A stretch of DNA of 61,509 nucleotides, the filler included, from Candidatus Aminicenantales bacterium (GTDB lineage Bacteria > Acidobacteriota > Aminicenantia > Aminicenantales > Saccharicenantaceae): the NCBI GenBank assembly GCA_049512315.1. It is 3 parts of 3 records of this genome, joined end to end, with 100 filler letters (N's around TTAATTAATTAA, not from the genome) between each part and the next. Parts side by side here need not be neighbours in the genome. Positions count along the whole stretch, not along the records: positions 1 to 25,441 come from JBEKXF010000043.1; 2 more parts are not named here. One strand, given 5' to 3'. How positions within the stretch are numbered: position 1 is the stretch's first letter; every line of letters begins with the position of its first letter. The position numbers were made by a program, and so were the translations under genes. The notes beneath the pieces were generated by a model, which was not told the DNA's origin, did no database searches, and saw only the letters and a list, made by a program, of their open reading frames with translations. Below are positions 1 through 61,509 of this stretch, piece by piece.

Positions 1-2
1 CC

Positions 3-1280
3 CTGATTAAGAAGGGCATCGATAAGGCTGTCGAAGAGGTCGTGAAGGAGCTCAAGAAGATGAGCCGCGAGGTCAGCGGCGAGATGATCGCCCAGGTCGG
101 CGCCATCTCGGCCAACAACGACGAGAGCATCGGCAAGATCATCGCCGAAGCGATGGACAAGGTCGGCAAGGACGGCGTCATCACGGTCGAGGAAGCCAAG
201 GGCCTGGAGACGACCATGGACATTGTCGAGGGCATGCAGTTCGACCGCGGCTATCTCTCCCCCTATTTCGTGACCGACCCCGAGCGGATGGAGTGCGTCC
301 TCGAAAACGTCCTCATCCTGCTCCATGAGAAGAAGATCAGCAACCTCCGGGAACTCCTGCCCCTGCTCGAGAACGTGGCCAAAATGGGCCGACCGCTGGT
401 TGTCGTAGCCGAAGAGGTCGAGGGCGAGGCCCTAGCGACCCTGGTCGTCAACAAGCTCAAGGGCACGTTCATGTGCTGTGCCGTCAAGGCTCCCGGCTTC
501 GGGGACCGCCGCCAGGCCATGCTCGGAGACATCGCCGTCCTGACGGGGGGAAAGGTCATCACGGAAGACATCGGCGTCAAGCTTGAGAATGTCGGTATCG
601 ACTGGCTCGGCCAGGCCAAGAAGGTCGTCATCGATAAGGACAACACGACGATCGTCGAGGGCCTAGGCAAGGCCGCCGACGTCAAGGCGAGGATCAAGCA
701 GATCCGGGTCCAGATCGAGGAAACGACCTCCGATTACGACCGGGAGAAACTCCAGGAACGGCTGGCCAAGATGGTCGGCGGCGTGGCCCTGATCAAGGTC
801 GGTGCAGCCACCGAGACCGAGCTCAAGGAAAAGAAGGCCCGGGTCGAGGACGCCATGCACGCCACCAAGGCGGCTGTCGAAGAGGGTATCGTCCCCGGCG
901 GCGGCGTCGCCCTGCTCCGCACCCAGAAAGCGCTCGAAAAGCTCCAGCTCGAAGGCGATATGCAGATTGGCGTCAATATCGTCAAGAGGGCCATCGAAGA
1001 GCCCTTGCGCCAGATCGCGGACAACGCCGGCTTCGAAGGCTCCGTGGTCGTCGAGAAGGTCAAGGAGATGAAGCCGGAATTCGGCTTTAACGCCCTTTCC
1101 GAGAAGTACGAGGACATGGTCAAGGCGGGCATCCTCGACCCGACGAAGGTCGTCCGGATCGCCCTCCAGAACGCGACCTCCATCGCCGGCCTGCTCCTGA
1201 CCACCGAAGGCATGATCGCCGAGATCCCGGAAGAAGAGAAACAGCCGAGGTACCCGACGCCTCCGAGCGACATGTACTGA
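3..1280 (+). CDS. groEL: Chaperonin GroEL (5'-truncated by window edge)
   Basis: [35 protein letters not shown] and DPTKV motifs; frame is open from base 3. Confidence 0.98.
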
Positions 1281-1305
1281 TCGTTCCCCGAACGAACGCA
1301 CCCGA

Positions 1306-1339
1306 GCCCCGGGCGGTTCCCCGCCCGGGGCATTTTTTA
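1306..1339 (+). terminator. Rho-independent terminator of groEL
   Basis: 11-bp stem GCCCCGGGCGG/CCGCCCGGGGC, loop TTCC, then ATTTTTT. Confidence 0.9.
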
Positions 1340-1811
1340 TTGATCTGCCCCTCTTAAATCGGTCCAGGTAAAATGAGAGAAAACCTAGGAGACAGCCTTT
1401 TCAGTTCGTCCCGGTCAAGAGCTAACTGAACCTCCTTGATTTATTTTGTCGATTCAATGAGGTTTATACAGTTATCCTTACATTCCAGCCTATCGGTCCC
1501 GCTCAATCCCGCTTGGCCCGCTACAAGCCTTCCTCCGAAGATTTCCCAGAGGGGAAAGGCGCGCCGCGCCCCTAGAAGCCCGGTAATGGCCCGATAGGCC
1601 CCTCTCGACAAGCCCGTTGAGCCTCCGGCTCTCCCAATAGGGCCGATACGGCCCCTCAGGAGCCTGCAGGTCTCATACGAAGGGGAGGATGTTCGTCGTC
1701 GGCGACAGGGAGCTTCTGCCGGACCCTCCTATAGCCCGGCGTTCGGCCTTTATGGGGATCGCTGGAGAGGCTCGGACCTATTCCTCTCGTATCTAGCGGC
1801 GGCAATCACGT

Positions 1812-1841
1812 TTGACTTCCCGTCCATCCCTCTGTTAATCT
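1812..1841 (+). promoter_or_regulatory. Putative sigma70 promoter of kinase gene
   Basis: TTGACT-18bp-TAATCT; the paralogous kinase has TTGACT-17bp-TATCCT (9647-9619, minus strand). Confidence 0.5.
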
Positions 1842-1869
1842 GAGGCCAAGTAAGAATAGAGGAGCTCGC

Positions 1870-4359
1870 TTGGCTATCAAGTGTCCGAAGTGTCACTCCG
1901 AAAACCCTGAGACCAAACAGTTCTGCGCTGATTGCGGCACTCAGCTCCCTCCGCCCCAAGGCCAGCCCCCGGTCGTGACGGAAACCCTTCAGACACCCGT
2001 CCGCGAACTTACAACGGGCTCGACCTTCGCCGGCCGGTACCAGGTCATCGAGGAGCTCGGCCACGGCGGCATGGGCCGGGTTTATAAAGTCCAGGACACG
2101 GACATCAAGGAGAAGGTCGCCCTCAAGCTCCTCCGGCCCGAGATCACCCTGGATAAGGAAGCGGTCGAGCGGTTCTCGAACGAATTGAAACTCGCCCGCA
2201 AGATCGGCCACAGGAATGTCTGCCGTATGTTTGACCTGGGCAGGGCCGAAGGCACGACCTTCATCACCATGGAATTCGTGCCGGGAGAGGACCTGAAGAG
2301 CTTCCTCCATAGGGCAAAACAGCTCAGCATAGGAACCGCAATCTCCATTGCCAAACAAGTGTGTGAGGGATTGGAGGAGGCGCACAGGCTGGGGGTTGTT
2401 CACCGGGATCTGAAGCCCGGCAATATCATGATCGACAAGGACGGGGATGCCAAGATCATGGACTTCGGGATCGCCCGGTCACTCTCGGGGAGAGGCATCA
2501 CGGGCGCCGGGGTGCTGATCGGGACACCGGAATACATGAGCCCGGAGCAGGTCGAGGGGAAAGACATCGATCAGAGATCGGACATCTATTCGCTGGGGGT
2601 CATTCTCTACGAGATGGTCACGGGGCGGATTCCCTTTGCAGGCGAGACACCGCTCAGCGTCGCCCACAAGCACAAGTATGAAACGCCCGAGGACCCGAAG
2701 AAGATCAACGTCCAGGTGCCTGACGCCCTTGCCCGGGTCATCCTCAAGTGCCTAGCTAAGGATAGAAACGAGAGGTTTCAGAGCGCGGCCGAGCTCGGGA
2801 CCGAGCTAGGACGAATAGAACAAGGCCTTCCCACGACGGATCGAGTTGTCCCTGAGAAGAGGCCGATCACTTCGAAAGAAATAACTATCACTCTTGGAAT
2901 AAGAAAGCTTGCCCTGCCTGTCATAGTTTTCCTCGTCCTTGCCGCGGTCATCGTGCTAGCCGTGCTCTTCTTTTCCAAAAAGAAGCCCGTTTCTGGATTA
3001 GTTGAAAAATCCTCAGTTGCGATTATGCCCTTTGAAGACTTGAGTCAAGACAAAACGCACGAATACATCGGCGACGGTATTGCCGATACCCTGATCTCTG
3101 CCCTCAGCACAATCCAGGGACTGAAAGTCCCGGCCAGAACGTCCGCCTTTTCCCTTAGAGGAAAGGATATGGATGTCCGTTCCATCGGTCAAAAATTGAA
3201 TGTCAAGAATGTGCTTGAGGGAAGCGTCCAGGTTGTTGGCGACAAACTCCGAATAACGGCCAGGCTCAGTAATGCCGTAGACGGCTTCCAAATCTGGTCG
3301 GAGGTCTATGAAAAGAGTTCACAGGACATTTTTGCGATTCAAGACGATATCGCGCAGAAAATCATCAAAGCTCTGAAGATAAGATTGTTCGGTGAGAAAG
3401 AAACACAAGTCGTTCACCGCTACACGAATAATAAAGAGGCTTATGATTCCTATATGCAGGGGGTCTTCTTCGAGGCCAAGAGGGGAAAAGCAAACTTAGA
3501 GAAAGCAGTCACCTTTTTCCAAACCGCGATTGATAACGATCCAAGTTATACCCTGGCCTATGCTCGTCTAGCCAATTGTCTCATAAGGATGGCCCAGTGG
3601 CCTTTTCTTCCTGGCCGGGATGCCTTTCCTAGAGCACGTGAGGCAGCCAACAGAGCTTTAGAACTTGATCCTTCTTTCTCAGGAGCTCATAACTCTTTGG
3701 CCCAATTGAAGTTTTATTTCGATTGGGATAGGGAGGGTGCGGAGAAAGAGTTTAAGACGGCTCTTGCTCTCAATCCGAACGATTCAGAGGCTCATAAAGA
3801 GTATGGAGATTATTTATATCGTTGTCATGGATATTTTGGTCAAGGACGTCTTGACGAAGCTCTCCAAGAATATAAGAAAGCCCAAGAACTCGACCCTCTC
3901 TCTCTTATCATTCTTACTCAATGGGGATGGTTCCTACCGGACGATCAGCGAATAAAGCACTACGAAAAAGTTCTTGAAATGGACCCGGATTTCCAGCCTG
4001 CTCAAAATTCTCTGGCAGGTGCATATCTCAAGATAGGGAGTTATGACAAAGCCCTGGCCCTATATGAAAGAATAGATCGACAACCGTATGTTGGCTATAC
4101 CTATATAAAGATGGGAAAAATATCGGAAGCACGTCAAGTTTTAAACAAACTGCTCGAAAATCCCTACCCAGATTCATGGGGGATAGCAAGGCTATGTTTT
4201 TTATTGGGAAAGAAAAATGAAGGCTTCGAATGGCTTGATAAAGCCTGTGAAGATAAATACTACTATTTATGGGAGCTGAAATCTAATCCCGATTTTGAGA
4301 GTGCTCACGGAGACCCGCGATTTCAGGCAATACTCAAGAAGATGGGCCTGGAAAAATAG
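1870..4359 (+). CDS. Hanks-type Ser/Thr kinase with N-terminal double zinc ribbon, TM helix, TolB-like/adenylate-cyclase-associated domain and TPR repeats
   Basis: CPKC..CADC, LGHGGMGRV, HRDLKPGN, DFG, GTPEYMSPE; SVAIMPFEDLS; TPR helices; C-terminal DPRFQAILKKMGL; TTG start after GAGGAG. Confidence 0.93.
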   Translation: MAIKCPKCHSENPETKQFCADCGTQLPPPQGQPPVVTETLQTPVRELTTGSTFAGRYQVIEELGHGGMGRVYKVQDTDIKEKVALKLLRPEITLDKEAVERFSNELKLARKIGHRNVCRMFDLGRAEGTTFITMEFVPGEDLKSFLHRAKQLSIGTAISIAKQVCEGLEEAHRLGVVHRDLKPGNIMIDKDGDAKIMDFGIARSLSGRGITGAGVLIGTPEYMSPEQVEGKDIDQRSDIYSLGVILYEMVTGRIPFAGETPLSVAHKHKYETPEDPKKINVQVPDALARVILKCLAKDRNERFQSAAELGTELGRIEQGLPTTDRVVPEKRPITSKEITITLGIRKLALPVIVFLVLAAVIVLAVLFFSKKKPVSGLVEKSSVAIMPFEDLSQDKTHEYIGDGIADTLISALSTIQGLKVPARTSAFSLRGKDMDVRSIGQKLNVKNVLEGSVQVVGDKLRITARLSNAVDGFQIWSEVYEKSSQDIFAIQDDIAQKIIKALKIRLFGEKETQVVHRYTNNKEAYDSYMQGVFFEAKRGKANLEKAVTFFQTAIDNDPSYTLAYARLANCLIRMAQWPFLPGRDAFPRAREAANRALELDPSFSGAHNSLAQLKFYFDWDREGAEKEFKTALALNPNDSEAHKEYGDYLYRCHGYFGQGRLDEALQEYKKAQELDPLSLIILTQWGWFLPDDQRIKHYEKVLEMDPDFQPAQNSLAGAYLKIGSYDKALALYERIDRQPYVGYTYIKMGKISEARQVLNKLLENPYPDSWGIARLCFLLGKKNEGFEWLDKACEDKYYYLWELKSNPDFESAHGDPRFQAILKKMGLEK

Positions 4360-4400
4360 CCTAGTCCGACAGGCCTATCCAGATTTATTTCCTTTGAAAA

Positions 4401-4424
4401 ACTCCGGATCCAAAGGTCGGAGGT
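4401..4424 (+). repeat. 24-bp tRNA-Arg(CCG) fragment (att-like), identical to 8153-8176
   Basis: ACTCCGGATCCAAAGGTCGGAGGT at both positions. Confidence 0.85.
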
Positions 4425-4456
4425 GTCAGATCGCAGGCGTGGACGAGGTCTGGCGG

Positions 4457-4993
4457 CTACTTTTCTGGATTCATCAGAAGTTCTAATAAGGACACCGGAG
4501 GCTGCTTGTCCATGTCCGCGAGCATCTTGAGCGTCGCCTCGTCGGGCTTGAACAACTTCACTAAGTTGGCCGTGACGTCGACGAGCTCGATGGAGGGATC
4601 CTTGTGGACGACCTCCCACTTGCTCACGATGATATCGACCCCCGCCTCCCGGGCGACGTTAGGCAGATCGGCCTTGACCGCTTCGAGAATATCGGCCACC
4701 GAGGCGACGCTGAAAACCTGTTGCATTTGGACCTGATGCCGAGCAGGGCCTTCGGCCTCGCATTCCTTGATCGTCTTTTCATCGTTCTCGGCCTTGGCTT
4801 TTTCGTACTTTGCCTTCAAATCCCTCCTGACCGGGGCATAGAGCCCTGATCGGGCGTAGGCAAGGGCGACACCCCTGGAATCGAAGATGCCGACCCGGAA
4901 TTTCTTCGGAGCCGGCTGCAGGGCCAGGAACATCGCGCAGACAGCCAGGACAGAAAGTCCGACAAAGACCATTCGCCCAAAACCTTTTTTCAT
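4457..4993 (-). CDS. Exported hypothetical protein, weakly OmpH/Skp-like
   Basis: Signal/TM segment, then RVGIFDSR and a helical coiled region; GAGG RBS before MKKGFG. Confidence 0.6.
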   Translation of the reverse strand: MKKGFGRMVFVGLSVLAVCAMFLALQPAPKKFRVGIFDSRGVALAYARSGLYAPVRRDLKAKYEKAKAENDEKTIKECEAEGPARHQVQMQQVFSVASVADILEAVKADLPNVAREAGVDIIVSKWEVVHKDPSIELVDVTANLVKLFKPDEATLKMLADMDKQPPVSLLELLMNPEK

Positions 4994-5041
4994 CGGAACC
5001 TCCTTTGACGAAATTGATAAGAAAGACCGGAAGGTCATCGT

Positions 5042-5434
5042 CTATGTAGCGTTCGGTTTAAGCCGTTTTCTGGTTTGCCACCAGCAAAATATAAAGAGCA
5101 AGGCAGGCAATCCGTACAGCCCGGTAACTACAATATTTCCCCCCTCCGATGCAGGGGCAAGGATATTGAAGGCAATCAAACCACCCAATGCCATTGCGCC
5201 ACCAAGCCCCTCCCACTTCCATGCAATGATGAGACCGATGAACGCCAAGAACCCGAAAGCTGTCATTGGTATGCGGTCGCTATCGATAGCTATGCGTCCT
5301 TTTTCCACGCTTTCTGCCACCATTAAAAACAAGACTACGGCAACTGAGAGTGTCCCGATAATCCTTGCCAACCAGCGAATGATAATCACCGATCGAGTTG
5401 AGGCCGATGCAACATGTTTCATCTTTACCTCCAA
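5042..5434 (-). CDS. Small integral membrane protein
   Basis: Four hydrophobic segments; GLIIAWKWEGLGG motif. Confidence 0.7.
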   Translation of the reverse strand: MEVKMKHVASASTRSVIIIRWLARIIGTLSVAVVLFLMVAESVEKGRIAIDSDRIPMTAFGFLAFIGLIIAWKWEGLGGAMALGGLIAFNILAPASEGGNIVVTGLYGLPALLFIFCWWQTRKRLKPNAT

Positions 5435-5499
5435 TCTATTGACTCGCCCCCGCGCTTCAGGCCCAATGTCTCATAATATCGACCCATCTCTGCCATGAA

Positions 5500-5871
5500 C
5501 TAGATCTGTTCTCGCTTCCGCCGGGCCTTCATGGACGCAGCGAAGGCTCCGGCCCATGTGGTCCCAAAGCAACCGACGAGAATCACAAGGCCCTGGGCAA
5601 TGACCACTTCTCGTCTTTCCGTTAGGACCATACCGATAAATAAGGCGATCCATATGATATCCAGCGCGAGCATGACGGGCCAGTCCTTACGATTGGCGTC
5701 GGGATTGCCCCGTGACAATCGGAACTGGCAGAAGAAGAAGTAGGCCGCCATCAAAATGAACGCCAGAACCTCACCCGCGTCGCCCAGGTTTTCGCTCGCC
5801 GCTTCGAAGATGGCGAAGAACAGAAAGAAGGAGAGGAACCCCATGAGAAAAGCCTTTAATATTTTCGACAT
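5500..5871 (-). CDS. Small integral membrane protein
   Basis: Four hydrophobic segments; start MSKILKAF after a G-rich RBS. Confidence 0.65.
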   Translation of the reverse strand: MSKILKAFLMGFLSFFLFFAIFEAASENLGDAGEVLAFILMAAYFFFCQFRLSRGNPDANRKDWPVMLALDIIWIALFIGMVLTERREVVIAQGLVILVGCFGTTWAGAFAASMKARRKREQI

Positions 5872-6003
5872 TTTTGCCCCCCCTTTTCCAGGCATACGCT
5901 CAATATGAGCCGCTTCTTCCCATGCGCCAAGGGCTCCACAGAGAACGGTCAGCAAGCCGTTGATCATACTGAAGCAACAGGGGAAAAGAGGCTCGCTCTT
6001 CCA

Positions 6004-6975
6004 TTACAGAAGCTTTCCTATCCGTCCCCATCGGACTCCCCCCTCAGGATCAATGGAAAAGTAAACCAGCCTGGCCTTGGATACAATATCAATGAGCGGG
6101 ACGCATCCCCAATGTCGTGAGTCTGCACTGTTATCACGATTGTCACCGAGGACAAAACAGCAGCCCTCCGGGATGGAAACGCTTAAATCCTCTCTTGCAG
6201 CCCCCTGAAGATAAAAGACGCCATAAGTCCCAGAGTCCCCTTTTTCATAGAAAGCTATCGTCCCCTTCTTGATATTTTCATCCCCTCTCCCTTCAAGCTG
6301 AGGCACCCCTTGAACTGTCCATTTTATTCCATTTACGTAAAGCTCCATCCCTCTCAATTCAATTTCATCTCCTGGAAGGCCGATGATCCTTTTAATAAAA
6401 TGCATGTTCTTGTTTCGGGGATACTTAAAAACCACCAATTCCCCTCTTTTCAGGCCAAGGTTTTTCGACGTATGATCTATCCTCATATCTACCATGATCC
6501 AATCTCCGGGAAGGATAGTCGGCGCCATGCTCCCAGTTTGCATTCGGTAGGGGAGAGCAAAAAAGCAAATTTTTTGCCTATTAACGATTGGCCCGAAGGC
6601 GAATAGATTCAGTACAATGACAAGGAGGATGTAGACATAGAGCCTATTATAGACTCTCAATTTGTAGTTCTTATCCATCCGTTTGGCTTGCTTCCAAGCA
6701 TCTCGAGCAGCCCAAATAAATATGCCAAGGTCCGACGCTGAGGACAGAACCAAAAAAACAATCAGTATCAGATTGGGCCCCACAACACTCAACTGGAAGA
6801 AGAGAAAGGGGAGAGTCAACGAGGCCACGAAGAAGAGAATCCCTTTCCGTAGTTTTCCGTTGTAGAGTTGACCCAAACCAGTCAAAAGGAACGACAGGGC
6901 CAGGGCGAAAAGGGGCTTTCTTTCCCGGAATTTATCTTTTTTCTCTTCCATTTCTTTTCCTGAAGACATTCGCAT
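6004..6975 (-). CDS. lepB: Signal peptidase I with extra N-terminal TM domain
   Basis: Catalytic Ser in GSMAPT, Lys in FIKRIIGLPGD, and GDNRDNSADSR. Confidence 0.92.
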   Translation of the reverse strand: MRMSSGKEMEEKKDKFRERKPLFALALSFLLTGLGQLYNGKLRKGILFFVASLTLPFLFFQLSVVGPNLILIVFLVLSSASDLGIFIWAARDAWKQAKRMDKNYKLRVYNRLYVYILLVIVLNLFAFGPIVNRQKICFFALPYRMQTGSMAPTILPGDWIMVDMRIDHTSKNLGLKRGELVVFKYPRNKNMHFIKRIIGLPGDEIELRGMELYVNGIKWTVQGVPQLEGRGDENIKKGTIAFYEKGDSGTYGVFYLQGAAREDLSVSIPEGCCFVLGDNRDNSADSRHWGCVPLIDIVSKARLVYFSIDPEGGVRWGRIGKLL

Positions 6976-7040
6976 CTTATTCCTGGATTTGACTTTCAGA
7001 TCGCACTCCCTTCCGCTCTGAATCAGACTGGTTGCCTAAG

Positions 7041-7418
7041 CTATAGAGATGCATGAATCAACACCCCGGCGAAGAATCTGAGAATTTTAAACAGGCCGAA
7101 AACCGATCCGATTCCCACAAGCGCCCATTGTACCGCTCTCGAAAAGAAGATCATTTCCAAGAAGGGTAGCCTCCGCGCAAAGAGGCTGTCTCTTGTGCGC
7201 TTTTCTGCTTCTATTTTTACAACCACCCTGTCAGCGAAGCCGTTTGGCACATCCGCTCCCATCGCATTTCGGACACGGGAATCCAACTCCTCGAACCGAG
7301 CCGCGGTTTCAGAACAAGCGCTGCAGGAAAGAACGTGTTTTTGGTCCTCCGGGCTCAGTCCTCTGGCCCAGGCAATATCTTCTTGAATGAGATGGCAGGG
7401 ACGCCGAGGATCATTCAT
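7041..7418 (-). CDS. Zinc-binding (ZAS-type) membrane anti-sigma factor
   Basis: HVLSCSAC (HxxxCxxC) motif, C-terminal TM helix, 4-bp overlap with ECF sigma gene. Confidence 0.75.
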   Translation of the reverse strand: MNDPRRPCHLIQEDIAWARGLSPEDQKHVLSCSACSETAARFEELDSRVRNAMGADVPNGFADRVVVKIEAEKRTRDSLFARRLPFLEMIFFSRAVQWALVGIGSVFGLFKILRFFAGVLIHASL

Positions 7419-7966
7419 AGCACATTTTCCTTTTCAAGAATTTGTCTCAAGATCTGTTTTCCGCGGAAGACACGGGATTTGACGGTTCCCACGGGGCAGT
7501 CTTCGATGTGTGCAATTTCTTCGAGCGAAAGCTCATCAAAATAAGAAAGGATTACTGCTGTATGAAATTTTTCCGGCAGCCGGCTTATGGCATCGTGAAT
7601 TCGGGATTTAAGGCGGCGTTGTTCCAGGATTTCCTGAGGGCCTTTTTCATTCCTCCCGTGATTTTCGTCCCTGAATCCGCCGGAATGCTCCTTCCTTCGG
7701 CTCATCTTCGCCTTTTCGTTGATGGCCAGGTTGCGGGCAATCGTAATAAGCCATGTCGAGAAGGAAGCCCCCTTTTCGGAGTCAAAGTCAGTGATGTTTC
7801 TGTAGGCCCTCAGGAATGTTTCCTGGGCCAAGTCCTCTAGGACCTGCACCGGAAGCAGAAAATTTCCCAGATAAGAAAAAACCATTCGCTGGTAGCGAAG
7901 AATAAGGAGTCTAAAAGCGTCCGTGTTATTTTGAGCGGATTGTTCAACGAGCAACCGGTCGTCCAT
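7415..7966 (-). CDS. ECF sigma-70 factor
   Basis: EDLAQETFLRAY, FSTWLITIARN (region 2); EEIA..CPVGTVKSRVFRG (region 4). Confidence 0.93.
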   Translation of the reverse strand: MDDRLLVEQSAQNNTDAFRLLILRYQRMVFSYLGNFLLPVQVLEDLAQETFLRAYRNITDFDSEKGASFSTWLITIARNLAINEKAKMSRRKEHSGGFRDENHGRNEKGPQEILEQRRLKSRIHDAISRLPEKFHTAVILSYFDELSLEEIAHIEDCPVGTVKSRVFRGKQILRQILEKENVL

Positions 7967-8116
7967 GAACTCTGCTATTTTTCCCCTCTATAATATTATA
8001 CATTTTGAGCCGGCAAAGGTTCCCGAATACTTAGCTCGCTATTTCGGGTTTAAGAAATCCCTCAATATCGGCTTGTTCGGCCGCGCACTCAGTCCGGATA
8101 ACTCATTCATATACAA

Positions 8117-9591
8117 TCAAATAGATCCTCTCTGATTCTCCCCAATGGCTGGACTCCGGATCCAAAGGTCGGAGGTTCGAATCCTCTCAGGCATCGCGGT
8201 CCTACCCCCCAGTAATTTGGCAAAACTCCCGGAAACTGAATCCTTTTCCCCTAGTGTATGCGTGCTTGACGTCAGGGCTTTCCCTTCGGTGAGGTTCAGT
8301 TTCTTGAGCACTCCGTTCACTTCGTCCTGCCGCAGCACCTTGAGGTATTTGGATGAGGAGAGGCCCGTGATGAGGAGCTCCGGAAAACCATAGCGCCAGT
8401 TCTCGAGGCTGGGGTCACCTGAATAGTTTTCAAAAGGGAGGACGGCAAGGGAAGGTCTCCCGGATGAAACAACCGGTTTATGAGGGGAAGGGTGCCAGAG
8501 GAGGATGGCGATAATGGCAAGAACAAGGAGACCAGCGGCTGGTATGAAGAGTCTCTTCGGCGTGAACTTCAGGGTGATCTCCCGAGAAGTAGCTGTCTTT
8601 CTCTCGGCAACTAAGCGGTCCGTCGTGGGAAGGCCCTGTTCTATTCTTCCGAGCTCCGCTCCTAGTTCGGCCGCACTCTGAAACCTCTCGTTTCTATCCT
8701 TAGCCAGGCACTTGAGGATGACCCGGGCAAGGTCGTCTGAAACTTGTGTGTTGAGCTTCTTCGGGTCCTCGGGAGCTTCATTTTTTTTTGCTTGTGGGCA
8801 ATGCTGAGCGGTGTCTCGCCTACAAAAGGAAGCCGCCCCGTCACCATCTCATAGAGAATGACGCCCAGCGAATAGAGATCCGACCTCTGGTCGACGTCTT
8901 TCCCCTCGACCTGCTCCGGGCTCATGTACTCCGGCGTTCCGATCAGCACCCCGGTGCCCGTGATGCCTCTCCCCGAGAGCGACCTGGCGATCCCGAAGTC
9001 CATGATCTTGGCATCCCCGTCCTTGTCGATCATGATATTGCCGGGCTTCAGGTCCCGGTGAACAACCCCTAGCCTGTGCGCCTCTTCCAATCCCTCACAG
9101 ACTTGCTTGGCAATGGATATTGCCGTTCCTATGCTGAGCTGTTTTGACCTGTGGATGAAGCTCTTCAGGTCCTCTCCCGGCACGAACTCCATGGTGATGA
9201 AGGTCGTGCCCTCGGCCCTGCCCAGGTCGAACATACGGCAGACATTCCTATGGCTGATCCTGCGGGCGAGTTTCAATTCGTTCGAGAACCGCTCGATCGT
9301 TTCCTTATCCAGGCTTATCTCGGGCCGCAGCAGCTTGAGGGCGACCTTCTCCTTGATGTCAGTGTCTTGGACTTTGTAGACCCGGCCCATGCCGCCGTGG
9401 CCCAGCTCCTCAATCACCTGGTAGTGCCCGGCGAAGGTGGAGCCTGTGGTCAGCTCGCGGACGGGTGCTTGAAGGGTTTCCGTCATGACCGGAGGATGGT
9501 CCTGGGGCGGAGGGAGTTGCGTCCCGCACTCCCCGCAGAATTTCAGGGTGTCAGGATTGTCGGAATGGCAGGTCGGGCAATTGTTGGCCAC
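8117..9591 (-). pseudogene. Frameshifted, truncated Ser/Thr kinase paralog, inverted relative to 1870-4359
   Basis: Kinase domain nearly identical to copy 1; A9 run at 8781-8789 shifts the frame; downstream frame continues EAPEDPKK...SLAVLPFEN, loses homology near 8280 and reads through the tRNA fragment. Confidence 0.88.
8150..8194 (+). pseudogene. 3' half of tRNA-Arg(CCG), probable att-site remnant
   Basis: Anticodon arm TGGA-CTCCGGA-TCCA, variable loop AAGGTC, T-arm GGAGG-TTCGAAT-CCTCT; no D-arm or 5' acceptor strand; 3' end degenerate. Confidence 0.85.
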
Positions 9592-9866
9592 TGTTGGCCC
9601 CCTTTGTTTGCTGGCCGAAGGATAACGCCGTTAGGGAGGGAAGTCAACCTGGGCGGGGCTCTGAGGTTTCCGACAAAGGCCCCAGCGGAGAGAAATACTC
9701 AGAATCAGTGAATCGAACAAAGTGCCCCACATATATATATCAACGATCAATATGCTATATGACACTATAATGAAAGCAACGTTCAATTCCGCATCAGCTG
9801 CTTACGGCGGTCCTTATTAGGTGCTAATGCGTCATAAATTTTGACTGCGATCCGCGGCCGGAAGAG

Positions 9867-10781
9867 TCACAACAAATTGGCTTTTTTGCGGTGCGTGAGA
9901 TGGAAGGCCAGAGCGACAAGAGGCCAAATGATGAGCACCTGAAGGCCTCCCGTGGGGAAGGAAGCTCCTCCTATGAGCCAAACGGGTCCTGTCTGGGAAT
10001 AGTTCAGCAAATAGCCCTTGACCGCTCCAGGGGCAGCGGCCGAGCCGAAGAGAAACGTCTCTGTGAAGTCGAAGGCGGCGTGCGCCCCTACGGCTAACCA
10101 AAGGCTGCCTGTCCGGCGCAATGTTAGGCAAAAGAACAGGCCAAAGACCATCGCCACAACGGCAACAGGCCATTTAAATCCCCACGGGGTGAACATGTGG
10201 ACAAGGCCGAAGAGCGAGGAGATGACCAACGCTGCCGGCCAGAATCCTATCGCCGAGCCCAGAGTCAATTGCAGGTACCCCCGAAATGCCCACTCTTCGA
10301 AGATACCGATTGACAGCGCCCCCGCGATCCAGAGCAGGCCGAACCCCACGATTTGGGCGGAACCGAGGGCCAGCCCCCGGACACGTAACATCCCCTCAGC
10401 AGCCAACAACGCATAGGCCAGGCCCGATGTGCCCAGCCCCCAGAGAACCCCCTCTCCTAAGCGGAGGCCGAACCCCTGTGCGAAAGGGAGGCCGTAGCTA
10501 CCCAAGCGTCGCTTCTCGATCCGAGCCATGAGCCCCGCTGCGATGACCAAGGCCAAGCAGCCAATGAGGTTCTGCACAAGAACGCAAAGGGGGTCCTGGA
10601 CCTCTCCGCATGACAGGTGCAGCCCAAGGGCTGGGCCGATGAATCCTAAGAGCCCTAGAAGGACTGCACCACTTAGGACGAAAACAACGAGAAAGGTCAG
10701 GACCCGCCAGCCCGTCCGCAAGCCGGTTGGCCCGACAAACACCTTCTGAACCCTTCCATGCAGAGATGGGGTTGTGCTCAT
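9867..10781 (-). CDS. CPBP/Abi (CAAX-type) intramembrane metalloprotease
   Basis: EEWAFRGY, FGLVH and HAAFD motifs; multiple TM helices. Confidence 0.88.
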   Translation of the reverse strand: MSTTPSLHGRVQKVFVGPTGLRTGWRVLTFLVVFVLSGAVLLGLLGFIGPALGLHLSCGEVQDPLCVLVQNLIGCLALVIAAGLMARIEKRRLGSYGLPFAQGFGLRLGEGVLWGLGTSGLAYALLAAEGMLRVRGLALGSAQIVGFGLLWIAGALSIGIFEEWAFRGYLQLTLGSAIGFWPAALVISSLFGLVHMFTPWGFKWPVAVVAMVFGLFFCLTLRRTGSLWLAVGAHAAFDFTETFLFGSAAAPGAVKGYLLNYSQTGPVWLIGGASFPTGGLQVLIIWPLVALAFHLTHRKKANLL

Positions 10782-10910
10782 CTTGATTACTATTTTGGCT
10801 TTAGAACTGCCTTGGCCTACCTCCCGCTCAATGTAGCACCTATGAAGCAAGATTTTCAAGCAGTTAGCCTGCCCCCTGGTTTTGTTTATGAAGTCTTGAG
10901 GGATTTGAAC

Positions 10911-11213
10911 GCCCTTCCCTGAAATCCCGATAGCCTACGGTCCCGCAGGAATAATATTTTTCGCATTCCGGCCGTTATCTGCGACTTGCCGACGAACATT
11001 CTTATGTGCTTTCCGGAACCGGTCTGAGACTATAGGCCTGGAAGGAGAAAAGATGACCAAGAAAAAAACGGCGAAGGCCGTCGAGGCCGTCCGCACGACG
11101 GTCCCGGCAGGGACGGAAACCAAGACGAAGACGGCGGAGGCCAAGGCCAAGTCCAAGGAGAAGGTCGACAAGGAGGCCAAGATCCAGGGCCAGGTCGACG
11201 CCAACGCGGCCGC
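10911..11213 (+). repeat. Repeat unit copy A: R1 leader plus 5' part of Lys/Ala-rich gene
   Basis: Aligns with 18666-19020 (GAAATCCCGATAGCCTACGGTCCC...TTATCTGCGACTTGC...GTCTGAGACTATAG...AAGGTCGACAAGGAGGCCAAGATCCA). Confidence 0.9.
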
Positions 11214-11325
11214 CACAGCGAAAAGACCCGCCCCGGGAACATCGTCGAGGCCATGTTCGACAGGCGGGCCTTCGGCAAGCAGTTCCACGACCCCGCGACG
11301 TGGTCGAACTGGGTGGTCTGCCTGA
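11053..11325 (+). pseudogene. Truncated Lys/Ala-rich protein fused by deletion to the terminase region
   Basis: Homologous to the 18818 ORF up to VDANAAA, then continues out of frame in terminase DNA. Confidence 0.75.
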
Positions 11326-12767
11326 AGACGATCTACGGCCTTCCGCTGACCCCTCCCGAACTCGAGGTCTTCCAGGCCTGCACCGGCAGGTCCCATCCCC
11401 GCCCCGGTGGCTATGAGGAGGTTTTCATCATCGCCGGGAGGCAGGGCGGGAAATCCACCGCGATGGGCTTCGTGGCGGCCTACGAGGCGGCCTTGGGCGG
11501 CTGGGAGAAGAAGGTCGGCCCGGGCGAGCAGTGGAACATCTTCTGCCTGGCCGACACGAGGGAGCAGGCGGGCATCGTCTTCGGCAACATCAAGCGGTTC
11601 CTCGGGCCCTTCCGAAGGCTCGTCAAACGGGAGACGAACGACGAACTCGACCTCGCCAACGGGGCCCACATCGCGGTCAAGGCGTCGGACTTCAGGTCCG
11701 TCCGCGGCTGGCGCCTGGCCTTGGTCGTCCTCGACGAGGTGGCGTTCTTCCCGAACGACAATGTCGACGAACTAATATCGGCCCTGACGCCCTCGATCAT
11801 CCCAGGCGGCCGGCTGATGGGGATTTCGAGCCCGAACAGGAAGGCGGGGTCGCTCTGGGCACTCCACGAGAAGTTCTGGGGGCGGGACGATGCCGACACG
11901 CTCGTCTTCAAGGCCCCCACGAAGCTCCTGAACCCGACCTTCTCTGACAGGAAGATCGCCCGGGACATGGAAAGGGACCCCGAGCGGTGCCGGGCCGAAT
12001 ACGAGGCCGTTTTCCGGGACGACGTCGGGGCCCTTTTTGACGATGAGAAGCTAAGGGCCGCGGCGACTGACAAAGAAAGGTCACCCGAAAAGGGTGTGAA
12101 ATACCAAGCCTTCATCGACGCTTCAGCAGGCAAGGCAGACAGCATGACACTGGCTGTCGCTCACGCCTCCAACGAAATCGTCTATCTTGACCTTGTCAGG
12201 GAAAACGAACCCCCGTTCGACTTCGTCCAAGTCGTCGGAGAATATGCCACCCTTCTCCGAGAATACGGAATTAATGAATGCTGGGGCGACAGGTATGCAT
12301 TCGCCTCACTCGAGAGCCAGCTCAGGCGGCACGGGAGCGCCCTGAACCAGACAAAGGCCAGTAGCACGGAGTTCTACCTGAGGCTGAAGGCGCTCCTCCA
12401 AGCCGGGGCCGTGGTCCTTTTGGACGACAAGAAGCTGATCGACCAGCTGAAGCGGCTCGAACTCCAGACGCTGCCCAGCGGCGCCGAGCGGATCGACCAC
12501 CCGAAGAACGCCAATGACGACATGGCTTCGGCTGCGGCCGGTGCGATCTACCATGTGTGCAAGGGGATGGCGTCCAGGCAGCCCACGCCTGGACTCGTCG
12601 TCCAGCGGCACGAACACCCGGACCTCCAGAGAGAAAGAGAACTGGCGGCAAAGGAAGAGTTGGAGAACTGCGAAAAAGAAATGGCCGATTATATTTCTGG
12701 AACTGAAGGCGGCCTTTGCGTCCCGTTCAAGCCCGGGCGCGAATATTTCCCAGTAGAACGCCCTTAA
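11253..12767 (+). CDS. Phage terminase large subunit-like ATPase/nuclease (true start probably lost)
   Basis: Walker A GRQGGKST, Walker B LVVLDEVAF, motif III ISSP, RNase H-like AFIDASAG..DS and HP..NDD. Confidence 0.85.
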   Translation: MFDRRAFGKQFHDPATWSNWVVCLKTIYGLPLTPPELEVFQACTGRSHPRPGGYEEVFIIAGRQGGKSTAMGFVAAYEAALGGWEKKVGPGEQWNIFCLADTREQAGIVFGNIKRFLGPFRRLVKRETNDELDLANGAHIAVKASDFRSVRGWRLALVVLDEVAFFPNDNVDELISALTPSIIPGGRLMGISSPNRKAGSLWALHEKFWGRDDADTLVFKAPTKLLNPTFSDRKIARDMERDPERCRAEYEAVFRDDVGALFDDEKLRAAATDKERSPEKGVKYQAFIDASAGKADSMTLAVAHASNEIVYLDLVRENEPPFDFVQVVGEYATLLREYGINECWGDRYAFASLESQLRRHGSALNQTKASSTEFYLRLKALLQAGAVVLLDDKKLIDQLKRLELQTLPSGAERIDHPKNANDDMASAAAGAIYHVCKGMASRQPTPGLVVQRHEHPDLQRERELAAKEELENCEKEMADYISGTEGGLCVPFKPGREYFPVERP

Positions 12768-12831
12768 AACCTCTCCCCAAAATTCTTATAGCCTAAGGAG
12801 TCCAACTTCAACCCTTCAGCCCAGCCAGCCG

Positions 12832-12990
12832 CTTATTGGCATCCGCAACCTCGGGCAGGTCGGGGTCCCGAACAGCTCGCACTACAAAGACCTCGCTCCA
12901 CTTGCGGCGGGGTGAAATTACGTGCCACTCCTGTGCAGTCGCGGGAAGCTCCTGGATGCCGTCGAGCACATAATCGTTCTCTTGCCCGAG
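12832..12990 (+). pseudogene. C-terminal fragment of penicillin acylase (S45) family gene
   Basis: NLGQVGVPNSSHYKDLAPLAAG*NYVPLLCSR resembles GQSGxPxSPHYxDxxxxWxxGxYxPL; internal stop. Confidence 0.6.
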
Positions 12991-13039
12991 GCCAAGCCGC
13001 CGGACCGGCGGCAGGCGCGGTCTGATGGAGAAACTCGGG

Positions 13040-13174
13040 TTATTGGAGCTTCAGCTTGGCGGCCAGTGCTTTGAATCTGGCTTCCGAGCGTAGCCGATCA
13101 ATCCTTGGGTCGACTTTCAAGATGCTCAGGTAACTGGAATGCTCCTCATATGCCCGCTCCAGGAGCTTCTTGAA
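13040..13174 (-). pseudogene. C-terminal fragment of a kinase-TPR family gene
   Basis: FKKLLERAYEEHSSYLSILKVDPRIDRLRSEARFKALAAKLKLQ* matches the tail of 1870-4359. Confidence 0.7.
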
Positions 13175-13733
13175 TCGCGCCTCGCCGCGATTCTGTTATA
13201 GCCCGCGATAATTCCAACGTTCCCAGTGGATATTTTCTTCCTTGAACTTGTCCTTCGGCGCCAGCCGGGTATCCGACGGGAATGACGGCCAACGGGATTA
13301 CGTCCTTGGGAATACGGAGCGTCTCCCGGACGAAAGCCGCCTTCCCTGGGTCGGGATAGGCGGCGGTCCAAACCGCGCCCAGGCCCAGCGCCTCGGCGGC
13401 CAGAAGGATATTCTGGGCGGCCAGTGCGCTGTCGATGATGGCAAACTCGGCCATCTTGTTGAACGCCTTCTCCACGACGGCGCAGACGACGATTCCGGCC
13501 CCGGCCCGCCGCAGCATCTGGGCATAGGGCAGCCCGTCGGCCAGCGTATTCAGCATCGCATGTTCCGTAACCACGACGAACGCCCAGGGCTGGCAATTGA
13601 CGGCGGACGGCGCGGCCATGGCCGCCCTGAGGATAGTGTCTAGGTCTTTGCGGGCCACGGCCTCTCCTGTGAATTCGCGGACGCTTTTGCGGGAGTGAAT
13701 GACATCCAGGGCGGTGGATTTTTTCGGGGTCAT
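13146..13733 (-). CDS. Nitroreductase family protein with C-terminal frameshift
   Basis: SRKSVREF, AAPSAVNCQPW, AAEALGLGAVW; family-like tail KDKFKEENIHWERW lies in another frame ending at 13196. Confidence 0.88.
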   Translation of the reverse strand: MTPKKSTALDVIHSRKSVREFTGEAVARKDLDTILRAAMAAPSAVNCQPWAFVVVTEHAMLNTLADGLPYAQMLRRAGAGIVVCAVVEKAFNKMAEFAIIDSALAAQNILLAAEALGLGAVWTAAYPDPGKAAFVRETLRIPKDVIPLAVIPVGYPAGAEGQVQGRKYPLGTLELSRAITESRRGAIQEAPGAGI

Positions 13734-13826
13734 AGAGTCTCCTTTTCTTGTTTATTCATTATGAATCGCCGGCCTCGGGTTGTCAAAAAGCACGAGGGCA
13801 GTTTCCACTTCACCGCACAAATTAAA

Positions 13827-13864
13827 GCCCCCCCGAAATTCCGATAGCCTACGGTCCGCGTAGG
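13827..13864 (+). repeat. Repeat unit copy B (R1 tip only)
   Basis: GCCCCCCCGAAATTCCGATAGCCTACGGTCC matches 18666-18696 and 10921-10943. Confidence 0.88.
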
Positions 13865-13898
13865 GTGAGCGAACTAGGTCTTTAAGTTGTAGACCACC

Positions 13899-13927
13899 TT
13901 GACACCGTTAGGCTTTCCTAATATATT
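13899..13927 (+). promoter_or_regulatory. sigma70 promoter with overlapping palindromic (MarR?) operator
   Basis: TTGACA-17bp-TATATT; TTAGG-N4-CCTAA palindrome in the spacer; ATG 6 nt downstream, probably leaderless. Confidence 0.65.
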
Positions 13928-13933
13928 TTCTAT

Positions 13934-14440
13934 ATGAAACCATTTCATAATGAAAATAGGCCCGCGTCTTCTTATATGGAATGCGCGGCCATCCTAATGG
14001 ATCTAGTCCCCACAATAATGGACCTCATGCGCAAAGAGATGCACCGTAGCCGTTCGACAGGATATTCGCTACCCCAATTCCGTACGCTCGCCTATCTGTA
14101 TCGAAACAAGAACGCCTCTCTATCAGAACTTGCAGATCACATTGGGTTACAATTGCCATCCATGTCGAAAACCGTCGATTTCCTGGTTACCCGAAAACTG
14201 GTCGTCCGGCGGCCGTCACCCGAAGACAGACGGCACATCAGCCTAAGGCTGAGTTCACGGGGGCTCGCTGAACTCAGAAAGGCCCAACAGAATACGGAAA
14301 GGCGCTTGGCCGAAACATTGGGGGTTCTCACACCTTCACAGGAAGCCATAGTAGTGGGAGCCCTGCAGATCTTACGCCCCGTCTTCGCGAGGGAGCAATC
14401 GCCTGGGGTTCAAGAAAAGGAAGAAGATAGTGATGTTTAA
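13934..14440 (+). CDS. MarR family regulator
   Basis: SLSELADHIGLQLPSMSKTVDFL, DRR...L wHTH. Confidence 0.9.
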   Translation: MKPFHNENRPASSYMECAAILMDLVPTIMDLMRKEMHRSRSTGYSLPQFRTLAYLYRNKNASLSELADHIGLQLPSMSKTVDFLVTRKLVVRRPSPEDRRHISLRLSSRGLAELRKAQQNTERRLAETLGVLTPSQEAIVVGALQILRPVFAREQSPGVQEKEEDSDV

Positions 14441-14594
14441 TAGGCAACATTTTCGTCATTGGGGCCCGGAGCGCATGTCCCAACAGGGAGATTTCAGGTA
14501 TCTGATCCTCGACCTGCTCAAAGACAAGCCCAACCACGGCTACGAGATCATCCGCAAGACGCCGCGAACGCGGTGTCTGGAAAGGAGAGGGTAG
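14433..14594 (+). pseudogene. N-terminal fragment of PadR family regulator
   Basis: GDFRYLILDLLKDKPNHGYEIIR followed by abrupt loss of homology; not in the ORF track (<60 aa). Confidence 0.75.
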
Positions 14595-14595
14595 T

Positions 14596-15597
14596 ATGGC
14601 TCACGACAAGGGAGCGGAAATCCCATCACAGCGGCCTGCGAGCTCGCCCGAAGCTGGCAAAGAAGGCGATGAGGACATCGGCCAGGTTCCCCTGTACCGC
14701 AAAAAACGCGTCCTTATTCCTTTTTTCATCCTGATCCTGGCCCTCGCCTTCGGGGCTTGGTACTGGTACAAGAACCTGAGGAACTTCGTGTCCACCGATG
14801 ACGCTTATGTGGACGCCGACCGGGTCTCAATCAGCCCCAAGGTCCTGGGCCGCATCGTCCTACTGACGGTGGACGAGGGAATCCGCGTCAAGCAAGGCGA
14901 TCTTCTCGTCCGCCTGGACGATACCGACCTCCAATCGCAAGTGGAACAGGCCAAGGCGAACCTCGCGTTCGCCCAAAACAGCCTGCCTCTCGCCAAGGTC
15001 AACCTCGACCGGGCGACGGACGACTTCGCCCGTGCCGACCTCCAATTCAAGGGCGCGGTCATCACGAAAGAGCAATACGTGCATGCCCGTGAGGCCCTGG
15101 AGGGCGCCAAGGCCGAGTACAGCATTGCCGTCTCCCGAATCGCCGTGGCCAAGGCGCAACTGGGTGTCGTCGAAACACAGCTTCAGAACATGACGCTCTT
15201 CGCTCCATTCGACGGGATCGTCGCCAAGCGCTGGCTAATGGCCGGAGATATCGCCCAGCCCGGCCAGCCGATCCTGACCATCTACGAAACACACCTGCTT
15301 TGGGTGACGGCCAACCTGGAGGAAACCAAGCTGGCCAGGGTCAAGCTTCAGGACCCGGTGGAGGTCACTGTTGATACCTACCCGGGGCGGCCGTTCGCCG
15401 GAAAAGTGGGCCTCATCGGCGATTACACGGCGGCCCAGTTCTCCCTGATCCCACCGAATAACGCTTCCGGCAATTTCACCAAGATCACCCAGCGCGTGCC
15501 CCTGAGGATTTTCCTCGACGACCGGACTCCCGAGAACCAGGCGGCCTATCCGCTGCGGCCCGGCATGTCGGTGGAGATCAAGATCCGCCTTCGCTAG
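14596..15597 (+). CDS. emrA: EmrA-type membrane fusion protein
   Basis: TDDAYV, FSLIPPNNASGNFTKITQRVP, LRPGMSV. Confidence 0.92.
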   Translation: MAHDKGAEIPSQRPASSPEAGKEGDEDIGQVPLYRKKRVLIPFFILILALAFGAWYWYKNLRNFVSTDDAYVDADRVSISPKVLGRIVLLTVDEGIRVKQGDLLVRLDDTDLQSQVEQAKANLAFAQNSLPLAKVNLDRATDDFARADLQFKGAVITKEQYVHAREALEGAKAEYSIAVSRIAVAKAQLGVVETQLQNMTLFAPFDGIVAKRWLMAGDIAQPGQPILTIYETHLLWVTANLEETKLARVKLQDPVEVTVDTYPGRPFAGKVGLIGDYTAAQFSLIPPNNASGNFTKITQRVPLRIFLDDRTPENQAAYPLRPGMSVEIKIRLR

Positions 15598-15606
15598 GAA
15601 CCGGCC

Positions 15607-17226
15607 ATGGTTCTCAAAGCTGCCCGCTCGATCCGGAGGCAGGCCGTAGGCCAGTTCCCGTCCCTGCACCACGAACATTCCATGTACCGTTGGTGGGTGC
15701 TTGCGAACGTGATGATCGGCACGTTCATGGCCGTCCTCGACTCGACCGTGGTCAACGTCGCCCTGCCCAAGATCATGGGGGTCTTCGGAGTGACGCTCGA
15801 CCACGTCGAATGGGTCATCACCGCCTACATGCTCGTATTCGCCATCATGCTTCCGACGTCGGGCTGGGTGGCCGATCATCTCGGCTACAAGCGCACGTAT
15901 CTGCTCGCGCTCGCCCTGTTCACGGCGGGTTCGCTCCTTTGCTCATTATCGTGGAGCCTCGACACCCTGATCATCTTCCGCATCGTCCAAGGGGCCGGGG
16001 CGGGCTTCCTGCTGCCCGTCGGCATGGCCATCGTGACACGCGAATTTCCCGTCGAACAGCGGGGGATGGCGCTGGGGTTCTGGGCCATCGCGGCGGCCGC
16101 CTCCGTGTCCCTGGGCCCGATGATCGGCGGCTATCTCGTCGATAATTTTTCTTGGCACATGATCTTCGACGTGAATCTGCCGGTGGGCCTCATCGGGGTC
16201 GTGGCGACCGTCCTCATCCAGCGGGAATACAAATCCGAGAGGATCCGGTCGTTCGATTTCGTCGGGTTCATCTCCGTCGCCGTCTTCCTCGCCTTCCTGC
16301 TGCTGGCCCTGACCAACGGCAACGCATCCTGGAACACGGGCGGCTGGACGTCGTCTTATATCCTTACGTGCTTCTCGCTCTCCGCTCTCGGGCTCGTCGT
16401 TTTCCTGATCACCGAGTTTAGTGTCAAACATCCCTTGATCGACCTCTCGTTGTTCAAGGACTTCAACTTCAGCGTCTCCAACCTGGCCTTGTTTATTTTT
16501 GGCCTGGGCATGTTCGGGAGCACGTTCCTGCTTCCCCTCTACCTCCAGAATTCTCTGGGCTACACGGCCTTCCAGGCCGGGCTGTTCTTCCTGCCCGTCG
16601 GAATCCTCCAGGGCGTCCTGGCGCCCATTTCCGGCGTCGTGTCCGACCGCCTCAGCCCCAAGATCCCGGGGTTTATCGGAATCGTCTTGATGGCCTTCAG
16701 CTTCTTCCAGAATCATCTGCTGTCGCTTTTCTCCGAACACGCCCAAATCGCCTCGGCCCTCGTCTTGCGCGGCATCGGGATGGGACTTCTCTTTACGCCC
16801 CTAAGCACGCTCGCCCTGGCCCGGATTCCGAGGGAGCGTATGGCCCAGGCGTCGGGAATGTTCAATGTCATCCGCCAGATCGGAGGCAGCTTCGGCGTGG
16901 CCATATTCGGAACCCTGATGACGCGGCGGGTCCTCCTGCATCTGGCGAACTTCGGCTCAGGCATCGACGCCTACTCCCCGGTGTTCAAGAACACCGTCCT
17001 GCGTCTCCAGAGCTTCGCTCAACACGCCATCGGCGGCACGGCATACGACGCCGCGGCCCGGGCCAAGGCCCTGATCCTCAGCCATGTCGCCAACCAAGCC
17101 ACCGTGGCCGCCATCGATGACGACTTCCTGATCGCCGCCGGAATAACCATCCTGTGCACCGTCTTCCTGCTGATCCTTAAGACGCCGACGAAGAAGCGCG
17201 GAGGAGGGCAGGCCTCGTTGGAATGA
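15607..17226 (+). CDS. emrB: DHA2 (EmrB/QacA) MFS efflux permease
   Basis: GTFMAVLDSTVVNVALP, LGPMIGGYL, WHMIFDVNLPVG; about 14 TM segments. Confidence 0.92.
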   Translation: MVLKAARSIRRQAVGQFPSLHHEHSMYRWWVLANVMIGTFMAVLDSTVVNVALPKIMGVFGVTLDHVEWVITAYMLVFAIMLPTSGWVADHLGYKRTYLLALALFTAGSLLCSLSWSLDTLIIFRIVQGAGAGFLLPVGMAIVTREFPVEQRGMALGFWAIAAAASVSLGPMIGGYLVDNFSWHMIFDVNLPVGLIGVVATVLIQREYKSERIRSFDFVGFISVAVFLAFLLLALTNGNASWNTGGWTSSYILTCFSLSALGLVVFLITEFSVKHPLIDLSLFKDFNFSVSNLALFIFGLGMFGSTFLLPLYLQNSLGYTAFQAGLFFLPVGILQGVLAPISGVVSDRLSPKIPGFIGIVLMAFSFFQNHLLSLFSEHAQIASALVLRGIGMGLLFTPLSTLALARIPRERMAQASGMFNVIRQIGGSFGVAIFGTLMTRRVLLHLANFGSGIDAYSPVFKNTVLRLQSFAQHAIGGTAYDAAARAKALILSHVANQATVAAIDDDFLIAAGITILCTVFLLILKTPTKKRGGGQASLE

Positions 17227-17249
17227 TCGCGTTCGAAAGGTGAACGAGC

Positions 17250-18563
17250 ATGAAAAGAATCATCGTGGGCCTTAGCATAATTTCCGGACTATTGGCGCCT
17301 ATGCGAGGGATCGCTCAGACACCCCAGCCGCGTACGCTGACCTTGGCAGAGGCGGTCAGGGCCGTTCTCGCGCGCAATAGTTCCCTGAAAGAAGCCGAGG
17401 ATGCCGTGGCCGTGTTCGAGGCCCGGGTGGCGCAAAGCAAGACCCGCCTGATGCCCAATGTCCGGGCCGACCTCGACTACGCGCGGATCGCTCCGACCGA
17501 AGAGATCGCCATCCCCGGCTTTGGTGTCTTCCAGCTTTTCCCCGCGAATAACTATGATTTCCACGCCGGAGTGAACCAGCTCATCTACGATTTCAACCGG
17601 ACCAAAGAAGCCGTTAACCTTTCCCGCTCCCAGGTGGAGAGCGCCGCGGACCGCTGGGAAATCCTCAAGCGGGACCTCGCCTTTCAGACCTGTCAATTGT
17701 TCCACTCCATCGTCTTCCTCCAGGACACCATCCGCGTTCAAACGGAAACGATCAAAACTCTGGACGATCACCTGGCCGTGGCCAGGAAGAAACTCGAGGC
17801 CGGAACGGCTACAGAACTCGAGGTCCTCAATACCCAGGTCCGTCTCGTCACCGCCCAAAACCAAGTCGTGGATCTGAACGACGCCCTCGAGAAACAGATG
17901 CTCGGCCTGCGCCGCTTGATGGGAATCGAAGACCAGACTCCACTCGAGCTGCAGGGCGGGTTCAAGTATGAACCTCAGGCTCTCGATCCGGAAGGCTTGG
18001 TCCGCGAGGCCGAGCAAACGCGGTTAGAAACCAAAGCCGTCCAGGACGTGATCCGTTCAGCCGACATCCAGATCCGTTTGGCCGAACTTTCGGATCGGCC
18101 ATCCCTCAGCGTGAATGTTTTGGCCGGGTGGAAGAGCGGCTACATCCCCAACCTGAATGTCTGGAAGCTTAACTATGTGGCCGCCGTGCAAGCCAATGTC
18201 CCTATTTTCAACGGCCACCTGGCCCGTTCGATGAAAGCGGAGGCCGAGGCCAACCTGCGAACCCTCCGGGACAGGAGCAGCGACGTTGAGGGCATGGTCC
18301 GAATGGAAGTGCTGCAGGCCGCCGCCGATGTCAAGGCCGCCGCCCAGAAGCTCGAGTCGGTGGAAATCAATGTCGTGCGGGCTAAGAAGGCCTTGGAGTA
18401 TGCCAGATCGCGCTATGAGGCCGGCACGGTGACGAACCTGGATTTGCTGGACACCGAGGACGCTTACGCGCAGGCGGAGTTGTTCAGGCTCCAGGCGCTC
18501 TACCAGTTTGTCCTGAGCAAGCTCACCCTCCAGCGGGCCGTCGGCAATCCGCTTTCGGAGTGA
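17250..18563 (+). CDS. TolC family outer membrane efflux protein
   Basis: Signal peptide, RYEAGTVTNLDLLD, VPIFNG; in operon with emrAB. Confidence 0.9.
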   Translation: MKRIIVGLSIISGLLAPMRGIAQTPQPRTLTLAEAVRAVLARNSSLKEAEDAVAVFEARVAQSKTRLMPNVRADLDYARIAPTEEIAIPGFGVFQLFPANNYDFHAGVNQLIYDFNRTKEAVNLSRSQVESAADRWEILKRDLAFQTCQLFHSIVFLQDTIRVQTETIKTLDDHLAVARKKLEAGTATELEVLNTQVRLVTAQNQVVDLNDALEKQMLGLRRLMGIEDQTPLELQGGFKYEPQALDPEGLVREAEQTRLETKAVQDVIRSADIQIRLAELSDRPSLSVNVLAGWKSGYIPNLNVWKLNYVAAVQANVPIFNGHLARSMKAEAEANLRTLRDRSSDVEGMVRMEVLQAAADVKAAAQKLESVEINVVRAKKALEYARSRYEAGTVTNLDLLDTEDAYAQAELFRLQALYQFVLSKLTLQRAVGNPLSE

Positions 18564-18665
18564 GAAAAAAAGGCCCGGGCGGACCGGGCTGTGCGCTGTT
18601 CCTCATCCATGAAAGAAGGACCAAATCATAGTACCTGATTATATTCGTGAAGCCCCGAGGTCTAT

Positions 18666-19210
18666 GCCCCCCCGAAATCCCGATATCCTACGGTCCCAGA
18701 TAGGAATAATGTTTTTCGTAACCAGGTCTTTATCTGCGACTTGCTGACGAACATCCTTGTGTGCTTTCCGGGACCCGTCTGAGACTATAGACCTGCGGGA
18801 AAAAGGAGCCCGTTAGAATGAGCAAAACGAAAAACGGCAAGGCGACCACCGCGAAGGTCGTCAAGGCCGCCGAACTCGTCCGCGCGGCGGTCCCGACTGG
18901 GACGGAAACCAAGGCGAAGGCGGCGGAAAAGACTGAGGCGAAAGCCGCCGCCAAGCCGGCCAAAACGAAGGTCGACAAGGAGGCCAAGATCCAAGGCCAG
19001 GTCGACGCCAACGCGGCCGCGATCCTCAAGGCCCACGACGAGGGCAAGTCGGTCAAGGAGCTCTACAAGATGTTCGGGACCAACAAGGGCCTCTTCTGCG
19101 ACCTCGTCTACGTCGTCCTCTGGAAGGCGGGCCGCCTGCCCAATAGCAGGTACCTTCGTCCATCCTAGGCCGGAGCGGAAAGAGGACTAGGTCGGACGGG
19201 ACCGCCGGAC
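18666..19210 (+). repeat. Repeat unit copy C (most complete: R1 leader + gene + R2)
   Basis: 5' part matches 10911-11213; 3' part matches 20768-20800 and 22782-22824. Confidence 0.9.
18818..19168 (+). CDS. Small basic Lys/Ala-rich protein with HTH-like C-terminus
   Basis: Histone H1-like KA repeats; ILKAHDEGKSVKELYKMFG..LVYVVLWKAG resembles an HTH; AAGGAG RBS. Confidence 0.65.
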   Translation: MSKTKNGKATTAKVVKAAELVRAAVPTGTETKAKAAEKTEAKAAAKPAKTKVDKEAKIQGQVDANAAAILKAHDEGKSVKELYKMFGTNKGLFCDLVYVVLWKAGRLPNSRYLRPS

Positions 19211-19316
19211 GTGACCTACGAAAATTATCTTTATTACCTGGAGGGGAAGAAGGCGATCCTCTAGTGGGAGTTGACTTTCTTCTCTACCGGCGATAGAGGG
19301 AGACGCATTCCCTTCC

Positions 19317-20183
19317 TTATTTTCTTATCTCATCCCCTTTGAAAGGTTCGGAGAAGAACTTCATCACCGTTCGATTGAAAAGATCGGGATTGGTGCCGGT
19401 TATCCAATGTGTCTCGCCCGGGAAGATGCACAGATTGGCCTTGGGAATGTGCCGGTAAATGAAGAGAGTGTGTTCTTCCCTGATCAAGTCTCGGTCCGCA
19501 GACATGACGAGCACAGGGGTCTTGATCTTTTTCAGGTCAGCGGTCGAAATGTGCGGTTGGAATTCCATCAGCCTGTTCAGTTGTCTGATCAGAACCCAGT
19601 TCTTCGTGGTGTCCTTTTTTCCGATCATCTCTTCGGCATGCGTCCGATCCTGATGGATTTTTTCGGCCTCATGAGCATAGCAAGCCGTTGGGCCCGGCCA
19701 GAGGTTGGCGCCGAAGACAGCGATCTTCTTCATTTTTTCAGGAAAATAGATCCCCATCAGCAGACCGATGACGCCGCCGTCACTTCTCCCGATGAGATAG
19801 GCGGGCGCGACGTGCAAATGGTCCAGAAGAGAAGCCGCGTCTTGGGCCATTTGCATGTAGGTCAGGGGTTCCTGGCTCAGCTCGGATTTCCCCCTGCCCC
19901 TGCAATCCATGGCGATGACTTGATAGAACTTGGAAAAATACTCGATCTGGAATTTCATGGCCGCGATGTTCCCGCCATTGCCATGCAGGAGGATCAGGGG
20001 ATCTCCTTTTCCGTAGATCTCATAATAGAGCTTAACGCCGTTGATGACTGCGTATTGGCCGGCCTCTGGATTGTCCCCATAGGGGACGGCCGATTGCGGA
20101 ACCGATGGCCCGTGCGGCAGCACGGATGCGCTTAAAAGAATTAACCCGGAAAAAAGCAAAGACACAAAGCTCTGCGATTTCAT
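19317..20183 (-). CDS. Secreted alpha/beta fold hydrolase
   Basis: LLHGNGG, DCRGRGKS, nucleophile GRSDGG, catalytic His in GETHW. Confidence 0.9.
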   Translation of the reverse strand: MKSQSFVSLLFSGLILLSASVLPHGPSVPQSAVPYGDNPEAGQYAVINGVKLYYEIYGKGDPLILLHGNGGNIAAMKFQIEYFSKFYQVIAMDCRGRGKSELSQEPLTYMQMAQDAASLLDHLHVAPAYLIGRSDGGVIGLLMGIYFPEKMKKIAVFGANLWPGPTACYAHEAEKIHQDRTHAEEMIGKKDTTKNWVLIRQLNRLMEFQPHISTADLKKIKTPVLVMSADRDLIREEHTLFIYRHIPKANLCIFPGETHWITGTNPDLFNRTVMKFFSEPFKGDEIRK

Positions 20184-20732
20184 TTTAGGACTCCCGCCGC
20201 ATGTGCGGCTTCTCGCCAGGCGGACGCTCGCACCTTTTATCTCGGAAATGGATCGTTCTCAAGCGCGATTTCTGCAGCAATGCCGGCTTTTTCAAGACCT
20301 AGATCTAGCCCCATCGCTCCTGAGAAGAAGGACCAAGATTTCATCTCTATATCGCCTCCTTTACATCTTAATCGTCATTGACTAATAAAGCATAGGGCTA
20401 CTGCTTGAGCAAGGGGAGTGTCAGATATTCTGTGTAAACCCCTTCTTCGCATTTAAGCACATTCACCCAAACGGTCGCCAAAATAGATCATCCGCTCAGA
20501 GTATATCATAGCCCAGTCCCCGTGGCGGAGGGTCCAGTTCTCCTAACCTTCCAACTAGTGGTTTGCCTCTCCCGCGCCCGCAGAAGGCCCCTCTCGCGCC
20601 CTCTTGCGCATTTTCTGCGCTTTTCCCAGCATAAGGGCACGGGGAAAGTTCGGCTCTGAACCCTTTAAGGGCCATTAGGCCAAAAATAGCCGTAGACGCC
20701 GCCTGCCCGAGAGCGAGTGCGCCGCCCGCGTC

Positions 20733-20860
20733 GCCGCCAAGCACTCCGCGGCCCTCGACCGCCGCCTCGTCCTCCCCAGGCCGGAGCGGAAAGAGAAGTA
20801 ACGTTTCTAGTTTCCCCAGATCATGTGCCCCCGTCCCTCCAGCGGGGGGATTTTTTTATC
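20733..20860 (+). repeat. Repeat unit copy D (R2 gene end + terminator)
   Basis: Encodes AAKHSAALDRRLVLPRPERKEK*; then CCCCCG/CGGGGG hairpin and T7. Confidence 0.8.
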
Positions 20861-20891
20861 CCAAAAAAAACAAGAGAGAAGCTACCAGTTA

Positions 20892-22550
20892 CTATCGAAT
20901 GTGTTTCCCCGCTTTCTTCATCTTCTCGGCCATCCCCATCATGGTTTGCACGAGAACAGGTGAAACACCTTCAATCAATCCCACTTCGTCCAGGCTGCGA
21001 AAGTAGCCACGAGAATGCCGAGTGGCCACAATGCGAGCGGCGAGCGCCGAGGCAACACCCGGCAGCGTCATTAACTCGGCCTCAGACGCAGTGTTGAGAT
21101 CGATGGAAAGTGGCAGGGTCCGCTCGCGCTCCCACACTGCGCGTGCAATCATGAAATCGCCGTTCAGCAGCCAGAGCTCCGGCCCGAGATTGGCGTCCAA
21201 CGGAAGGCTCCCTTTGGCCACGCGGTTCGTGAGCTGGTCGAGGAGCGAGAACGCAGCACGGGAGTCCTGGCGGAATGAGTCAATGTCACCAACCTGCCCC
21301 GTCACCGCGGCGCGCTCGAACGCAACTGCGGCTTCTTGCGATACTGTTACGCCATACGTCGTGGACAGGAAAAGGTCATACGCAGTTTTGGCTTCTTCCG
21401 GGAACAGCTTGGCGTAAGCTTCGATGAGCATGATCGCAAGCGGACGACTGGGATCATCTGCCTGGGGAGCAATCTGCCGCATGGCAGCAAAGAGTTTCAG
21501 ATTTATATTTTCGTAGGGAGAAATTTCCTTCTGCGGGTCCGCGCCCCTCCCCGCATTTGCTTCCAGAAACTGACGATAGAAAGCCGGCTCATAATACTTG
21601 TTGCGCAGGCTTTCGCGGTTCACGAGACGATAGAACAGAGTGGCGATTACCCCCTCGCTCGCCATCATTTCCTGAGCGTTCTTGAGGGTGTTGGGCAGGA
21701 ACTCGATCGAGGTCTCCCCATCCAAGAACACACGATAGGCGTCCGTGTCTATCCCCGATATCGCTGCGGGCGGTGCCTTGCGGTGCACGAAAAGATTCCG
21801 CTTCACCCCATCGGTTCGCAGTTGGGTGTCCAGATTGCTCAACCAAAGCAAATCCAGGTCAGTCGTGCCCGTCCCGGATTGGATTTTCCGCAAGGTCGAG
21901 TTATTGGTCCCATCCCGCGCCAAGGGTTGAAAGTGCTCGGCGTAGCCCTCGTCGAAAGCGGTCGGGTAGTCCGTCACGGTCATACTCTGATGCATTTTCC
22001 GTGACGGTCCATGGCTCAGATCACCGAGGAGCGACCGTAAGATGAGGTGCCCGAGCTCATGACAGAAGGTTTCCTCGAAGTCTCCGCCACTGACGCTACT
22101 CTGGTCCACGACCAAATCGATATACCCGGCCATGACCAGTTCTCTCCGGCCATTCGCACGTTCCATCCAGAAACCGTAACGTGCAAATCCGCCCTCCTCG
22201 TTGGACAACAACAAGTACATGGGTTCAAGAGAAGCCGGCTCCGATTCGTCGGTGGCTGCGTTCCTCTCTCGCGAGCGTAGAGTGCGTGCAAAGCGTTCGA
22301 GCACCAGCACTTGTTGGGCCGGGCCGGAACGCAGGACTCCGCGTATCTGGCTGACCAAGGGCGATTCGGGCAGCTGACGAAAGAGGGGGTACTGCTTTCC
22401 GTCAGGAGCTATAGCCTCCACAATGTGGCCTTGAGCATCAGTGACGGGACTGACGATCTCAACCGGAGCGGGTGTAGATCCACTTGCCATGGCGGTCGGC
22501 CCGACCAGAATGCAAAGGCAAAACCATGAAACCCTGTATACGCTTTTCAT
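20892..22550 (-). CDS. Exported HEXXH metallopeptidase-like protein with C-terminal helix-hairpin-helix (ComEA-like) domain
   Basis: Signal peptide; FCHELGH and downstream DEGYAE; IDLNTASEAELMTLPGV...ARIV..R...GYFRSLDEV. Confidence 0.75.
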   Translation of the reverse strand: MKSVYRVSWFCLCILVGPTAMASGSTPAPVEIVSPVTDAQGHIVEAIAPDGKQYPLFRQLPESPLVSQIRGVLRSGPAQQVLVLERFARTLRSRERNAATDESEPASLEPMYLLLSNEEGGFARYGFWMERANGRRELVMAGYIDLVVDQSSVSGGDFEETFCHELGHLILRSLLGDLSHGPSRKMHQSMTVTDYPTAFDEGYAEHFQPLARDGTNNSTLRKIQSGTGTTDLDLLWLSNLDTQLRTDGVKRNLFVHRKAPPAAISGIDTDAYRVFLDGETSIEFLPNTLKNAQEMMASEGVIATLFYRLVNRESLRNKYYEPAFYRQFLEANAGRGADPQKEISPYENINLKLFAAMRQIAPQADDPSRPLAIMLIEAYAKLFPEEAKTAYDLFLSTTYGVTVSQEAAVAFERAAVTGQVGDIDSFRQDSRAAFSLLDQLTNRVAKGSLPLDANLGPELWLLNGDFMIARAVWERERTLPLSIDLNTASEAELMTLPGVASALAARIVATRHSRGYFRSLDEVGLIEGVSPVLVQTMMGMAEKMKKAGKHIR

Positions 22551-22734
22551 ATGATCTCCTAGAAACAAACAAATCGGCATCTGCATTCGGATCTTGCCGA
22601 CTGACGCGAAGCCCGGCTCTTCGATGTAAGAACCAGGGCCTAGTCGCAGCGGAGCGGGTAGCGCGGAATAACCTGCCCCTCCTCAATCTACCATCTCAGA
22701 AGTGAGATTTTCAAGCAAGTACGCCGAGCGCGCC

Positions 22735-22860
22735 GCCGCGAAGCACCCCGTGACCCTAGATCGACGTTTCATCAACCTCAGGGCCGGAGCAGAAGGAGGA
22801 CTAAGCCGGCCGAGGCCGCCGGGCCCAAAGCCCCGCTGGCCAGGCGGGGCTTTTTTTTAT
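22735..22860 (+). repeat. Repeat unit copy E (R2 gene end + terminator)
   Basis: Encodes AAKHPVTLDRRFINLR/PEQKED*; terminator AAAGCCCCGC-N7-GCGGGGCTTTTTTTT at 22827-22858. Confidence 0.8.
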
Positions 22861-22893
22861 CATCCAAAAAATATCTAGGCCTGGTTCATACAG

Positions 22894-22932
22894 TCCCTAG
22901 TTCAGGCCAAGAACGGTCAGCAGAAGCGCGGA
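22894..22932 (+). repeat. R3 repeat copy 1
   Basis: TCCCTAG..GGCCAAGAACGGTCAGCAGAAGCGCGGA. Confidence 0.8.
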
Positions 22933-22990
22933 TTGAAGTGGAGAATGATCAGCGGTAGAATTAGGGCAAGTCAGTCGAGGAGATGGCGAT

Positions 22991-23290
22991 ATGACAGGTT
23001 TCAACACGAAATCCGATGGGAAGGCTTTTGACGAAGCCACGATTAAAGCCGTCTGGCAAAAGGGAACGCCAGAACCAGGCTATACAGGTTTCCGAAAGGA
23101 TATCTGCGGTGCGAGTATGCAGAGGACAGATTATGACAAACTAGAACGGTGGGGGTGGGAGATCGATCATATTAAACCGGTCTCAAAGGGTGGCACAGAC
23201 GACTTAAGCAACTTACAGCCGCTCCAGTGGGAGAACAACAGGCATAAGGGCGATAATTATCCTGGCAAGTTTTGCAAAGTAAAATCGTAA
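22991..23290 (+). CDS. Small stand-alone HNH endonuclease
   Basis: WEIDHIKPVSKGGTDDLSNLQPLQWENN; RBS GAGGAG; TTGAAG-17bp-TAGAAT upstream. Confidence 0.9.
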   Translation: MTGFNTKSDGKAFDEATIKAVWQKGTPEPGYTGFRKDICGASMQRTDYDKLERWGWEIDHIKPVSKGGTDDLSNLQPLQWENNRHKGDNYPGKFCKVKS

Positions 23291-23311
23291 GATTTGCAAA
23301 CCCTATAGCAA

Positions 23312-23353
23312 TCCCTAGCCCGGCCCGAGAACGACCAGCAGAAGCGCGGAGAA
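23312..23353 (+). repeat. R3 repeat copy 2
   Basis: TCCCTAGCCCGGCCCGAGAACGACCAGCAGAAGCGCGGAGAA. Confidence 0.8.
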
Positions 23354-23624
23354 GGTGCGGGCTGTTGTCAGCAAAAGGGGGGATGATGGGAACAAAAAGG
23401 TGGGGACTTTCCCCAGCCCGCGCAAGAAAGCCAATGCAATGATTGGCCAGCCGAAACATAAAGTCAAGAAATAGTTTTTATGACACTACTTCTACTTAGG
23501 GATTACCCTCTCAAAGGCTTTGATTTAGAATCCACTCAAACATGCGTTAGGAGTCAGCTCAATGGCAAATGGGAGAAACCTTTTGATTTGTGCCGCCAAC
23601 ACGCCCCGGCGCATGCGAGGCAAC

Positions 23625-23661
23625 AGCTCGGCCCGAGGACGGCCAGCAGAGGCGCGGAGAA
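23625..23661 (+). repeat. R3 repeat copy 3
   Basis: AGCTCGGCCCGAGGACGGCCAGCAGAGGCGCGGAGAA. Confidence 0.8.
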
Positions 23662-23731
23662 ATGAGGAAAAGGATTGAAAAGGCAGTTCGGCCGGGTTTA
23701 TGATCGGGGAAAGTCAGTTAGGAGGTGTGAG

Positions 23732-24106
23732 ATGGACCCTTCTGAACGAGCGTCGCATTGGATCAGCAATTCTTTGGCGCCAGTTTTTGATTTCCTGGTT
23801 AACGATCTCGGGGGGAAAGGGTATCAGGCGTCACTATCTAAGCAGACCGATCAGGCACTGACGCTCAGTTTCTCTAAAGAAGGAAACAGGTTCGAATATA
23901 CGATAGGTTGCATGATAAGGCCCACGCCAATCCCGAACTGGCCTGAGGGTCACGTAGATCTTGATTGCTCTTACCGTGTCAACAATATGAAAAGTCCCGT
24001 TCAGTTTCGAAATATCAACGCCAAGTACGACATAGAAGACATCGGTGAGAAAGAGATCGTCGAACATTTCCGTAAGACGTTCCGACGCTGGCTAAGTCGT
24101 AGATGA
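23732..24106 (+). CDS. Hypothetical protein
   Basis: AGGAGGT RBS; TTGAAA-18bp-TATGAT promoter; globular composition. Confidence 0.65.
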   Translation: MDPSERASHWISNSLAPVFDFLVNDLGGKGYQASLSKQTDQALTLSFSKEGNRFEYTIGCMIRPTPIPNWPEGHVDLDCSYRVNNMKSPVQFRNINAKYDIEDIGEKEIVEHFRKTFRRWLSRR

Positions 24107-24186
24107 TGGGGCGCCGAGGGGAGCCAGAGGCCCCGACGAGCATGGACTCCCCAGCTTGCTCAGCAGGACGCTGGTGAAGGTGGATA

Positions 24187-24232
24187 CGCGCCTCACAGGG
24201 GAGAGACGTTGGACGGGGCGTGGAAGCCTTAG
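24187..24232 (+). repeat. R4 repeat copy 1
   Basis: 32 of the first 37 nt identical to 25057-25093. Confidence 0.8.
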
Positions 24233-24249
24233 CGGAAAGGGGTGAGCAT

Positions 24250-24696
24250 ATGAAAACCGAAACCGAAAACTATGAACTGCTCTTCGGCTCGAACAGGATC
24301 CTGAAATGTGGTAAGGCCGTGGAACTGGTAGGGAAAGGAATTAACAAGCAGATCATCAGGTTCAGGGAAGGAGAGGACGGAAAGGTGCTGATGGGCTGCA
24401 CAGTGAGAGATCAATCGGGGAGCATAGTAGCCATAGTAGCCAATAGCCGAGTACAACATGTGGCCCAGGGATACCGAGCCGATGTGACAAGGGAAGGGAT
24501 CAGGGTGATCAGCGAGGGCATGAGAGAGGTCTGGTTAGAGTTCATCCGGACAGGTCCTGGGACGTTGAAGCTCAACGGGCAGTTCTTCGTGCCTGGATAC
24601 AGGATCATCGCCTCCGATGAGGGCCTCATGATCAACGGGAACAAGATCAGCCGGTGTACGTTTGAAAGCTGTGGGGCCGCCGTAGGACTGGGGTGA
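24250..24696 (+). CDS. Hypothetical beta-rich protein
   Basis: Purine-rich ORF with AAGGGGTGAG RBS. Confidence 0.65.
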   Translation: MKTETENYELLFGSNRILKCGKAVELVGKGINKQIIRFREGEDGKVLMGCTVRDQSGSIVAIVANSRVQHVAQGYRADVTREGIRVISEGMREVWLEFIRTGPGTLKLNGQFFVPGYRIIASDEGLMINGNKISRCTFESCGAAVGLG

Positions 24697-24794
24697 GGTC
24701 AGGGAAACTGCCAACAACCACCCAGTAAAGATCATATAGAAAGCCCAGGCACATCTAGCATGGTTCGATAGAGTTAGCGAAAGGAGAGATCAGC

Positions 24795-25022
24795 ATGGAG
24801 CATTTTGTGAACCGGTTCATTATCGAGACAAAGAGGGGACCACACTATTACATCAATCTGGACCAGGTCAAGAGGATCGTGGTAGATCACAAGGATGGAA
24901 AGAGCACAGCCATCACATTCCACTTCTCTAAGGATGACCAAGTAAGGTTTGACAGGGACGGGCTGGAAAGACCATTGGAGGAGCTGGTCAGGAAACTGAT
25001 CGAGATCGAAATCCACCCTTGA
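24795..25022 (+). CDS. Small hypothetical protein
   Basis: AAGGAG RBS; YYINLDQVKRI beta motif. Confidence 0.6.
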   Translation: MEHFVNRFIIETKRGPHYYINLDQVKRIVVDHKDGKSTAITFHFSKDDQVRFDRDGLERPLEELVRKLIEIEIHP

Positions 25023-25056
25023 TGTAAAGAACGGGGGCGTCGTAATCGGCGGTAAT

Positions 25057-25103
25057 CGCGCCTCATAGAGGATAGACGTTAGATGGGGCGTGGGAAGTCT
25101 CAG
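25057..25103 (+). repeat. R4 repeat copy 2
   Basis: CGCGCCTCATAGAGGATAGACGTTAGATGGGGCGTGGGAAG. Confidence 0.8.
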
Positions 25104-25106
25104 TAA

Positions 25107-25322
25107 ATGACAAACCCCACATACAAAGTCGTAGCCGAGAAGAAATTCGGCTTCAAGAAGTTGTTGGAACGACTAATCGGAAAAAGAACTCTTGGACAAG
25201 ATCAAGTCATCCAAGAGACGCTGAAAGAATGGCCGGAAGACCTCAAGGTCGTAGTTGGCAAAGCGGACGAGGAACTACTTAGTGGAAAGTCAGCCGTCGT
25301 AGAGATTGGGGGATTCGATTGA
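25107..25322 (+). pseudogene. Hypothetical gene probably truncated by IS3 insertion
   Basis: Its stop codon TGA is the first three bases of the IS terminus. Confidence 0.5.
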
Positions 25323-25441
25323 CCTGCCCCCCTCAAAGGGATCCAGCCCGTGTGCTAAGATTCTGCTGGATCGAGGGAGGTGGACATGGCCAGGAAACGG
25401 TTTAATCCGGAGCAGATCATCACCCTGCTCCGGGAGGCGGA
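25320..25441 (+). mobile_element. Left end of IS3-family element (orfA starts 25386), cut by contig end
   Basis: TGACCTGCCCC terminus; GGAGG RBS; MARKRFNPEQIITLLREA is typical of IS3 OrfA. Confidence 0.85.
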
Positions 25442-25541
25442 NNNNNNNNNNNNNNNNNNNNNNNNNNNNNNNNNNNNNNNNNNNNTTAATTAATTAANNN
25501 NNNNNNNNNNNNNNNNNNNNNNNNNNNNNNNNNNNNNNNNN
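25442..25541. other. Artificial contig spacer
   Basis: N44-TTAATTAATTAA-N44, stops in all six frames. Confidence 0.98.
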
Positions 25542-25769
25542 CGCCTGGTCGCCGGCGTCCTCGTCCTCCGACTCGACCTCGATGCCCAGGAGCTTGGCCG
25601 TGCCTTCATAGACCATCTTCAGGGATTTCTTGGATTCCTGAAGCTCGGCCAGGCGTCTCCGGACCTTCTGGAGCTCCTTCTCGACCTCGTCGTCGAGGTT
25701 GTCGAGCTGCCTCTTGACCTCTCCCATCGTCCGCTTATAGAGCTCTTCCTGATCCTTGCTCAGTCCCAT
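25542..25769 (-). CDS. Small coiled-coil hypothetical protein (3' partial)
   Basis: AAGGAG RBS; heptad pattern. Confidence 0.65.
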
Positions 25770-25814
25770 GGGTGACTCCTTTTGTTGATACGCGAATATT
25801 TTTTCATCGTTGGC

Positions 25815-28001
25815 TCAAGTCGTCCCGGACCGGTTCGCCTTGAAGGTGATGATGATCGGCTTCCAGACCTTGACGTTCACGCCGTCCTTCTTGGCCGGCT
25901 GGAATTTCCATTTCTTGACCGCCGCGTCGGCGGCCTTCTCCAGGCCCATGTCGTCTTTCAGGCCCTTGAGGATCCCCGTTTGGATGACGTTCCCGGCCTC
26001 GCTGATGAGGGCATTGACCGTGACCGAGCCTTCCTTGCCGAAGAGTGCGGCCTGGCTCGGATAGGCGGGCTCGAAGGACTTCATGACCCGGGGCTGTTCG
26101 TCCGCTGCGGCCAGGTCGATAAGGTCGCCGGTCGCGGCCTTCGGGGCCGGGGCCGCCTGGGTCCCGGCATCATTGCCGCCGGCCGGCGTGCCCTGGGGCT
26201 GAGCCGTCTCCGTTTTCACCGGCTGCTGATCTTGAGGCTGGGGCGGCTGAGCTTCCGCGGACTTCGCATCCCCGGGCTTGACCTCAGCCGTCTTCGTCTC
26301 GGCCGGCTTCACCTCCGGCTTTTTTTCCGCCGGCACCTGGATCGCCAGGCGGGAAGCATCGGCCTGAGGGGGGACGATGACCTCGTCCGCCGTCGGGAGG
26401 GCCTCGGCCTGGCGGTTCTGGTTGGCCGGGGCGGCCTTGGGCTTCTGATTCACGGCCTTGAGCTTTTCCTCGGGCAGAGGGGGCAGGAACGCATCCGGTG
26501 ACTTCTCGGGGACGCTCGACTGGGTCATGGTCATGGGGTTATTCGCGTTCGACCCGGCCGGGCTGGTGGAGTGCTTGGGCCTGAGGATGAAGAATCCCAC
26601 GGCCGCCACGATGACCAGCCCCGCGCCGACGGCCATGAAAGACATCGGGGACTTTTTCTTGTCGACTTCTCCGATGTCCTTGAAGATCCGTGATTCGGCC
26701 GCTCTTTCCGTGGCGGGCTTGGGTTCGGGCCCGAGCTCCGGTTTCGGCGCGGGCGCCGCGTGGACGGCCGGGGCCGGCCGAGCGGCGGCCTTGGATTTCG
26801 CGGAAGGCTGGGTCTGGAGGGGAGGAGCCGGCGCGGGCTTCGGCTGAGGCGCTTTCGGCTTCTCCGCCACAGCGGCGGGCATGAGCGGGGGGGTGGCAGG
26901 TTTCAGCGGTCCATGGACCGCGGCGGGCGGGATGGGCGGAGGAATGTACTTGGGCTTTTGGGGAGCGGGGGCCTGGGCGGCGGCCTCATGGGCGGCTGCT
27001 TTCGGTTTTTCCGCCAAGGGCTCGACCTTCGGGGCCGGGGGCGGAGTCGCTTTGACCGTTTTTTTCTTCTCGGTCTCGAGCCCGAAATCGGCCAGGGTCG
27101 TTTTCAGGAGCTTGTCGATGACCTCGGTCCCCGCTTCTTTCCTGGCGTGTTCGTGGGACTTCTCTTCGAAGGCTGTCGGGACCTTGTGACTCAGGGTCCC
27201 GGGCCTGGCCGGCTCGGCCCGGTGGTGGTCCTCTTTTTCGGGGACGAGATTGAGGAGGGTCTCGAGCCGGATCTCGTCGTCTTTCGCCGGCGCGCGCTCG
27301 GGCGCGATCTTGACCTTGGGCGGCGTTTCTTTCGCGGACCCGAGGCCGGGAATGGCCTCGGCCCGGTGGCGCTCCTCCCGTCCGGTCTTGATTTGGAGGA
27401 CGCTCTCGAGGCTCAGGCCTTCTCCCCCAGCCAGCCCGATGTCGTGCGCGGACCTCATCCGGGAAGGCATCTCTCTCGGGTGCCTGACCTCGGGGCGAGG
27501 CTCGACCCGGCGCGGCTCATCAACGACGGGAATGACCACGGGCACGGGCAGGGGCTCGTCCGCCGGCTCGCCGTTCCCCGGCTTGGCCTCAACGGCGGGC
27601 CTGATGTCCGGGTCGGGCTTGATATCGGGCACGGTCAGGACGGCGTGGATGGACGCGATGAACTTGAGCATGTCCAGGGGCTTTTCGAAGTATTCCGAGG
27701 CCCCGTAGGTCCGGAGGGCCTCGGTCCTGTAGACCCGGTCCTTATAAACACCGGTCATGATGAAGACGGGCACCTTCCTGGCCGGGTCCTTCGTGATCCG
27801 GTCGCAGAGCTCGAAGCCGTGGATCTTGGACAGCATGGCCTCCATGAGGACGAGGTCGGGCTTTTCGCTCTGGAACTTCTCCCAGCCGACCTGGCCGTCC
27901 CCGGCCGTGACCACCTCGAACCCTTCATTCGACAGGGTCGCGCTGAGGGAGGCCAGGGAAGTCTGGTCATAATCGATGACGAGAATCTTCTTCATGCCCA
28001 T
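25815..28001 (-). CDS. Receiver (REC) domain - Pro/Ala linker - TM - TonB C-terminal fusion protein
   Basis: KKILVIDYD...LVLME..KIHGFELC..FEKP; YPSQA..GKEGSVTV..AADAAVKKWKFQPA. Confidence 0.85.
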   Translation of the reverse strand: MGMKKILVIDYDQTSLASLSATLSNEGFEVVTAGDGQVGWEKFQSEKPDLVLMEAMLSKIHGFELCDRITKDPARKVPVFIMTGVYKDRVYRTEALRTYGASEYFEKPLDMLKFIASIHAVLTVPDIKPDPDIRPAVEAKPGNGEPADEPLPVPVVIPVVDEPRRVEPRPEVRHPREMPSRMRSAHDIGLAGGEGLSLESVLQIKTGREERHRAEAIPGLGSAKETPPKVKIAPERAPAKDDEIRLETLLNLVPEKEDHHRAEPARPGTLSHKVPTAFEEKSHEHARKEAGTEVIDKLLKTTLADFGLETEKKKTVKATPPPAPKVEPLAEKPKAAAHEAAAQAPAPQKPKYIPPPIPPAAVHGPLKPATPPLMPAAVAEKPKAPQPKPAPAPPLQTQPSAKSKAAARPAPAVHAAPAPKPELGPEPKPATERAAESRIFKDIGEVDKKKSPMSFMAVGAGLVIVAAVGFFILRPKHSTSPAGSNANNPMTMTQSSVPEKSPDAFLPPLPEEKLKAVNQKPKAAPANQNRQAEALPTADEVIVPPQADASRLAIQVPAEKKPEVKPAETKTAEVKPGDAKSAEAQPPQPQDQQPVKTETAQPQGTPAGGNDAGTQAAPAPKAATGDLIDLAAADEQPRVMKSFEPAYPSQAALFGKEGSVTVNALISEAGNVIQTGILKGLKDDMGLEKAADAAVKKWKFQPAKKDGVNVKVWKPIIITFKANRSGTT

Positions 28002-28210
28002 ATCTCAGGTCTCACAGGCTCGGTTTGTGTCCTTGCGCACCTATTTTTCATCACCCCCACGCCCGGTCAATCACCCCTTGAGGTGATTTCGAGGAGGATA
28101 TTCCCCCCCGGCACGCGAGGAGGCGGACTCATCCGTTTTTTGGGGTTGATTGGGGCTGGCTTTTTCCAATAAAATGGGACCGAACGCTTGATGATGGAGG
28201 GATTTTCACA

Positions 28211-29113
28211 ATGACGGAATTGCTCAGAAAAGGTTTCGGCTGGCTCCCGGATTTCCCCGACTTCCGGGACTACACCGAAGAGACGAAAGAGGTCCGGGAG
28301 ATCCTGGGGCCGAGCGGACTTCCGGCTTCGGCCGGGCCGCGCTCGGGGAGAAAAAGGGGACCTGTCGCTCCGTCGGCGGCAGACCTTCGGGAGTGGGCCT
28401 CGGCCGTCGAGGACCAGGGGTCGCTCGGGTCATGCACGGCCCAGGCCGGCGCCGGAGCCATCGAATATTACGAGAGGAAATCGTTCGGCCGGCATATCGA
28501 TGCCTCGCGCCTTTTCCTCTATAAGGTCGCCCGCAACCTGATGAAAATGAAGGGGGACACCGGCGCTTACCTCCGGCTGACCATAGGGGCCATGGTCCTT
28601 TTCGGGGTCCCGCCCGAGGAATACTGGCCGTACACGGACGACGAGCGGGAGTTCGACAAGGAGCCGCCGGCGTTCTGCTATGCTTTCGCCCAGAATTACA
28701 GGACGATCATGTATTATCGCCACGACCCGCCCGGGACCGGACGGCCCCAGGTCGTCGAGCGGGTCAAGGCCTACCTGGCCGCCGGGCACCCGGCCATGTT
28801 CGGGTTCACTGTCTACAGTTCCGTCGACCAGGCCGCAGTGACGGGCCGGATCCCGTTCCCGTCGGGCCGGGAAAAGATCGAGGGCGGCCACGCGGTCGTC
28901 GCCATGGGCTACGATGACAAAATGACGATCCGGAACAAGGCCGGTGTCGGGGAGACGAAGGGCGCGCTCCTCATCCGGAACTCCTGGGGGCCGGCCTGGG
29001 GGGAGAAGGGCTATGGATGGCTCCCGTACGAGTACGTCCTCCGCGGCCTGGCCGAGGATTTCTGGTCGCTCCTTAAGAAAGAATGGATCGACACCGGTGC
29101 CTTCAAGATCTGA
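28211..29113 (+). CDS. Papain-like (C1) cysteine peptidase
   Basis: DQGSLGSCTA, GGHAVVAMGYDD, IRNSWG..WGEKGY. Confidence 0.93.
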   Translation: MTELLRKGFGWLPDFPDFRDYTEETKEVREILGPSGLPASAGPRSGRKRGPVAPSAADLREWASAVEDQGSLGSCTAQAGAGAIEYYERKSFGRHIDASRLFLYKVARNLMKMKGDTGAYLRLTIGAMVLFGVPPEEYWPYTDDEREFDKEPPAFCYAFAQNYRTIMYYRHDPPGTGRPQVVERVKAYLAAGHPAMFGFTVYSSVDQAAVTGRIPFPSGREKIEGGHAVVAMGYDDKMTIRNKAGVGETKGALLIRNSWGPAWGEKGYGWLPYEYVLRGLAEDFWSLLKKEWIDTGAFKI

Positions 29114-29125
29114 ATCTCACCGAGG

Positions 29126-30937
29126 TTATGCCCCGCGGTCCTCGATGAGGATCTGAAGGATCTCGAGTTCGTCGGCATCGAACCAGATCTTCGAGCAGGA
29201 CAGGCACTTGTCGACCGGAACGAAATACTGGTAGCTATACGGCCGGGGGACCATCCTGTAGCCGCAGGCCGGGCAGGGGATCTCTTCGGTCACGGAGGTG
29301 TTGATCTTCTGCTTCTTGACGGGGTTGAGGCGGACGCGCTCCCTGAAAGCCCGGGCCTTGGCCGTCAGGTCATCCGAAAACGTCACTTCGCGGCGGGCGA
29401 TGATCCTGCCGACGCCGGACATGTCCACGAGCTTTCCCGTGCATTGCCGGCACGCCCGCACCGACACGCCTTCGTAATAGGTCTCGACGAGCGGCACCCG
29501 GCAGCGGGGGCAGAGATTCCCGCGGGCCGGCTCGAGGGGCTTTTTCCGGGCCAGGTTGCCGAGGGCGATCTTGATCTGGGAAAACTCCCTGGCCCGGCCC
29601 TCGACTCCCTCCTGAGAGTTCTTCACGACGATCACGGCCGAGAACCTCGGATGGCAGATGAGCTCGGCGGTCGTGAACGGGCCCTCCCATCGCCCGGGGA
29701 GATTGGACAAGATGAGCCAGATCCGGGCCTCGTCGGGCGGCAGGCCGGGGGCCGAGGTGGGAAGCGCGGCCGTTTCGGACGCCACGGACGGCGACGCCGC
29801 CGGCCCGGGCATGGGCCCCGGACCGTCAGCGAACCCGGGAAAGAGCTCGAGCTGCCGTTTCTTGATCTCTTCGAAGGAATGGGTGACGCCGCGCGCCTGT
29901 TCCCGCGCCTTTTCGCTGCTTTTGACGTCCATGATAATTTCGCCGGGCGTTTTATGGGCCATGGCCGCGAGCGCCCCCAGCCTCTTCATGAACGGCGGAT
30001 GGGAGTTGAAGACCTTCCCCGCGAGGTTGTCCGGTACGTCGCGGGCGTCCGGGGGGACGATGAACAGCGGCGTGTAGGTCAGGGAGAAGTCACCGATGAA
30101 GGAGTTCTTGATCTGGGCCTTGTAGATGGCCCGAGCCAGGGATTCGGGGGACCGGCAGAGCTCGACCGCGGCGGCGTCGGCCAGGAGCTCCCGCTCGCGG
30201 CTGATGAGCATGCTCAGGAGGTGCATGACGAGGGAAGATAGATAGACGGCGGCATAGAGAAGGCCGCGGGCCGCGCCGGCGGCGGCGCGACCACTCCCTC
30301 CCTCGGAAACAGTCCGGAAATCATCCGACTCCGGCTCGAGGGCCTCCCGGAGCTTCTCGAAGATGTTGGCCAGCGAGCAGACGAGGGTCAGGTAGAAGGC
30401 GTCGCCCCGGGCGATGTGGGCCAGCTCGTGGGCGGCCACGGCCTGGAGCTCGTCGCGGGTGCAATCGGCCAGGAGCCCCTCGGTGACGGCGACCGCGGGC
30501 GTCCTGTCGGCCTCGATGAGGGCCAGCGAGTTGATGGCGAACGACGGCAGGACATAGCCGTTGACCCGGGGGAGGCCGGCGGCGATCCGGATCTCGTCCA
30601 GCGTGTCGAGGAACTGCTTGTGGTAACGGTCGGAGACGTCGGGGACCTCAGCCTGGAGACGCTTGAGGATGTAACGGGGCCCGTTCCTGCTGGCATCCAG
30701 GAAATGGAGGACGGCGACGAGGCCGGCGACGGCCAGGTCGAAGAGGAGAAAGCGGGTCCAGAAGTGGGGAGCGTGGACGATCCCGCCGGCCAGGAGGAAA
30801 CCGAAGGTCAGGACGAAGGCCAGGCCGATGAGCCCGAGCGCGATGACATGGAAGGCGAGGACGGCGCCGAAGAGCAGGAGGCTCTTGGCCCGCTGGCTTT
30901 TCTGGATCTCGTAGAAGTCCCGGGGAGCCTTGCCCAT
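29126..30937 (-). CDS. M48 (HtpX-like) metallopeptidase with C-terminal zinc-ribbon domains
   Basis: AHELAHI, SRERELLADA, SHPP; CPRC..CRQC and CPAC..CLSC..IWFD..EL. Confidence 0.88.
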   Translation of the reverse strand: MGKAPRDFYEIQKSQRAKSLLLFGAVLAFHVIALGLIGLAFVLTFGFLLAGGIVHAPHFWTRFLLFDLAVAGLVAVLHFLDASRNGPRYILKRLQAEVPDVSDRYHKQFLDTLDEIRIAAGLPRVNGYVLPSFAINSLALIEADRTPAVAVTEGLLADCTRDELQAVAAHELAHIARGDAFYLTLVCSLANIFEKLREALEPESDDFRTVSEGGSGRAAAGAARGLLYAAVYLSSLVMHLLSMLISRERELLADAAAVELCRSPESLARAIYKAQIKNSFIGDFSLTYTPLFIVPPDARDVPDNLAGKVFNSHPPFMKRLGALAAMAHKTPGEIIMDVKSSEKAREQARGVTHSFEEIKKRQLELFPGFADGPGPMPGPAASPSVASETAALPTSAPGLPPDEARIWLILSNLPGRWEGPFTTAELICHPRFSAVIVVKNSQEGVEGRAREFSQIKIALGNLARKKPLEPARGNLCPRCRVPLVETYYEGVSVRACRQCTGKLVDMSGVGRIIARREVTFSDDLTAKARAFRERVRLNPVKKQKINTSVTEEIPCPACGYRMVPRPYSYQYFVPVDKCLSCSKIWFDADELEILQILIEDRGA

Positions 30938-31080
30938 GATGTTTTCCGGATCATACTCAAAAACCGTCGGCCCGGCAAGGAATATCGTCCTTAATGGTCC
31001 CAATTATATGATATAGTTACGGCCTTGAACCTTCGTCCGGGGAAAAGCGTATGATATTTTATGACCCAAGAGAGAAAAAA

Positions 31081-34000
31081 ATGAAAAAAACGTTTCCCGT
31101 CGTCTTATGCGCGGTTTTTATCTTCGCGTGTTTCGGCCGGGCTTTGGCCGTCGACACGAAGGACACGAAGTTCCTGGCCCAGCCGGCCGTGAGCGCCAGC
31201 CAGGTGGCCTTCGTCTATGCCAACGACCTCTGGACCGCGGACCTCGACGGGAAGAGCGTCCGGCGGCTGACGTCGGACATCGGCGTCGAATCCAGCCCGG
31301 CCTTTTCGCCGGACGGCTCGCTCATCGCCTTCAGCGGCCAGTACGACGGGAACACGGACGTTTTCGTCATCCCGGCGGGCGGCGGCATCCCCAAACGGCT
31401 GACCTGGCACCCGGGCGCCGACCTCGTCCAGGGTTTCACGCCCGATGGGAAATCCGTTGTCTTCATCACCGTGCGTGATCAACCCGTCCGGTCCTATGCC
31501 AGCCTCTACTCGGTCCCCGTGGAGGGCGGCATCCCGGTCAAGCTCCCCATTCCTTACGCCTATCGCGCCGTCTACTCCGCGGACGGGAAGTCCATCGCCT
31601 ACAATCCCTTCAGCGACGCCTTCCTCCAGTGGAAGCACTACCGCGGAGGCACCTTTTCGCGCGTCTGGATCTTCAACACGGCCGACCAGTCCATCGATAA
31701 AATCCCCCAACCTGCCGGCCGGTCGAACGACGTCGGGCCGATGTGGGTCGGCCCCAAGGTCTATTTCCGGTCCGACCGGAACGGCGAGTTCAACCTCTTT
31801 TCCTACGACCGCGCGTCCAAGGAGGTCAAGCAGCTGACCTCGTTCAAGGATTACCCCGTGCTCAGCGCCTCGGCCGGCGCGGGCCGGATCGTCTTCGAGC
31901 AGGCCGGCGTCCTCCACCTTTACGAAGTCGAGAAGGGCCAGGACAGGCGCCTCGCGATCGGCATCGCCACGGACGTCCCCGAGCTCCGCGAGCGCTACGC
32001 CCGGGGCAGCCAGTGGCTGCGCAACTCGGCCGTTTCCCCGACCGGCGCCCGGGCCGTCCTTGAGTTCCGCGGCGAGATCGTGACCGTCCCCGGCGAGAAG
32101 GGCGACCCGCGCGACATCACGAACACGCCGGCCGTCCATGAGCGTTCCCCGATCTGGTCGCCGGACGGCGCCTCCATCGCCTACTTCTCCGACGCTTCCG
32201 GCGAATATGAGCTCCACGTCCGGGCCCAGGACGGCAAGGGCGACGTGAAAAAGTACAAGCTCAACGGGGCCGGGTTCTACGGCTCTCCCTCATTTTCCCC
32301 CGACAGCCAGAAGCTCGCCTTCGCCGACAACGGCCTGACTCTCTCCTGGATCGACCTCAAGACCGGCGCCCAGAAGAAGATCGGGGCGGAATACATTTAC
32401 CAGCCCGGCGGCCAGGCCGATCTGCCTTCCTCCTGGAGCCCGGACTCGAGGTGGCTCGCCTACACTCTGAGCACGCCCACCTTCTTCCGCCGCGTCTTCG
32501 TCTATTCGCTCGACCAGGACAGATCGTTCCCGGTCACCGACGGCCTGAGCGACGTCACGGAGCCGGTCTTTGACCCGAGCGGGAAGTATCTCTACTTTTT
32601 CGCCTCCACGGACGCCGGCCCGGCCCGGCAGTGGTTCGACATGTCGAACGCCGACATCCGCGAGACGAGCAGCCTCTATCTCGCCGTCCTCCGCAAGGAC
32701 CTCCCCAACCCGCTGGCCAAGGAGAGCGACGAGGAAAAGGCCGCTCCGGCCAAGGACGAGAAGGCCAAGGACGCCGCCAAGTCACCCGGCCAGGATAAAA
32801 CCCCGGGCAAACCCGAAGATAAGAAAGACATTCCGGCCAAGGCCCCTGCAGCCCCGGCGGCCGCGAACGCTTTCCGCATCGATCTCGACGGCATCGACCA
32901 CCGGATCGTCGCTGTCCCCATCCCGGCCGGGGTCTACGGCGGCCTCCAGATCGGCGAAACGGGGAAGATCTACTACCTCAGCATGGACCTCCCGGCGAAC
33001 CTGGAGTCGCTCGCGGGTCTCGGCAATGCTGCGGGCGCCGTCCACGTCTATGACCTGGCGACGCGCAAGGACGACGTCCTGGTCCCCGGAGTCAACGGGT
33101 TCGTCCTGACCGCGGACAGGAAAAAGATGATGATCTTCTCCCAGAACCAGGTCTCCATCATCGCGGCGGCCGGCAAGCCCCAGCCCGGCCAGGGGCGGCT
33201 CAACGTCGACGCCATCGAGGTCCGGGTCGATCCCCCGGCCGAGTGGCGGCAGATGTTCGACGAGGCCTGGCGGATCAACCGCGATTATTTTTATGACCCG
33301 GGAATGCACGGGGCCGATTGGAAGGCGATGAAGGCGAAATACGAGGGCTTCCTGGCCGACGTCCCGTGCCGTGCCGACCTCAACCGGCTGATCCAGTGGA
33401 TGTGCTCCGAGCTTTCCGTCGGCCACCACCGGGTCATGGGCGGTGACTTCCCGAACCAGCCGAAACCTGTCCCGGGAGGTCTTCTCGGCGCGGACTATGT
33501 CATCGCCAGCGGCCGGTACAGGATCGCCAAAGTCTACGGCGGCCTCAACTGGAATCCCGAGCTCCGCTCGCCCCTGACCGAGCCGGGCGTGGACGCGAAA
33601 GCGGGGGAGTACCTCCTGGCCGTGAGCGGGAAGGACCTGCGGGCGCCCGATAACCTCTACGCCCGTTTCGAGAACACGGCCGGGAAGATCGTCGAGATCA
33701 CGCTCGGACCCAACCCGGACGGCAGGGGCTCGCGGACGGTCCAGGTCGTGCCCGTCGCCGACGAGGGCGGCCTCCGGAACCGCGACTGGGTCGAGGGCAA
33801 TCTCCGGAAGGTCGAGGCAGCCACGGGCGGCCGCGTGGCCTATGTCTACGTGCCCAACACGAGCACCGCCGGCTACATCTATTTTAAGCGCTATTTCTTC
33901 CCGCAGGCGGACAAGGACGCCATCATCGTCGACGAGCGCTTCAACGGCGGCGGGTCTGTCGCCGACTACTACCTCGACTGGCTGAGAAAGCCGGTCAGCG

Positions 34001-34431
34001 CGTACTGGGCCATGCGCTACGGCGCCGACCTCAGGACGCCGAGCGCCACGATCCAGGGCCCCAAGGTCATGCTGATCAACGAGTCGGCCGGGTCCGGCGG
34101 CGACCTGCTGCCATGGATGTGGCGGAAATTCGGGGTCGGCAAGCTCGTCGGGACACGGACGTGGGGAGGCCTGGTCGGCATCCTCGGCTTCCCGGTGCTG
34201 ATGGACGGGGCGATGGTCACGGCGCCGAACCTTGCCATCTGGACCGAGGACGGGTTCATCGTCGAGAACGAGGGCGTCCCGCCCGACATCGAGGTCGAAC
34301 AAACGCCCAAGGACGTCATCGCCGGCCACGACCCGCAGCTTGAGCGGGCGATCCAGGTCGTGATGGACGAGCTCGCCAAGAACCCGCCGAAAAAGCCGAA
34401 GCGTCCCGCTTACCCCATCCGGGTGAAATGA
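31081..34431 (+). CDS. Tricorn protease (S41) homolog
   Basis: PD40 propeller repeats, PDZ domain, DERFNGGG, AGSGGD, GTRTWGG, ENEGVPPDI. Confidence 0.95.
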   Translation: MKKTFPVVLCAVFIFACFGRALAVDTKDTKFLAQPAVSASQVAFVYANDLWTADLDGKSVRRLTSDIGVESSPAFSPDGSLIAFSGQYDGNTDVFVIPAGGGIPKRLTWHPGADLVQGFTPDGKSVVFITVRDQPVRSYASLYSVPVEGGIPVKLPIPYAYRAVYSADGKSIAYNPFSDAFLQWKHYRGGTFSRVWIFNTADQSIDKIPQPAGRSNDVGPMWVGPKVYFRSDRNGEFNLFSYDRASKEVKQLTSFKDYPVLSASAGAGRIVFEQAGVLHLYEVEKGQDRRLAIGIATDVPELRERYARGSQWLRNSAVSPTGARAVLEFRGEIVTVPGEKGDPRDITNTPAVHERSPIWSPDGASIAYFSDASGEYELHVRAQDGKGDVKKYKLNGAGFYGSPSFSPDSQKLAFADNGLTLSWIDLKTGAQKKIGAEYIYQPGGQADLPSSWSPDSRWLAYTLSTPTFFRRVFVYSLDQDRSFPVTDGLSDVTEPVFDPSGKYLYFFASTDAGPARQWFDMSNADIRETSSLYLAVLRKDLPNPLAKESDEEKAAPAKDEKAKDAAKSPGQDKTPGKPEDKKDIPAKAPAAPAAANAFRIDLDGIDHRIVAVPIPAGVYGGLQIGETGKIYYLSMDLPANLESLAGLGNAAGAVHVYDLATRKDDVLVPGVNGFVLTADRKKMMIFSQNQVSIIAAAGKPQPGQGRLNVDAIEVRVDPPAEWRQMFDEAWRINRDYFYDPGMHGADWKAMKAKYEGFLADVPCRADLNRLIQWMCSELSVGHHRVMGGDFPNQPKPVPGGLLGADYVIASGRYRIAKVYGGLNWNPELRSPLTEPGVDAKAGEYLLAVSGKDLRAPDNLYARFENTAGKIVEITLGPNPDGRGSRTVQVVPVADEGGLRNRDWVEGNLRKVEAATGGRVAYVYVPNTSTAGYIYFKRYFFPQADKDAIIVDERFNGGGSVADYYLDWLRKPVSAYWAMRYGADLRTPSATIQGPKVMLINESAGSGGDLLPWMWRKFGVGKLVGTRTWGGLVGILGFPVLMDGAMVTAPNLAIWTEDGFIVENEGVPPDIEVEQTPKDVIAGHDPQLERAIQVVMDELAKNPPKKPKRPAYPIRVK

Positions 34432-34439
34432 GATAATAC

Positions 34440-34541
34440 TGGGGTCGGACCATAACAAATCATAGTAAACAAATAGATTAATACGGAATCCCAGCCTTTT
34501 ATTGGCCTTAAGTGCGTGTTTTTAAGGTCAAAAAAACGGAG
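34440..34541 (-). repeat. MITE-like element copy, interrupted by IS200
   Basis: Reverse complement aligns with 37787-37887; continues as TTAAGGAAT at 35149. Confidence 0.7.
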
Positions 34542-35152
34542 TCAATGACCCCGCGGCGAGCCGCGGGGCATCAAGAGCGCAGCTTCAAAGCCAGCTGCGC
34601 AGGCCCTTGCTCTAGGTCGCGATGATGCTCGATATACCTGGCTATCACGTCCCGAGTCATCCGGTCTCCGACTGTACGAGCGAAATATCCGTCTTCCCAC
34701 AGCTCCCCGCCCCACAGCCTCTTCTTCAATCCCGGGAACTCGCGGAACAACCCCCGCCCACTGTTGCTTTTGACTATCCTCACGACCTCCCCTATCGATC
34801 GAGATGGCGGGAACGATACCAAAAGATGGATGTGCTCTTCCAGGAGCTCCATTTCCAGGATCTCGATGTCATACGCCTCGCAGATCTCCCGGATCATCTG
34901 TTCCGCTCGTTCCCGAACCTCCATCCGCTCGAAGATCTTCTTCCGGTACTTCGGACACCACACCAGATGATAGCTCGTGTCGTAGACCGAATGACTCGTC
35001 CTCTTGATGCCCACGCATTATTTATACCACACCGCCGAGCCAGGGCCTATGCGGATAAGGGGGGCTTTCCGGCCCCCCTTATAACCTCCCCGGCAAGGCA
35101 TGCATTCATCCCACGCGGCAAGCCGCGGGGGATACTGCAAAGGTTCGCTTAA
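34542..35152. mobile_element. IS200/IS605-family element (tnpA only)
   Basis: Terminal hairpins CCCCGCGGCGAGCCGCGGGG and CCACGCGGCAAGCCGCGGGG; internal hairpin at 35055-35082; Y1 transposase. Confidence 0.9.
34571..35014 (-). CDS. tnpA: Y1 HUH transposase
   Basis: YHLVWCPKYR, EHIHLL (HUH), LWEDGYF, catalytic Tyr in RYIE. Confidence 0.95.
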   Translation of the reverse strand: MGIKRTSHSVYDTSYHLVWCPKYRKKIFERMEVRERAEQMIREICEAYDIEILEMELLEEHIHLLVSFPPSRSIGEVVRIVKSNSGRGLFREFPGLKKRLWGGELWEDGYFARTVGDRMTRDVIARYIEHHRDLEQGPAQLALKLRS

Positions 35153-35226
35153 GGAATCGCTTGAATTTAAGGAAAGGAGGGGAACCTTTCTCCCCGGGAA
35201 TCCGTATAACTAGCCTAGAGAGGTGG

Positions 35227-37467
35227 ATGTTGTATAAAAGCTCCGCGCCCGCCCCGGGCCCCATTAGAGCCGTTGTCGGGGCCGCCATCCTGGCCATCAC
35301 CCTGACCGCCTTCCTTTCCCCCGGCCCGGTTTTCGGCCGCGCCGCCGCCCGCCCCGGCCTCGAGCAGGTCGTCCTCGTCCGGGCCGATGCGCCCCCCGTG
35401 ATCGACGGCAAGCTCGACGACCCGATCTGGTCCAAGGCCATCAAGTTCGACAGCTGGAAAACCTTCAAGCCCGACATCGACAAGGACCCCAGCCAGAAGA
35501 CCGTGGCCTACCTGGCCTACGATGCCGACAACCTCTATTTCGCTTTTCGCTGCTTCGACACGGAGCCGGGTAAGATCAAGGCCGCGGTCAGCAAGCGCGA
35601 CGGGATTGACGCGGACGACATCGTCGGATTCATCCTCGACACGTTCAACGACCAGCAGTCCGGGTTCACGTTCATGCTCAACGCCCATGGTATCCAGGAA
35701 GACGGCATAATGAACGTCCAGGGGAACGTCGACACCGGCTTCGACATGGTCTGGTACAGCAAGGGCCGGATAGACGACCAGGGCTGGACCGTCGAGGCCC
35801 GCGTCCCTCTCCAGAGCCTCCGCTTCCCGAACAAGAAGACCCTGACGATGCGGGCCGTATTCTTCCGCTTCTTCACCCGGACCTCCGAACAGGCGACCTC
35901 GCCGCCCATCAACCCGAACAGCGGCAGCATCATGGGCCAGTCCCGGCCCGTCGAGCTCGCGGGACTCCACTACAAGAGGGTCATCGAGGTCCTGCCGGCG
36001 GCCACCTACCGGAACGTCAAGGACGCCCAGGACGGCCGCCTGGTCAAGACCGACGAGACGAAACTCACCGACGTCCCCAGCCTGACGGCCAAGATCGGCG
36101 TCACGTCCGACCTCGTCTTCGACGGCGCCTGGAACCCCGACTTCAGCCAGGTCGAAGCCGACGCCGGCCAGGTCGACATCAACCTCCGTTACGCCAACTA
36201 CTACCAGGAGAAGCGGCCGTTCTTCCTCGAAGGCCAGGACCTGTGGCAGTTCGCGGCCATGATGGAGGACTCGCCCCTCCAGGCCCTCGTTTACACCCGG
36301 ACGATCATCGACCCGGTCTACGGGTTCAAGCTGACGGGCAAGATCAGCCGCAAAGACACGCTGGCCGCGATCTACGCCAGGGACAACCTGCCCGGTGACA
36401 CCCTCGACGTGCACCCGGATTTCACCGTCGCCCGCTACAGGCATTCGCTGAACCAGGACAGCTACATCGGCGCGTTCTACACGGGGCGCGAGGGCGGGCA
36501 ATGGTTCAACCGGGTCGGCGGCTTCGACGGCCGCTTCCGGCTGAGCGACGTCTCCGTCCTGTCGTTCCACGCCTTCGGTTCCATGACCCGCAAGCCCGAC
36601 GCGGCGGGCCTCGACCAGGGGACGAACAAAGATTACGACGCCGCTGCCCTTTACGAATACTCGACGCGGAAGTGGCTCGTCAACCTCGGCTACCAGGAGG
36701 TCTCCAAGAACTTCCAGGTCGACACCGGCTTCCTGACCCGGACGGGAGTGCGGCGGATCGGCGCCTTCGTCATGTACCAGATCTACCCGAAATCGAATTT
36801 CGTCCAGAAGATCGAGCCTTTCTACTGGAGCTACCACATCTACGACATGTTCTACCGCACTTGGGAGACGATGAACTTCTTCGTCCTGCGGTTCTATCTG
36901 CCGCGGAGCACACAGATCCGGTTTGAGGGCATCGTCGCCAACGAGGTCTTTGCCGGGCAGAGGTTCGACGAGAGCGGCTACGGCTTCCGGGTCCAGAGCC
37001 AGGTCACGAAGCAGGTCAACATCTACGGCAACATCCGCCGCTGGGGGAAGGCCTACTACGACCCGGCCGCGCCATACCAGGGCTACGGCCTTTCGTCCTC
37101 CGCCGAGGTCCTCTACCAGCCGGCCGACAAGCTGAATTTCCTGCTGGACCTGACCTACAGCGATTTTTACCGGCGGGCGGACAGGACAAAGATCTACAGT
37201 TACACCATCCTCCGGGACCGCAACACCTTCCAGCTCAATAAGTACCTCTTCTTGCGCGGCATCGTCGAGTACAACCTCTATTACAAGCGGCTGACGCTCG
37301 ACGGGCTGGTGTCTTTCACCTATATTCCAGGGACGGTCTTCTACGTCGGCTACGGCTCGGCCCTCGAGAGGACCGAGTGGAACGGAAGCGAATATGTCCC
37401 GAGCGACCGTTTCAACGAGATGCGGCGCGGCTTCTTCTTCAAGATCAGTTACCTCTGGCGGATATGA
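35227..37467 (+). CDS. CBM9-like/DUF5916 outer membrane protein
   Basis: PVIDGKLDD..W, AYDADNLYFAF, NPDFSQVEAD, EKRPFFLEG, terminal FKISYLW. Confidence 0.85.
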   Translation: MLYKSSAPAPGPIRAVVGAAILAITLTAFLSPGPVFGRAAARPGLEQVVLVRADAPPVIDGKLDDPIWSKAIKFDSWKTFKPDIDKDPSQKTVAYLAYDADNLYFAFRCFDTEPGKIKAAVSKRDGIDADDIVGFILDTFNDQQSGFTFMLNAHGIQEDGIMNVQGNVDTGFDMVWYSKGRIDDQGWTVEARVPLQSLRFPNKKTLTMRAVFFRFFTRTSEQATSPPINPNSGSIMGQSRPVELAGLHYKRVIEVLPAATYRNVKDAQDGRLVKTDETKLTDVPSLTAKIGVTSDLVFDGAWNPDFSQVEADAGQVDINLRYANYYQEKRPFFLEGQDLWQFAAMMEDSPLQALVYTRTIIDPVYGFKLTGKISRKDTLAAIYARDNLPGDTLDVHPDFTVARYRHSLNQDSYIGAFYTGREGGQWFNRVGGFDGRFRLSDVSVLSFHAFGSMTRKPDAAGLDQGTNKDYDAAALYEYSTRKWLVNLGYQEVSKNFQVDTGFLTRTGVRRIGAFVMYQIYPKSNFVQKIEPFYWSYHIYDMFYRTWETMNFFVLRFYLPRSTQIRFEGIVANEVFAGQRFDESGYGFRVQSQVTKQVNIYGNIRRWGKAYYDPAAPYQGYGLSSSAEVLYQPADKLNFLLDLTYSDFYRRADRTKIYSYTILRDRNTFQLNKYLFLRGIVEYNLYYKRLTLDGLVSFTYIPGTVFYVGYGSALERTEWNGSEYVPSDRFNEMRRGFFFKISYLWRI

Positions 37468-37759
37468 AACATTTTGCCTTGCCGGCGCGTATATATAAGT
37501 GGAACAAGAAAACAGAATAGCCATGAGAGAACGAAACAAAAACATCCCCCAGTCGGGGCCGGTCCGCATTTCGTTAAAGCCGGGCACGTCAGCGATCTTC
37601 CTGCTGGCTGCGGCCGTGGAGAGAAAGATCCGGGCTGGCGCCGGCCGAATCTCCATGAAACACTTCCTCTGGCCTGATTTCCGGACGCTGCCTGCCCAGA
37701 TCCATACGGGCGGACAAGCCATGGCCCCGGTCTTCGCCCGCCGCCGCCGAATCTAGAGA

Positions 37760-37888
37760 TTGGGGTCGCAAATCCCATTCCTTAACTCACGTTTTTTGAC
37801 CCAAGAAACGCTGACTTAAGGCCTAAAAATGTCCTGTTTTTTAGGTTATCTTTATATATTTCAATAAGATACTGAGGCCCGACCCCAA
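37760..37888 (+). repeat. Intact ~129-bp MITE-like element
   Basis: Terminal inverted repeats TTGGGGTCG/CGACCCCAA; AT-rich interior; homolog at 34440. Confidence 0.7.
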
Positions 37889-37924
37889 ATCTGCGGACTT
37901 TTGTTATAATGCGCTTGGTGCGCC

Positions 37925-40900
37925 ATGGATAAACGGGGATCGCCGCGACGCGCGGTTCTTACTGCGGCCCAGGCTGCGGCCCGGGCGCGCTCCCGCCCGC
38001 GCGTCTCCTACCCCCGCGAGCTCCCGATCACGGCGCGGGCCGAGGAGATCGTCGCGGCCATCCGCTCCCCCCGCAACCGCGTCGTCATCATCTCGGGCGA
38101 GACCGGCTGCGGCAAGAGCACCCAGATCCCGAAAATGTGCCTCGAGGCGGGCCGCGGCATCTCGGGCCTCGTCGGCTGCACGCAGCCGCGCCGCATCGCC
38201 GCCGTCACTATCGCCGACCGCATCGCCGAAGAGCTGGGCGAGGAGCTCGGCCGCTCCGTGGGCTACAAGATCCGCTTCCAGGACCGGACCTCACCCGACG
38301 GCTACATCAAGATCATGACCGACGGCATGCTCCTCGCCGAGACACAGGGCGACCGCGGCCTCACCGCCTACGACACGATCATCATCGACGAGGCCCACGA
38401 GCGTTCCCTCAACATCGACTTCCTCCTCGGCATCATGCGCAACCTCGTCGAGGCCCGCCCCGACCTCAAGCTCATCATCACTTCGGCCACCCTTGACACC
38501 GAGAAATTCTCGCGGGCCTTCCGCAACGCGCCGATCATCGAGGTCAGCGGCCGCCTTTACCCGGTCGAGGTCGAGTACCGCGCGCCCGACAAAGACGAGG
38601 CCGAGGACAAGGACTATGTGGATCAGGCCGTCGAGGCCGTCGCCTACCTCCGGCGCGAAAAACCGGCCGGCGACATCCTCATCTTCATGCCGACCGAGCA
38701 GGACATCCTGGAGACGCGCCGCATCCTCGACGGCCGGAAGTACCCGTCGACGGCTGTCCTGCCACTTTTCTCGCGCCTCCCGGCCGGCCAGCAGCGCATG
38801 GTCTACACCGTGACCGGGCCGAAGATCGTCGTCGCCACCAATGTCGCCGAGACCTCGCTCACGATCCCCGGCATCCGCTATGTCGTGGACACGGGGGTCG
38901 CCCGTATCGCCCAGTACCAGCCCGGGACGCGGATCAACAGCTTGCCGATCAGCCCCATCTCGCGAGCGAGCGCCGACCAACGCAAGGGACGGTGCGGCCG
39001 GGTCCGCGAGGGGCTTTGCGTCCGACTCTACTCGGAGGTCGAGTACGAGTCGCGCGATGAGTTCACTTCGCCCGAGATCCTGCGCTCCGACCTGGCCGAG
39101 GTCATCCTGCGGATGATCGACCTCGGGCTGGGCGACCCGCTCGCATTCCCGTTCATCGACCGGCCGGCGGCGAATGCCGTGCGCGACGGCTACGAAACGC
39201 TCGCCGAGCTCGGCGCGATCTATAGAACTAAACCGGGGACTAAATCGGAAATGAGGATTGTGTCCCCAAATTCGGGCCCGGGTTGGGCGCTCACAGACAA
39301 GGGGCGAGCGATGGCCCGGATGCCGCTCGACCCGCGCGTCTCGCGGATGCTCCTCGAGGCGCACCGCGAGGGCTGCCTGCCTGAGGTCGCAGTCCTGGCC
39401 GCCGCCCTGAGCATCCGCGACCCTCGCGAGCGGCCGCCCGACCAGGCCCCGCAGGCCGATGCCGTCCACGCCGCTTTCCGCCACCCCGATTCGGACTTTC
39501 TCGTCCTCCTCAACATCTGGAACCGGTACCACGGCGATTTCGAGAAGCTTGGGAGCATCGCCCAGAAGCGGAAATTCTGCCACGACCATTTTCTTTCCTT
39601 CCCCCGGATGCGCGAGTGGGTCTATCTCCACGACGAAATCCGCTCGGTCCTCGCCGAGCAGCGTCTATGGCCCGGAAGAAAAACGGTGACACACAACGAA
39701 TTACCGAAATTCCCGGATCGGGGGAGAGAATCTTCGAGTTCAGGCGAGGATACGAGCCGGGGGCAGGCCGAGGGTAATTCGGTAATTAGTTGTATGTCAC
39801 CGAAATTAACCCCGCACACCGATATTTCGCCGGCGCTCTACGCTGCGATCCACCGCTCGATCCTCGCCGGATTCCTCACCAACATCGCCGCCCACAAGGA
39901 GAAGAACCAGTACGCCGCCGCCAAGAACCGCGAGGTCGTCCTCTGGCCGGGCTCCGTCCTCTCCGGCAAGTCGGCCCCCTGGATCGTCGCGACCGAAGTC
40001 GTGAAGACCTCGCGCCTGTTCGCCCGCCAGGCCGCCCGCATCGACCCCGCCTGGCTCGAGGACCTGGGCGGCCCCCTCTGCAAGCGCTCCTACTCCGACG
40101 CCGCCTGGGACCGGGCGCGCGGCGAGGTCGTCGCCAAGGAGCGCGTCTCCCTCTTCGGCCTCGAGATCCTCCGCGACCGCCGCGTCTCCTACGGCCGGAT
40201 CAACCCGTCCGAGGCGCATGATATTTTCGTGATGTCGGCGCTCGTCGAGGGCGACGTCGAAGACCCGCCGCCCTTCCTCCGCCACAACCTTGCCCTCCAG
40301 CGCAAGGTCGAAGCCATGGAGGAGAAGCTCCGGCGGCGCGACATCCTCGTTCCCGAGGCCAAAATCGCCGGCTTCTACTCCGAGCGCCTTCCCGGAATAT
40401 TCGACATCCGCTCGCTCCGCAAGCTCATCAGGGATCGCGGCGGCGATCGCGCCGGAAGCGTCGGGCGCGGCCCCGACCGAGGCGGCGATCGCGACCTGGG
40501 CCTCGGCGAGGGCGGCGAAAGCGTGGGCCTGGGCAACGACGATTTCCTCCGCCTCAAGGAGGAGGAGCTCCTCAACTACAACCCCGATGAAGCGACCGTC
40601 TCCTCCTTCCCCGACACGGTCGAGGTCGCCGGCCGCCCGTTCAAAGCGCTTTATAAATTCGCCCCGGGCGAGGACGACGACGGCGTGACCCTGAGCGTCC
40701 CGGTCTCCCTCCTCAACGCCATCCCGCCCGACCGGCTCGAATGGGGCGTTCCCGGCCACTACAAGGACAAGATCGCCGCCCTGATCAAGGGCCTCCCCAA
40801 GCGCTACCGGAAGCTCCTCGTGCCCGTCGCCGAGAAGGCCGAGACGATCGCCGCCGAGATGCCGCGCGCGCCCGAGGAGGTGCCGCTCGCGAGGGCGGTG

Positions 40901-42076
40901 GCCGAGTTCGCCCGGCGCCGGTTCGGGGCGGACATCCCGGCCCGCGAGTGGGCCCTGGCCGAGGTCCCGAAGTACCTGCGGATGCGCGTCGCCGTCATCG
41001 ACCCGGAAACCGGGCGCGTCATCGATACCGGGCGCGACGTCGACCTCCTCCGGAAGAAGATCAGCGCGGCCGACGCGGTCCCGTCGAAGGTCGAGTCGCC
41101 CGCCTGGGTCGAGGCCCAGCAGAAATGGGAGAAGTCCGACCTCGCGGCCTGGACCTTCGGCGACCTGCCCGAGAAGATCGCGGTCGGGACCTCGCTCACG
41201 GCCTACCCGGCGCTGGTGGTTGAAGCCAGCGCATCCTCGGTCGGCATCCGGCTTTTCCCGACGCGCGCCGAGGCCGAGGCCCCGCACCGCCAAGGCGTCC
41301 GCTGGCTCCTCATGCAGAAGTTCGCCAAGGAGCTGGCCTTTGTCCGGCGGTATCACAAGATCCCGGCCGAGCACGACCGCGCCGCCCTCGCCTTCGGTGG
41401 CCGTGACGCCGTAGAGCGGGCCATCGAGGCCGCCCTGGCCCGGGAGTTATTCGAATGTAACCTGCGCACCGAAGCCGAGTTCCGCGCCTACGAGTCCGAG
41501 GTCGGCCGGACATTGTTCGAGAAAGGCCACGCCCTCACCCAGACGACGGTCAAAATCCTCGGCCTGCATCATACGCTCCGGACCGAGCTCGGGAGGGGAG
41601 GGCTCGCGGCGCAGCGCGGTCCCGGGGCGGGGCCGAAAAGAACTCTCAACCTCAACGAGCTCAGCCGCCTCAAAGAGCCGGTCGTCCCCGCCTATTTCGA
41701 CGAGATCACGCGCGACCTGGACAAGCTCCTGCCGAAGGATTTTCTCGAGGCTTACCCGATCGACCGGATCATCCTCCTGCCGCGCTACCTGGAGGCGATG
41801 AAGGTCCGCCTGGAGAGGGCCCGGATCGACCCCGATAAGGACAAGGCGAAAGCGGCCCAGGTCGAGCCCTACGAATACGCCCTCGAGCGGATGGAAGTGG
41901 ATATTTCAGCTCCCGCGCTGTCCGTCCCGCCCGAAAAGCGCCAGGCCGTTGAAGAGCTCCGGCGCATGGTCGAGGAATTCAAGATCTCGCTCTTCGCCCC
42001 CGAGATCAGGACGGCTTTCCCGATCTCCGCCGTCCGCCTGGCCCGAAAGATCAAGGAGATCGAGGCCATGGTTTAA
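37925..42076 (+). CDS. hrpA: ATP-dependent RNA helicase HrpA
   Basis: [39 protein letters not shown]-terminal EEFKISLFA. Confidence 0.95.
39235..39267. repeat. REP-like palindrome inserted in frame in hrpA
   Basis: GGGGAC..AATC-N9-GATT..GTCCCC. Confidence 0.65.
39684..39802. repeat. REPIN/MITE-like inverted repeat inserted in frame in hrpA
   Basis: 25-bp arms (39684-39708 and 39778-39802) with 2 mismatches. Confidence 0.8.
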
Positions 42077-42476
42077 CCACGGACTCGACCTCAGCTGCCG
42101 GCCTGTCCTTGAACATGATCACCTTGTCCTTCCCGACGGCCTGGGCGATGCCGATTTTTAGGTGAGGCCCCAAAGCCAAGAAAGTTCACTTTTGCTTGGG
42201 TCAGCTTTTGGATGCGGCTCCAGGCGTTGGAGGAGTATCAAAACCAACTGCTTTCTTGACAGGTCAATCAAACCGATTTATACTCAATTATAGAGAATTT
42301 TGCAGCCCCTAGACTTGGGCGGCGATGGTCAGCTGAAGGAAAGCTCAACGGTTAATTATAGTGTTATTATTACGTTCAGGAGCACGAATATTGTTGCGAG
42401 TCCGTAGTGTGTAGATTCAGCGTTTATGTTTTTCCGGTTTCAGGCCGGAAATATATACAAAAGAAGGAGACGCATT

Positions 42477-43469
42477 ATGGAAAAAATTAAGGAAGCAAGA
42501 GCGGATACTCCAGGTAAAAAGATAGGAGTATGTATTTCGGGCGGCGGGGCGAAGATAGGTTTCGCCGTGGGTGTCTTAGAGGTAATGCTGGATAAGGGGA
42601 TCGAGATTGATCTAGCCTATGGAATCTCAGCCGGCAGCCTTTGTACGGCAGGCCTCTGTTACGGCGGCCCGGATTGCGGCGTGCCGTTCCTTAGCGATAC
42701 TCTTTTAGGTATCAGGAAGAGGAGTAACGTCTTTAAAAAACAGTGGTTCTGGGCGCTCTTGACCCTGTGGACGGGATGGGGGAAGGCCGACGGCTGGTTT
42801 GAGATGGACACAATGAGACGGAAGCTCAATACTCTCCCTCTTGATAAACCCACAATGAGAGGCGTTGTCGGATACGTCAAACTGAAAAGCGGAGAAATCG
42901 AATACAAATCCTGCGATCCCAACCCCCAACAATCCGTGTCCAAACAGGATTTTCTCGATGCGGTTCAGGCAAGCTGCTCGATACCCGCGGCTATGCAATC
43001 GCAGCGATACGGCACGGACAATTATGTCGATGGGGGGGTCATAGACGTGCTGCCACTCAGACGCTTTCTGCAAGATCCTCTCCAGGTGACTGAGGTTCAT
43101 GTCATTTGTTTGAGCCCCTTGCCGACGCCTCCCACAGATAAAACATTTAAAAATATCTTGCAGGTGGGGGAACGCTCGTTGGACCTGATGGTCGATACAG
43201 CTTTTAAAAACGATTTAGAGTATGCCAAACGGATCAATAACCTTCTCGATGATTATCAGCGGTTGGCGGGCAGTGGGCTGCACACGTTGCTCGCGGGCAG
43301 TGCGCTGCACAAATGGCTCGCAGACAAGCGAAAAATAGACTTTTTCATATACGAGCCGAAAGATATCATCTGTGACACTTTTGATTTCCAGACCAAAACG
43401 ATCCAGGCTGGGATTGAATACGGCCAAAAGGTTGCCCGCGAAATTCTGGCGCATTACCCTAATCACTGA
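42477..43469 (+). CDS. Patatin-like phospholipase
   Basis: ISGGGAK, GISAG, YVDGG. Confidence 0.9.
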   Translation: MEKIKEARADTPGKKIGVCISGGGAKIGFAVGVLEVMLDKGIEIDLAYGISAGSLCTAGLCYGGPDCGVPFLSDTLLGIRKRSNVFKKQWFWALLTLWTGWGKADGWFEMDTMRRKLNTLPLDKPTMRGVVGYVKLKSGEIEYKSCDPNPQQSVSKQDFLDAVQASCSIPAAMQSQRYGTDNYVDGGVIDVLPLRRFLQDPLQVTEVHVICLSPLPTPPTDKTFKNILQVGERSLDLMVDTAFKNDLEYAKRINNLLDDYQRLAGSGLHTLLAGSALHKWLADKRKIDFFIYEPKDIICDTFDFQTKTIQAGIEYGQKVAREILAHYPNH

Positions 43470-43692
43470 AAAATAGCTCAGCTATAATATGATTTTTTAG
43501 GAAATATCGTCCCTCCGGATGGACCAAGATCGGGACTCTCAGATGATCCGTGTAGACCCCTTTTCGCGGTTGAGCCCGTTTTTTGCCCATCTTGACAGGG
43601 CTTTTTCTCTGTTATAAAGTTCAATGAGGTCAGCGCTCGATCAGTGATTCGGCGTTGGGCAAGGTTTCGCTGATTAAGAGGGGATTATTCTC

Positions 43693-44153
43693 ATGAAATG
43701 CCCTCAGTGCCAATTCGAGAACGTCTCGGAGACCCGGTTCTGCGGGAACTGCGCCGCTCCCCTCCGTCCCGATCAAGCCACTGCCCCGTCAGCCCCGCCC
43801 CTATCCCCACCCCCCCCGACTCCCTCGCTATCAGCGACGCTGACCGCCCGCGTCCCCTGCGGCGAGATCGTCCCCGGGGCCGTGTTCGGCGGCCGCTACC
43901 GGATCTGCGACGAGCTCGGCCGCGGCGGCATGGGCCGCGTCTACAAAGCGATCGACCAGGAGATCAGCGAGACCGTCGCCCTGAAGTTGCTCAGCCCGGA
44001 GATCAGCCTCGACGAGAAGATGATCGAGCGTTTCCGGAACGAGCTCAAACTGGCCCGCCGCATCTCCCACAAGAACGTTTGCCGCATCTACGACCTCGGG
44101 AACTGCGAGGGGACCTATTTCATCTCCATGGAATACATCCCGGGCGACAACCT
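43693..44153 (+). CDS. Zinc-ribbon Ser/Thr kinase (3' partial)
   Basis: CPQC..CGNC, LGRGGMGRVYKA, VALKLL, ERFRNELKLAR. Confidence 0.9.
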
Positions 44154-44253
44154 NNNNNNNNNNNNNNNNNNNNNNNNNNNNNNNNNNNNNNNNNNNNTTA
44201 ATTAATTAANNNNNNNNNNNNNNNNNNNNNNNNNNNNNNNNNNNNNNNNNNNN
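44154..44253. other. Artificial contig spacer
   Basis: N44-TTAATTAATTAA-N44. Confidence 0.98.
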
Positions 44254-44374
44254 TCAACGTGATCAGTTCCTCTCGCACGGGGCCGGCCCTCCTCCTGTCC
44301 GGAGGAGTACCTTAGCCCAAAAAAGCGGAAATATTCACGTTGCCCAAAGCGGAAATTATCACGTTGCCGCAACA
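44254..44374 (+). mobile_element. Right end of an IS1202/IS481-like element
   Basis: Two tandem 23-bp repeats AAAGCGGAAAT(AT/TA)TCACGTTGCC followed by terminal ACA; at contig start. Confidence 0.6.
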
Positions 44375-44694
44375 TCGATACAAAAGCGAACTCGAAGGAG
44401 GCCACACGGCCGGATCATCGTTCCGGACGAACAAGAAATCGCCCAAGGGACGATCGACTCCCCGCGCTTCTCGATATCACCCGTCATGAAAAATAGTAAG
44501 GAAGGCAACGACCCTCATCATGAAGGCGCTTCAGGGACGGGAATCCGCTCGTCATTGACATCGCTCCTCGGCTGGAAATATCATGACTCCGGGACCTCTT
44601 CCGAACCCTGCCAATGGCCAAAACGCCATGCCGGCACAGCCCCATGATCAAGCGGGGCGGGAAGGTTTAACCCGTGGCGAAAGGAGACAGGCCA

Positions 44695-47600
44695 ATGAGG
44701 ACGAGGAATAAAACAAGGCGGATAGGCGGGGTCGCCATTGTCATGACTCTGCTGGGAACATGGGCCGCGGGAGCCCAGAACTCCGGCGATGCCCTCGAGC
44801 GCGGCTTCAAGAACCCGCCGGATAGCGCCAAACCGCGCGTTTGGTGGCACTGGATGAACGGCAACATCACCAAGGACGGGATCAAGGCCGATCTAGAATG
44901 GATGAAGCGTGCCGGTATCGGCGGCTTCCAGAACTTCGACGCCGCGCTCAATACGCCGCAGGTCGTCAAGAAACGGCTGATCTACATGACGCCGGAGTGG
45001 AAGGACGCGTTCAAATACGCCGCAACCCTGGCCGACCAATTAGGTCTGGAGATGGCCATCGCGGGATCGCCCGGATGGAGCGAAACTGGGGGCCCCTGGG
45101 TGCCGCCCGCCCAGGCGATGAAGAAGCTGGTCTGGAGCGAGACCCGTCTGGAAGGCGGGCGGCCGTTCAAAGGCGTTCTGCCCAAGCCGCCATCCACGAC
45201 CGGACCATTCCAGAACATCGGGCGCGGAAGATCCGAGGGCGGGACATCCGCGCCTTCTCCCGAATACTATGGCAACAGCGCGGTTGTCGCTTATCGCCTG
45301 CCGGACGGCGACCTCTCGATGGCCGAGCTGCAACCGAAAGTGTCGTCGAGCGGCGGTCAATTCAACTTGGCCGGGCTGACCGACGGCGACCTAGAGAAAA
45401 CCATCACTCTGCCGGCCGCCCCCGTCGACGAGAAGGCCTGGATCCAGTTCGAGTTCGAAAAGCCTCAGGCCATTCGGGGTCTCAGCATCGTGGCGAGCAC
45501 TAGGAGGAGAAGCGACGGGAGCAGAGGCGAAAGCGTCCAGGCATTGGAAGCCAGCGACGACGGCCGGCAATATCGAACGATCGAAACGATTCCCGAGGGC
45601 GGATCGGCCCAACGAACCATGACGTTTCCCGCCGTCACGGCCAAATTTTTCCGCTTGACGTTCAAGACGCCGCAGCCACCGGCGGCCGGCCGGGTTGGAT
45701 CGGGCGGCGGCGCGCCCGCGGCCCCGGCTGGGACGCAGATCGCCGAGATCGTTCTGCACACCGGCGCGCGAGTGAACCGGTTCGAGGAGAAGGCGGGTTT
45801 TTCGGCGGCGACCAACCTTGACAGCCTCGCGACGCCTCCCCTTCCGATCCAGGACGCCGTGCGCAAAGCCGACGTCGTCGACTTGACCTCGAAAATGCGC
45901 CTGGACGGCAGGCTGGACTGGACGCCGCCGGCCGGCCGCTGGATCGTTCTGCGTCTGGGCTACTCGCTAACCGGCGCCCGCAACGCCCCGGCTTCGCCCG
46001 AAGCGACCGGCCTCGAGGTGGATAAGCTCAATCGCGGCCATGTCGAGACCTATCTCAACAATTATCTAGGCCGGTACAAGGATACGCTGGGCGCCCTGAT
46101 GGGCCGGCGCGGCCTGCAATATGTGATCACGGACAGCTGGGAAGCCGGTGTCCAGAACTGGACCGAGGATATGATCGCGGAATTCACGAAGCGCCGCGGC
46201 TATGACCCACATCCCTGGCTCCCGGTCCTTACCGGTCGCGTGGTCGAGAGCGCGGAATCGAGCGACCGCTTTCTCTGGGACTTTCGCAAGACCATCGGCG
46301 ACCTGACGACGGAATATCACTATGATCAGATCTCCGCCTCCCTGCACAAGCTTGGGATGGGCCGCTATACCGAATCTCACGAATCCGGGCGGGCTTTCAT
46401 TGGAGACGGCATGGAGGTGAAGAGGAACGCCGAGATCCCCATGAGCGCGCTATGGACGCCGGAAACCCCCAGCGCAGAGCCGCCCGGGTACGGCGTCGAC
46501 ATCCGCGAGTCGGCCTCCGTGGCCCACATCTACGGCCAGAATCTCGTGGCCGCGGAATCCCTGACGGCCTACGGCGGCGAACGGGGCGCGTGGAGTTGGT
46601 CGCCCGAGACGCTGAAACCGACCGCGGACACGGAGCTGGCGATGGGACTCAACCGTTTCGTGATCCACACATCGGTTCATCAGCCGGTATCGGACAAAGT
46701 CCCGGGCCTCTCGCTCGGGCCGTTCGGTCAGTGGTTCACGCGGCACGAGACCTGGGCCGAGCTGGCCAAGCCCTGGACCACCTATCTGGCCCGCAGCTCC
46801 TACATGCTCCAACAGGGAAAGTTCGTCGCCGACGTGCTCTACTTTTACGGCGAAGACTCCAACATCACGGCCCTCTTTGGAGCGAAGCCTCCGGACATCC
46901 CCGCCGGCTACGATTTCGATTTCGTCAACGCCGATGCGATCTTGCACCGCCTGTCCGCGGAAGGCGGACGGATCACGACGCCGAGCGGCATGACCTACGC
47001 CGTGCTGGCCCTCGATGCCAACAGCCGGCACATGACCCTGCCCGTCCTGCGCAAGATCCGCGAGCTTGTGAGCGCGGGCGCCGTTGTCGTAGGTCCCAAA
47101 CCCACCGACACTCCGAGCCTGAGCGACAATCAGGCGGAGTTCCGTTCCATCGCCGATCAGCTCTGGGGTTCGGGTGAGGGCGAACGCGCTTACGGCCAGG
47201 GCAAGGTCTATGCCGGGCAGACGATCGGACAGGCGTTGGCCGCCCTGGAGGTGGAACCTGACTTCGAATACACCAAGCCGCGCGAGGACACGCATCTCCT
47301 GTTCGTCCACCGCAAGCTGGCCGACGGCGACGTCTTCTGGGTCGACAACCGCAAAAAACGCGTGGAGACGCCGGAAGCGAGCTTCCGGGTCCAGGGGAAG
47401 GATGTGGAGTTTTGGCACGCTGACACCGGAGAGGTGGAGCCAGCCCCTTACCTGATCGCGAACGGACGCACGACCGTGCCGCTGCGCCTCGATCCTTATG
47501 ACGCGGTGTTCGTTGTGTTCCTTAAGCCGGCCACGATCCAGGCGAGGGCGCTGCCGCGGGAGATCGAAACGCCGCTCGGCACGGTGGAGGGTCCCTGGGC

Positions 47601-48063
47601 GGTCCGTTTCCAGGCCGAGCGCGGGGCGCCCGCCGAGATCACGCTCGACGCGCTGACCTCGTGGAGCGAGAGTGGCGACGCGGGCGTCAGGTACTTCTCC
47701 GGCACGGGAACCTATACCAAGGCTTTCCAGGCGCCGGCCGACTGGATGAAGTCCGGCGCGCGGCTGTGGCTTGATCTCGGCGACGTGAAAAACCTGGCCG
47801 AGGTGTCGGTCAACGGCCGCCCGTTGGGCATCGTCTGGAAAGCGCCTTTCCGGGTCGAGGTGACTGGGGCGATAAAACCGGGCCCGAACGAATTGCAGGT
47901 CAAAGTGACGAACCTGTGGGTGAATCGGCTGATCGGCGACCAGCAGCCCGACGCGGCGAAGAAGTTCACCTACACGACGCAGCCGTTCTATCGGGCCGAC
48001 TCGCCGTTGTTGCCCTCAGGACTTCTGGGACCGGTGCGGATCCTGCGGTCCGCGACGGACTAG
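44695..48063 (+). CDS. GH106 glycoside hydrolase (alpha-L-rhamnosidase-like), exported
   Basis: PRVWWHWMNGNITKDGIKADLE, DSWE, AAESLT, LDLGDVKNLAEV, SGLLGPV. Confidence 0.9.
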   Translation: MRTRNKTRRIGGVAIVMTLLGTWAAGAQNSGDALERGFKNPPDSAKPRVWWHWMNGNITKDGIKADLEWMKRAGIGGFQNFDAALNTPQVVKKRLIYMTPEWKDAFKYAATLADQLGLEMAIAGSPGWSETGGPWVPPAQAMKKLVWSETRLEGGRPFKGVLPKPPSTTGPFQNIGRGRSEGGTSAPSPEYYGNSAVVAYRLPDGDLSMAELQPKVSSSGGQFNLAGLTDGDLEKTITLPAAPVDEKAWIQFEFEKPQAIRGLSIVASTRRRSDGSRGESVQALEASDDGRQYRTIETIPEGGSAQRTMTFPAVTAKFFRLTFKTPQPPAAGRVGSGGGAPAAPAGTQIAEIVLHTGARVNRFEEKAGFSAATNLDSLATPPLPIQDAVRKADVVDLTSKMRLDGRLDWTPPAGRWIVLRLGYSLTGARNAPASPEATGLEVDKLNRGHVETYLNNYLGRYKDTLGALMGRRGLQYVITDSWEAGVQNWTEDMIAEFTKRRGYDPHPWLPVLTGRVVESAESSDRFLWDFRKTIGDLTTEYHYDQISASLHKLGMGRYTESHESGRAFIGDGMEVKRNAEIPMSALWTPETPSAEPPGYGVDIRESASVAHIYGQNLVAAESLTAYGGERGAWSWSPETLKPTADTELAMGLNRFVIHTSVHQPVSDKVPGLSLGPFGQWFTRHETWAELAKPWTTYLARSSYMLQQGKFVADVLYFYGEDSNITALFGAKPPDIPAGYDFDFVNADAILHRLSAEGGRITTPSGMTYAVLALDANSRHMTLPVLRKIRELVSAGAVVVGPKPTDTPSLSDNQAEFRSIADQLWGSGEGERAYGQGKVYAGQTIGQALAALEVEPDFEYTKPREDTHLLFVHRKLADGDVFWVDNRKKRVETPEASFRVQGKDVEFWHADTGEVEPAPYLIANGRTTVPLRLDPYDAVFVVFLKPATIQARALPREIETPLGTVEGPWAVRFQAERGAPAEITLDALTSWSESGDAGVRYFSGTGTYTKAFQAPADWMKSGARLWLDLGDVKNLAEVSVNGRPLGIVWKAPFRVEVTGAIKPGPNELQVKVTNLWVNRLIGDQQPDAAKKFTYTTQPFYRADSPLLPSGLLGPVRILRSATD

Positions 48064-48171
48064 AAAGAGCCGTCGCGATACGATCGTATTCGTTCCCTTT
48101 TCGTGTATGTGGAACGTTATCTCAATCTTCCATACGAGATAGGTAGAAGTCATGCCCGTCGCAGACATCAG

Positions 48172-48220
48172 GCAATAACCCCGCGTCAAGCCGCGGGGGA
48201 TACTGCAAAGCTTCGCTTAA
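48172..48220. mobile_element. Minimal non-autonomous IS200 derivative (fused ends)
   Basis: GCAATAACCCCGCG matches the IS end at 34542; AGCCGCGGGGGATACTGCAAAG.TTCGCTTAA matches 35121-35152. Confidence 0.8.
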
Positions 48221-48797
48221 GGGGAGAAAAAGATTCCTCTGGATAATATGAACATCCGCATTCGGCCACTTCAGAAAAATCCCGGGAGCAGACGTGGTGC
48301 GCGATGAGAGCTAATTTGGCCCTATCTCTGAAGCCACATTTTGCGTAAATTCTCTTGATATGGCTTCTGATTGTCTCCAGGGACACGTGAAGGCTTTGGG
48401 CCATTTCTTCATTCGTCATCCCCTGCCCAAGCAGCCGGAAAACCTGGAACTCACAATGGCTGAGACTATGGATTTTGGAGATAACCTCCTCTCTTTGCGG
48501 CCGCTCGTCGGCGAGGTGCTTCTTGATCTCGTCTATTCTGTCTTTTTCCCCGTATTTCTGCCGCAGGAAATCGTTCACCTTGTTCCTGATGACAGCATAA
48601 ATGAACGATCTCGGAGGCGTCCACCCGGCCCCCAATTTTCGGAGGGTCAGGAGAATCGCAAAGTAAACCTCCGACAGGATGTCGTCACTGCAGGGGTCTC
48701 CGCCCAGCGACTTATAGACGGCGCCCTTTATCAGGGCGCCGTAATTTTTCACGATCTCCTCCATGGCGGAATTCTGTTTGGCCAAGACTTCATTCAT
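48186..48797 (-). CDS. Regulator with sigma region-2-like N-terminus and LuxR HTH
   Basis: SFIYAVIRNKVNDFLR; LSHCEFQVFRLLGQGMTNEEMAQSLHVSLETIRSHIKRIYAK. Confidence 0.8.
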   Translation of the reverse strand: MNEVLAKQNSAMEEIVKNYGALIKGAVYKSLGGDPCSDDILSEVYFAILLTLRKLGAGWTPPRSFIYAVIRNKVNDFLRQKYGEKDRIDEIKKHLADERPQREEVISKIHSLSHCEFQVFRLLGQGMTNEEMAQSLHVSLETIRSHIKRIYAKCGFRDRAKLALIAHHVCSRDFSEVAECGCSYYPEESFSPLKRSFAVSPAA

Positions 48798-49060
48798 TTG
48801 TTTTCCTCCAGCACGTTTTCCTGAATTGTTGCACTCGGACAAGCAAAGCGGGCCGCTTTACCGGCTCTCAATTAATCGTCCAAGATTCGCAAATCCAGGT
48901 TCTCGCCGACAATCTATCAGTTCAGCATGAATCCACAGTTAATGGAAAATGAATACAACATTAAATATGAACTTGTAATCGTCATGCGAATCCCATATTC
49001 TGTTCACGAAGTCTGGAGAACTATCGAAAACAATGGGGATAACTCGCGGGAGGAATCGCT

Positions 49061-49732
49061 ATGCGGATTCTTGTTGTCGAAGATTCGAGGCGCCTTGCCA
49101 GCATCATCAAGCGGGGGCTTGTGGAGGAAGGGTACACGGTGGACAACGCTTATGACGGAGAGGAAGCCCAATACATGGCGGAGACCACACCTTTTGATCT
49201 AATTATCCTGGACGTCATGTTGCCAAAAAAAGACGGCCTGGCTGTTTGTCGCGAGCTCCGAGACAAAAAGGTGAGCATGCCGATCCTTATGCTCACCGCC
49301 AAGGACAGTGTTGAAGATAAGGTCGCAGGTCTTGATTCCGGCGCCGACGACTACCAAGTCAAGCCATTCGCCTTTATCGAGCTTCTGGCCCGGATGCGCG
49401 CCTTGCTCAGGCGCGAGATCACTCCCAAAACGCATAAGCTCCAGTCCGGGGATTTGGTCATGGATATCTGGACCCGAGAGGTGTGGCGGGGGGAGAGGAA
49501 GATAGACCTGACCGCCAAGGAATACGCCATTCTGGAGTACTTCTTGCGACGTCCCAACGCCGTCATCACGAGAACCATGCTTGCAGAGAATATTTGGAAT
49601 TATGAGTTCGACGGCCTCTCCAATATCATCGACGTCTATGTACGGAGGATTCGCCGTAAGATTGACGAGGACGGGCAGAATAGCCTGATCCAAACTCTGA
49701 GAGGGGCGGGCTACCGCCTGCGTGTGCCATGA
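49061..49732 (+). CDS. OmpR-family response regulator
   Basis: ILVVED, ILDVMLP, GADDY.VKPF, wHTH TLRGAGY. Confidence 0.95.
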   Translation: MRILVVEDSRRLASIIKRGLVEEGYTVDNAYDGEEAQYMAETTPFDLIILDVMLPKKDGLAVCRELRDKKVSMPILMLTAKDSVEDKVAGLDSGADDYQVKPFAFIELLARMRALLRREITPKTHKLQSGDLVMDIWTREVWRGERKIDLTAKEYAILEYFLRRPNAVITRTMLAENIWNYEFDGLSNIIDVYVRRIRRKIDEDGQNSLIQTLRGAGYRLRVP

Positions 49733-51108
49733 CGATTTTTAATAGCATAAAATTTCGCTTAACGGTATGGTACTTGATTGCCATCCTGGTCCTTCTGGCG
49801 GTGTTCGGAACGGTCGCCTATTTCATGCTGTCGAAGAATCTTTACCGAAACCTCGATGAGGCGTTGCAGACGAGGGTCACCGAGTTGGAGGGTTCCATCA
49901 AGCTGGTGAATGGTCAGATTAGCTTCGAGCAGAAATTCAACGACCTCGTGTTCATCTATAATGCCGATGGTGCTCTGTTGCAGCGGCTGGGACCCAATAT
50001 CGGATTTCCCCATATCGAGAAGATCGTCCAGCAGGCTCTTTTGGGTCAGAGCTCTTTTCTGACAGCAACAACCACCGAGGGGCAGAATGTGAGAATGTAT
50101 GGAGCGCCGTTCAATGTCGATTCGCGGACGCGCATCGCCGTTATCGTCGGCCGTCTTCCTCAAGATATACAAAACATGCTGGCCATCTTTAGGAGGGTCA
50201 TTATCTACTCAGCCCTGGCCGTCCTCCTCTTGGCTGGCGTCGGCGGCATGTTCCTGACGAACCGGACCTTGAAGCCGGTCGATCACATCACGGACATCGC
50301 TCGGGGGATCGGCGAGAGCGATCTGAGCAGGAGGATTGAGATTCAGAGCGATGACGAAATGGGAAGGCTGGCCTCCACCCTGAACGGGATGATCGCCCGC
50401 CTCGAGGAAGCTTTTAATAGGCAAAGGCAATTCGCCGCGGATGCCTCCCATGAGTTACGAACGCCTCTCGCCGTCATCCAGGCAGAGTCTTCCCTTGCGC
50501 TGGACAAAAAGAGAACCCAGGCTGAGTATCGCAAGTCGCTGGAGGTTGTCTCCCAAGAAGTGGCCTACATGTCGGAGATCATCGGCAAGTTGCTCCAGCT
50601 CGTTCGCGGCGACGCGAGCTCCGAACAGCTCAACCTCGACGAGGTCAATTTGAGGGATCTCTGGGCTGAACTGACATCGGATCTGGAGGCACTCGCCCAA
50701 GAAAAGGGCCTTCAGTTCCTCCAGGGGCCGATGGATAATCTCTCCGTAATGGGGGACAAGCTAACGTTGAGACAGCTGTTCTTGAACATCCTGGACAACG
50801 CTATCCGGTATACGCCGAGTGGCGGGTCCATCACGGGTTCGCTCATAAAAAAAGAAGAGAATGCGGTCGTGTCCATCAGTGATACGGGCGTAGGGATATC
50901 GGCTGAGCACCTGCCGTTCATCTTCGACCGATTTTATCGTGTGGACAAAGCGCGCTCTCGGGCCGAGGGCGGTACGGGGCTTGGCCTGGCGATCGCTAGC
51001 TCCATAGCCAAGATGCACGGGGGGTATATAGAAATCGAGAGCCAAGTCGGCAAAGGCAGCTCATTTCATATCATCCTCCCCCTCCTCGTTGCGCAAGTGG
51101 AGAAGTAG
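49729..51108 (+). CDS. HAMP sensor histidine kinase
   Basis: SHELRTPL, NILDNAIRY, DTGVGI, FDRFYR, GTGLGL. Confidence 0.95.
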   Translation: MTIFNSIKFRLTVWYLIAILVLLAVFGTVAYFMLSKNLYRNLDEALQTRVTELEGSIKLVNGQISFEQKFNDLVFIYNADGALLQRLGPNIGFPHIEKIVQQALLGQSSFLTATTTEGQNVRMYGAPFNVDSRTRIAVIVGRLPQDIQNMLAIFRRVIIYSALAVLLLAGVGGMFLTNRTLKPVDHITDIARGIGESDLSRRIEIQSDDEMGRLASTLNGMIARLEEAFNRQRQFAADASHELRTPLAVIQAESSLALDKKRTQAEYRKSLEVVSQEVAYMSEIIGKLLQLVRGDASSEQLNLDEVNLRDLWAELTSDLEALAQEKGLQFLQGPMDNLSVMGDKLTLRQLFLNILDNAIRYTPSGGSITGSLIKKEENAVVSISDTGVGISAEHLPFIFDRFYRVDKARSRAEGGTGLGLAIASSIAKMHGGYIEIESQVGKGSSFHIILPLLVAQVEK

Positions 51109-51418
51109 GCGCGTGATTTCGCTCGGCTATCGACCGGCCGTAGAAAGCCTATTCTTGCCGCCCAAACGCTCCCGGGGGGCTTACAACGCGGGAGGGGGGT
51201 GGGCCCCGTGTGGTAGGCAAGGGTAGCAAGATGTGTTATTCGGAGGGGGCTGGCGTTGATTCTTGTAGCTAAGACCCCTTTACCTAAAGCCAGACTGATT
51301 TAGGACTCCCGTAATTAATTGAATTATCTGGCTTACGTGGGGGGATTTGACGGTGTCGAATGAAACCATCCCTTGTTGCGAGGGATTATAATATAATAGC
51401 CTGTCAGGATGGCGTGCT

Positions 51419-52354
51419 GTGTTTGAGGACTGCATCCAGATTCCGAAAGCGAACGGCCGGAGCCGTTCCGGAAAGCTTATCCCGCTCGTCATCTCCGTCG
51501 TTTTTCATGTTTTCTTCGTCTACGCTCTTTATCATGCCCGGTTTCCCATCAAGATCCTCAAAGTCGGACCCACTGTCCGGAATGTCGTCATCGGGCCCCT
51601 CCTGACATCTTCCCTGCCCAAAATCGTCGGCTCCCTTGGAACTAGAGCTCCGGCCAAGGGAGCTCCGCCCGGAGGTGGCCCCGGGCCTGAAGCCGGAACC
51701 GCGCGTCCCGGCCGCCGGGCTCCCCAAAGCATGGAAAGGGCGGCGGCAGCCCCAGGCCCGCCCGGCCGCGGGACTTCCGGAGCGTCCGGCTCCGCCGTTC
51801 CGGCCCTGTCGTCCAAATTTCAGGAGTCCCTGGCGTCGCGGCTCAAGACCGGCCAGGAATCGGAGCTCAAGATCGTTCTCTCCCCGCCGGGTTCGAAGCC
51901 CGGTCCGCCCGGCCCGGCCGCAAAGGGTGCTGTAACCGACTTCTTCAGCTATCTCCCGGGGCCTGTCGGGGAGGGGGGAGGCGGCCGCTACGGGACCGGC
52001 GGGACGGGAGGGGGAGGAAGAGGGACGGGCTCCGGCCAAAGGGCCACCATGTCCATCCCCCTCAAAGGCTACGATCTCACGCCCTGGGCCCAAAAAGTCC
52101 TGGAGCTCATCGTGAGGAACTGGGACCTTCCGTCCATCGGGAATCTGCCTGACCGGACCCAGGTCAGGATCATCCTGATCATCAGCAAGAGCGGTGACCT
52201 CTCCTCCCTGGAGATCGTCGAGGGAACCGCCCTCGACGCCCTGGAGCGGGCGGCCGTGAAAGCCATCCGGGTCAGCCTGCCCTTCCCTGCCCTGCCGGCC
52301 GATTTCCCGGGAGATTTTCTCGAGGCCCACGTCGAATTCACCTATCATGATTAG
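51419..52354 (+). CDS. TonB/TolA C-terminal domain protein
   Basis: N-terminal TM with SVVFH; Gly/Pro linker; RNW..P...ISKSG...LERAAVKAI..PFPALP. Confidence 0.75.
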   Translation: MFEDCIQIPKANGRSRSGKLIPLVISVVFHVFFVYALYHARFPIKILKVGPTVRNVVIGPLLTSSLPKIVGSLGTRAPAKGAPPGGGPGPEAGTARPGRRAPQSMERAAAAPGPPGRGTSGASGSAVPALSSKFQESLASRLKTGQESELKIVLSPPGSKPGPPGPAAKGAVTDFFSYLPGPVGEGGGGRYGTGGTGGGGRGTGSGQRATMSIPLKGYDLTPWAQKVLELIVRNWDLPSIGNLPDRTQVRIILIISKSGDLSSLEIVEGTALDALERAAVKAIRVSLPFPALPADFPGDFLEAHVEFTYHD

Positions 52355-53435
52355 AAGGATTTCCGTCGCCGGCCTTTTTTTCCTGGCCCTCGGTCTGGCC
52401 TGGGCGGCCGACTGGAAGGCCGAGCTTCTCTCCTGTCTCGGTCCCCGCCCCGATTATCTGAAGGCCATGAACCTCCTCGCCGGACAGGCCAAAAGCCTGG
52501 AGTCCGGAGACCGGCAGACCGCTGAAGCGCTCCTCCCCTACCTCGCCCGCAAGCTCCGGAGGACGGCGGAGGAGCAGGACCTGATCTCGGATTATTATGA
52601 GAAATACAAAGACAACGACCCCGAGTTCGGGTTCCTGGATGATTCCACCCACCGTGATTTCCTGGACTTTTGGATGCACTGGAAGTCAAGCTATCCGCTC
52701 GTCTCGGGGATGAGCTTCCTTCTCCGTCCCGGGAGCGCGGGGGCGACCCTGCCGGCCGGGATCGAGATCGGGCTCGACCTCCTGAATGACGCTTACTACA
52801 AGATCTCCCTAGGACCCTATGTCCTCGAGGGCGGGTTCTGGCCGAGAGGTTTCCACATCGTGACCGTTCCGGTCGAAGACTTGTTCGACCGCTCCGGGAC
52901 ATACGAATTCACGCTGGACCTCAAGTCCGGAGCTCTCGTTTTGAGGAAGCCCATCAGGATCGAAGTCATCGTCTCCTCCGTCGCTCGCCTCGGGCCCCTG
53001 CCGCCCGCGATGCCCACCATCGAAGACGGTTCCAAGGCCCGGACGGCCCCCCCCGTTCAGTCGAACCTCGAGGGCGACCTCTCTCTCTATGTCGGCGGCA
53101 AGCTCATCATGACCAGCCGGAAGCTCGCCGTCAGAATGCCTCCCATCAATATTCCGATTCCAGGGCCCTCCCTGCCCGGCACCAAGCCCTATCTTCCGCC
53201 CCCCAAGACGGACCCCATGGCGAACAGCGTCTCCATCCTGGACGCCCTCGCCCTGACCTACAAGACGCTGAAGGACCTGCTCTCCAAGAAACCTCCGGCG
53301 CCCTTGGCCCCGAGCTACCAGAAGGTCACCAGCCTGTCATTCTCCTTCGATCGGGCGATGGGAGACGGCACGCTCTCTGGCGCCCGGGCGGAGGTTCGAC
53401 TGGACCCGGTCCGGGGCGCGATCCTACGCCGATGA
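52347..53435 (+). CDS. Exported hypothetical protein
   Basis: Signal peptide; overlaps upstream stop codon; host-like codon usage. Confidence 0.7.
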   Translation: MIRRISVAGLFFLALGLAWAADWKAELLSCLGPRPDYLKAMNLLAGQAKSLESGDRQTAEALLPYLARKLRRTAEEQDLISDYYEKYKDNDPEFGFLDDSTHRDFLDFWMHWKSSYPLVSGMSFLLRPGSAGATLPAGIEIGLDLLNDAYYKISLGPYVLEGGFWPRGFHIVTVPVEDLFDRSGTYEFTLDLKSGALVLRKPIRIEVIVSSVARLGPLPPAMPTIEDGSKARTAPPVQSNLEGDLSLYVGGKLIMTSRKLAVRMPPINIPIPGPSLPGTKPYLPPPKTDPMANSVSILDALALTYKTLKDLLSKKPPAPLAPSYQKVTSLSFSFDRAMGDGTLSGARAEVRLDPVRGAILRR

Positions 53436-53579
53436 AGGTCCCGGCCGCAGGCCTCAAAAAGAAAAATCTTTGACTTTTCCCGATTTCTTGATATATCCTG
53501 CATCAGAAGGATTTTTGGGAATCCGGCCCTGAGGCCCTGCTCACGGACAGACGACGAGGCCTAAGAAGGGAGGCTGATC

Positions 53580-54014
53580 ATGGCAGACAAGGGGATCGAA
53601 AGGCGGTTATGCCAGCGTTTCAAAATCCCCGGGGCCACGATCTCCTATCGGAGGGAACGGTTCCTATCGACCCAGGTCGGGTTCGACGAGGAATTCTGCC
53701 CAGTCCTCGACATCAGCCGCGGCGGCGTCCGCTTCCTGACTCAGAAGCCTCTGAAGTTCAAGTCCAGGGTTGTTCTCCAGATCTCCATCCCGGGAGAAAG
53801 AATCCCCCTTAACCTGAGAGGGCGGGTCCGGTGGTCGTCCTTCAACCCGGGCAAGAGCTATAAGTACCAGGCCGGCGTCCAGTTCAACCCCTACGGTGAA
53901 GAGAAAGGTCAAAACTATCCCGGCAACCTGGTGAAGATCATCGCCCTCGAACAGAAGTTCAGCGAGCCGACGAACGGCGAGGGCACCGGCAAGGCCAGCG
54001 AGTTCAGCATCTAG
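53580..54014 (+). CDS. PilZ domain protein
   Basis: ERRxxxR and DISRGG motifs; GRVRW, GVQF. Confidence 0.88.
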   Translation: MADKGIERRLCQRFKIPGATISYRRERFLSTQVGFDEEFCPVLDISRGGVRFLTQKPLKFKSRVVLQISIPGERIPLNLRGRVRWSSFNPGKSYKYQAGVQFNPYGEEKGQNYPGNLVKIIALEQKFSEPTNGEGTGKASEFSI

Positions 54015-56104
54015 CGCGGAGCGCCCTGCTTCGCCGGCCTCTCCCCTTCCACCACCACCTGCGAATAGTCGGCCATTCCGGACAGCATCCGGTTGATGGC
54101 CTGGAGCAGGCCGAGCCGGTTCTGCCTCAGCTTCTTCTCCTCCGCCATCACGAGGACGCGGTCGAAGAACGCGTTGAGGACGGGCTGAAGCTTGAAGATG
54201 ATGCCCTGGGCCCGGACGAAGTCCCCGCAGGCGATCATCGGCGAAGCGTTATGCTCGATAATGGAGAAGGCCGAGAAGAGGTCGCGCTCCTCTTTCTCGA
54301 CGAACAGGTCGGGATTGAGCTTAGAGACGGGCTGGTCCCGGAGGATGTTGTTGGTCCTCTTGGCCATGAGGATGAAGGGCTCGAACTGCGGGCTGGCCTT
54401 GAGGGAATCGAGCGCCCGGACCCGCAGGAGGATGTCCTGGATCTGGTCGATCCCCGGCCCCAGGGCCGCCCCAACGAGGTCGTAGCGGAAGCCCTGCTTT
54501 TCCAGGATGAAACGGAGCCGGCCGGTGAAGAATTCGAGAACGTATCGCTTGACGGAGTCCCGTTTCACCGTGAGCCTGTCGCCATAAGCGGTCAGGACCT
54601 TGTCGATGAGGAGAGGAAAGGGGAACCGGAACTCCTTGTCGAGGATGACCTTACAGACGCCGTGGGCGTTCCGGCGGAGGCCGAAGGGGTCGCTCGACCC
54701 GCTGACCTCGACCCCCACGCCGACGACCCCGACAATGGAGTCCAGCTTGTCGGCGACGGAGAGGATGGCCCCCGAGAGGGACGACGGTGAATCGTCCTCC
54801 AGGCCCGCCGGCTGGTAATGCTCGTAGATCGCCTGGTGGACCGCGGCGGGATAACCCTCCTCGCGGGCATAGAGGCCGCCCATTTTTCCTTGCAGGCCCG
54901 GGAATTCCTTGACCATTTCCGTCAGGAGGTCGGCCTTGCAGAGCCCGGCCGCTTCCGCGACATCCTTTTTGACCTTGGCCGCCTCGAGCTTGTCGCAGAG
55001 GTAGGAACCGATCTTCCTGAGCCTCTGGGCTTTGTCCTCGCAGCTGCCGAGTTTTTCCTGGAAGACGACGCTCCGGAGTCCCGCGGCCCGATCGGCCAGG
55101 GAGACCTTGCGGTCCTCGTCCCAGAAGAACCGGGCGTCCTCGAGCCTGGCCTTGAGGACGCGCTCGTTCCCGCTCCGGATGAGGCCCTGGGCGTCCTCCT
55201 TGGCGTCGGCGACTCCCAGGAAATGAGGGAGCTGCTTCTCGTCCTTGAGGACGGAGAAGAACTTCTGGTGCTTCCTCATGGCCGTGGACAGGACTTCCAT
55301 GGGCAGGCTCAGGAAGCTCTCGGGGAAAGCCCCAAAAACGACGAGCGGGTGCTCGACGTTGAGGGTCAGCTCTTCGAGCAGGTCCGGGTCCGGGTAGACT
55401 CTGGCCTTGAGCGGGGCCAGCTTTTCCTCGATCTGGGCCAGGATGATCGCTCTCCGCTCCGCGGGGTCCACGATCACCTGGTTCGCGGCGAGCAAATCCT
55501 TGTATTCAGCGAAGCTGCCGACCCTGAACTTCTGCGGCGAGAGGATCCTGTGTCCGACGGTCGAATCGACGGCCTTGAAGCCCTCGAAGACGAAGTCCAA
55601 CGGCTTCCCGTCGAAGAGGCAGAGGAGGTTATGGATGGGACGCGAGAAGCGAAATGGGCTCGCCCCCCAGCGCATCATCTTGGGAAAAGCGAGCGAGCCG
55701 AGGATCCGGGGCACGGCTTCGGCCAGGATCTCTCGCGTCGGCGTTCCCGTCGATTTCTTCTTGAAACCGAGGTATTCACCCTTGGGCGTCCTGACCACCT
55801 CGAGAGCGCTCTCCGGGATCCCCTGGGATCTGGCGAAGCCCCTGGCCGCCTGGGTGAAGGCGCCGTCGGGCCCGATGCCCACGGATTTGGGCGGGCCGGT
55901 CACAACGGCCTCGCGGTCTTCCTGTCCGGCGGCGAAATCGCCGACGACGATGAGGCGCCGGGGGGTGGCCAGGGTTTTGAGGCCGGCGACCCCGACCCGG
56001 GCCGCTTCGAGCTCCTGCCGGAACCGTGCCTCGAGCTGTTCCAGGGCCGACCGGATATGGGAAGCCGGGAGCTCTTCGGTCAGCACCTCCAGGAGGAATT
56101 CCAT
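54011..56104 (-). CDS. glyS: Glycine-tRNA ligase beta subunit
   Basis: FLLEVLTEELP, TPRRL, ARLEDARFF, EFPGLQG, GSSDPFGLRR; TAATG overlap with glyQ. Confidence 0.95.
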   Translation of the reverse strand: MEFLLEVLTEELPASHIRSALEQLEARFRQELEAARVGVAGLKTLATPRRLIVVGDFAAGQEDREAVVTGPPKSVGIGPDGAFTQAARGFARSQGIPESALEVVRTPKGEYLGFKKKSTGTPTREILAEAVPRILGSLAFPKMMRWGASPFRFSRPIHNLLCLFDGKPLDFVFEGFKAVDSTVGHRILSPQKFRVGSFAEYKDLLAANQVIVDPAERRAIILAQIEEKLAPLKARVYPDPDLLEELTLNVEHPLVVFGAFPESFLSLPMEVLSTAMRKHQKFFSVLKDEKQLPHFLGVADAKEDAQGLIRSGNERVLKARLEDARFFWDEDRKVSLADRAAGLRSVVFQEKLGSCEDKAQRLRKIGSYLCDKLEAAKVKKDVAEAAGLCKADLLTEMVKEFPGLQGKMGGLYAREEGYPAAVHQAIYEHYQPAGLEDDSPSSLSGAILSVADKLDSIVGVVGVGVEVSGSSDPFGLRRNAHGVCKVILDKEFRFPFPLLIDKVLTAYGDRLTVKRDSVKRYVLEFFTGRLRFILEKQGFRYDLVGAALGPGIDQIQDILLRVRALDSLKASPQFEPFILMAKRTNNILRDQPVSKLNPDLFVEKEERDLFSAFSIIEHNASPMIACGDFVRAQGIIFKLQPVLNAFFDRVLVMAEEKKLRQNRLGLLQAINRMLSGMADYSQVVVEGERPAKQGAPR

Positions 56105-56952
56105 TAGGCCTCCTCCTTCCCCGCGGTGAACCTCCGGGCGATCCCATTCACGAGGGCCCGGATCTCGGCGATCATCTTGACCCGCTCGGTGACGCTGATC
56201 GCCCGCCTCGAGTCGAGGAGGTTGAAATTGTGCGAGCACTTCAGGCACATGTCGTAGGCCGGGAGGAGCAGCCCCTTTTCGATCAGGCGGGCCGCCTCCT
56301 TCGCCGAGGCCTGGAAAGCGCGACGGAGTGTCTCGACATCGGCCGCGTTGAAATTATACTCGGAGAACTCCCGCTCCTCGCGATGGCGAAGGTCGCGGTA
56401 GGTGACATCGGATGACCAGTCGAGGTCGTAAATATCGTCTTTTTGCTCGAGGAACATCTCGAGCCGCTCGAGGCCGTAGGTGATCTCGACTGGGACGGGC
56501 GAAAGCTCGATCCCGCCGCACTGCTGGAAATAAGTGAACTGGGTGATCTCCAGCCCGTCGAGGAGGACCTGCCAGCCGACGCCCCAGGCGCCGATGGTCG
56601 GAGATTCCCAGTTGTCCTCGTCGAAGCGGAGATCGTGGTCCGAGAGGGCGATCCCCAGCGACGCGAGGCTTCGGACATAAATGTCCTGGATGTCGTCCGG
56701 CGAGGGCTTCATGATGACCTGATACTGGAAATGCTTCTGGACCCGGTTGGGGTTCTCCCCGTACCGGCCGTCCGTCGGGCGCCGGGAGGGCTGGACGTAG
56801 CCGACCTTCCAGGGCCGGCGGTCCAGGACCCGGAAGAAGGTGTCCGGGGTCATGGTCCCGGCGCCCACCTCGAGGTCATAGGTCTGGGCGAGGTAACAGC
56901 CCTGGGCGGCCCAGAACCTGTGCAGGCTGAGGATCAGGTCTTGGACCGACAT
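56104..56952 (-). CDS. glyQ: Glycine-tRNA ligase alpha subunit
   Basis: [35 protein letters not shown]. Confidence 0.97.
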
Positions 56953-58410
56953 CTAGGGCTTCTTTTCCCACCTGAGGACCGGGTTCTTGGCCGCCGCCAC
57001 CTCGTCCAGCCTCCGGACATAAGTGACGTGGGGAGCCGATTTCAATATCTCCGGGTTCTCTTTGGCCTCCCGGGCGATCGACTTCATGGCCGCGATGAAG
57101 AGGTCCAGGTCACGCTTGCTCTCAGTCTCCGTCGGCTCGATCATCAGGGCGCCGTGGACGATGAGCGGGAAGGACATCGTCGGCGGGTGGAGGCCGTGGT
57201 CGATTAGCCGCTTGGCGATATCGAGATTCGTGATGCCGAACTCCTTCTGGAACTTGTCCGAGAAGACGCACTCGTGCATGGAGGAGGCCGTGTATTTCAG
57301 GTGATACACGCCCTCCAGGCTTTTCCGGATGTAGTTAGCGTTGAGCACGGCGTATTCGGCGATCTCGCGGATCCCCTTGGGGCCGAGGCTCAGGATGTAG
57401 CACAGGGCCCGGACGATGACCGAGAAATTGCCGTAGAAGCTGCGGACGCGCCCGATCGTCTTGGGCCGGTCGAAGGCGAACGAATAGCGGCCTCCCTTCT
57501 CCTCTATCACGGGCACCGGGAGATAGGCCGCGAGCTCCTTCTTGACACCGACGGGGCCGGAGCCGGGCCCGCCGCCGCCGTGGGGGGTCGAGAACGTCTT
57601 GTGGAGGTTGATATGGATGACATCGACCCCCATGTCGCCGGGCCGGACGATCCCGGTCAGGGCGTTCATGTTGGCCCCGTCCATGTAGATGAGGCCACCT
57701 TTGGCGTGGACGATCCCGGCGATCCGGCGGATGTCGCTCTCGAAGACGCCGAGGGTGTTGGGGTTGGTCACCATGAGCGCGGCCACGTCCTCGGTCATCT
57801 CTTTCTCGAGGCCGGCGACGTCGATCATCCCGTCCTCGTTCGACTTGATCTCCTTGACCATGTACCCGCAGATGTGGGCCGAAGAGGGATTCGTGCCGTG
57901 AGCCGAATCCGGTATGAGGACGTATTTCCGCGGGTTGCCCCGGTCTTCGAGGGCGGCCCGGATGATCATCATCCCCGTGAGCTCGCCGTGGGCCCCCGCC
58001 GCGGGCTGGAGCGTGAAGGCGTCCATGCCGACGATGTCGCAGAGGAAGCCCTCGACCCGCTTGAGGATCTCCAGGTTGCCCTGAACGAGCTCTTCCGGGG
58101 CGTTGGGATGGGAAGCGGCGAGCGGAGGCAGGCCCGAGAGCCTGTCGTTGATCTTGGGGTTGTATTTCATCGTGCAGGACCCGAGCGGATAAAGGCCCAG
58201 GTCCACGCAATAGTTTTTCTGGGAAAGGCGGGTGAAATGCCGGGTGACCTCCGGCTCCGAAACCTCGGGAAAGCCGTCGATCGTCCGCCGGAGCGGAACG
58301 TCGCGGAGAAGGTCCTTTGTCTCCGGGACGTCGAGGGACGGGAGAAGGTCGGACCTCTTGCCGGGGGCGCTGAGCTCGAAGATAAGGGGTTCGCGGATCT
58401 CCTTGATCAT
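56953..58410 (-). CDS. gcvPB: Glycine dehydrogenase subunit 2
   Basis: YPLGSCTMKYNP, SAHGTNP, NLHKTFSTPHGGGGPG. Confidence 0.96.
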   Translation of the reverse strand: MIKEIREPLIFELSAPGKRSDLLPSLDVPETKDLLRDVPLRRTIDGFPEVSEPEVTRHFTRLSQKNYCVDLGLYPLGSCTMKYNPKINDRLSGLPPLAASHPNAPEELVQGNLEILKRVEGFLCDIVGMDAFTLQPAAGAHGELTGMMIIRAALEDRGNPRKYVLIPDSAHGTNPSSAHICGYMVKEIKSNEDGMIDVAGLEKEMTEDVAALMVTNPNTLGVFESDIRRIAGIVHAKGGLIYMDGANMNALTGIVRPGDMGVDVIHINLHKTFSTPHGGGGPGSGPVGVKKELAAYLPVPVIEEKGGRYSFAFDRPKTIGRVRSFYGNFSVIVRALCYILSLGPKGIREIAEYAVLNANYIRKSLEGVYHLKYTASSMHECVFSDKFQKEFGITNLDIAKRLIDHGLHPPTMSFPLIVHGALMIEPTETESKRDLDLFIAAMKSIAREAKENPEILKSAPHVTYVRRLDEVAAAKNPVLRWEKKP

Positions 58411-59753
58411 GATAGCGCCTCCTTGACGGCCCGGCCGAGCCGGTCGATGTCGTCCTTCCGCTTGAGCTCCGTGACAGTGACAAGAGCGCAATCCTTGAGC
58501 TCTCCATAAGCCCCTTCGAGACCGAGGCCGCCGAGGATCCCCTTTTCCCGGAGGGCGGCGTCAACCTTGACCCAGGGCTTGGGGAACTCGAGGACGAACT
58601 CGTTGAAGACGGGGCCGCTGAATTTCCTCCGGACTCCGGGCAGGGCCGTGAGCGCGTCGAGGGCATAGGCGGCCTTCTGGGCGTTCTGCCAGGCCATCTC
58701 TCTCAAGCCGTCCTTGCCCAGGCTTTCGAGGAAGATCGTGGCCCGAAGGGCACAGAGGGCCTGGTTCGTGCAGATGTTGGAGGTGGCCCGCTCCCGACGG
58801 ATGTGCTGCTCACGGGTGGCCAGGGTCAGGACGAAGCCCCGGAGGCCGTCGACATCCGTCGTCTGGCCCGTGATCCGGCCCGGGAGCTGGCGGACATACT
58901 CTTTCCGGCAGGCCATGAAGCCGAGATACGGACCGCCGAAGCTCAGCGGGATCCCGAAGGACTGGCCCTCGCCGGTCACGATGTCCGCCCCGAGAACCCC
59001 CGGGGCCTCCAGCAGTCCCATGGACAGGGCCTCGGCCACCACGGCGACAGACATGGCCTTGCGGGCGTGTGCGATCTCAGACAGGGCCTGGATGTCCTCG
59101 ACGATGCCGAAGAAATTCGGCGATTGGTAAACGACGCCGCAGACCTGGTCGTCCATCCGCTTCGAGAGCGCCGCGGCGTCGACCCGTCCGTCCCGGCCGC
59201 TGGGGATCTCGAGGACCTCGAGACCCAGGTTTTTGATGTAGGTCCGGATGACCTCCCGGTATTGAGGATGGAGCGTCCGGGCGACCAGGACCTTGGACCG
59301 TCCGGTCACCCGGTGGGCCATCAGGACGGCCTCAGCGGCGCCCGTCGCCCCCTCATAAAGGGAGTCGTTGGCGATGTCGAGTCCGGTGAGCTGACAGATA
59401 AGCGTCTGGAACTCGAAGATGACCTGGAGGGTCCCCTGGCTGACCTCGGGCTGGTAGGGCGTGTACGGGGTGACGAACTCGCCCCGCGAGCTCAGGTAGT
59501 CGACGACCGTCGGGACGAAATGCTCGTAGGCCCCCCCGCCGAGGAAGGACAGGTAGCGCGAATAGGAATTCCGGCGTCCGACCTCTTCGACTGTCCGAAC
59601 GAGCTCCATTTCCGCAAGCGGGCCGGGCAGGTCCAGGTCCTTCTTAAGCCGGACGTCCTTCGGGATGCAGCCGAACAGCTCCTCCGTCGAGCGGATGCCG
59701 ACGGCGGCCAGCATCTCTTTTTTGTCTTTGTCGCTGAGAGAGAGATAACTCAT
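58407..59753 (-). CDS. gcvPA: Glycine dehydrogenase subunit 1
   Basis: YTPYQPEVSQG, TREQHIRRERATSNICTN. Confidence 0.96.
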   Translation of the reverse strand: MSYLSLSDKDKKEMLAAVGIRSTEELFGCIPKDVRLKKDLDLPGPLAEMELVRTVEEVGRRNSYSRYLSFLGGGAYEHFVPTVVDYLSSRGEFVTPYTPYQPEVSQGTLQVIFEFQTLICQLTGLDIANDSLYEGATGAAEAVLMAHRVTGRSKVLVARTLHPQYREVIRTYIKNLGLEVLEIPSGRDGRVDAAALSKRMDDQVCGVVYQSPNFFGIVEDIQALSEIAHARKAMSVAVVAEALSMGLLEAPGVLGADIVTGEGQSFGIPLSFGGPYLGFMACRKEYVRQLPGRITGQTTDVDGLRGFVLTLATREQHIRRERATSNICTNQALCALRATIFLESLGKDGLREMAWQNAQKAAYALDALTALPGVRRKFSGPVFNEFVLEFPKPWVKVDAALREKGILGGLGLEGAYGELKDCALVTVTELKRKDDIDRLGRAVKEALS

Positions 59754-59789
59754 GAACTCAACCTCTTGTCATTTTTCCGGAAGGGAAGG

Positions 59790-60176
59790 TCAGGCTTCCA
59801 GCCCCTCCAGGAATTTCTCATAGTCGGAGACCTTCATCAGGCCCTGAAGTTCTTTCCTGTCCTTGATCTTCAGGCGGACGATCCAGCCCGTGCCGTGCGG
59901 GTCCTTGTTGAGAAGGTCGGCCGTCTGGGACAGGCCGTCGTTGACGGCCACGATTTTGCCAGCGACCGGGGAATAGACGTCGGACACCGACTTCACCGAT
60001 TCCACGACGCCGATCGATTGATGGGCGGCGAGCTCGGCCCCCACCTGGGGAAGCTCGACGAAGATGATGTCGCCGAGCTGGTGCTGGGCGAAATCCGTGA
60101 TGCCGACCACGCCCTCATCGCCTTCGACTTTGATCCATTCGTGGTCTTTTGTGTAGTAGAAATCGCTGGGATACAT
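59790..60176 (-). CDS. gcvH: Glycine cleavage H protein
   Basis: YTKDHEW, GITDFAQ, lipoyl-Lys ESVKS. Confidence 0.97.
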   Translation of the reverse strand: MYPSDFYYTKDHEWIKVEGDEGVVGITDFAQHQLGDIIFVELPQVGAELAAHQSIGVVESVKSVSDVYSPVAGKIVAVNDGLSQTADLLNKDPHGTGWIVRLKIKDRKELQGLMKVSDYEKFLEGLEA

Positions 60177-60232
60177 CGAAACCTCCTCTTTGATCTCAGG
60201 CGGCGGGCCCGCGGCCCGCGTGCGCTGTCCGT

Positions 60233-61327
60233 TTATTTCTTGTCGGCCCTCTTGTAGAAAGGCGTGGGGACGATTTTCGCTCTCGTCATTTTATCCCTGA
60301 TGCCAACTTCGAATTCCGTGCCGATGGCCGTGGCCCCGATCGGAAGATAGACCAGGCCGATGGGCTTTTTCAGGAAGGGCGCAAAAGTCCCCGAGCAGAC
60401 CTCCGAGACTTTCTGCCCGCCGACGTAAGCCGGGTAATGGGGGCGGGCGATGCCCCTGTCGATGAGCTCGAAGCCGACGAGCTTCCTCTTGAGGCCCTCG
60501 GCCAGCTGTCTTTCGATGACGGGCTTGCCTAGGAAATCGCCCTTCTGGAGCTTGACGATCCATTTGAGGTCGGCCTCGAGGACCGTCGTCTTGTCGGAAA
60601 TGTCGTTGCCATAGAGCATGAGCTTGGACTCGAGCCGCAGAGTGTCGCGCGCTCCAAGCCCGATCGGCAGCAGGCCGAGGGGGCTGCCCTTCTCGACGAT
60701 CGAAGTCCAGACGACGCCGAGATTGGGGTCCGTTGAGTAGATCTCGAAACCATCCTCACCAGTGTAGCCCGTCCGCGAGACGAGGCAGGCGATACCCGCC
60801 ACCTTCCCCTTGGCCCACCAGAACGACTTCATGGCGCTCAGGTTGACGTTGGTCAGGGGCTGGAGGATCTTCTCCGCCAGCGGCCCCTGGAGGGCGACCT
60901 GGGAATAGGCGTCGCTCTGGTTTTCAACCTGGACCTCGAATCTCTTGGTGCGGCCGGCGATCCAGGCGAAATCCTTGTCCACGTTGGCCGCGTTGACAAC
61001 GAGGAAATAGGTTCGGGGGTCGATGCAGTAGACGAGCATGTCGTCGACGAACGTCGATTCCGGGGTCATGAGCGCCGTGTACTGGACCTGGCCCGGAAGA
61101 AGCCGGGCCGCGTCGTTCGGAGTCAGCCACTGGACATAGGCCAAGGCGTCCTTGCCGGTGACCATCACCTCGCCCATATGGCTGACGTCGAAGAGCCCGG
61201 CCCGCGTCCGGACGGCCATGTGCTCGTCGATGATGCCCTTGTACTCGATGGGCATCTCCCACCCGACGAATTCGACCATCTTGGCGCCGAGTTTCTTATG
61301 AAGCTCATTGAAGCGGGTCTTTTTCAT
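60233..61327 (-). CDS. gcvT: Glycine cleavage T protein
   Basis: [33 protein letters not shown]. Confidence 0.96.
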
Positions 61328-61389
61328 GGAGCCATCCTTTCTCGAAAGAACATCAAAATTATCATATTCCGCCGCCTCGTTCAAGTGCC

Positions 61390-61509
61390 TGATCTCGTCC
61401 ACTACATTAGTGACGCGGTGGGCTGAGTATGAGTTTTAAGCCAGGCCTGATAATATTCGGCCGGCGTCAGATAATCAAGCGATTGATGGGGCCGGATATG
61501 GTTATAGGT
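61390..61509 (-). mobile_element. 3' end of IS481/IS3-type element (transposase tail 61509-61402 plus terminus)
   Basis: TYNHIRPHQSLDYLTPAEY integrase-core tail; ends ...GTCACTAATGTAGTGGACGAGATCA. Confidence 0.8.

Follow-up and report, generated by a model that had tools for sequence, protein, structure and literature searches.

How a row of unrelated genes came to lie between short repeats that all point the same way is the question raised by a region of Candidatus Aminicenantales genome G000. The window analysed here is a stretch of 61,509 nucleotides, filler included; its positions 1–25441 are one entire contig (C43), and the rest consists of two further contigs, separated by N spacers. 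G000 is 96.6% complete, C-numbers without prefix designate its contigs, and G002 and G003 are relatives. A preliminary description had proposed that a terminase-encoding element targeting tRNA-Arg was repeatedly expanded here through the integration of related circles. In the reading that we favour with moderate confidence, the island pieces together several copies of a single family of integrative elements that carry a terminase, and host recombination adds and removes their cargo at short stretches of backbone that they share, with no dedicated cassette recombinase.

The five repeat families (tRNA-Arg pieces and R1 to R4), all direct and on the + strand, were found again where they had been described. 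Nine sibling pairs score 40–218 bits, whereas 40 shuffles reach 31.9 bits at most; the pair R3#1/R3#3 (31.0 bits) does not exceed this maximum. Siblings are 73–94% identical, with perfect runs of 8–18 nt (24 nt for the tRNA pair). The three known R1 copies are in place, but a fourth, weaker one lies at 12771–12801, just behind terL, and R1#1 and R1#3 form a 300–350-bp repeat reaching into a small gene, not one of 31 bp. No core is common to the five families and, as previously stated, neither attC nor dif patterns occur in the repeat copies with their flanks (14/14), dif being sought with a simple XerD-arm pattern; the best 11-bp arm symmetry reaches only 5–8 of 11. With no shared core, attC or dif site, a single recombinase is therefore unlikely. 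Searches with PF00589 and PF00239 detected no recombinase on C43, ARAGORN found no tRNA in the window, and Rfam gave only two weak matches over 1–25441, both below threshold.

R1 to R4 are collinear backbone pieces of a multi-copy Ca. Aminicenantes element that encodes a large terminase and in which no capsid gene was detected. In the same genome, this backbone comprises a primase/helicase-like gene, a short tyrosine recombinase, o268, o174, o195, terL, R1, a 120-aa gene, R2 and R3, its genes and repeats being located on C2, C5, C50, C59, C61, C67 and C72. The window carries terL without about 40 N-terminal codons (11214–12767, +); copies 86–88% identical lie on five other contigs, with dN/dS of 0.09–0.14. 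terL belongs to the backbone and not, as first listed, to the cargo. The primase-like gene is found in the sister copies of C2, C5 and C50, and a serine recombinase lies at the tRNA ends in C2, G003:C27 and G002:C25; neither is in the window. No capsid, portal or head–tail gene was matched among 234 island ORFs, PF05065 was not found in the genome, and 29 proteins compared with PHROGs included no match to a small terminase or capsid-morphogenesis gene; o174 and o195 may yet have a divergent packaging role. These two gave no clear fold match; for o195, whose predicted structure has a pLDDT of 90.5, there was no Foldseek match at E<0.001 and no Atlas match, the best Z being 6.0, on a beta-sandwich half. 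By eye, o268 resembles a sigma factor, but its Pfam E-value is only 0.083 and its 15 homologues are all unnamed, so no such role is proposed. Exact terL patterns, which reach close relatives only, matched no viral contig, and searches of the open-access literature returned no description of this element family.

Profiles match R1 14 times in the genome, R2 24 times, R3 10 times and an IS3 end 59 times. Scatter of the repeats over the genome with no link to cargo had been named as evidence against a cassette island; they are indeed widespread, but limited to islands, which lie mainly in low-GC contigs and at contig ends, and their positions are linked to cargo boundaries. Over 24 clusters, 111 of 112 adjacent pairs of backbone repeats share one orientation, and 98 of 111 keep a forward or equal order. 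The idea that families never interleave does not hold, as backward steps (13/111) break strict order in 10 of the 24 clusters. R2-R3-R2-R3 runs are present in C61, L064 and L092, and other families interleave in the window itself (the 47-bp IS3 end at 10814 and 22670, relics at 1341–1489 and 20414–20677).

The window opens with the 3' part of a groEL copy (1–1280, +; Pfam, tblastn), one of three in the genome; in L101, groES-groEL is cargo of the element. At 1341–1489 (+), an IS3-like end relic (1341–1384), whose TGA terminus is joined with the terminator of groEL, precedes a second repeated relic (1407–1489), presumably IS256-like. A shared kinase promoter region and a Ser/Thr kinase-TPR gene follow as cargo (1808–4359, +; Pfam), then the 24-nt tRNA-Arg(CCG) fragment T1 (4401–4424, +) and a cargo of GC 0.50 made of an ECF sigma gene, a small downstream ORF, a signal peptidase gene and three small ORFs (4457–7966, −), which runs X6 and X7 contain without the tRNA pieces. 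The tRNA-Arg 3' half T2 and arm N (8150–8262, +) are located before o174-o195-terL in intact elements. Next come a truncated, frameshifted kinase gene and a CAAX protease gene (8268–10781, −), contiguous in L084 with an intact R1-gene-R2-HEXXH run.

In the central part, R1#1, its conserved upstream region and the 5' half of the 120-aa gene (10911–11213, +) are fused to terL at a microhomology (11206–11213). Behind terL lie the fourth R1 copy and relic M (12771–12867, +), a nitroreductase gene (13146–13733, −) that C67 also has, ahead of an unsplit R1, R1#2 (13827–13864, +) and marR-emrA-emrB-tolC (13934–18563, +), which is missing at the same site in C67 and whose match in run X7 ends short of both R1 copies. 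R1#3 is followed by the upstream region and a copy of the backbone gene that has lost 44 bp internally and encodes 116 aa (18666–19211, +); its end is R2#1, R2 being the 3' end of the 120-aa gene. An alpha/beta hydrolase gene (19317–20183, −), missing in C61, C67, G003:C7 and G003:C9, and the relic chain X-X2-Z (20414–20677, +; 21, 14 and 6 genome matches) separate it from R2#2, an orphan gene tail with a terminator-like hairpin (20698–20868, +). The gene for a HEXXH and helix-hairpin-helix protein (20892–22586, −) is not covered in run X5 and has other neighbours in L084 and L092.

Further right, R3#1 and R3#2 flank an HNH endonuclease gene (22991–23290) within 22891–23353 (+), and R3#3 follows non-coding cargo U (23354–23661, +), a copy of a family-wide conserved sequence for which Rfam gave no match at 8 loci. 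A 124-aa backbone ORF, relic W, R4#1, two orphan ORFs and R4#2 (23732–25103, +) have the same arrangement in G002:C25 at 98%. The contig ends inside an IS3-family element whose left end cuts the 5' part of a 206-aa gene at 25320 (25107–25441, +). Of the proposed cargo names, Pfam backs ECF, lepB, terL, nitroreductase, marR-emrAB-tolC, hydrolase, HhH and HNH; the anti-sigma label has no family match above cut-off.

The preliminary list lacked one recurrent piece, the 47-bp IS3 right end with its outward promoter-like sequence (motif P). In L072, P is the right end of a complete element whose left end resembles the window at 25320. P is thus the terminus of an element with an orfA/orfB DDE transposase, as in the IS3 family; the best NCBIfam match of this transposase is IS3 (139.6 bits on a fragment, below the cut-off of 160). 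The terminal TGA(C/T)(C/T) is present in 72 of 105 P copies and a transposase tail motif in only 9 of 105. P1 (10814–10861, +) is the terminal 47 bp, with a sigma70-like promoter on the minus strand facing the CAAX gene, and P2 runs into R2#3, the fusion point being a 12-of-13-nt match, with a terminator-like hairpin behind R2#3 (22670–22870, +). From sequence alone, P1 and P2 match the sigma70 consensus and terminator-like hairpins are predicted behind R2#2 and R2#3; the promoter-orientation bias is modest (38/55 versus a 56% background, p = 0.033). The 22 P-R2 joints have 19 different outer flanks and several joint variants. In five classes, of which one is a tandem artefact, the same outer flank is paired with different inner flanks. 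P-R2 may also stem from a small number of original fusions that were later copied.

The 17 complete R1-gene units have 14 classes of upstream neighbours and 17 of downstream ones, and all 27 backbone matches that include the R1 left edge start at model positions 2–15, a sharpness that could mean an enzyme-defined end. This edge and the place of R1 behind terL had suggested a terminase cut site, a candidate that was set aside since it would leave R2 to R4 unexplained. R1 and the IS3 tail are alike over 8–14 nt. Among R2 matches, intact genes included, 41 of 64 start at position 1, and orphan R2 left ends cluster at the IS3 match.

Cargo does differ between element copies, as had been predicted: empty R1, R2 and R3 sites exist in paralogues, relatives and run X5, and no empty R4 site was found among them. 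The anticipated junction of 13857 with 18697 was found in C67, where nitroreductase-R1 leads straight into the R1#3 context. Hydrolase and HEXXH genes are both missing in C61 and G003:C7, leaving an empty R2 site. Instead of U and two R3 copies, G002:C25 has a single hybrid R3 that equals R3#2 on the left and R3#3 on the right, switching within a 9-bp identical run. In run X5, arm N is joined to an unsplit terL, a contig passes from R2 to 23713, and depth over HEXXH is 1–2 versus about 80–95 elsewhere. L084 corresponds to the window minus about 11214–20700, with an intact gene; in the window, the left joint is a microhomology and the right one lies within R2 homology. The joints are thus crossovers inside repeats or microhomologies of about 7–13 nt, and backward joints in run contigs are allele swaps. 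The four-gamete test returned 0 pairs in each of the five families tested, no event in progress was seen, and the contigs of the 7 runs, which lose rare forms, contain no mini-circle; Logan contigs, placed at 88–90% likeness, may mix organisms.

Capture would start with DNA of a sister element or of the chromosome pairing through backbone homology, while a microhomology of about 7–13 nt serves to join its other end; a piece of the backbone would thereby be duplicated, its copies following the order of the backbone. Frequent partners would be IS3 right ends, because of their 12/13-nt match to the 120-aa gene; of the IS, only the outer 47 bp and the outward promoter-like sequence would be kept, beside a gene where the IS had landed. 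Bracketed genes could then pop out, pop in or be swapped via recombination between 30–350-bp repeats. Packaging by a helper phage through TerL and transformation are candidate routes of donor entry. RecA, ComEC and DprA are encoded in the genome, as is MutS, which rules out missing mismatch repair; phage annealing proteins of the RecT, Erf, Rad52 and Sak4 types were not found in it. With MutS present, no annealing protein found and sibling repeats of limited identity, present-day recombination may be slow. A bolder proposal, which we regard as doubtful, is that capsid-less large-terminase elements are an integrase-free platform for gene capture, where the 13-nt IS3 landing match in the 120-aa gene hooks in IS-adjacent genes with a promoter, ordered repeats allow exchange and helper-phage particles ensure spread.

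Alternatively, this architecture would result from tandem accretion and decay only, whole elements being stacked at tRNA att sites and then reduced by IS-mediated or random deletions of almost one element length, with no later shuffling. Deletion across tandem copies would yield co-oriented, ordered duplicates, tRNA halves and IS ends are abundant, and the literature describes accretion involving cis-mobilisable elements (PMC5704250). Such accretion is the probable origin of the two tRNA-Arg pieces, T1 (4401) and T2 (8150), which match tRNA-Arg(CCG) of C11 over 24 nt and 44 nt, respectively. Targeting of tRNA-Arg holds for C2 and G003:C27, but the relative 98% identical to the right end of the window ends with a serine recombinase at tRNA-His. 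As a full account, accretion is unlikely: the hybrid R3 of G002 and the HEXXH gene between R2 copies with varied neighbours need exchange inside repeats, and the clustering of orphan R2 left ends at the IS3 match is non-random. A site-specific system in which the 203-aa tyrosine recombinase, or a serine recombinase, uses R1 or other repeats as att sites would fit the conservation of the short recombinase (88–90% in three copies), the sharp left edge of R1 and its 5-bp inverted repeat around a 7-bp spacer. The lack of a common core and of attC or dif patterns, the limited arm symmetry, the widely variable lengths and right ends of repeats, and the score of this recombinase as an integron integrase (49.9 bits versus a TIGR02249 cut-off of 265) make it improbable.

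The integration of complete circles by single crossovers, each bringing cargo, agrees with the many related elements with different cargo in the genome and with the R2-R3-R2-R3 runs. However, it predicts duplication of the full backbone and interleaved families, whereas a single terL lies in the window, without any further replication or integrase module, and the joint at 11206–11213 fuses two different genes at a microhomology. The repeats are pieces of a terminase-encoding integrative element, as proposed, but joints with one homologous and one microhomology side, or with a crossover in a single repeat, make whole-circle integration very improbable. An assembly chimera is conceivable for a short-read assembly of a repeat-rich island that no run contig covers entirely. 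It is hardly credible here, as near-identical contigs of runs X1, X3 and X4 (one run possibly the source sample) bridge T1, P1-R1#1 and R1#2 and extend over most of the cargo blocks, 23625–25319 is common to G002 at 98%, and other joints are common to L084 and L092.

The most likely mechanism, exchange of cargo at backbone pieces through host recombination at short homologies, is of a known kind, in a new setting. In the PeSL cassettes of the T4-type phages RB49 and phi1, short promoter/terminator repeats bracket accessory genes which, as here, are gained and lost by inter-repeat recombination, without a dedicated integrase (PMC2839356). Crossovers inside repeats are seen here in the hybrid R3 of G002:C25, the empty R1 of C67 and the empty R2 of C61 and G003. 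Mini-circles are demonstrated for PeSL and were not seen in our run contigs, and the island, in a bacterial chromosome, uses several unrelated families derived from element backbone, IS and tRNA ends, promoter-like or terminator-like sequences being indicated for P1, P2, R2#2 and R2#3 but not for R1, R3 and R4. In the displacement arrays that homology-facilitated illegitimate recombination forms at T6SS clusters of Vibrio cholerae and at Rhs loci, and which homologous recombination then moves (PMC5361080), a homologous anchor and an illegitimate joint likewise leave ordered orphan gene ends. Such paired joints distinguish the window from L084 and C59, in a direction that we infer; the cargo here is metabolic or regulatory and unrelated, the backbone has several displacement points and the IS3 end is a recurrent joint with a promoter-like sequence.

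As for integrative elements, Tycheposons of Prochlorococcus (bioRxiv 10.1101/2020.12.28.424599) share targeting of tRNAs, a tyrosine or large serine recombinase, replication genes, cargo and islands littered with partial tRNAs, a likeness in architecture; a site-specific integrase at a tRNA together with replication genes is found in sister copies, not in the window. Packaging genes of Tycheposons, as that preprint's relevant part presents them, are a capsid protein or small terminase in types without extra cargo, whereas a large terminase and much cargo coexist here. CIME/IME accretion (PMC5704250, same part) likewise stacks decayed elements between att sites, which fits the two tRNA-Arg pieces, but R1 to R4 are internal backbone sequences. 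PICIs and cf-PICIs also combine an integrase, small DNA-binding genes, a primase/replicase and a packaging gene; PICIs have a small terminase and cf-PICIs terL with capsid and head–tail genes (PMC10085698), whereas terL was found here with no capsid gene detected. The element would therefore fall outside the satellite families covered in the pertinent part of that source.

Integrons resemble the island in their result: unrelated genes stand in an array, and some of them are supplied with a promoter. Their class is defined by the integrase and attC; here, there are no integron integrase and no attC, the repeats are several and unrelated, and cargo lies on both strands. A chromosomal element family in an uncultured lineage would thus arrive at an integron-like outcome with no integrase; the element also took up copies of the core genes groES-groEL. 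Recurrent fusion of the IS end at a fixed 13-nt match suggests a route from IS scars to reusable, promoter-bearing adapters, and natural empty and filled alleles make the recombination steps readable at base level.

The five repeat families of the preliminary description, which lie on contig C43 (positions 1-25441 of the window; the genome comprises 3.55 Mb in 77 contigs), are real and were recovered where they had been placed, all direct and on the + strand. Against a best score of 31.9 bits in 40 shuffles, nine sibling pairs reach 40-218 bits, and one R3 sibling pair scores no higher than shuffles. That description had overlooked a fourth R1 copy behind terL, the 300-350 bp span of the repeat shared by the first and third R1 copies and further repeated pieces between the families. 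Among 24 clusters, adjacent backbone repeats are co-oriented in 111 of 112 pairs, and 98 of 111 steps advance or stay level in backbone order, the 13 backward steps being spread over 10 clusters; its claim that the families are never interleaved therefore stands as a tendency, not as a rule. The remainder of the window (25442-61509) consists of contigs C44 and C45 behind N spacers, which are unrelated and outside the island.

R1 to R4 are consecutive pieces of a conserved backbone, and the repeat order in the window is therefore the backbone order. Five copies of terL are found on other contigs (86-88% identity) and evolve under purifying selection (dN/dS 0.09-0.14). Their surroundings are conserved and include a primase/helicase-like gene, small DNA-binding genes, a 203-aa tyrosine recombinase, the ORFs o268, o174 and o195, and terL. 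Past terL, the backbone carries R1 and then a 120-aa gene, R2 being the 3' end of this gene. A terminator-like hairpin comes next, followed by R3, a 124-aa gene, the relic W and R4; contig C61 displays R1 through the 124-aa gene without any insertion. The copy on C2 terminates in a large serine recombinase reading into the 3' half of tRNA-Arg(CCG). A 69% homologue lies at a full tRNA-Arg in a related genome (G003:C27), but G002:C25, 98% identical to window 23625-25319, terminates at tRNA-His. The 234 island ORFs yielded no capsid, portal or head-tail gene, and a PF05065 search was also negative. Matches to terL occur in 16 of the 41 genomes searched, own genome counted, and a backbone gene is also carried by relatives within Candidatus Aminicenantes. 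The ORFs o174 and o195 are paralogues conserved beside terL (G000:C50:6127-7385, L004), o195 having a confident predicted fold without clear structural match. A second, compact element (G000:C1:77378-86424, L012) combines an integrase and a helicase-like gene with a distantly related terL (32%) and has no capsid match.

Cargo modules are present or absent at these repeats. The empty site proposed by the preliminary description (13857 joined to 18697) exists on C67, where nitroreductase-R1 runs straight into the context of the third R1 without marR-tolC. Where the window has two R3 copies enclosing the non-coding cargo U, G002:C25 has a single hybrid R3 (left part R3#2, right part R3#3) that switches inside 9 identical bases. 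The hydrolase and HEXXH modules are missing from C61, C67, G003:C7 and G003:C9, and in L092 HEXXH is flanked by R2 copies with a neighbour different from that of the window. In sequencing run X5, contigs (depth 77-95) contain an unsplit terL behind N, the arm following the second tRNA-Arg piece, as well as the nitroreductase and marR modules and the hydrolase, and jump from R2 to 23713; HEXXH is essentially without coverage. Around the 17 complete R1-gene units, the upstream neighbours fall into 14 classes and the downstream neighbours into 17. An empty R4 site was not found. Core genes are also copied into the element: groES-groEL and the beginning of the core gene that follows occupy the R1 slot (L101:3388-6263; G000:C72:1-504), in L101 between two R1 copies, together with an upstream ORF of RNA-binding type (labelled by eye). 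The own genome contains three groEL ends.

The joints are crossovers inside a repeat or microhomologies. L084 has the order kinase, CAAX, P, R1, intact 120-aa gene, R2 and HEXXH, i.e. the window minus about 11214-20700; in the window, a microhomology of 7 of 8 nt (11206-11213) joins the 120-aa gene to terL, and the inserted block terminates within R2 homology. This matches the scheme proposed for the displacement arrays of Vibrio and Rhs, in which one end is anchored by homology and the other is joined illegitimately, as outlined in PMC5361080. With an equal number of events, an L084-type piece may instead have replaced o174-o195 before HEXXH entered at R2. The kinase copy at 8268-9591 is cut at 8268 and carries a frameshift in a stretch of A near 8787, where run X5 is two letters shorter. 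Long kinase/small-gene arrays with intervening tRNA-Arg halves, a common arm and a common kinase promoter occur on C26, C34 and C55.

Motif P, 47 bp long and present at 10814 and 22670, represents the right end of an IS3-family element, complete in L072. Among 105 copies (own genome plus other loci, own-genome copies and 11 duplicate loci being removed from the latter and a few duplicates left), 72 keep the terminus and 9 the transposase tail motif. Exactly at the P-R2 junction, the 120-aa gene matches the IS body at 12 of 13 bases, and the 22 P-R2 joints show 19 distinct outer flanks and several variants, some with IS-type letters. An IS3-terminus remnant was seen by eye at the C-rich left edge of four R1 copies. 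P matches an outward-directed sigma70 promoter, and 38 of 55 neighbour genes are oriented away from it (background 56%, p = 0.033), as are those in 7 of 9 P-R2 units of the own genome. At the start of C61, an additional 3' end of sigma70 precedes P.

Cargo was probably captured by homology-anchored microhomology joining: incoming DNA would be anchored by homology and joined at its other end at a microhomology, often at IS ends, after which modules would be exchanged between repeats. RecA, ComEC and DprA are present in the genome. Several data argue against this capture and exchange: sibling repeats are diverged, with perfect runs of only 8-18 nt, R1 has a sharp left edge, the four-gamete test is negative, contigs of seven runs contain no circles, MutS is present and none of four annealing-protein families (RecT, Erf, Rad52, Sak4-type) was found in the genome. 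Phage annealing proteins, described as a route of relaxed recombination (in PMC3945230), might be provided by a helper phage.

Accretion and decay alone, i.e. an island built without exchange between repeats, is an unlikely account beside the hybrid R3. A site-specific system is still less probable, with no attC or dif pattern found in 14 repeat copies, no core shared by the families and no integron integrase, and the integration of whole circles, favoured by the preliminary description, is rated slightly lower again. Misassembly is very improbable.

Two putative RNAs lie in the island. Most genomes of the family share, at about 88-93% identity, a hairpin-rich non-coding sequence of ~85 nt (23354-23435, in U; G000:C3:12157-12241; L050-L060). 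It has no match in Rfam, its minus strand carries a sigma70-like promoter, and it is a candidate unannotated small RNA copied into the element; it makes up most of the best matches of a 6.7-kb query that matched 85 of 86 genomes. W and the first R4 (24103-24197; L064, L067, L089, L018) have a predicted fold with a long closing stem and compensatory change at 3 of 23 predicted pairs (6 sequences), which hints weakly at a structured leader RNA.

The element fails the definitions of integron, pdif and cf-PICI. Its mode of cargo change is similar to PeSL shuffling (as presented in PMC2839356) and to displacement arrays (PMC5361080), the host element resembles tycheposons (bioRxiv 10.1101/2020.12.28.424599) and phage satellites (PMC10085698) as these sources outline them, and the tRNA pieces of the window fit CIME accretion (PMC5704250). 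No prior account of this terminase-carrying family was found in the open-access library searched; the backbone reconstruction, the pairs of empty and filled sites and the joint of an IS3 end to R2 are new here.
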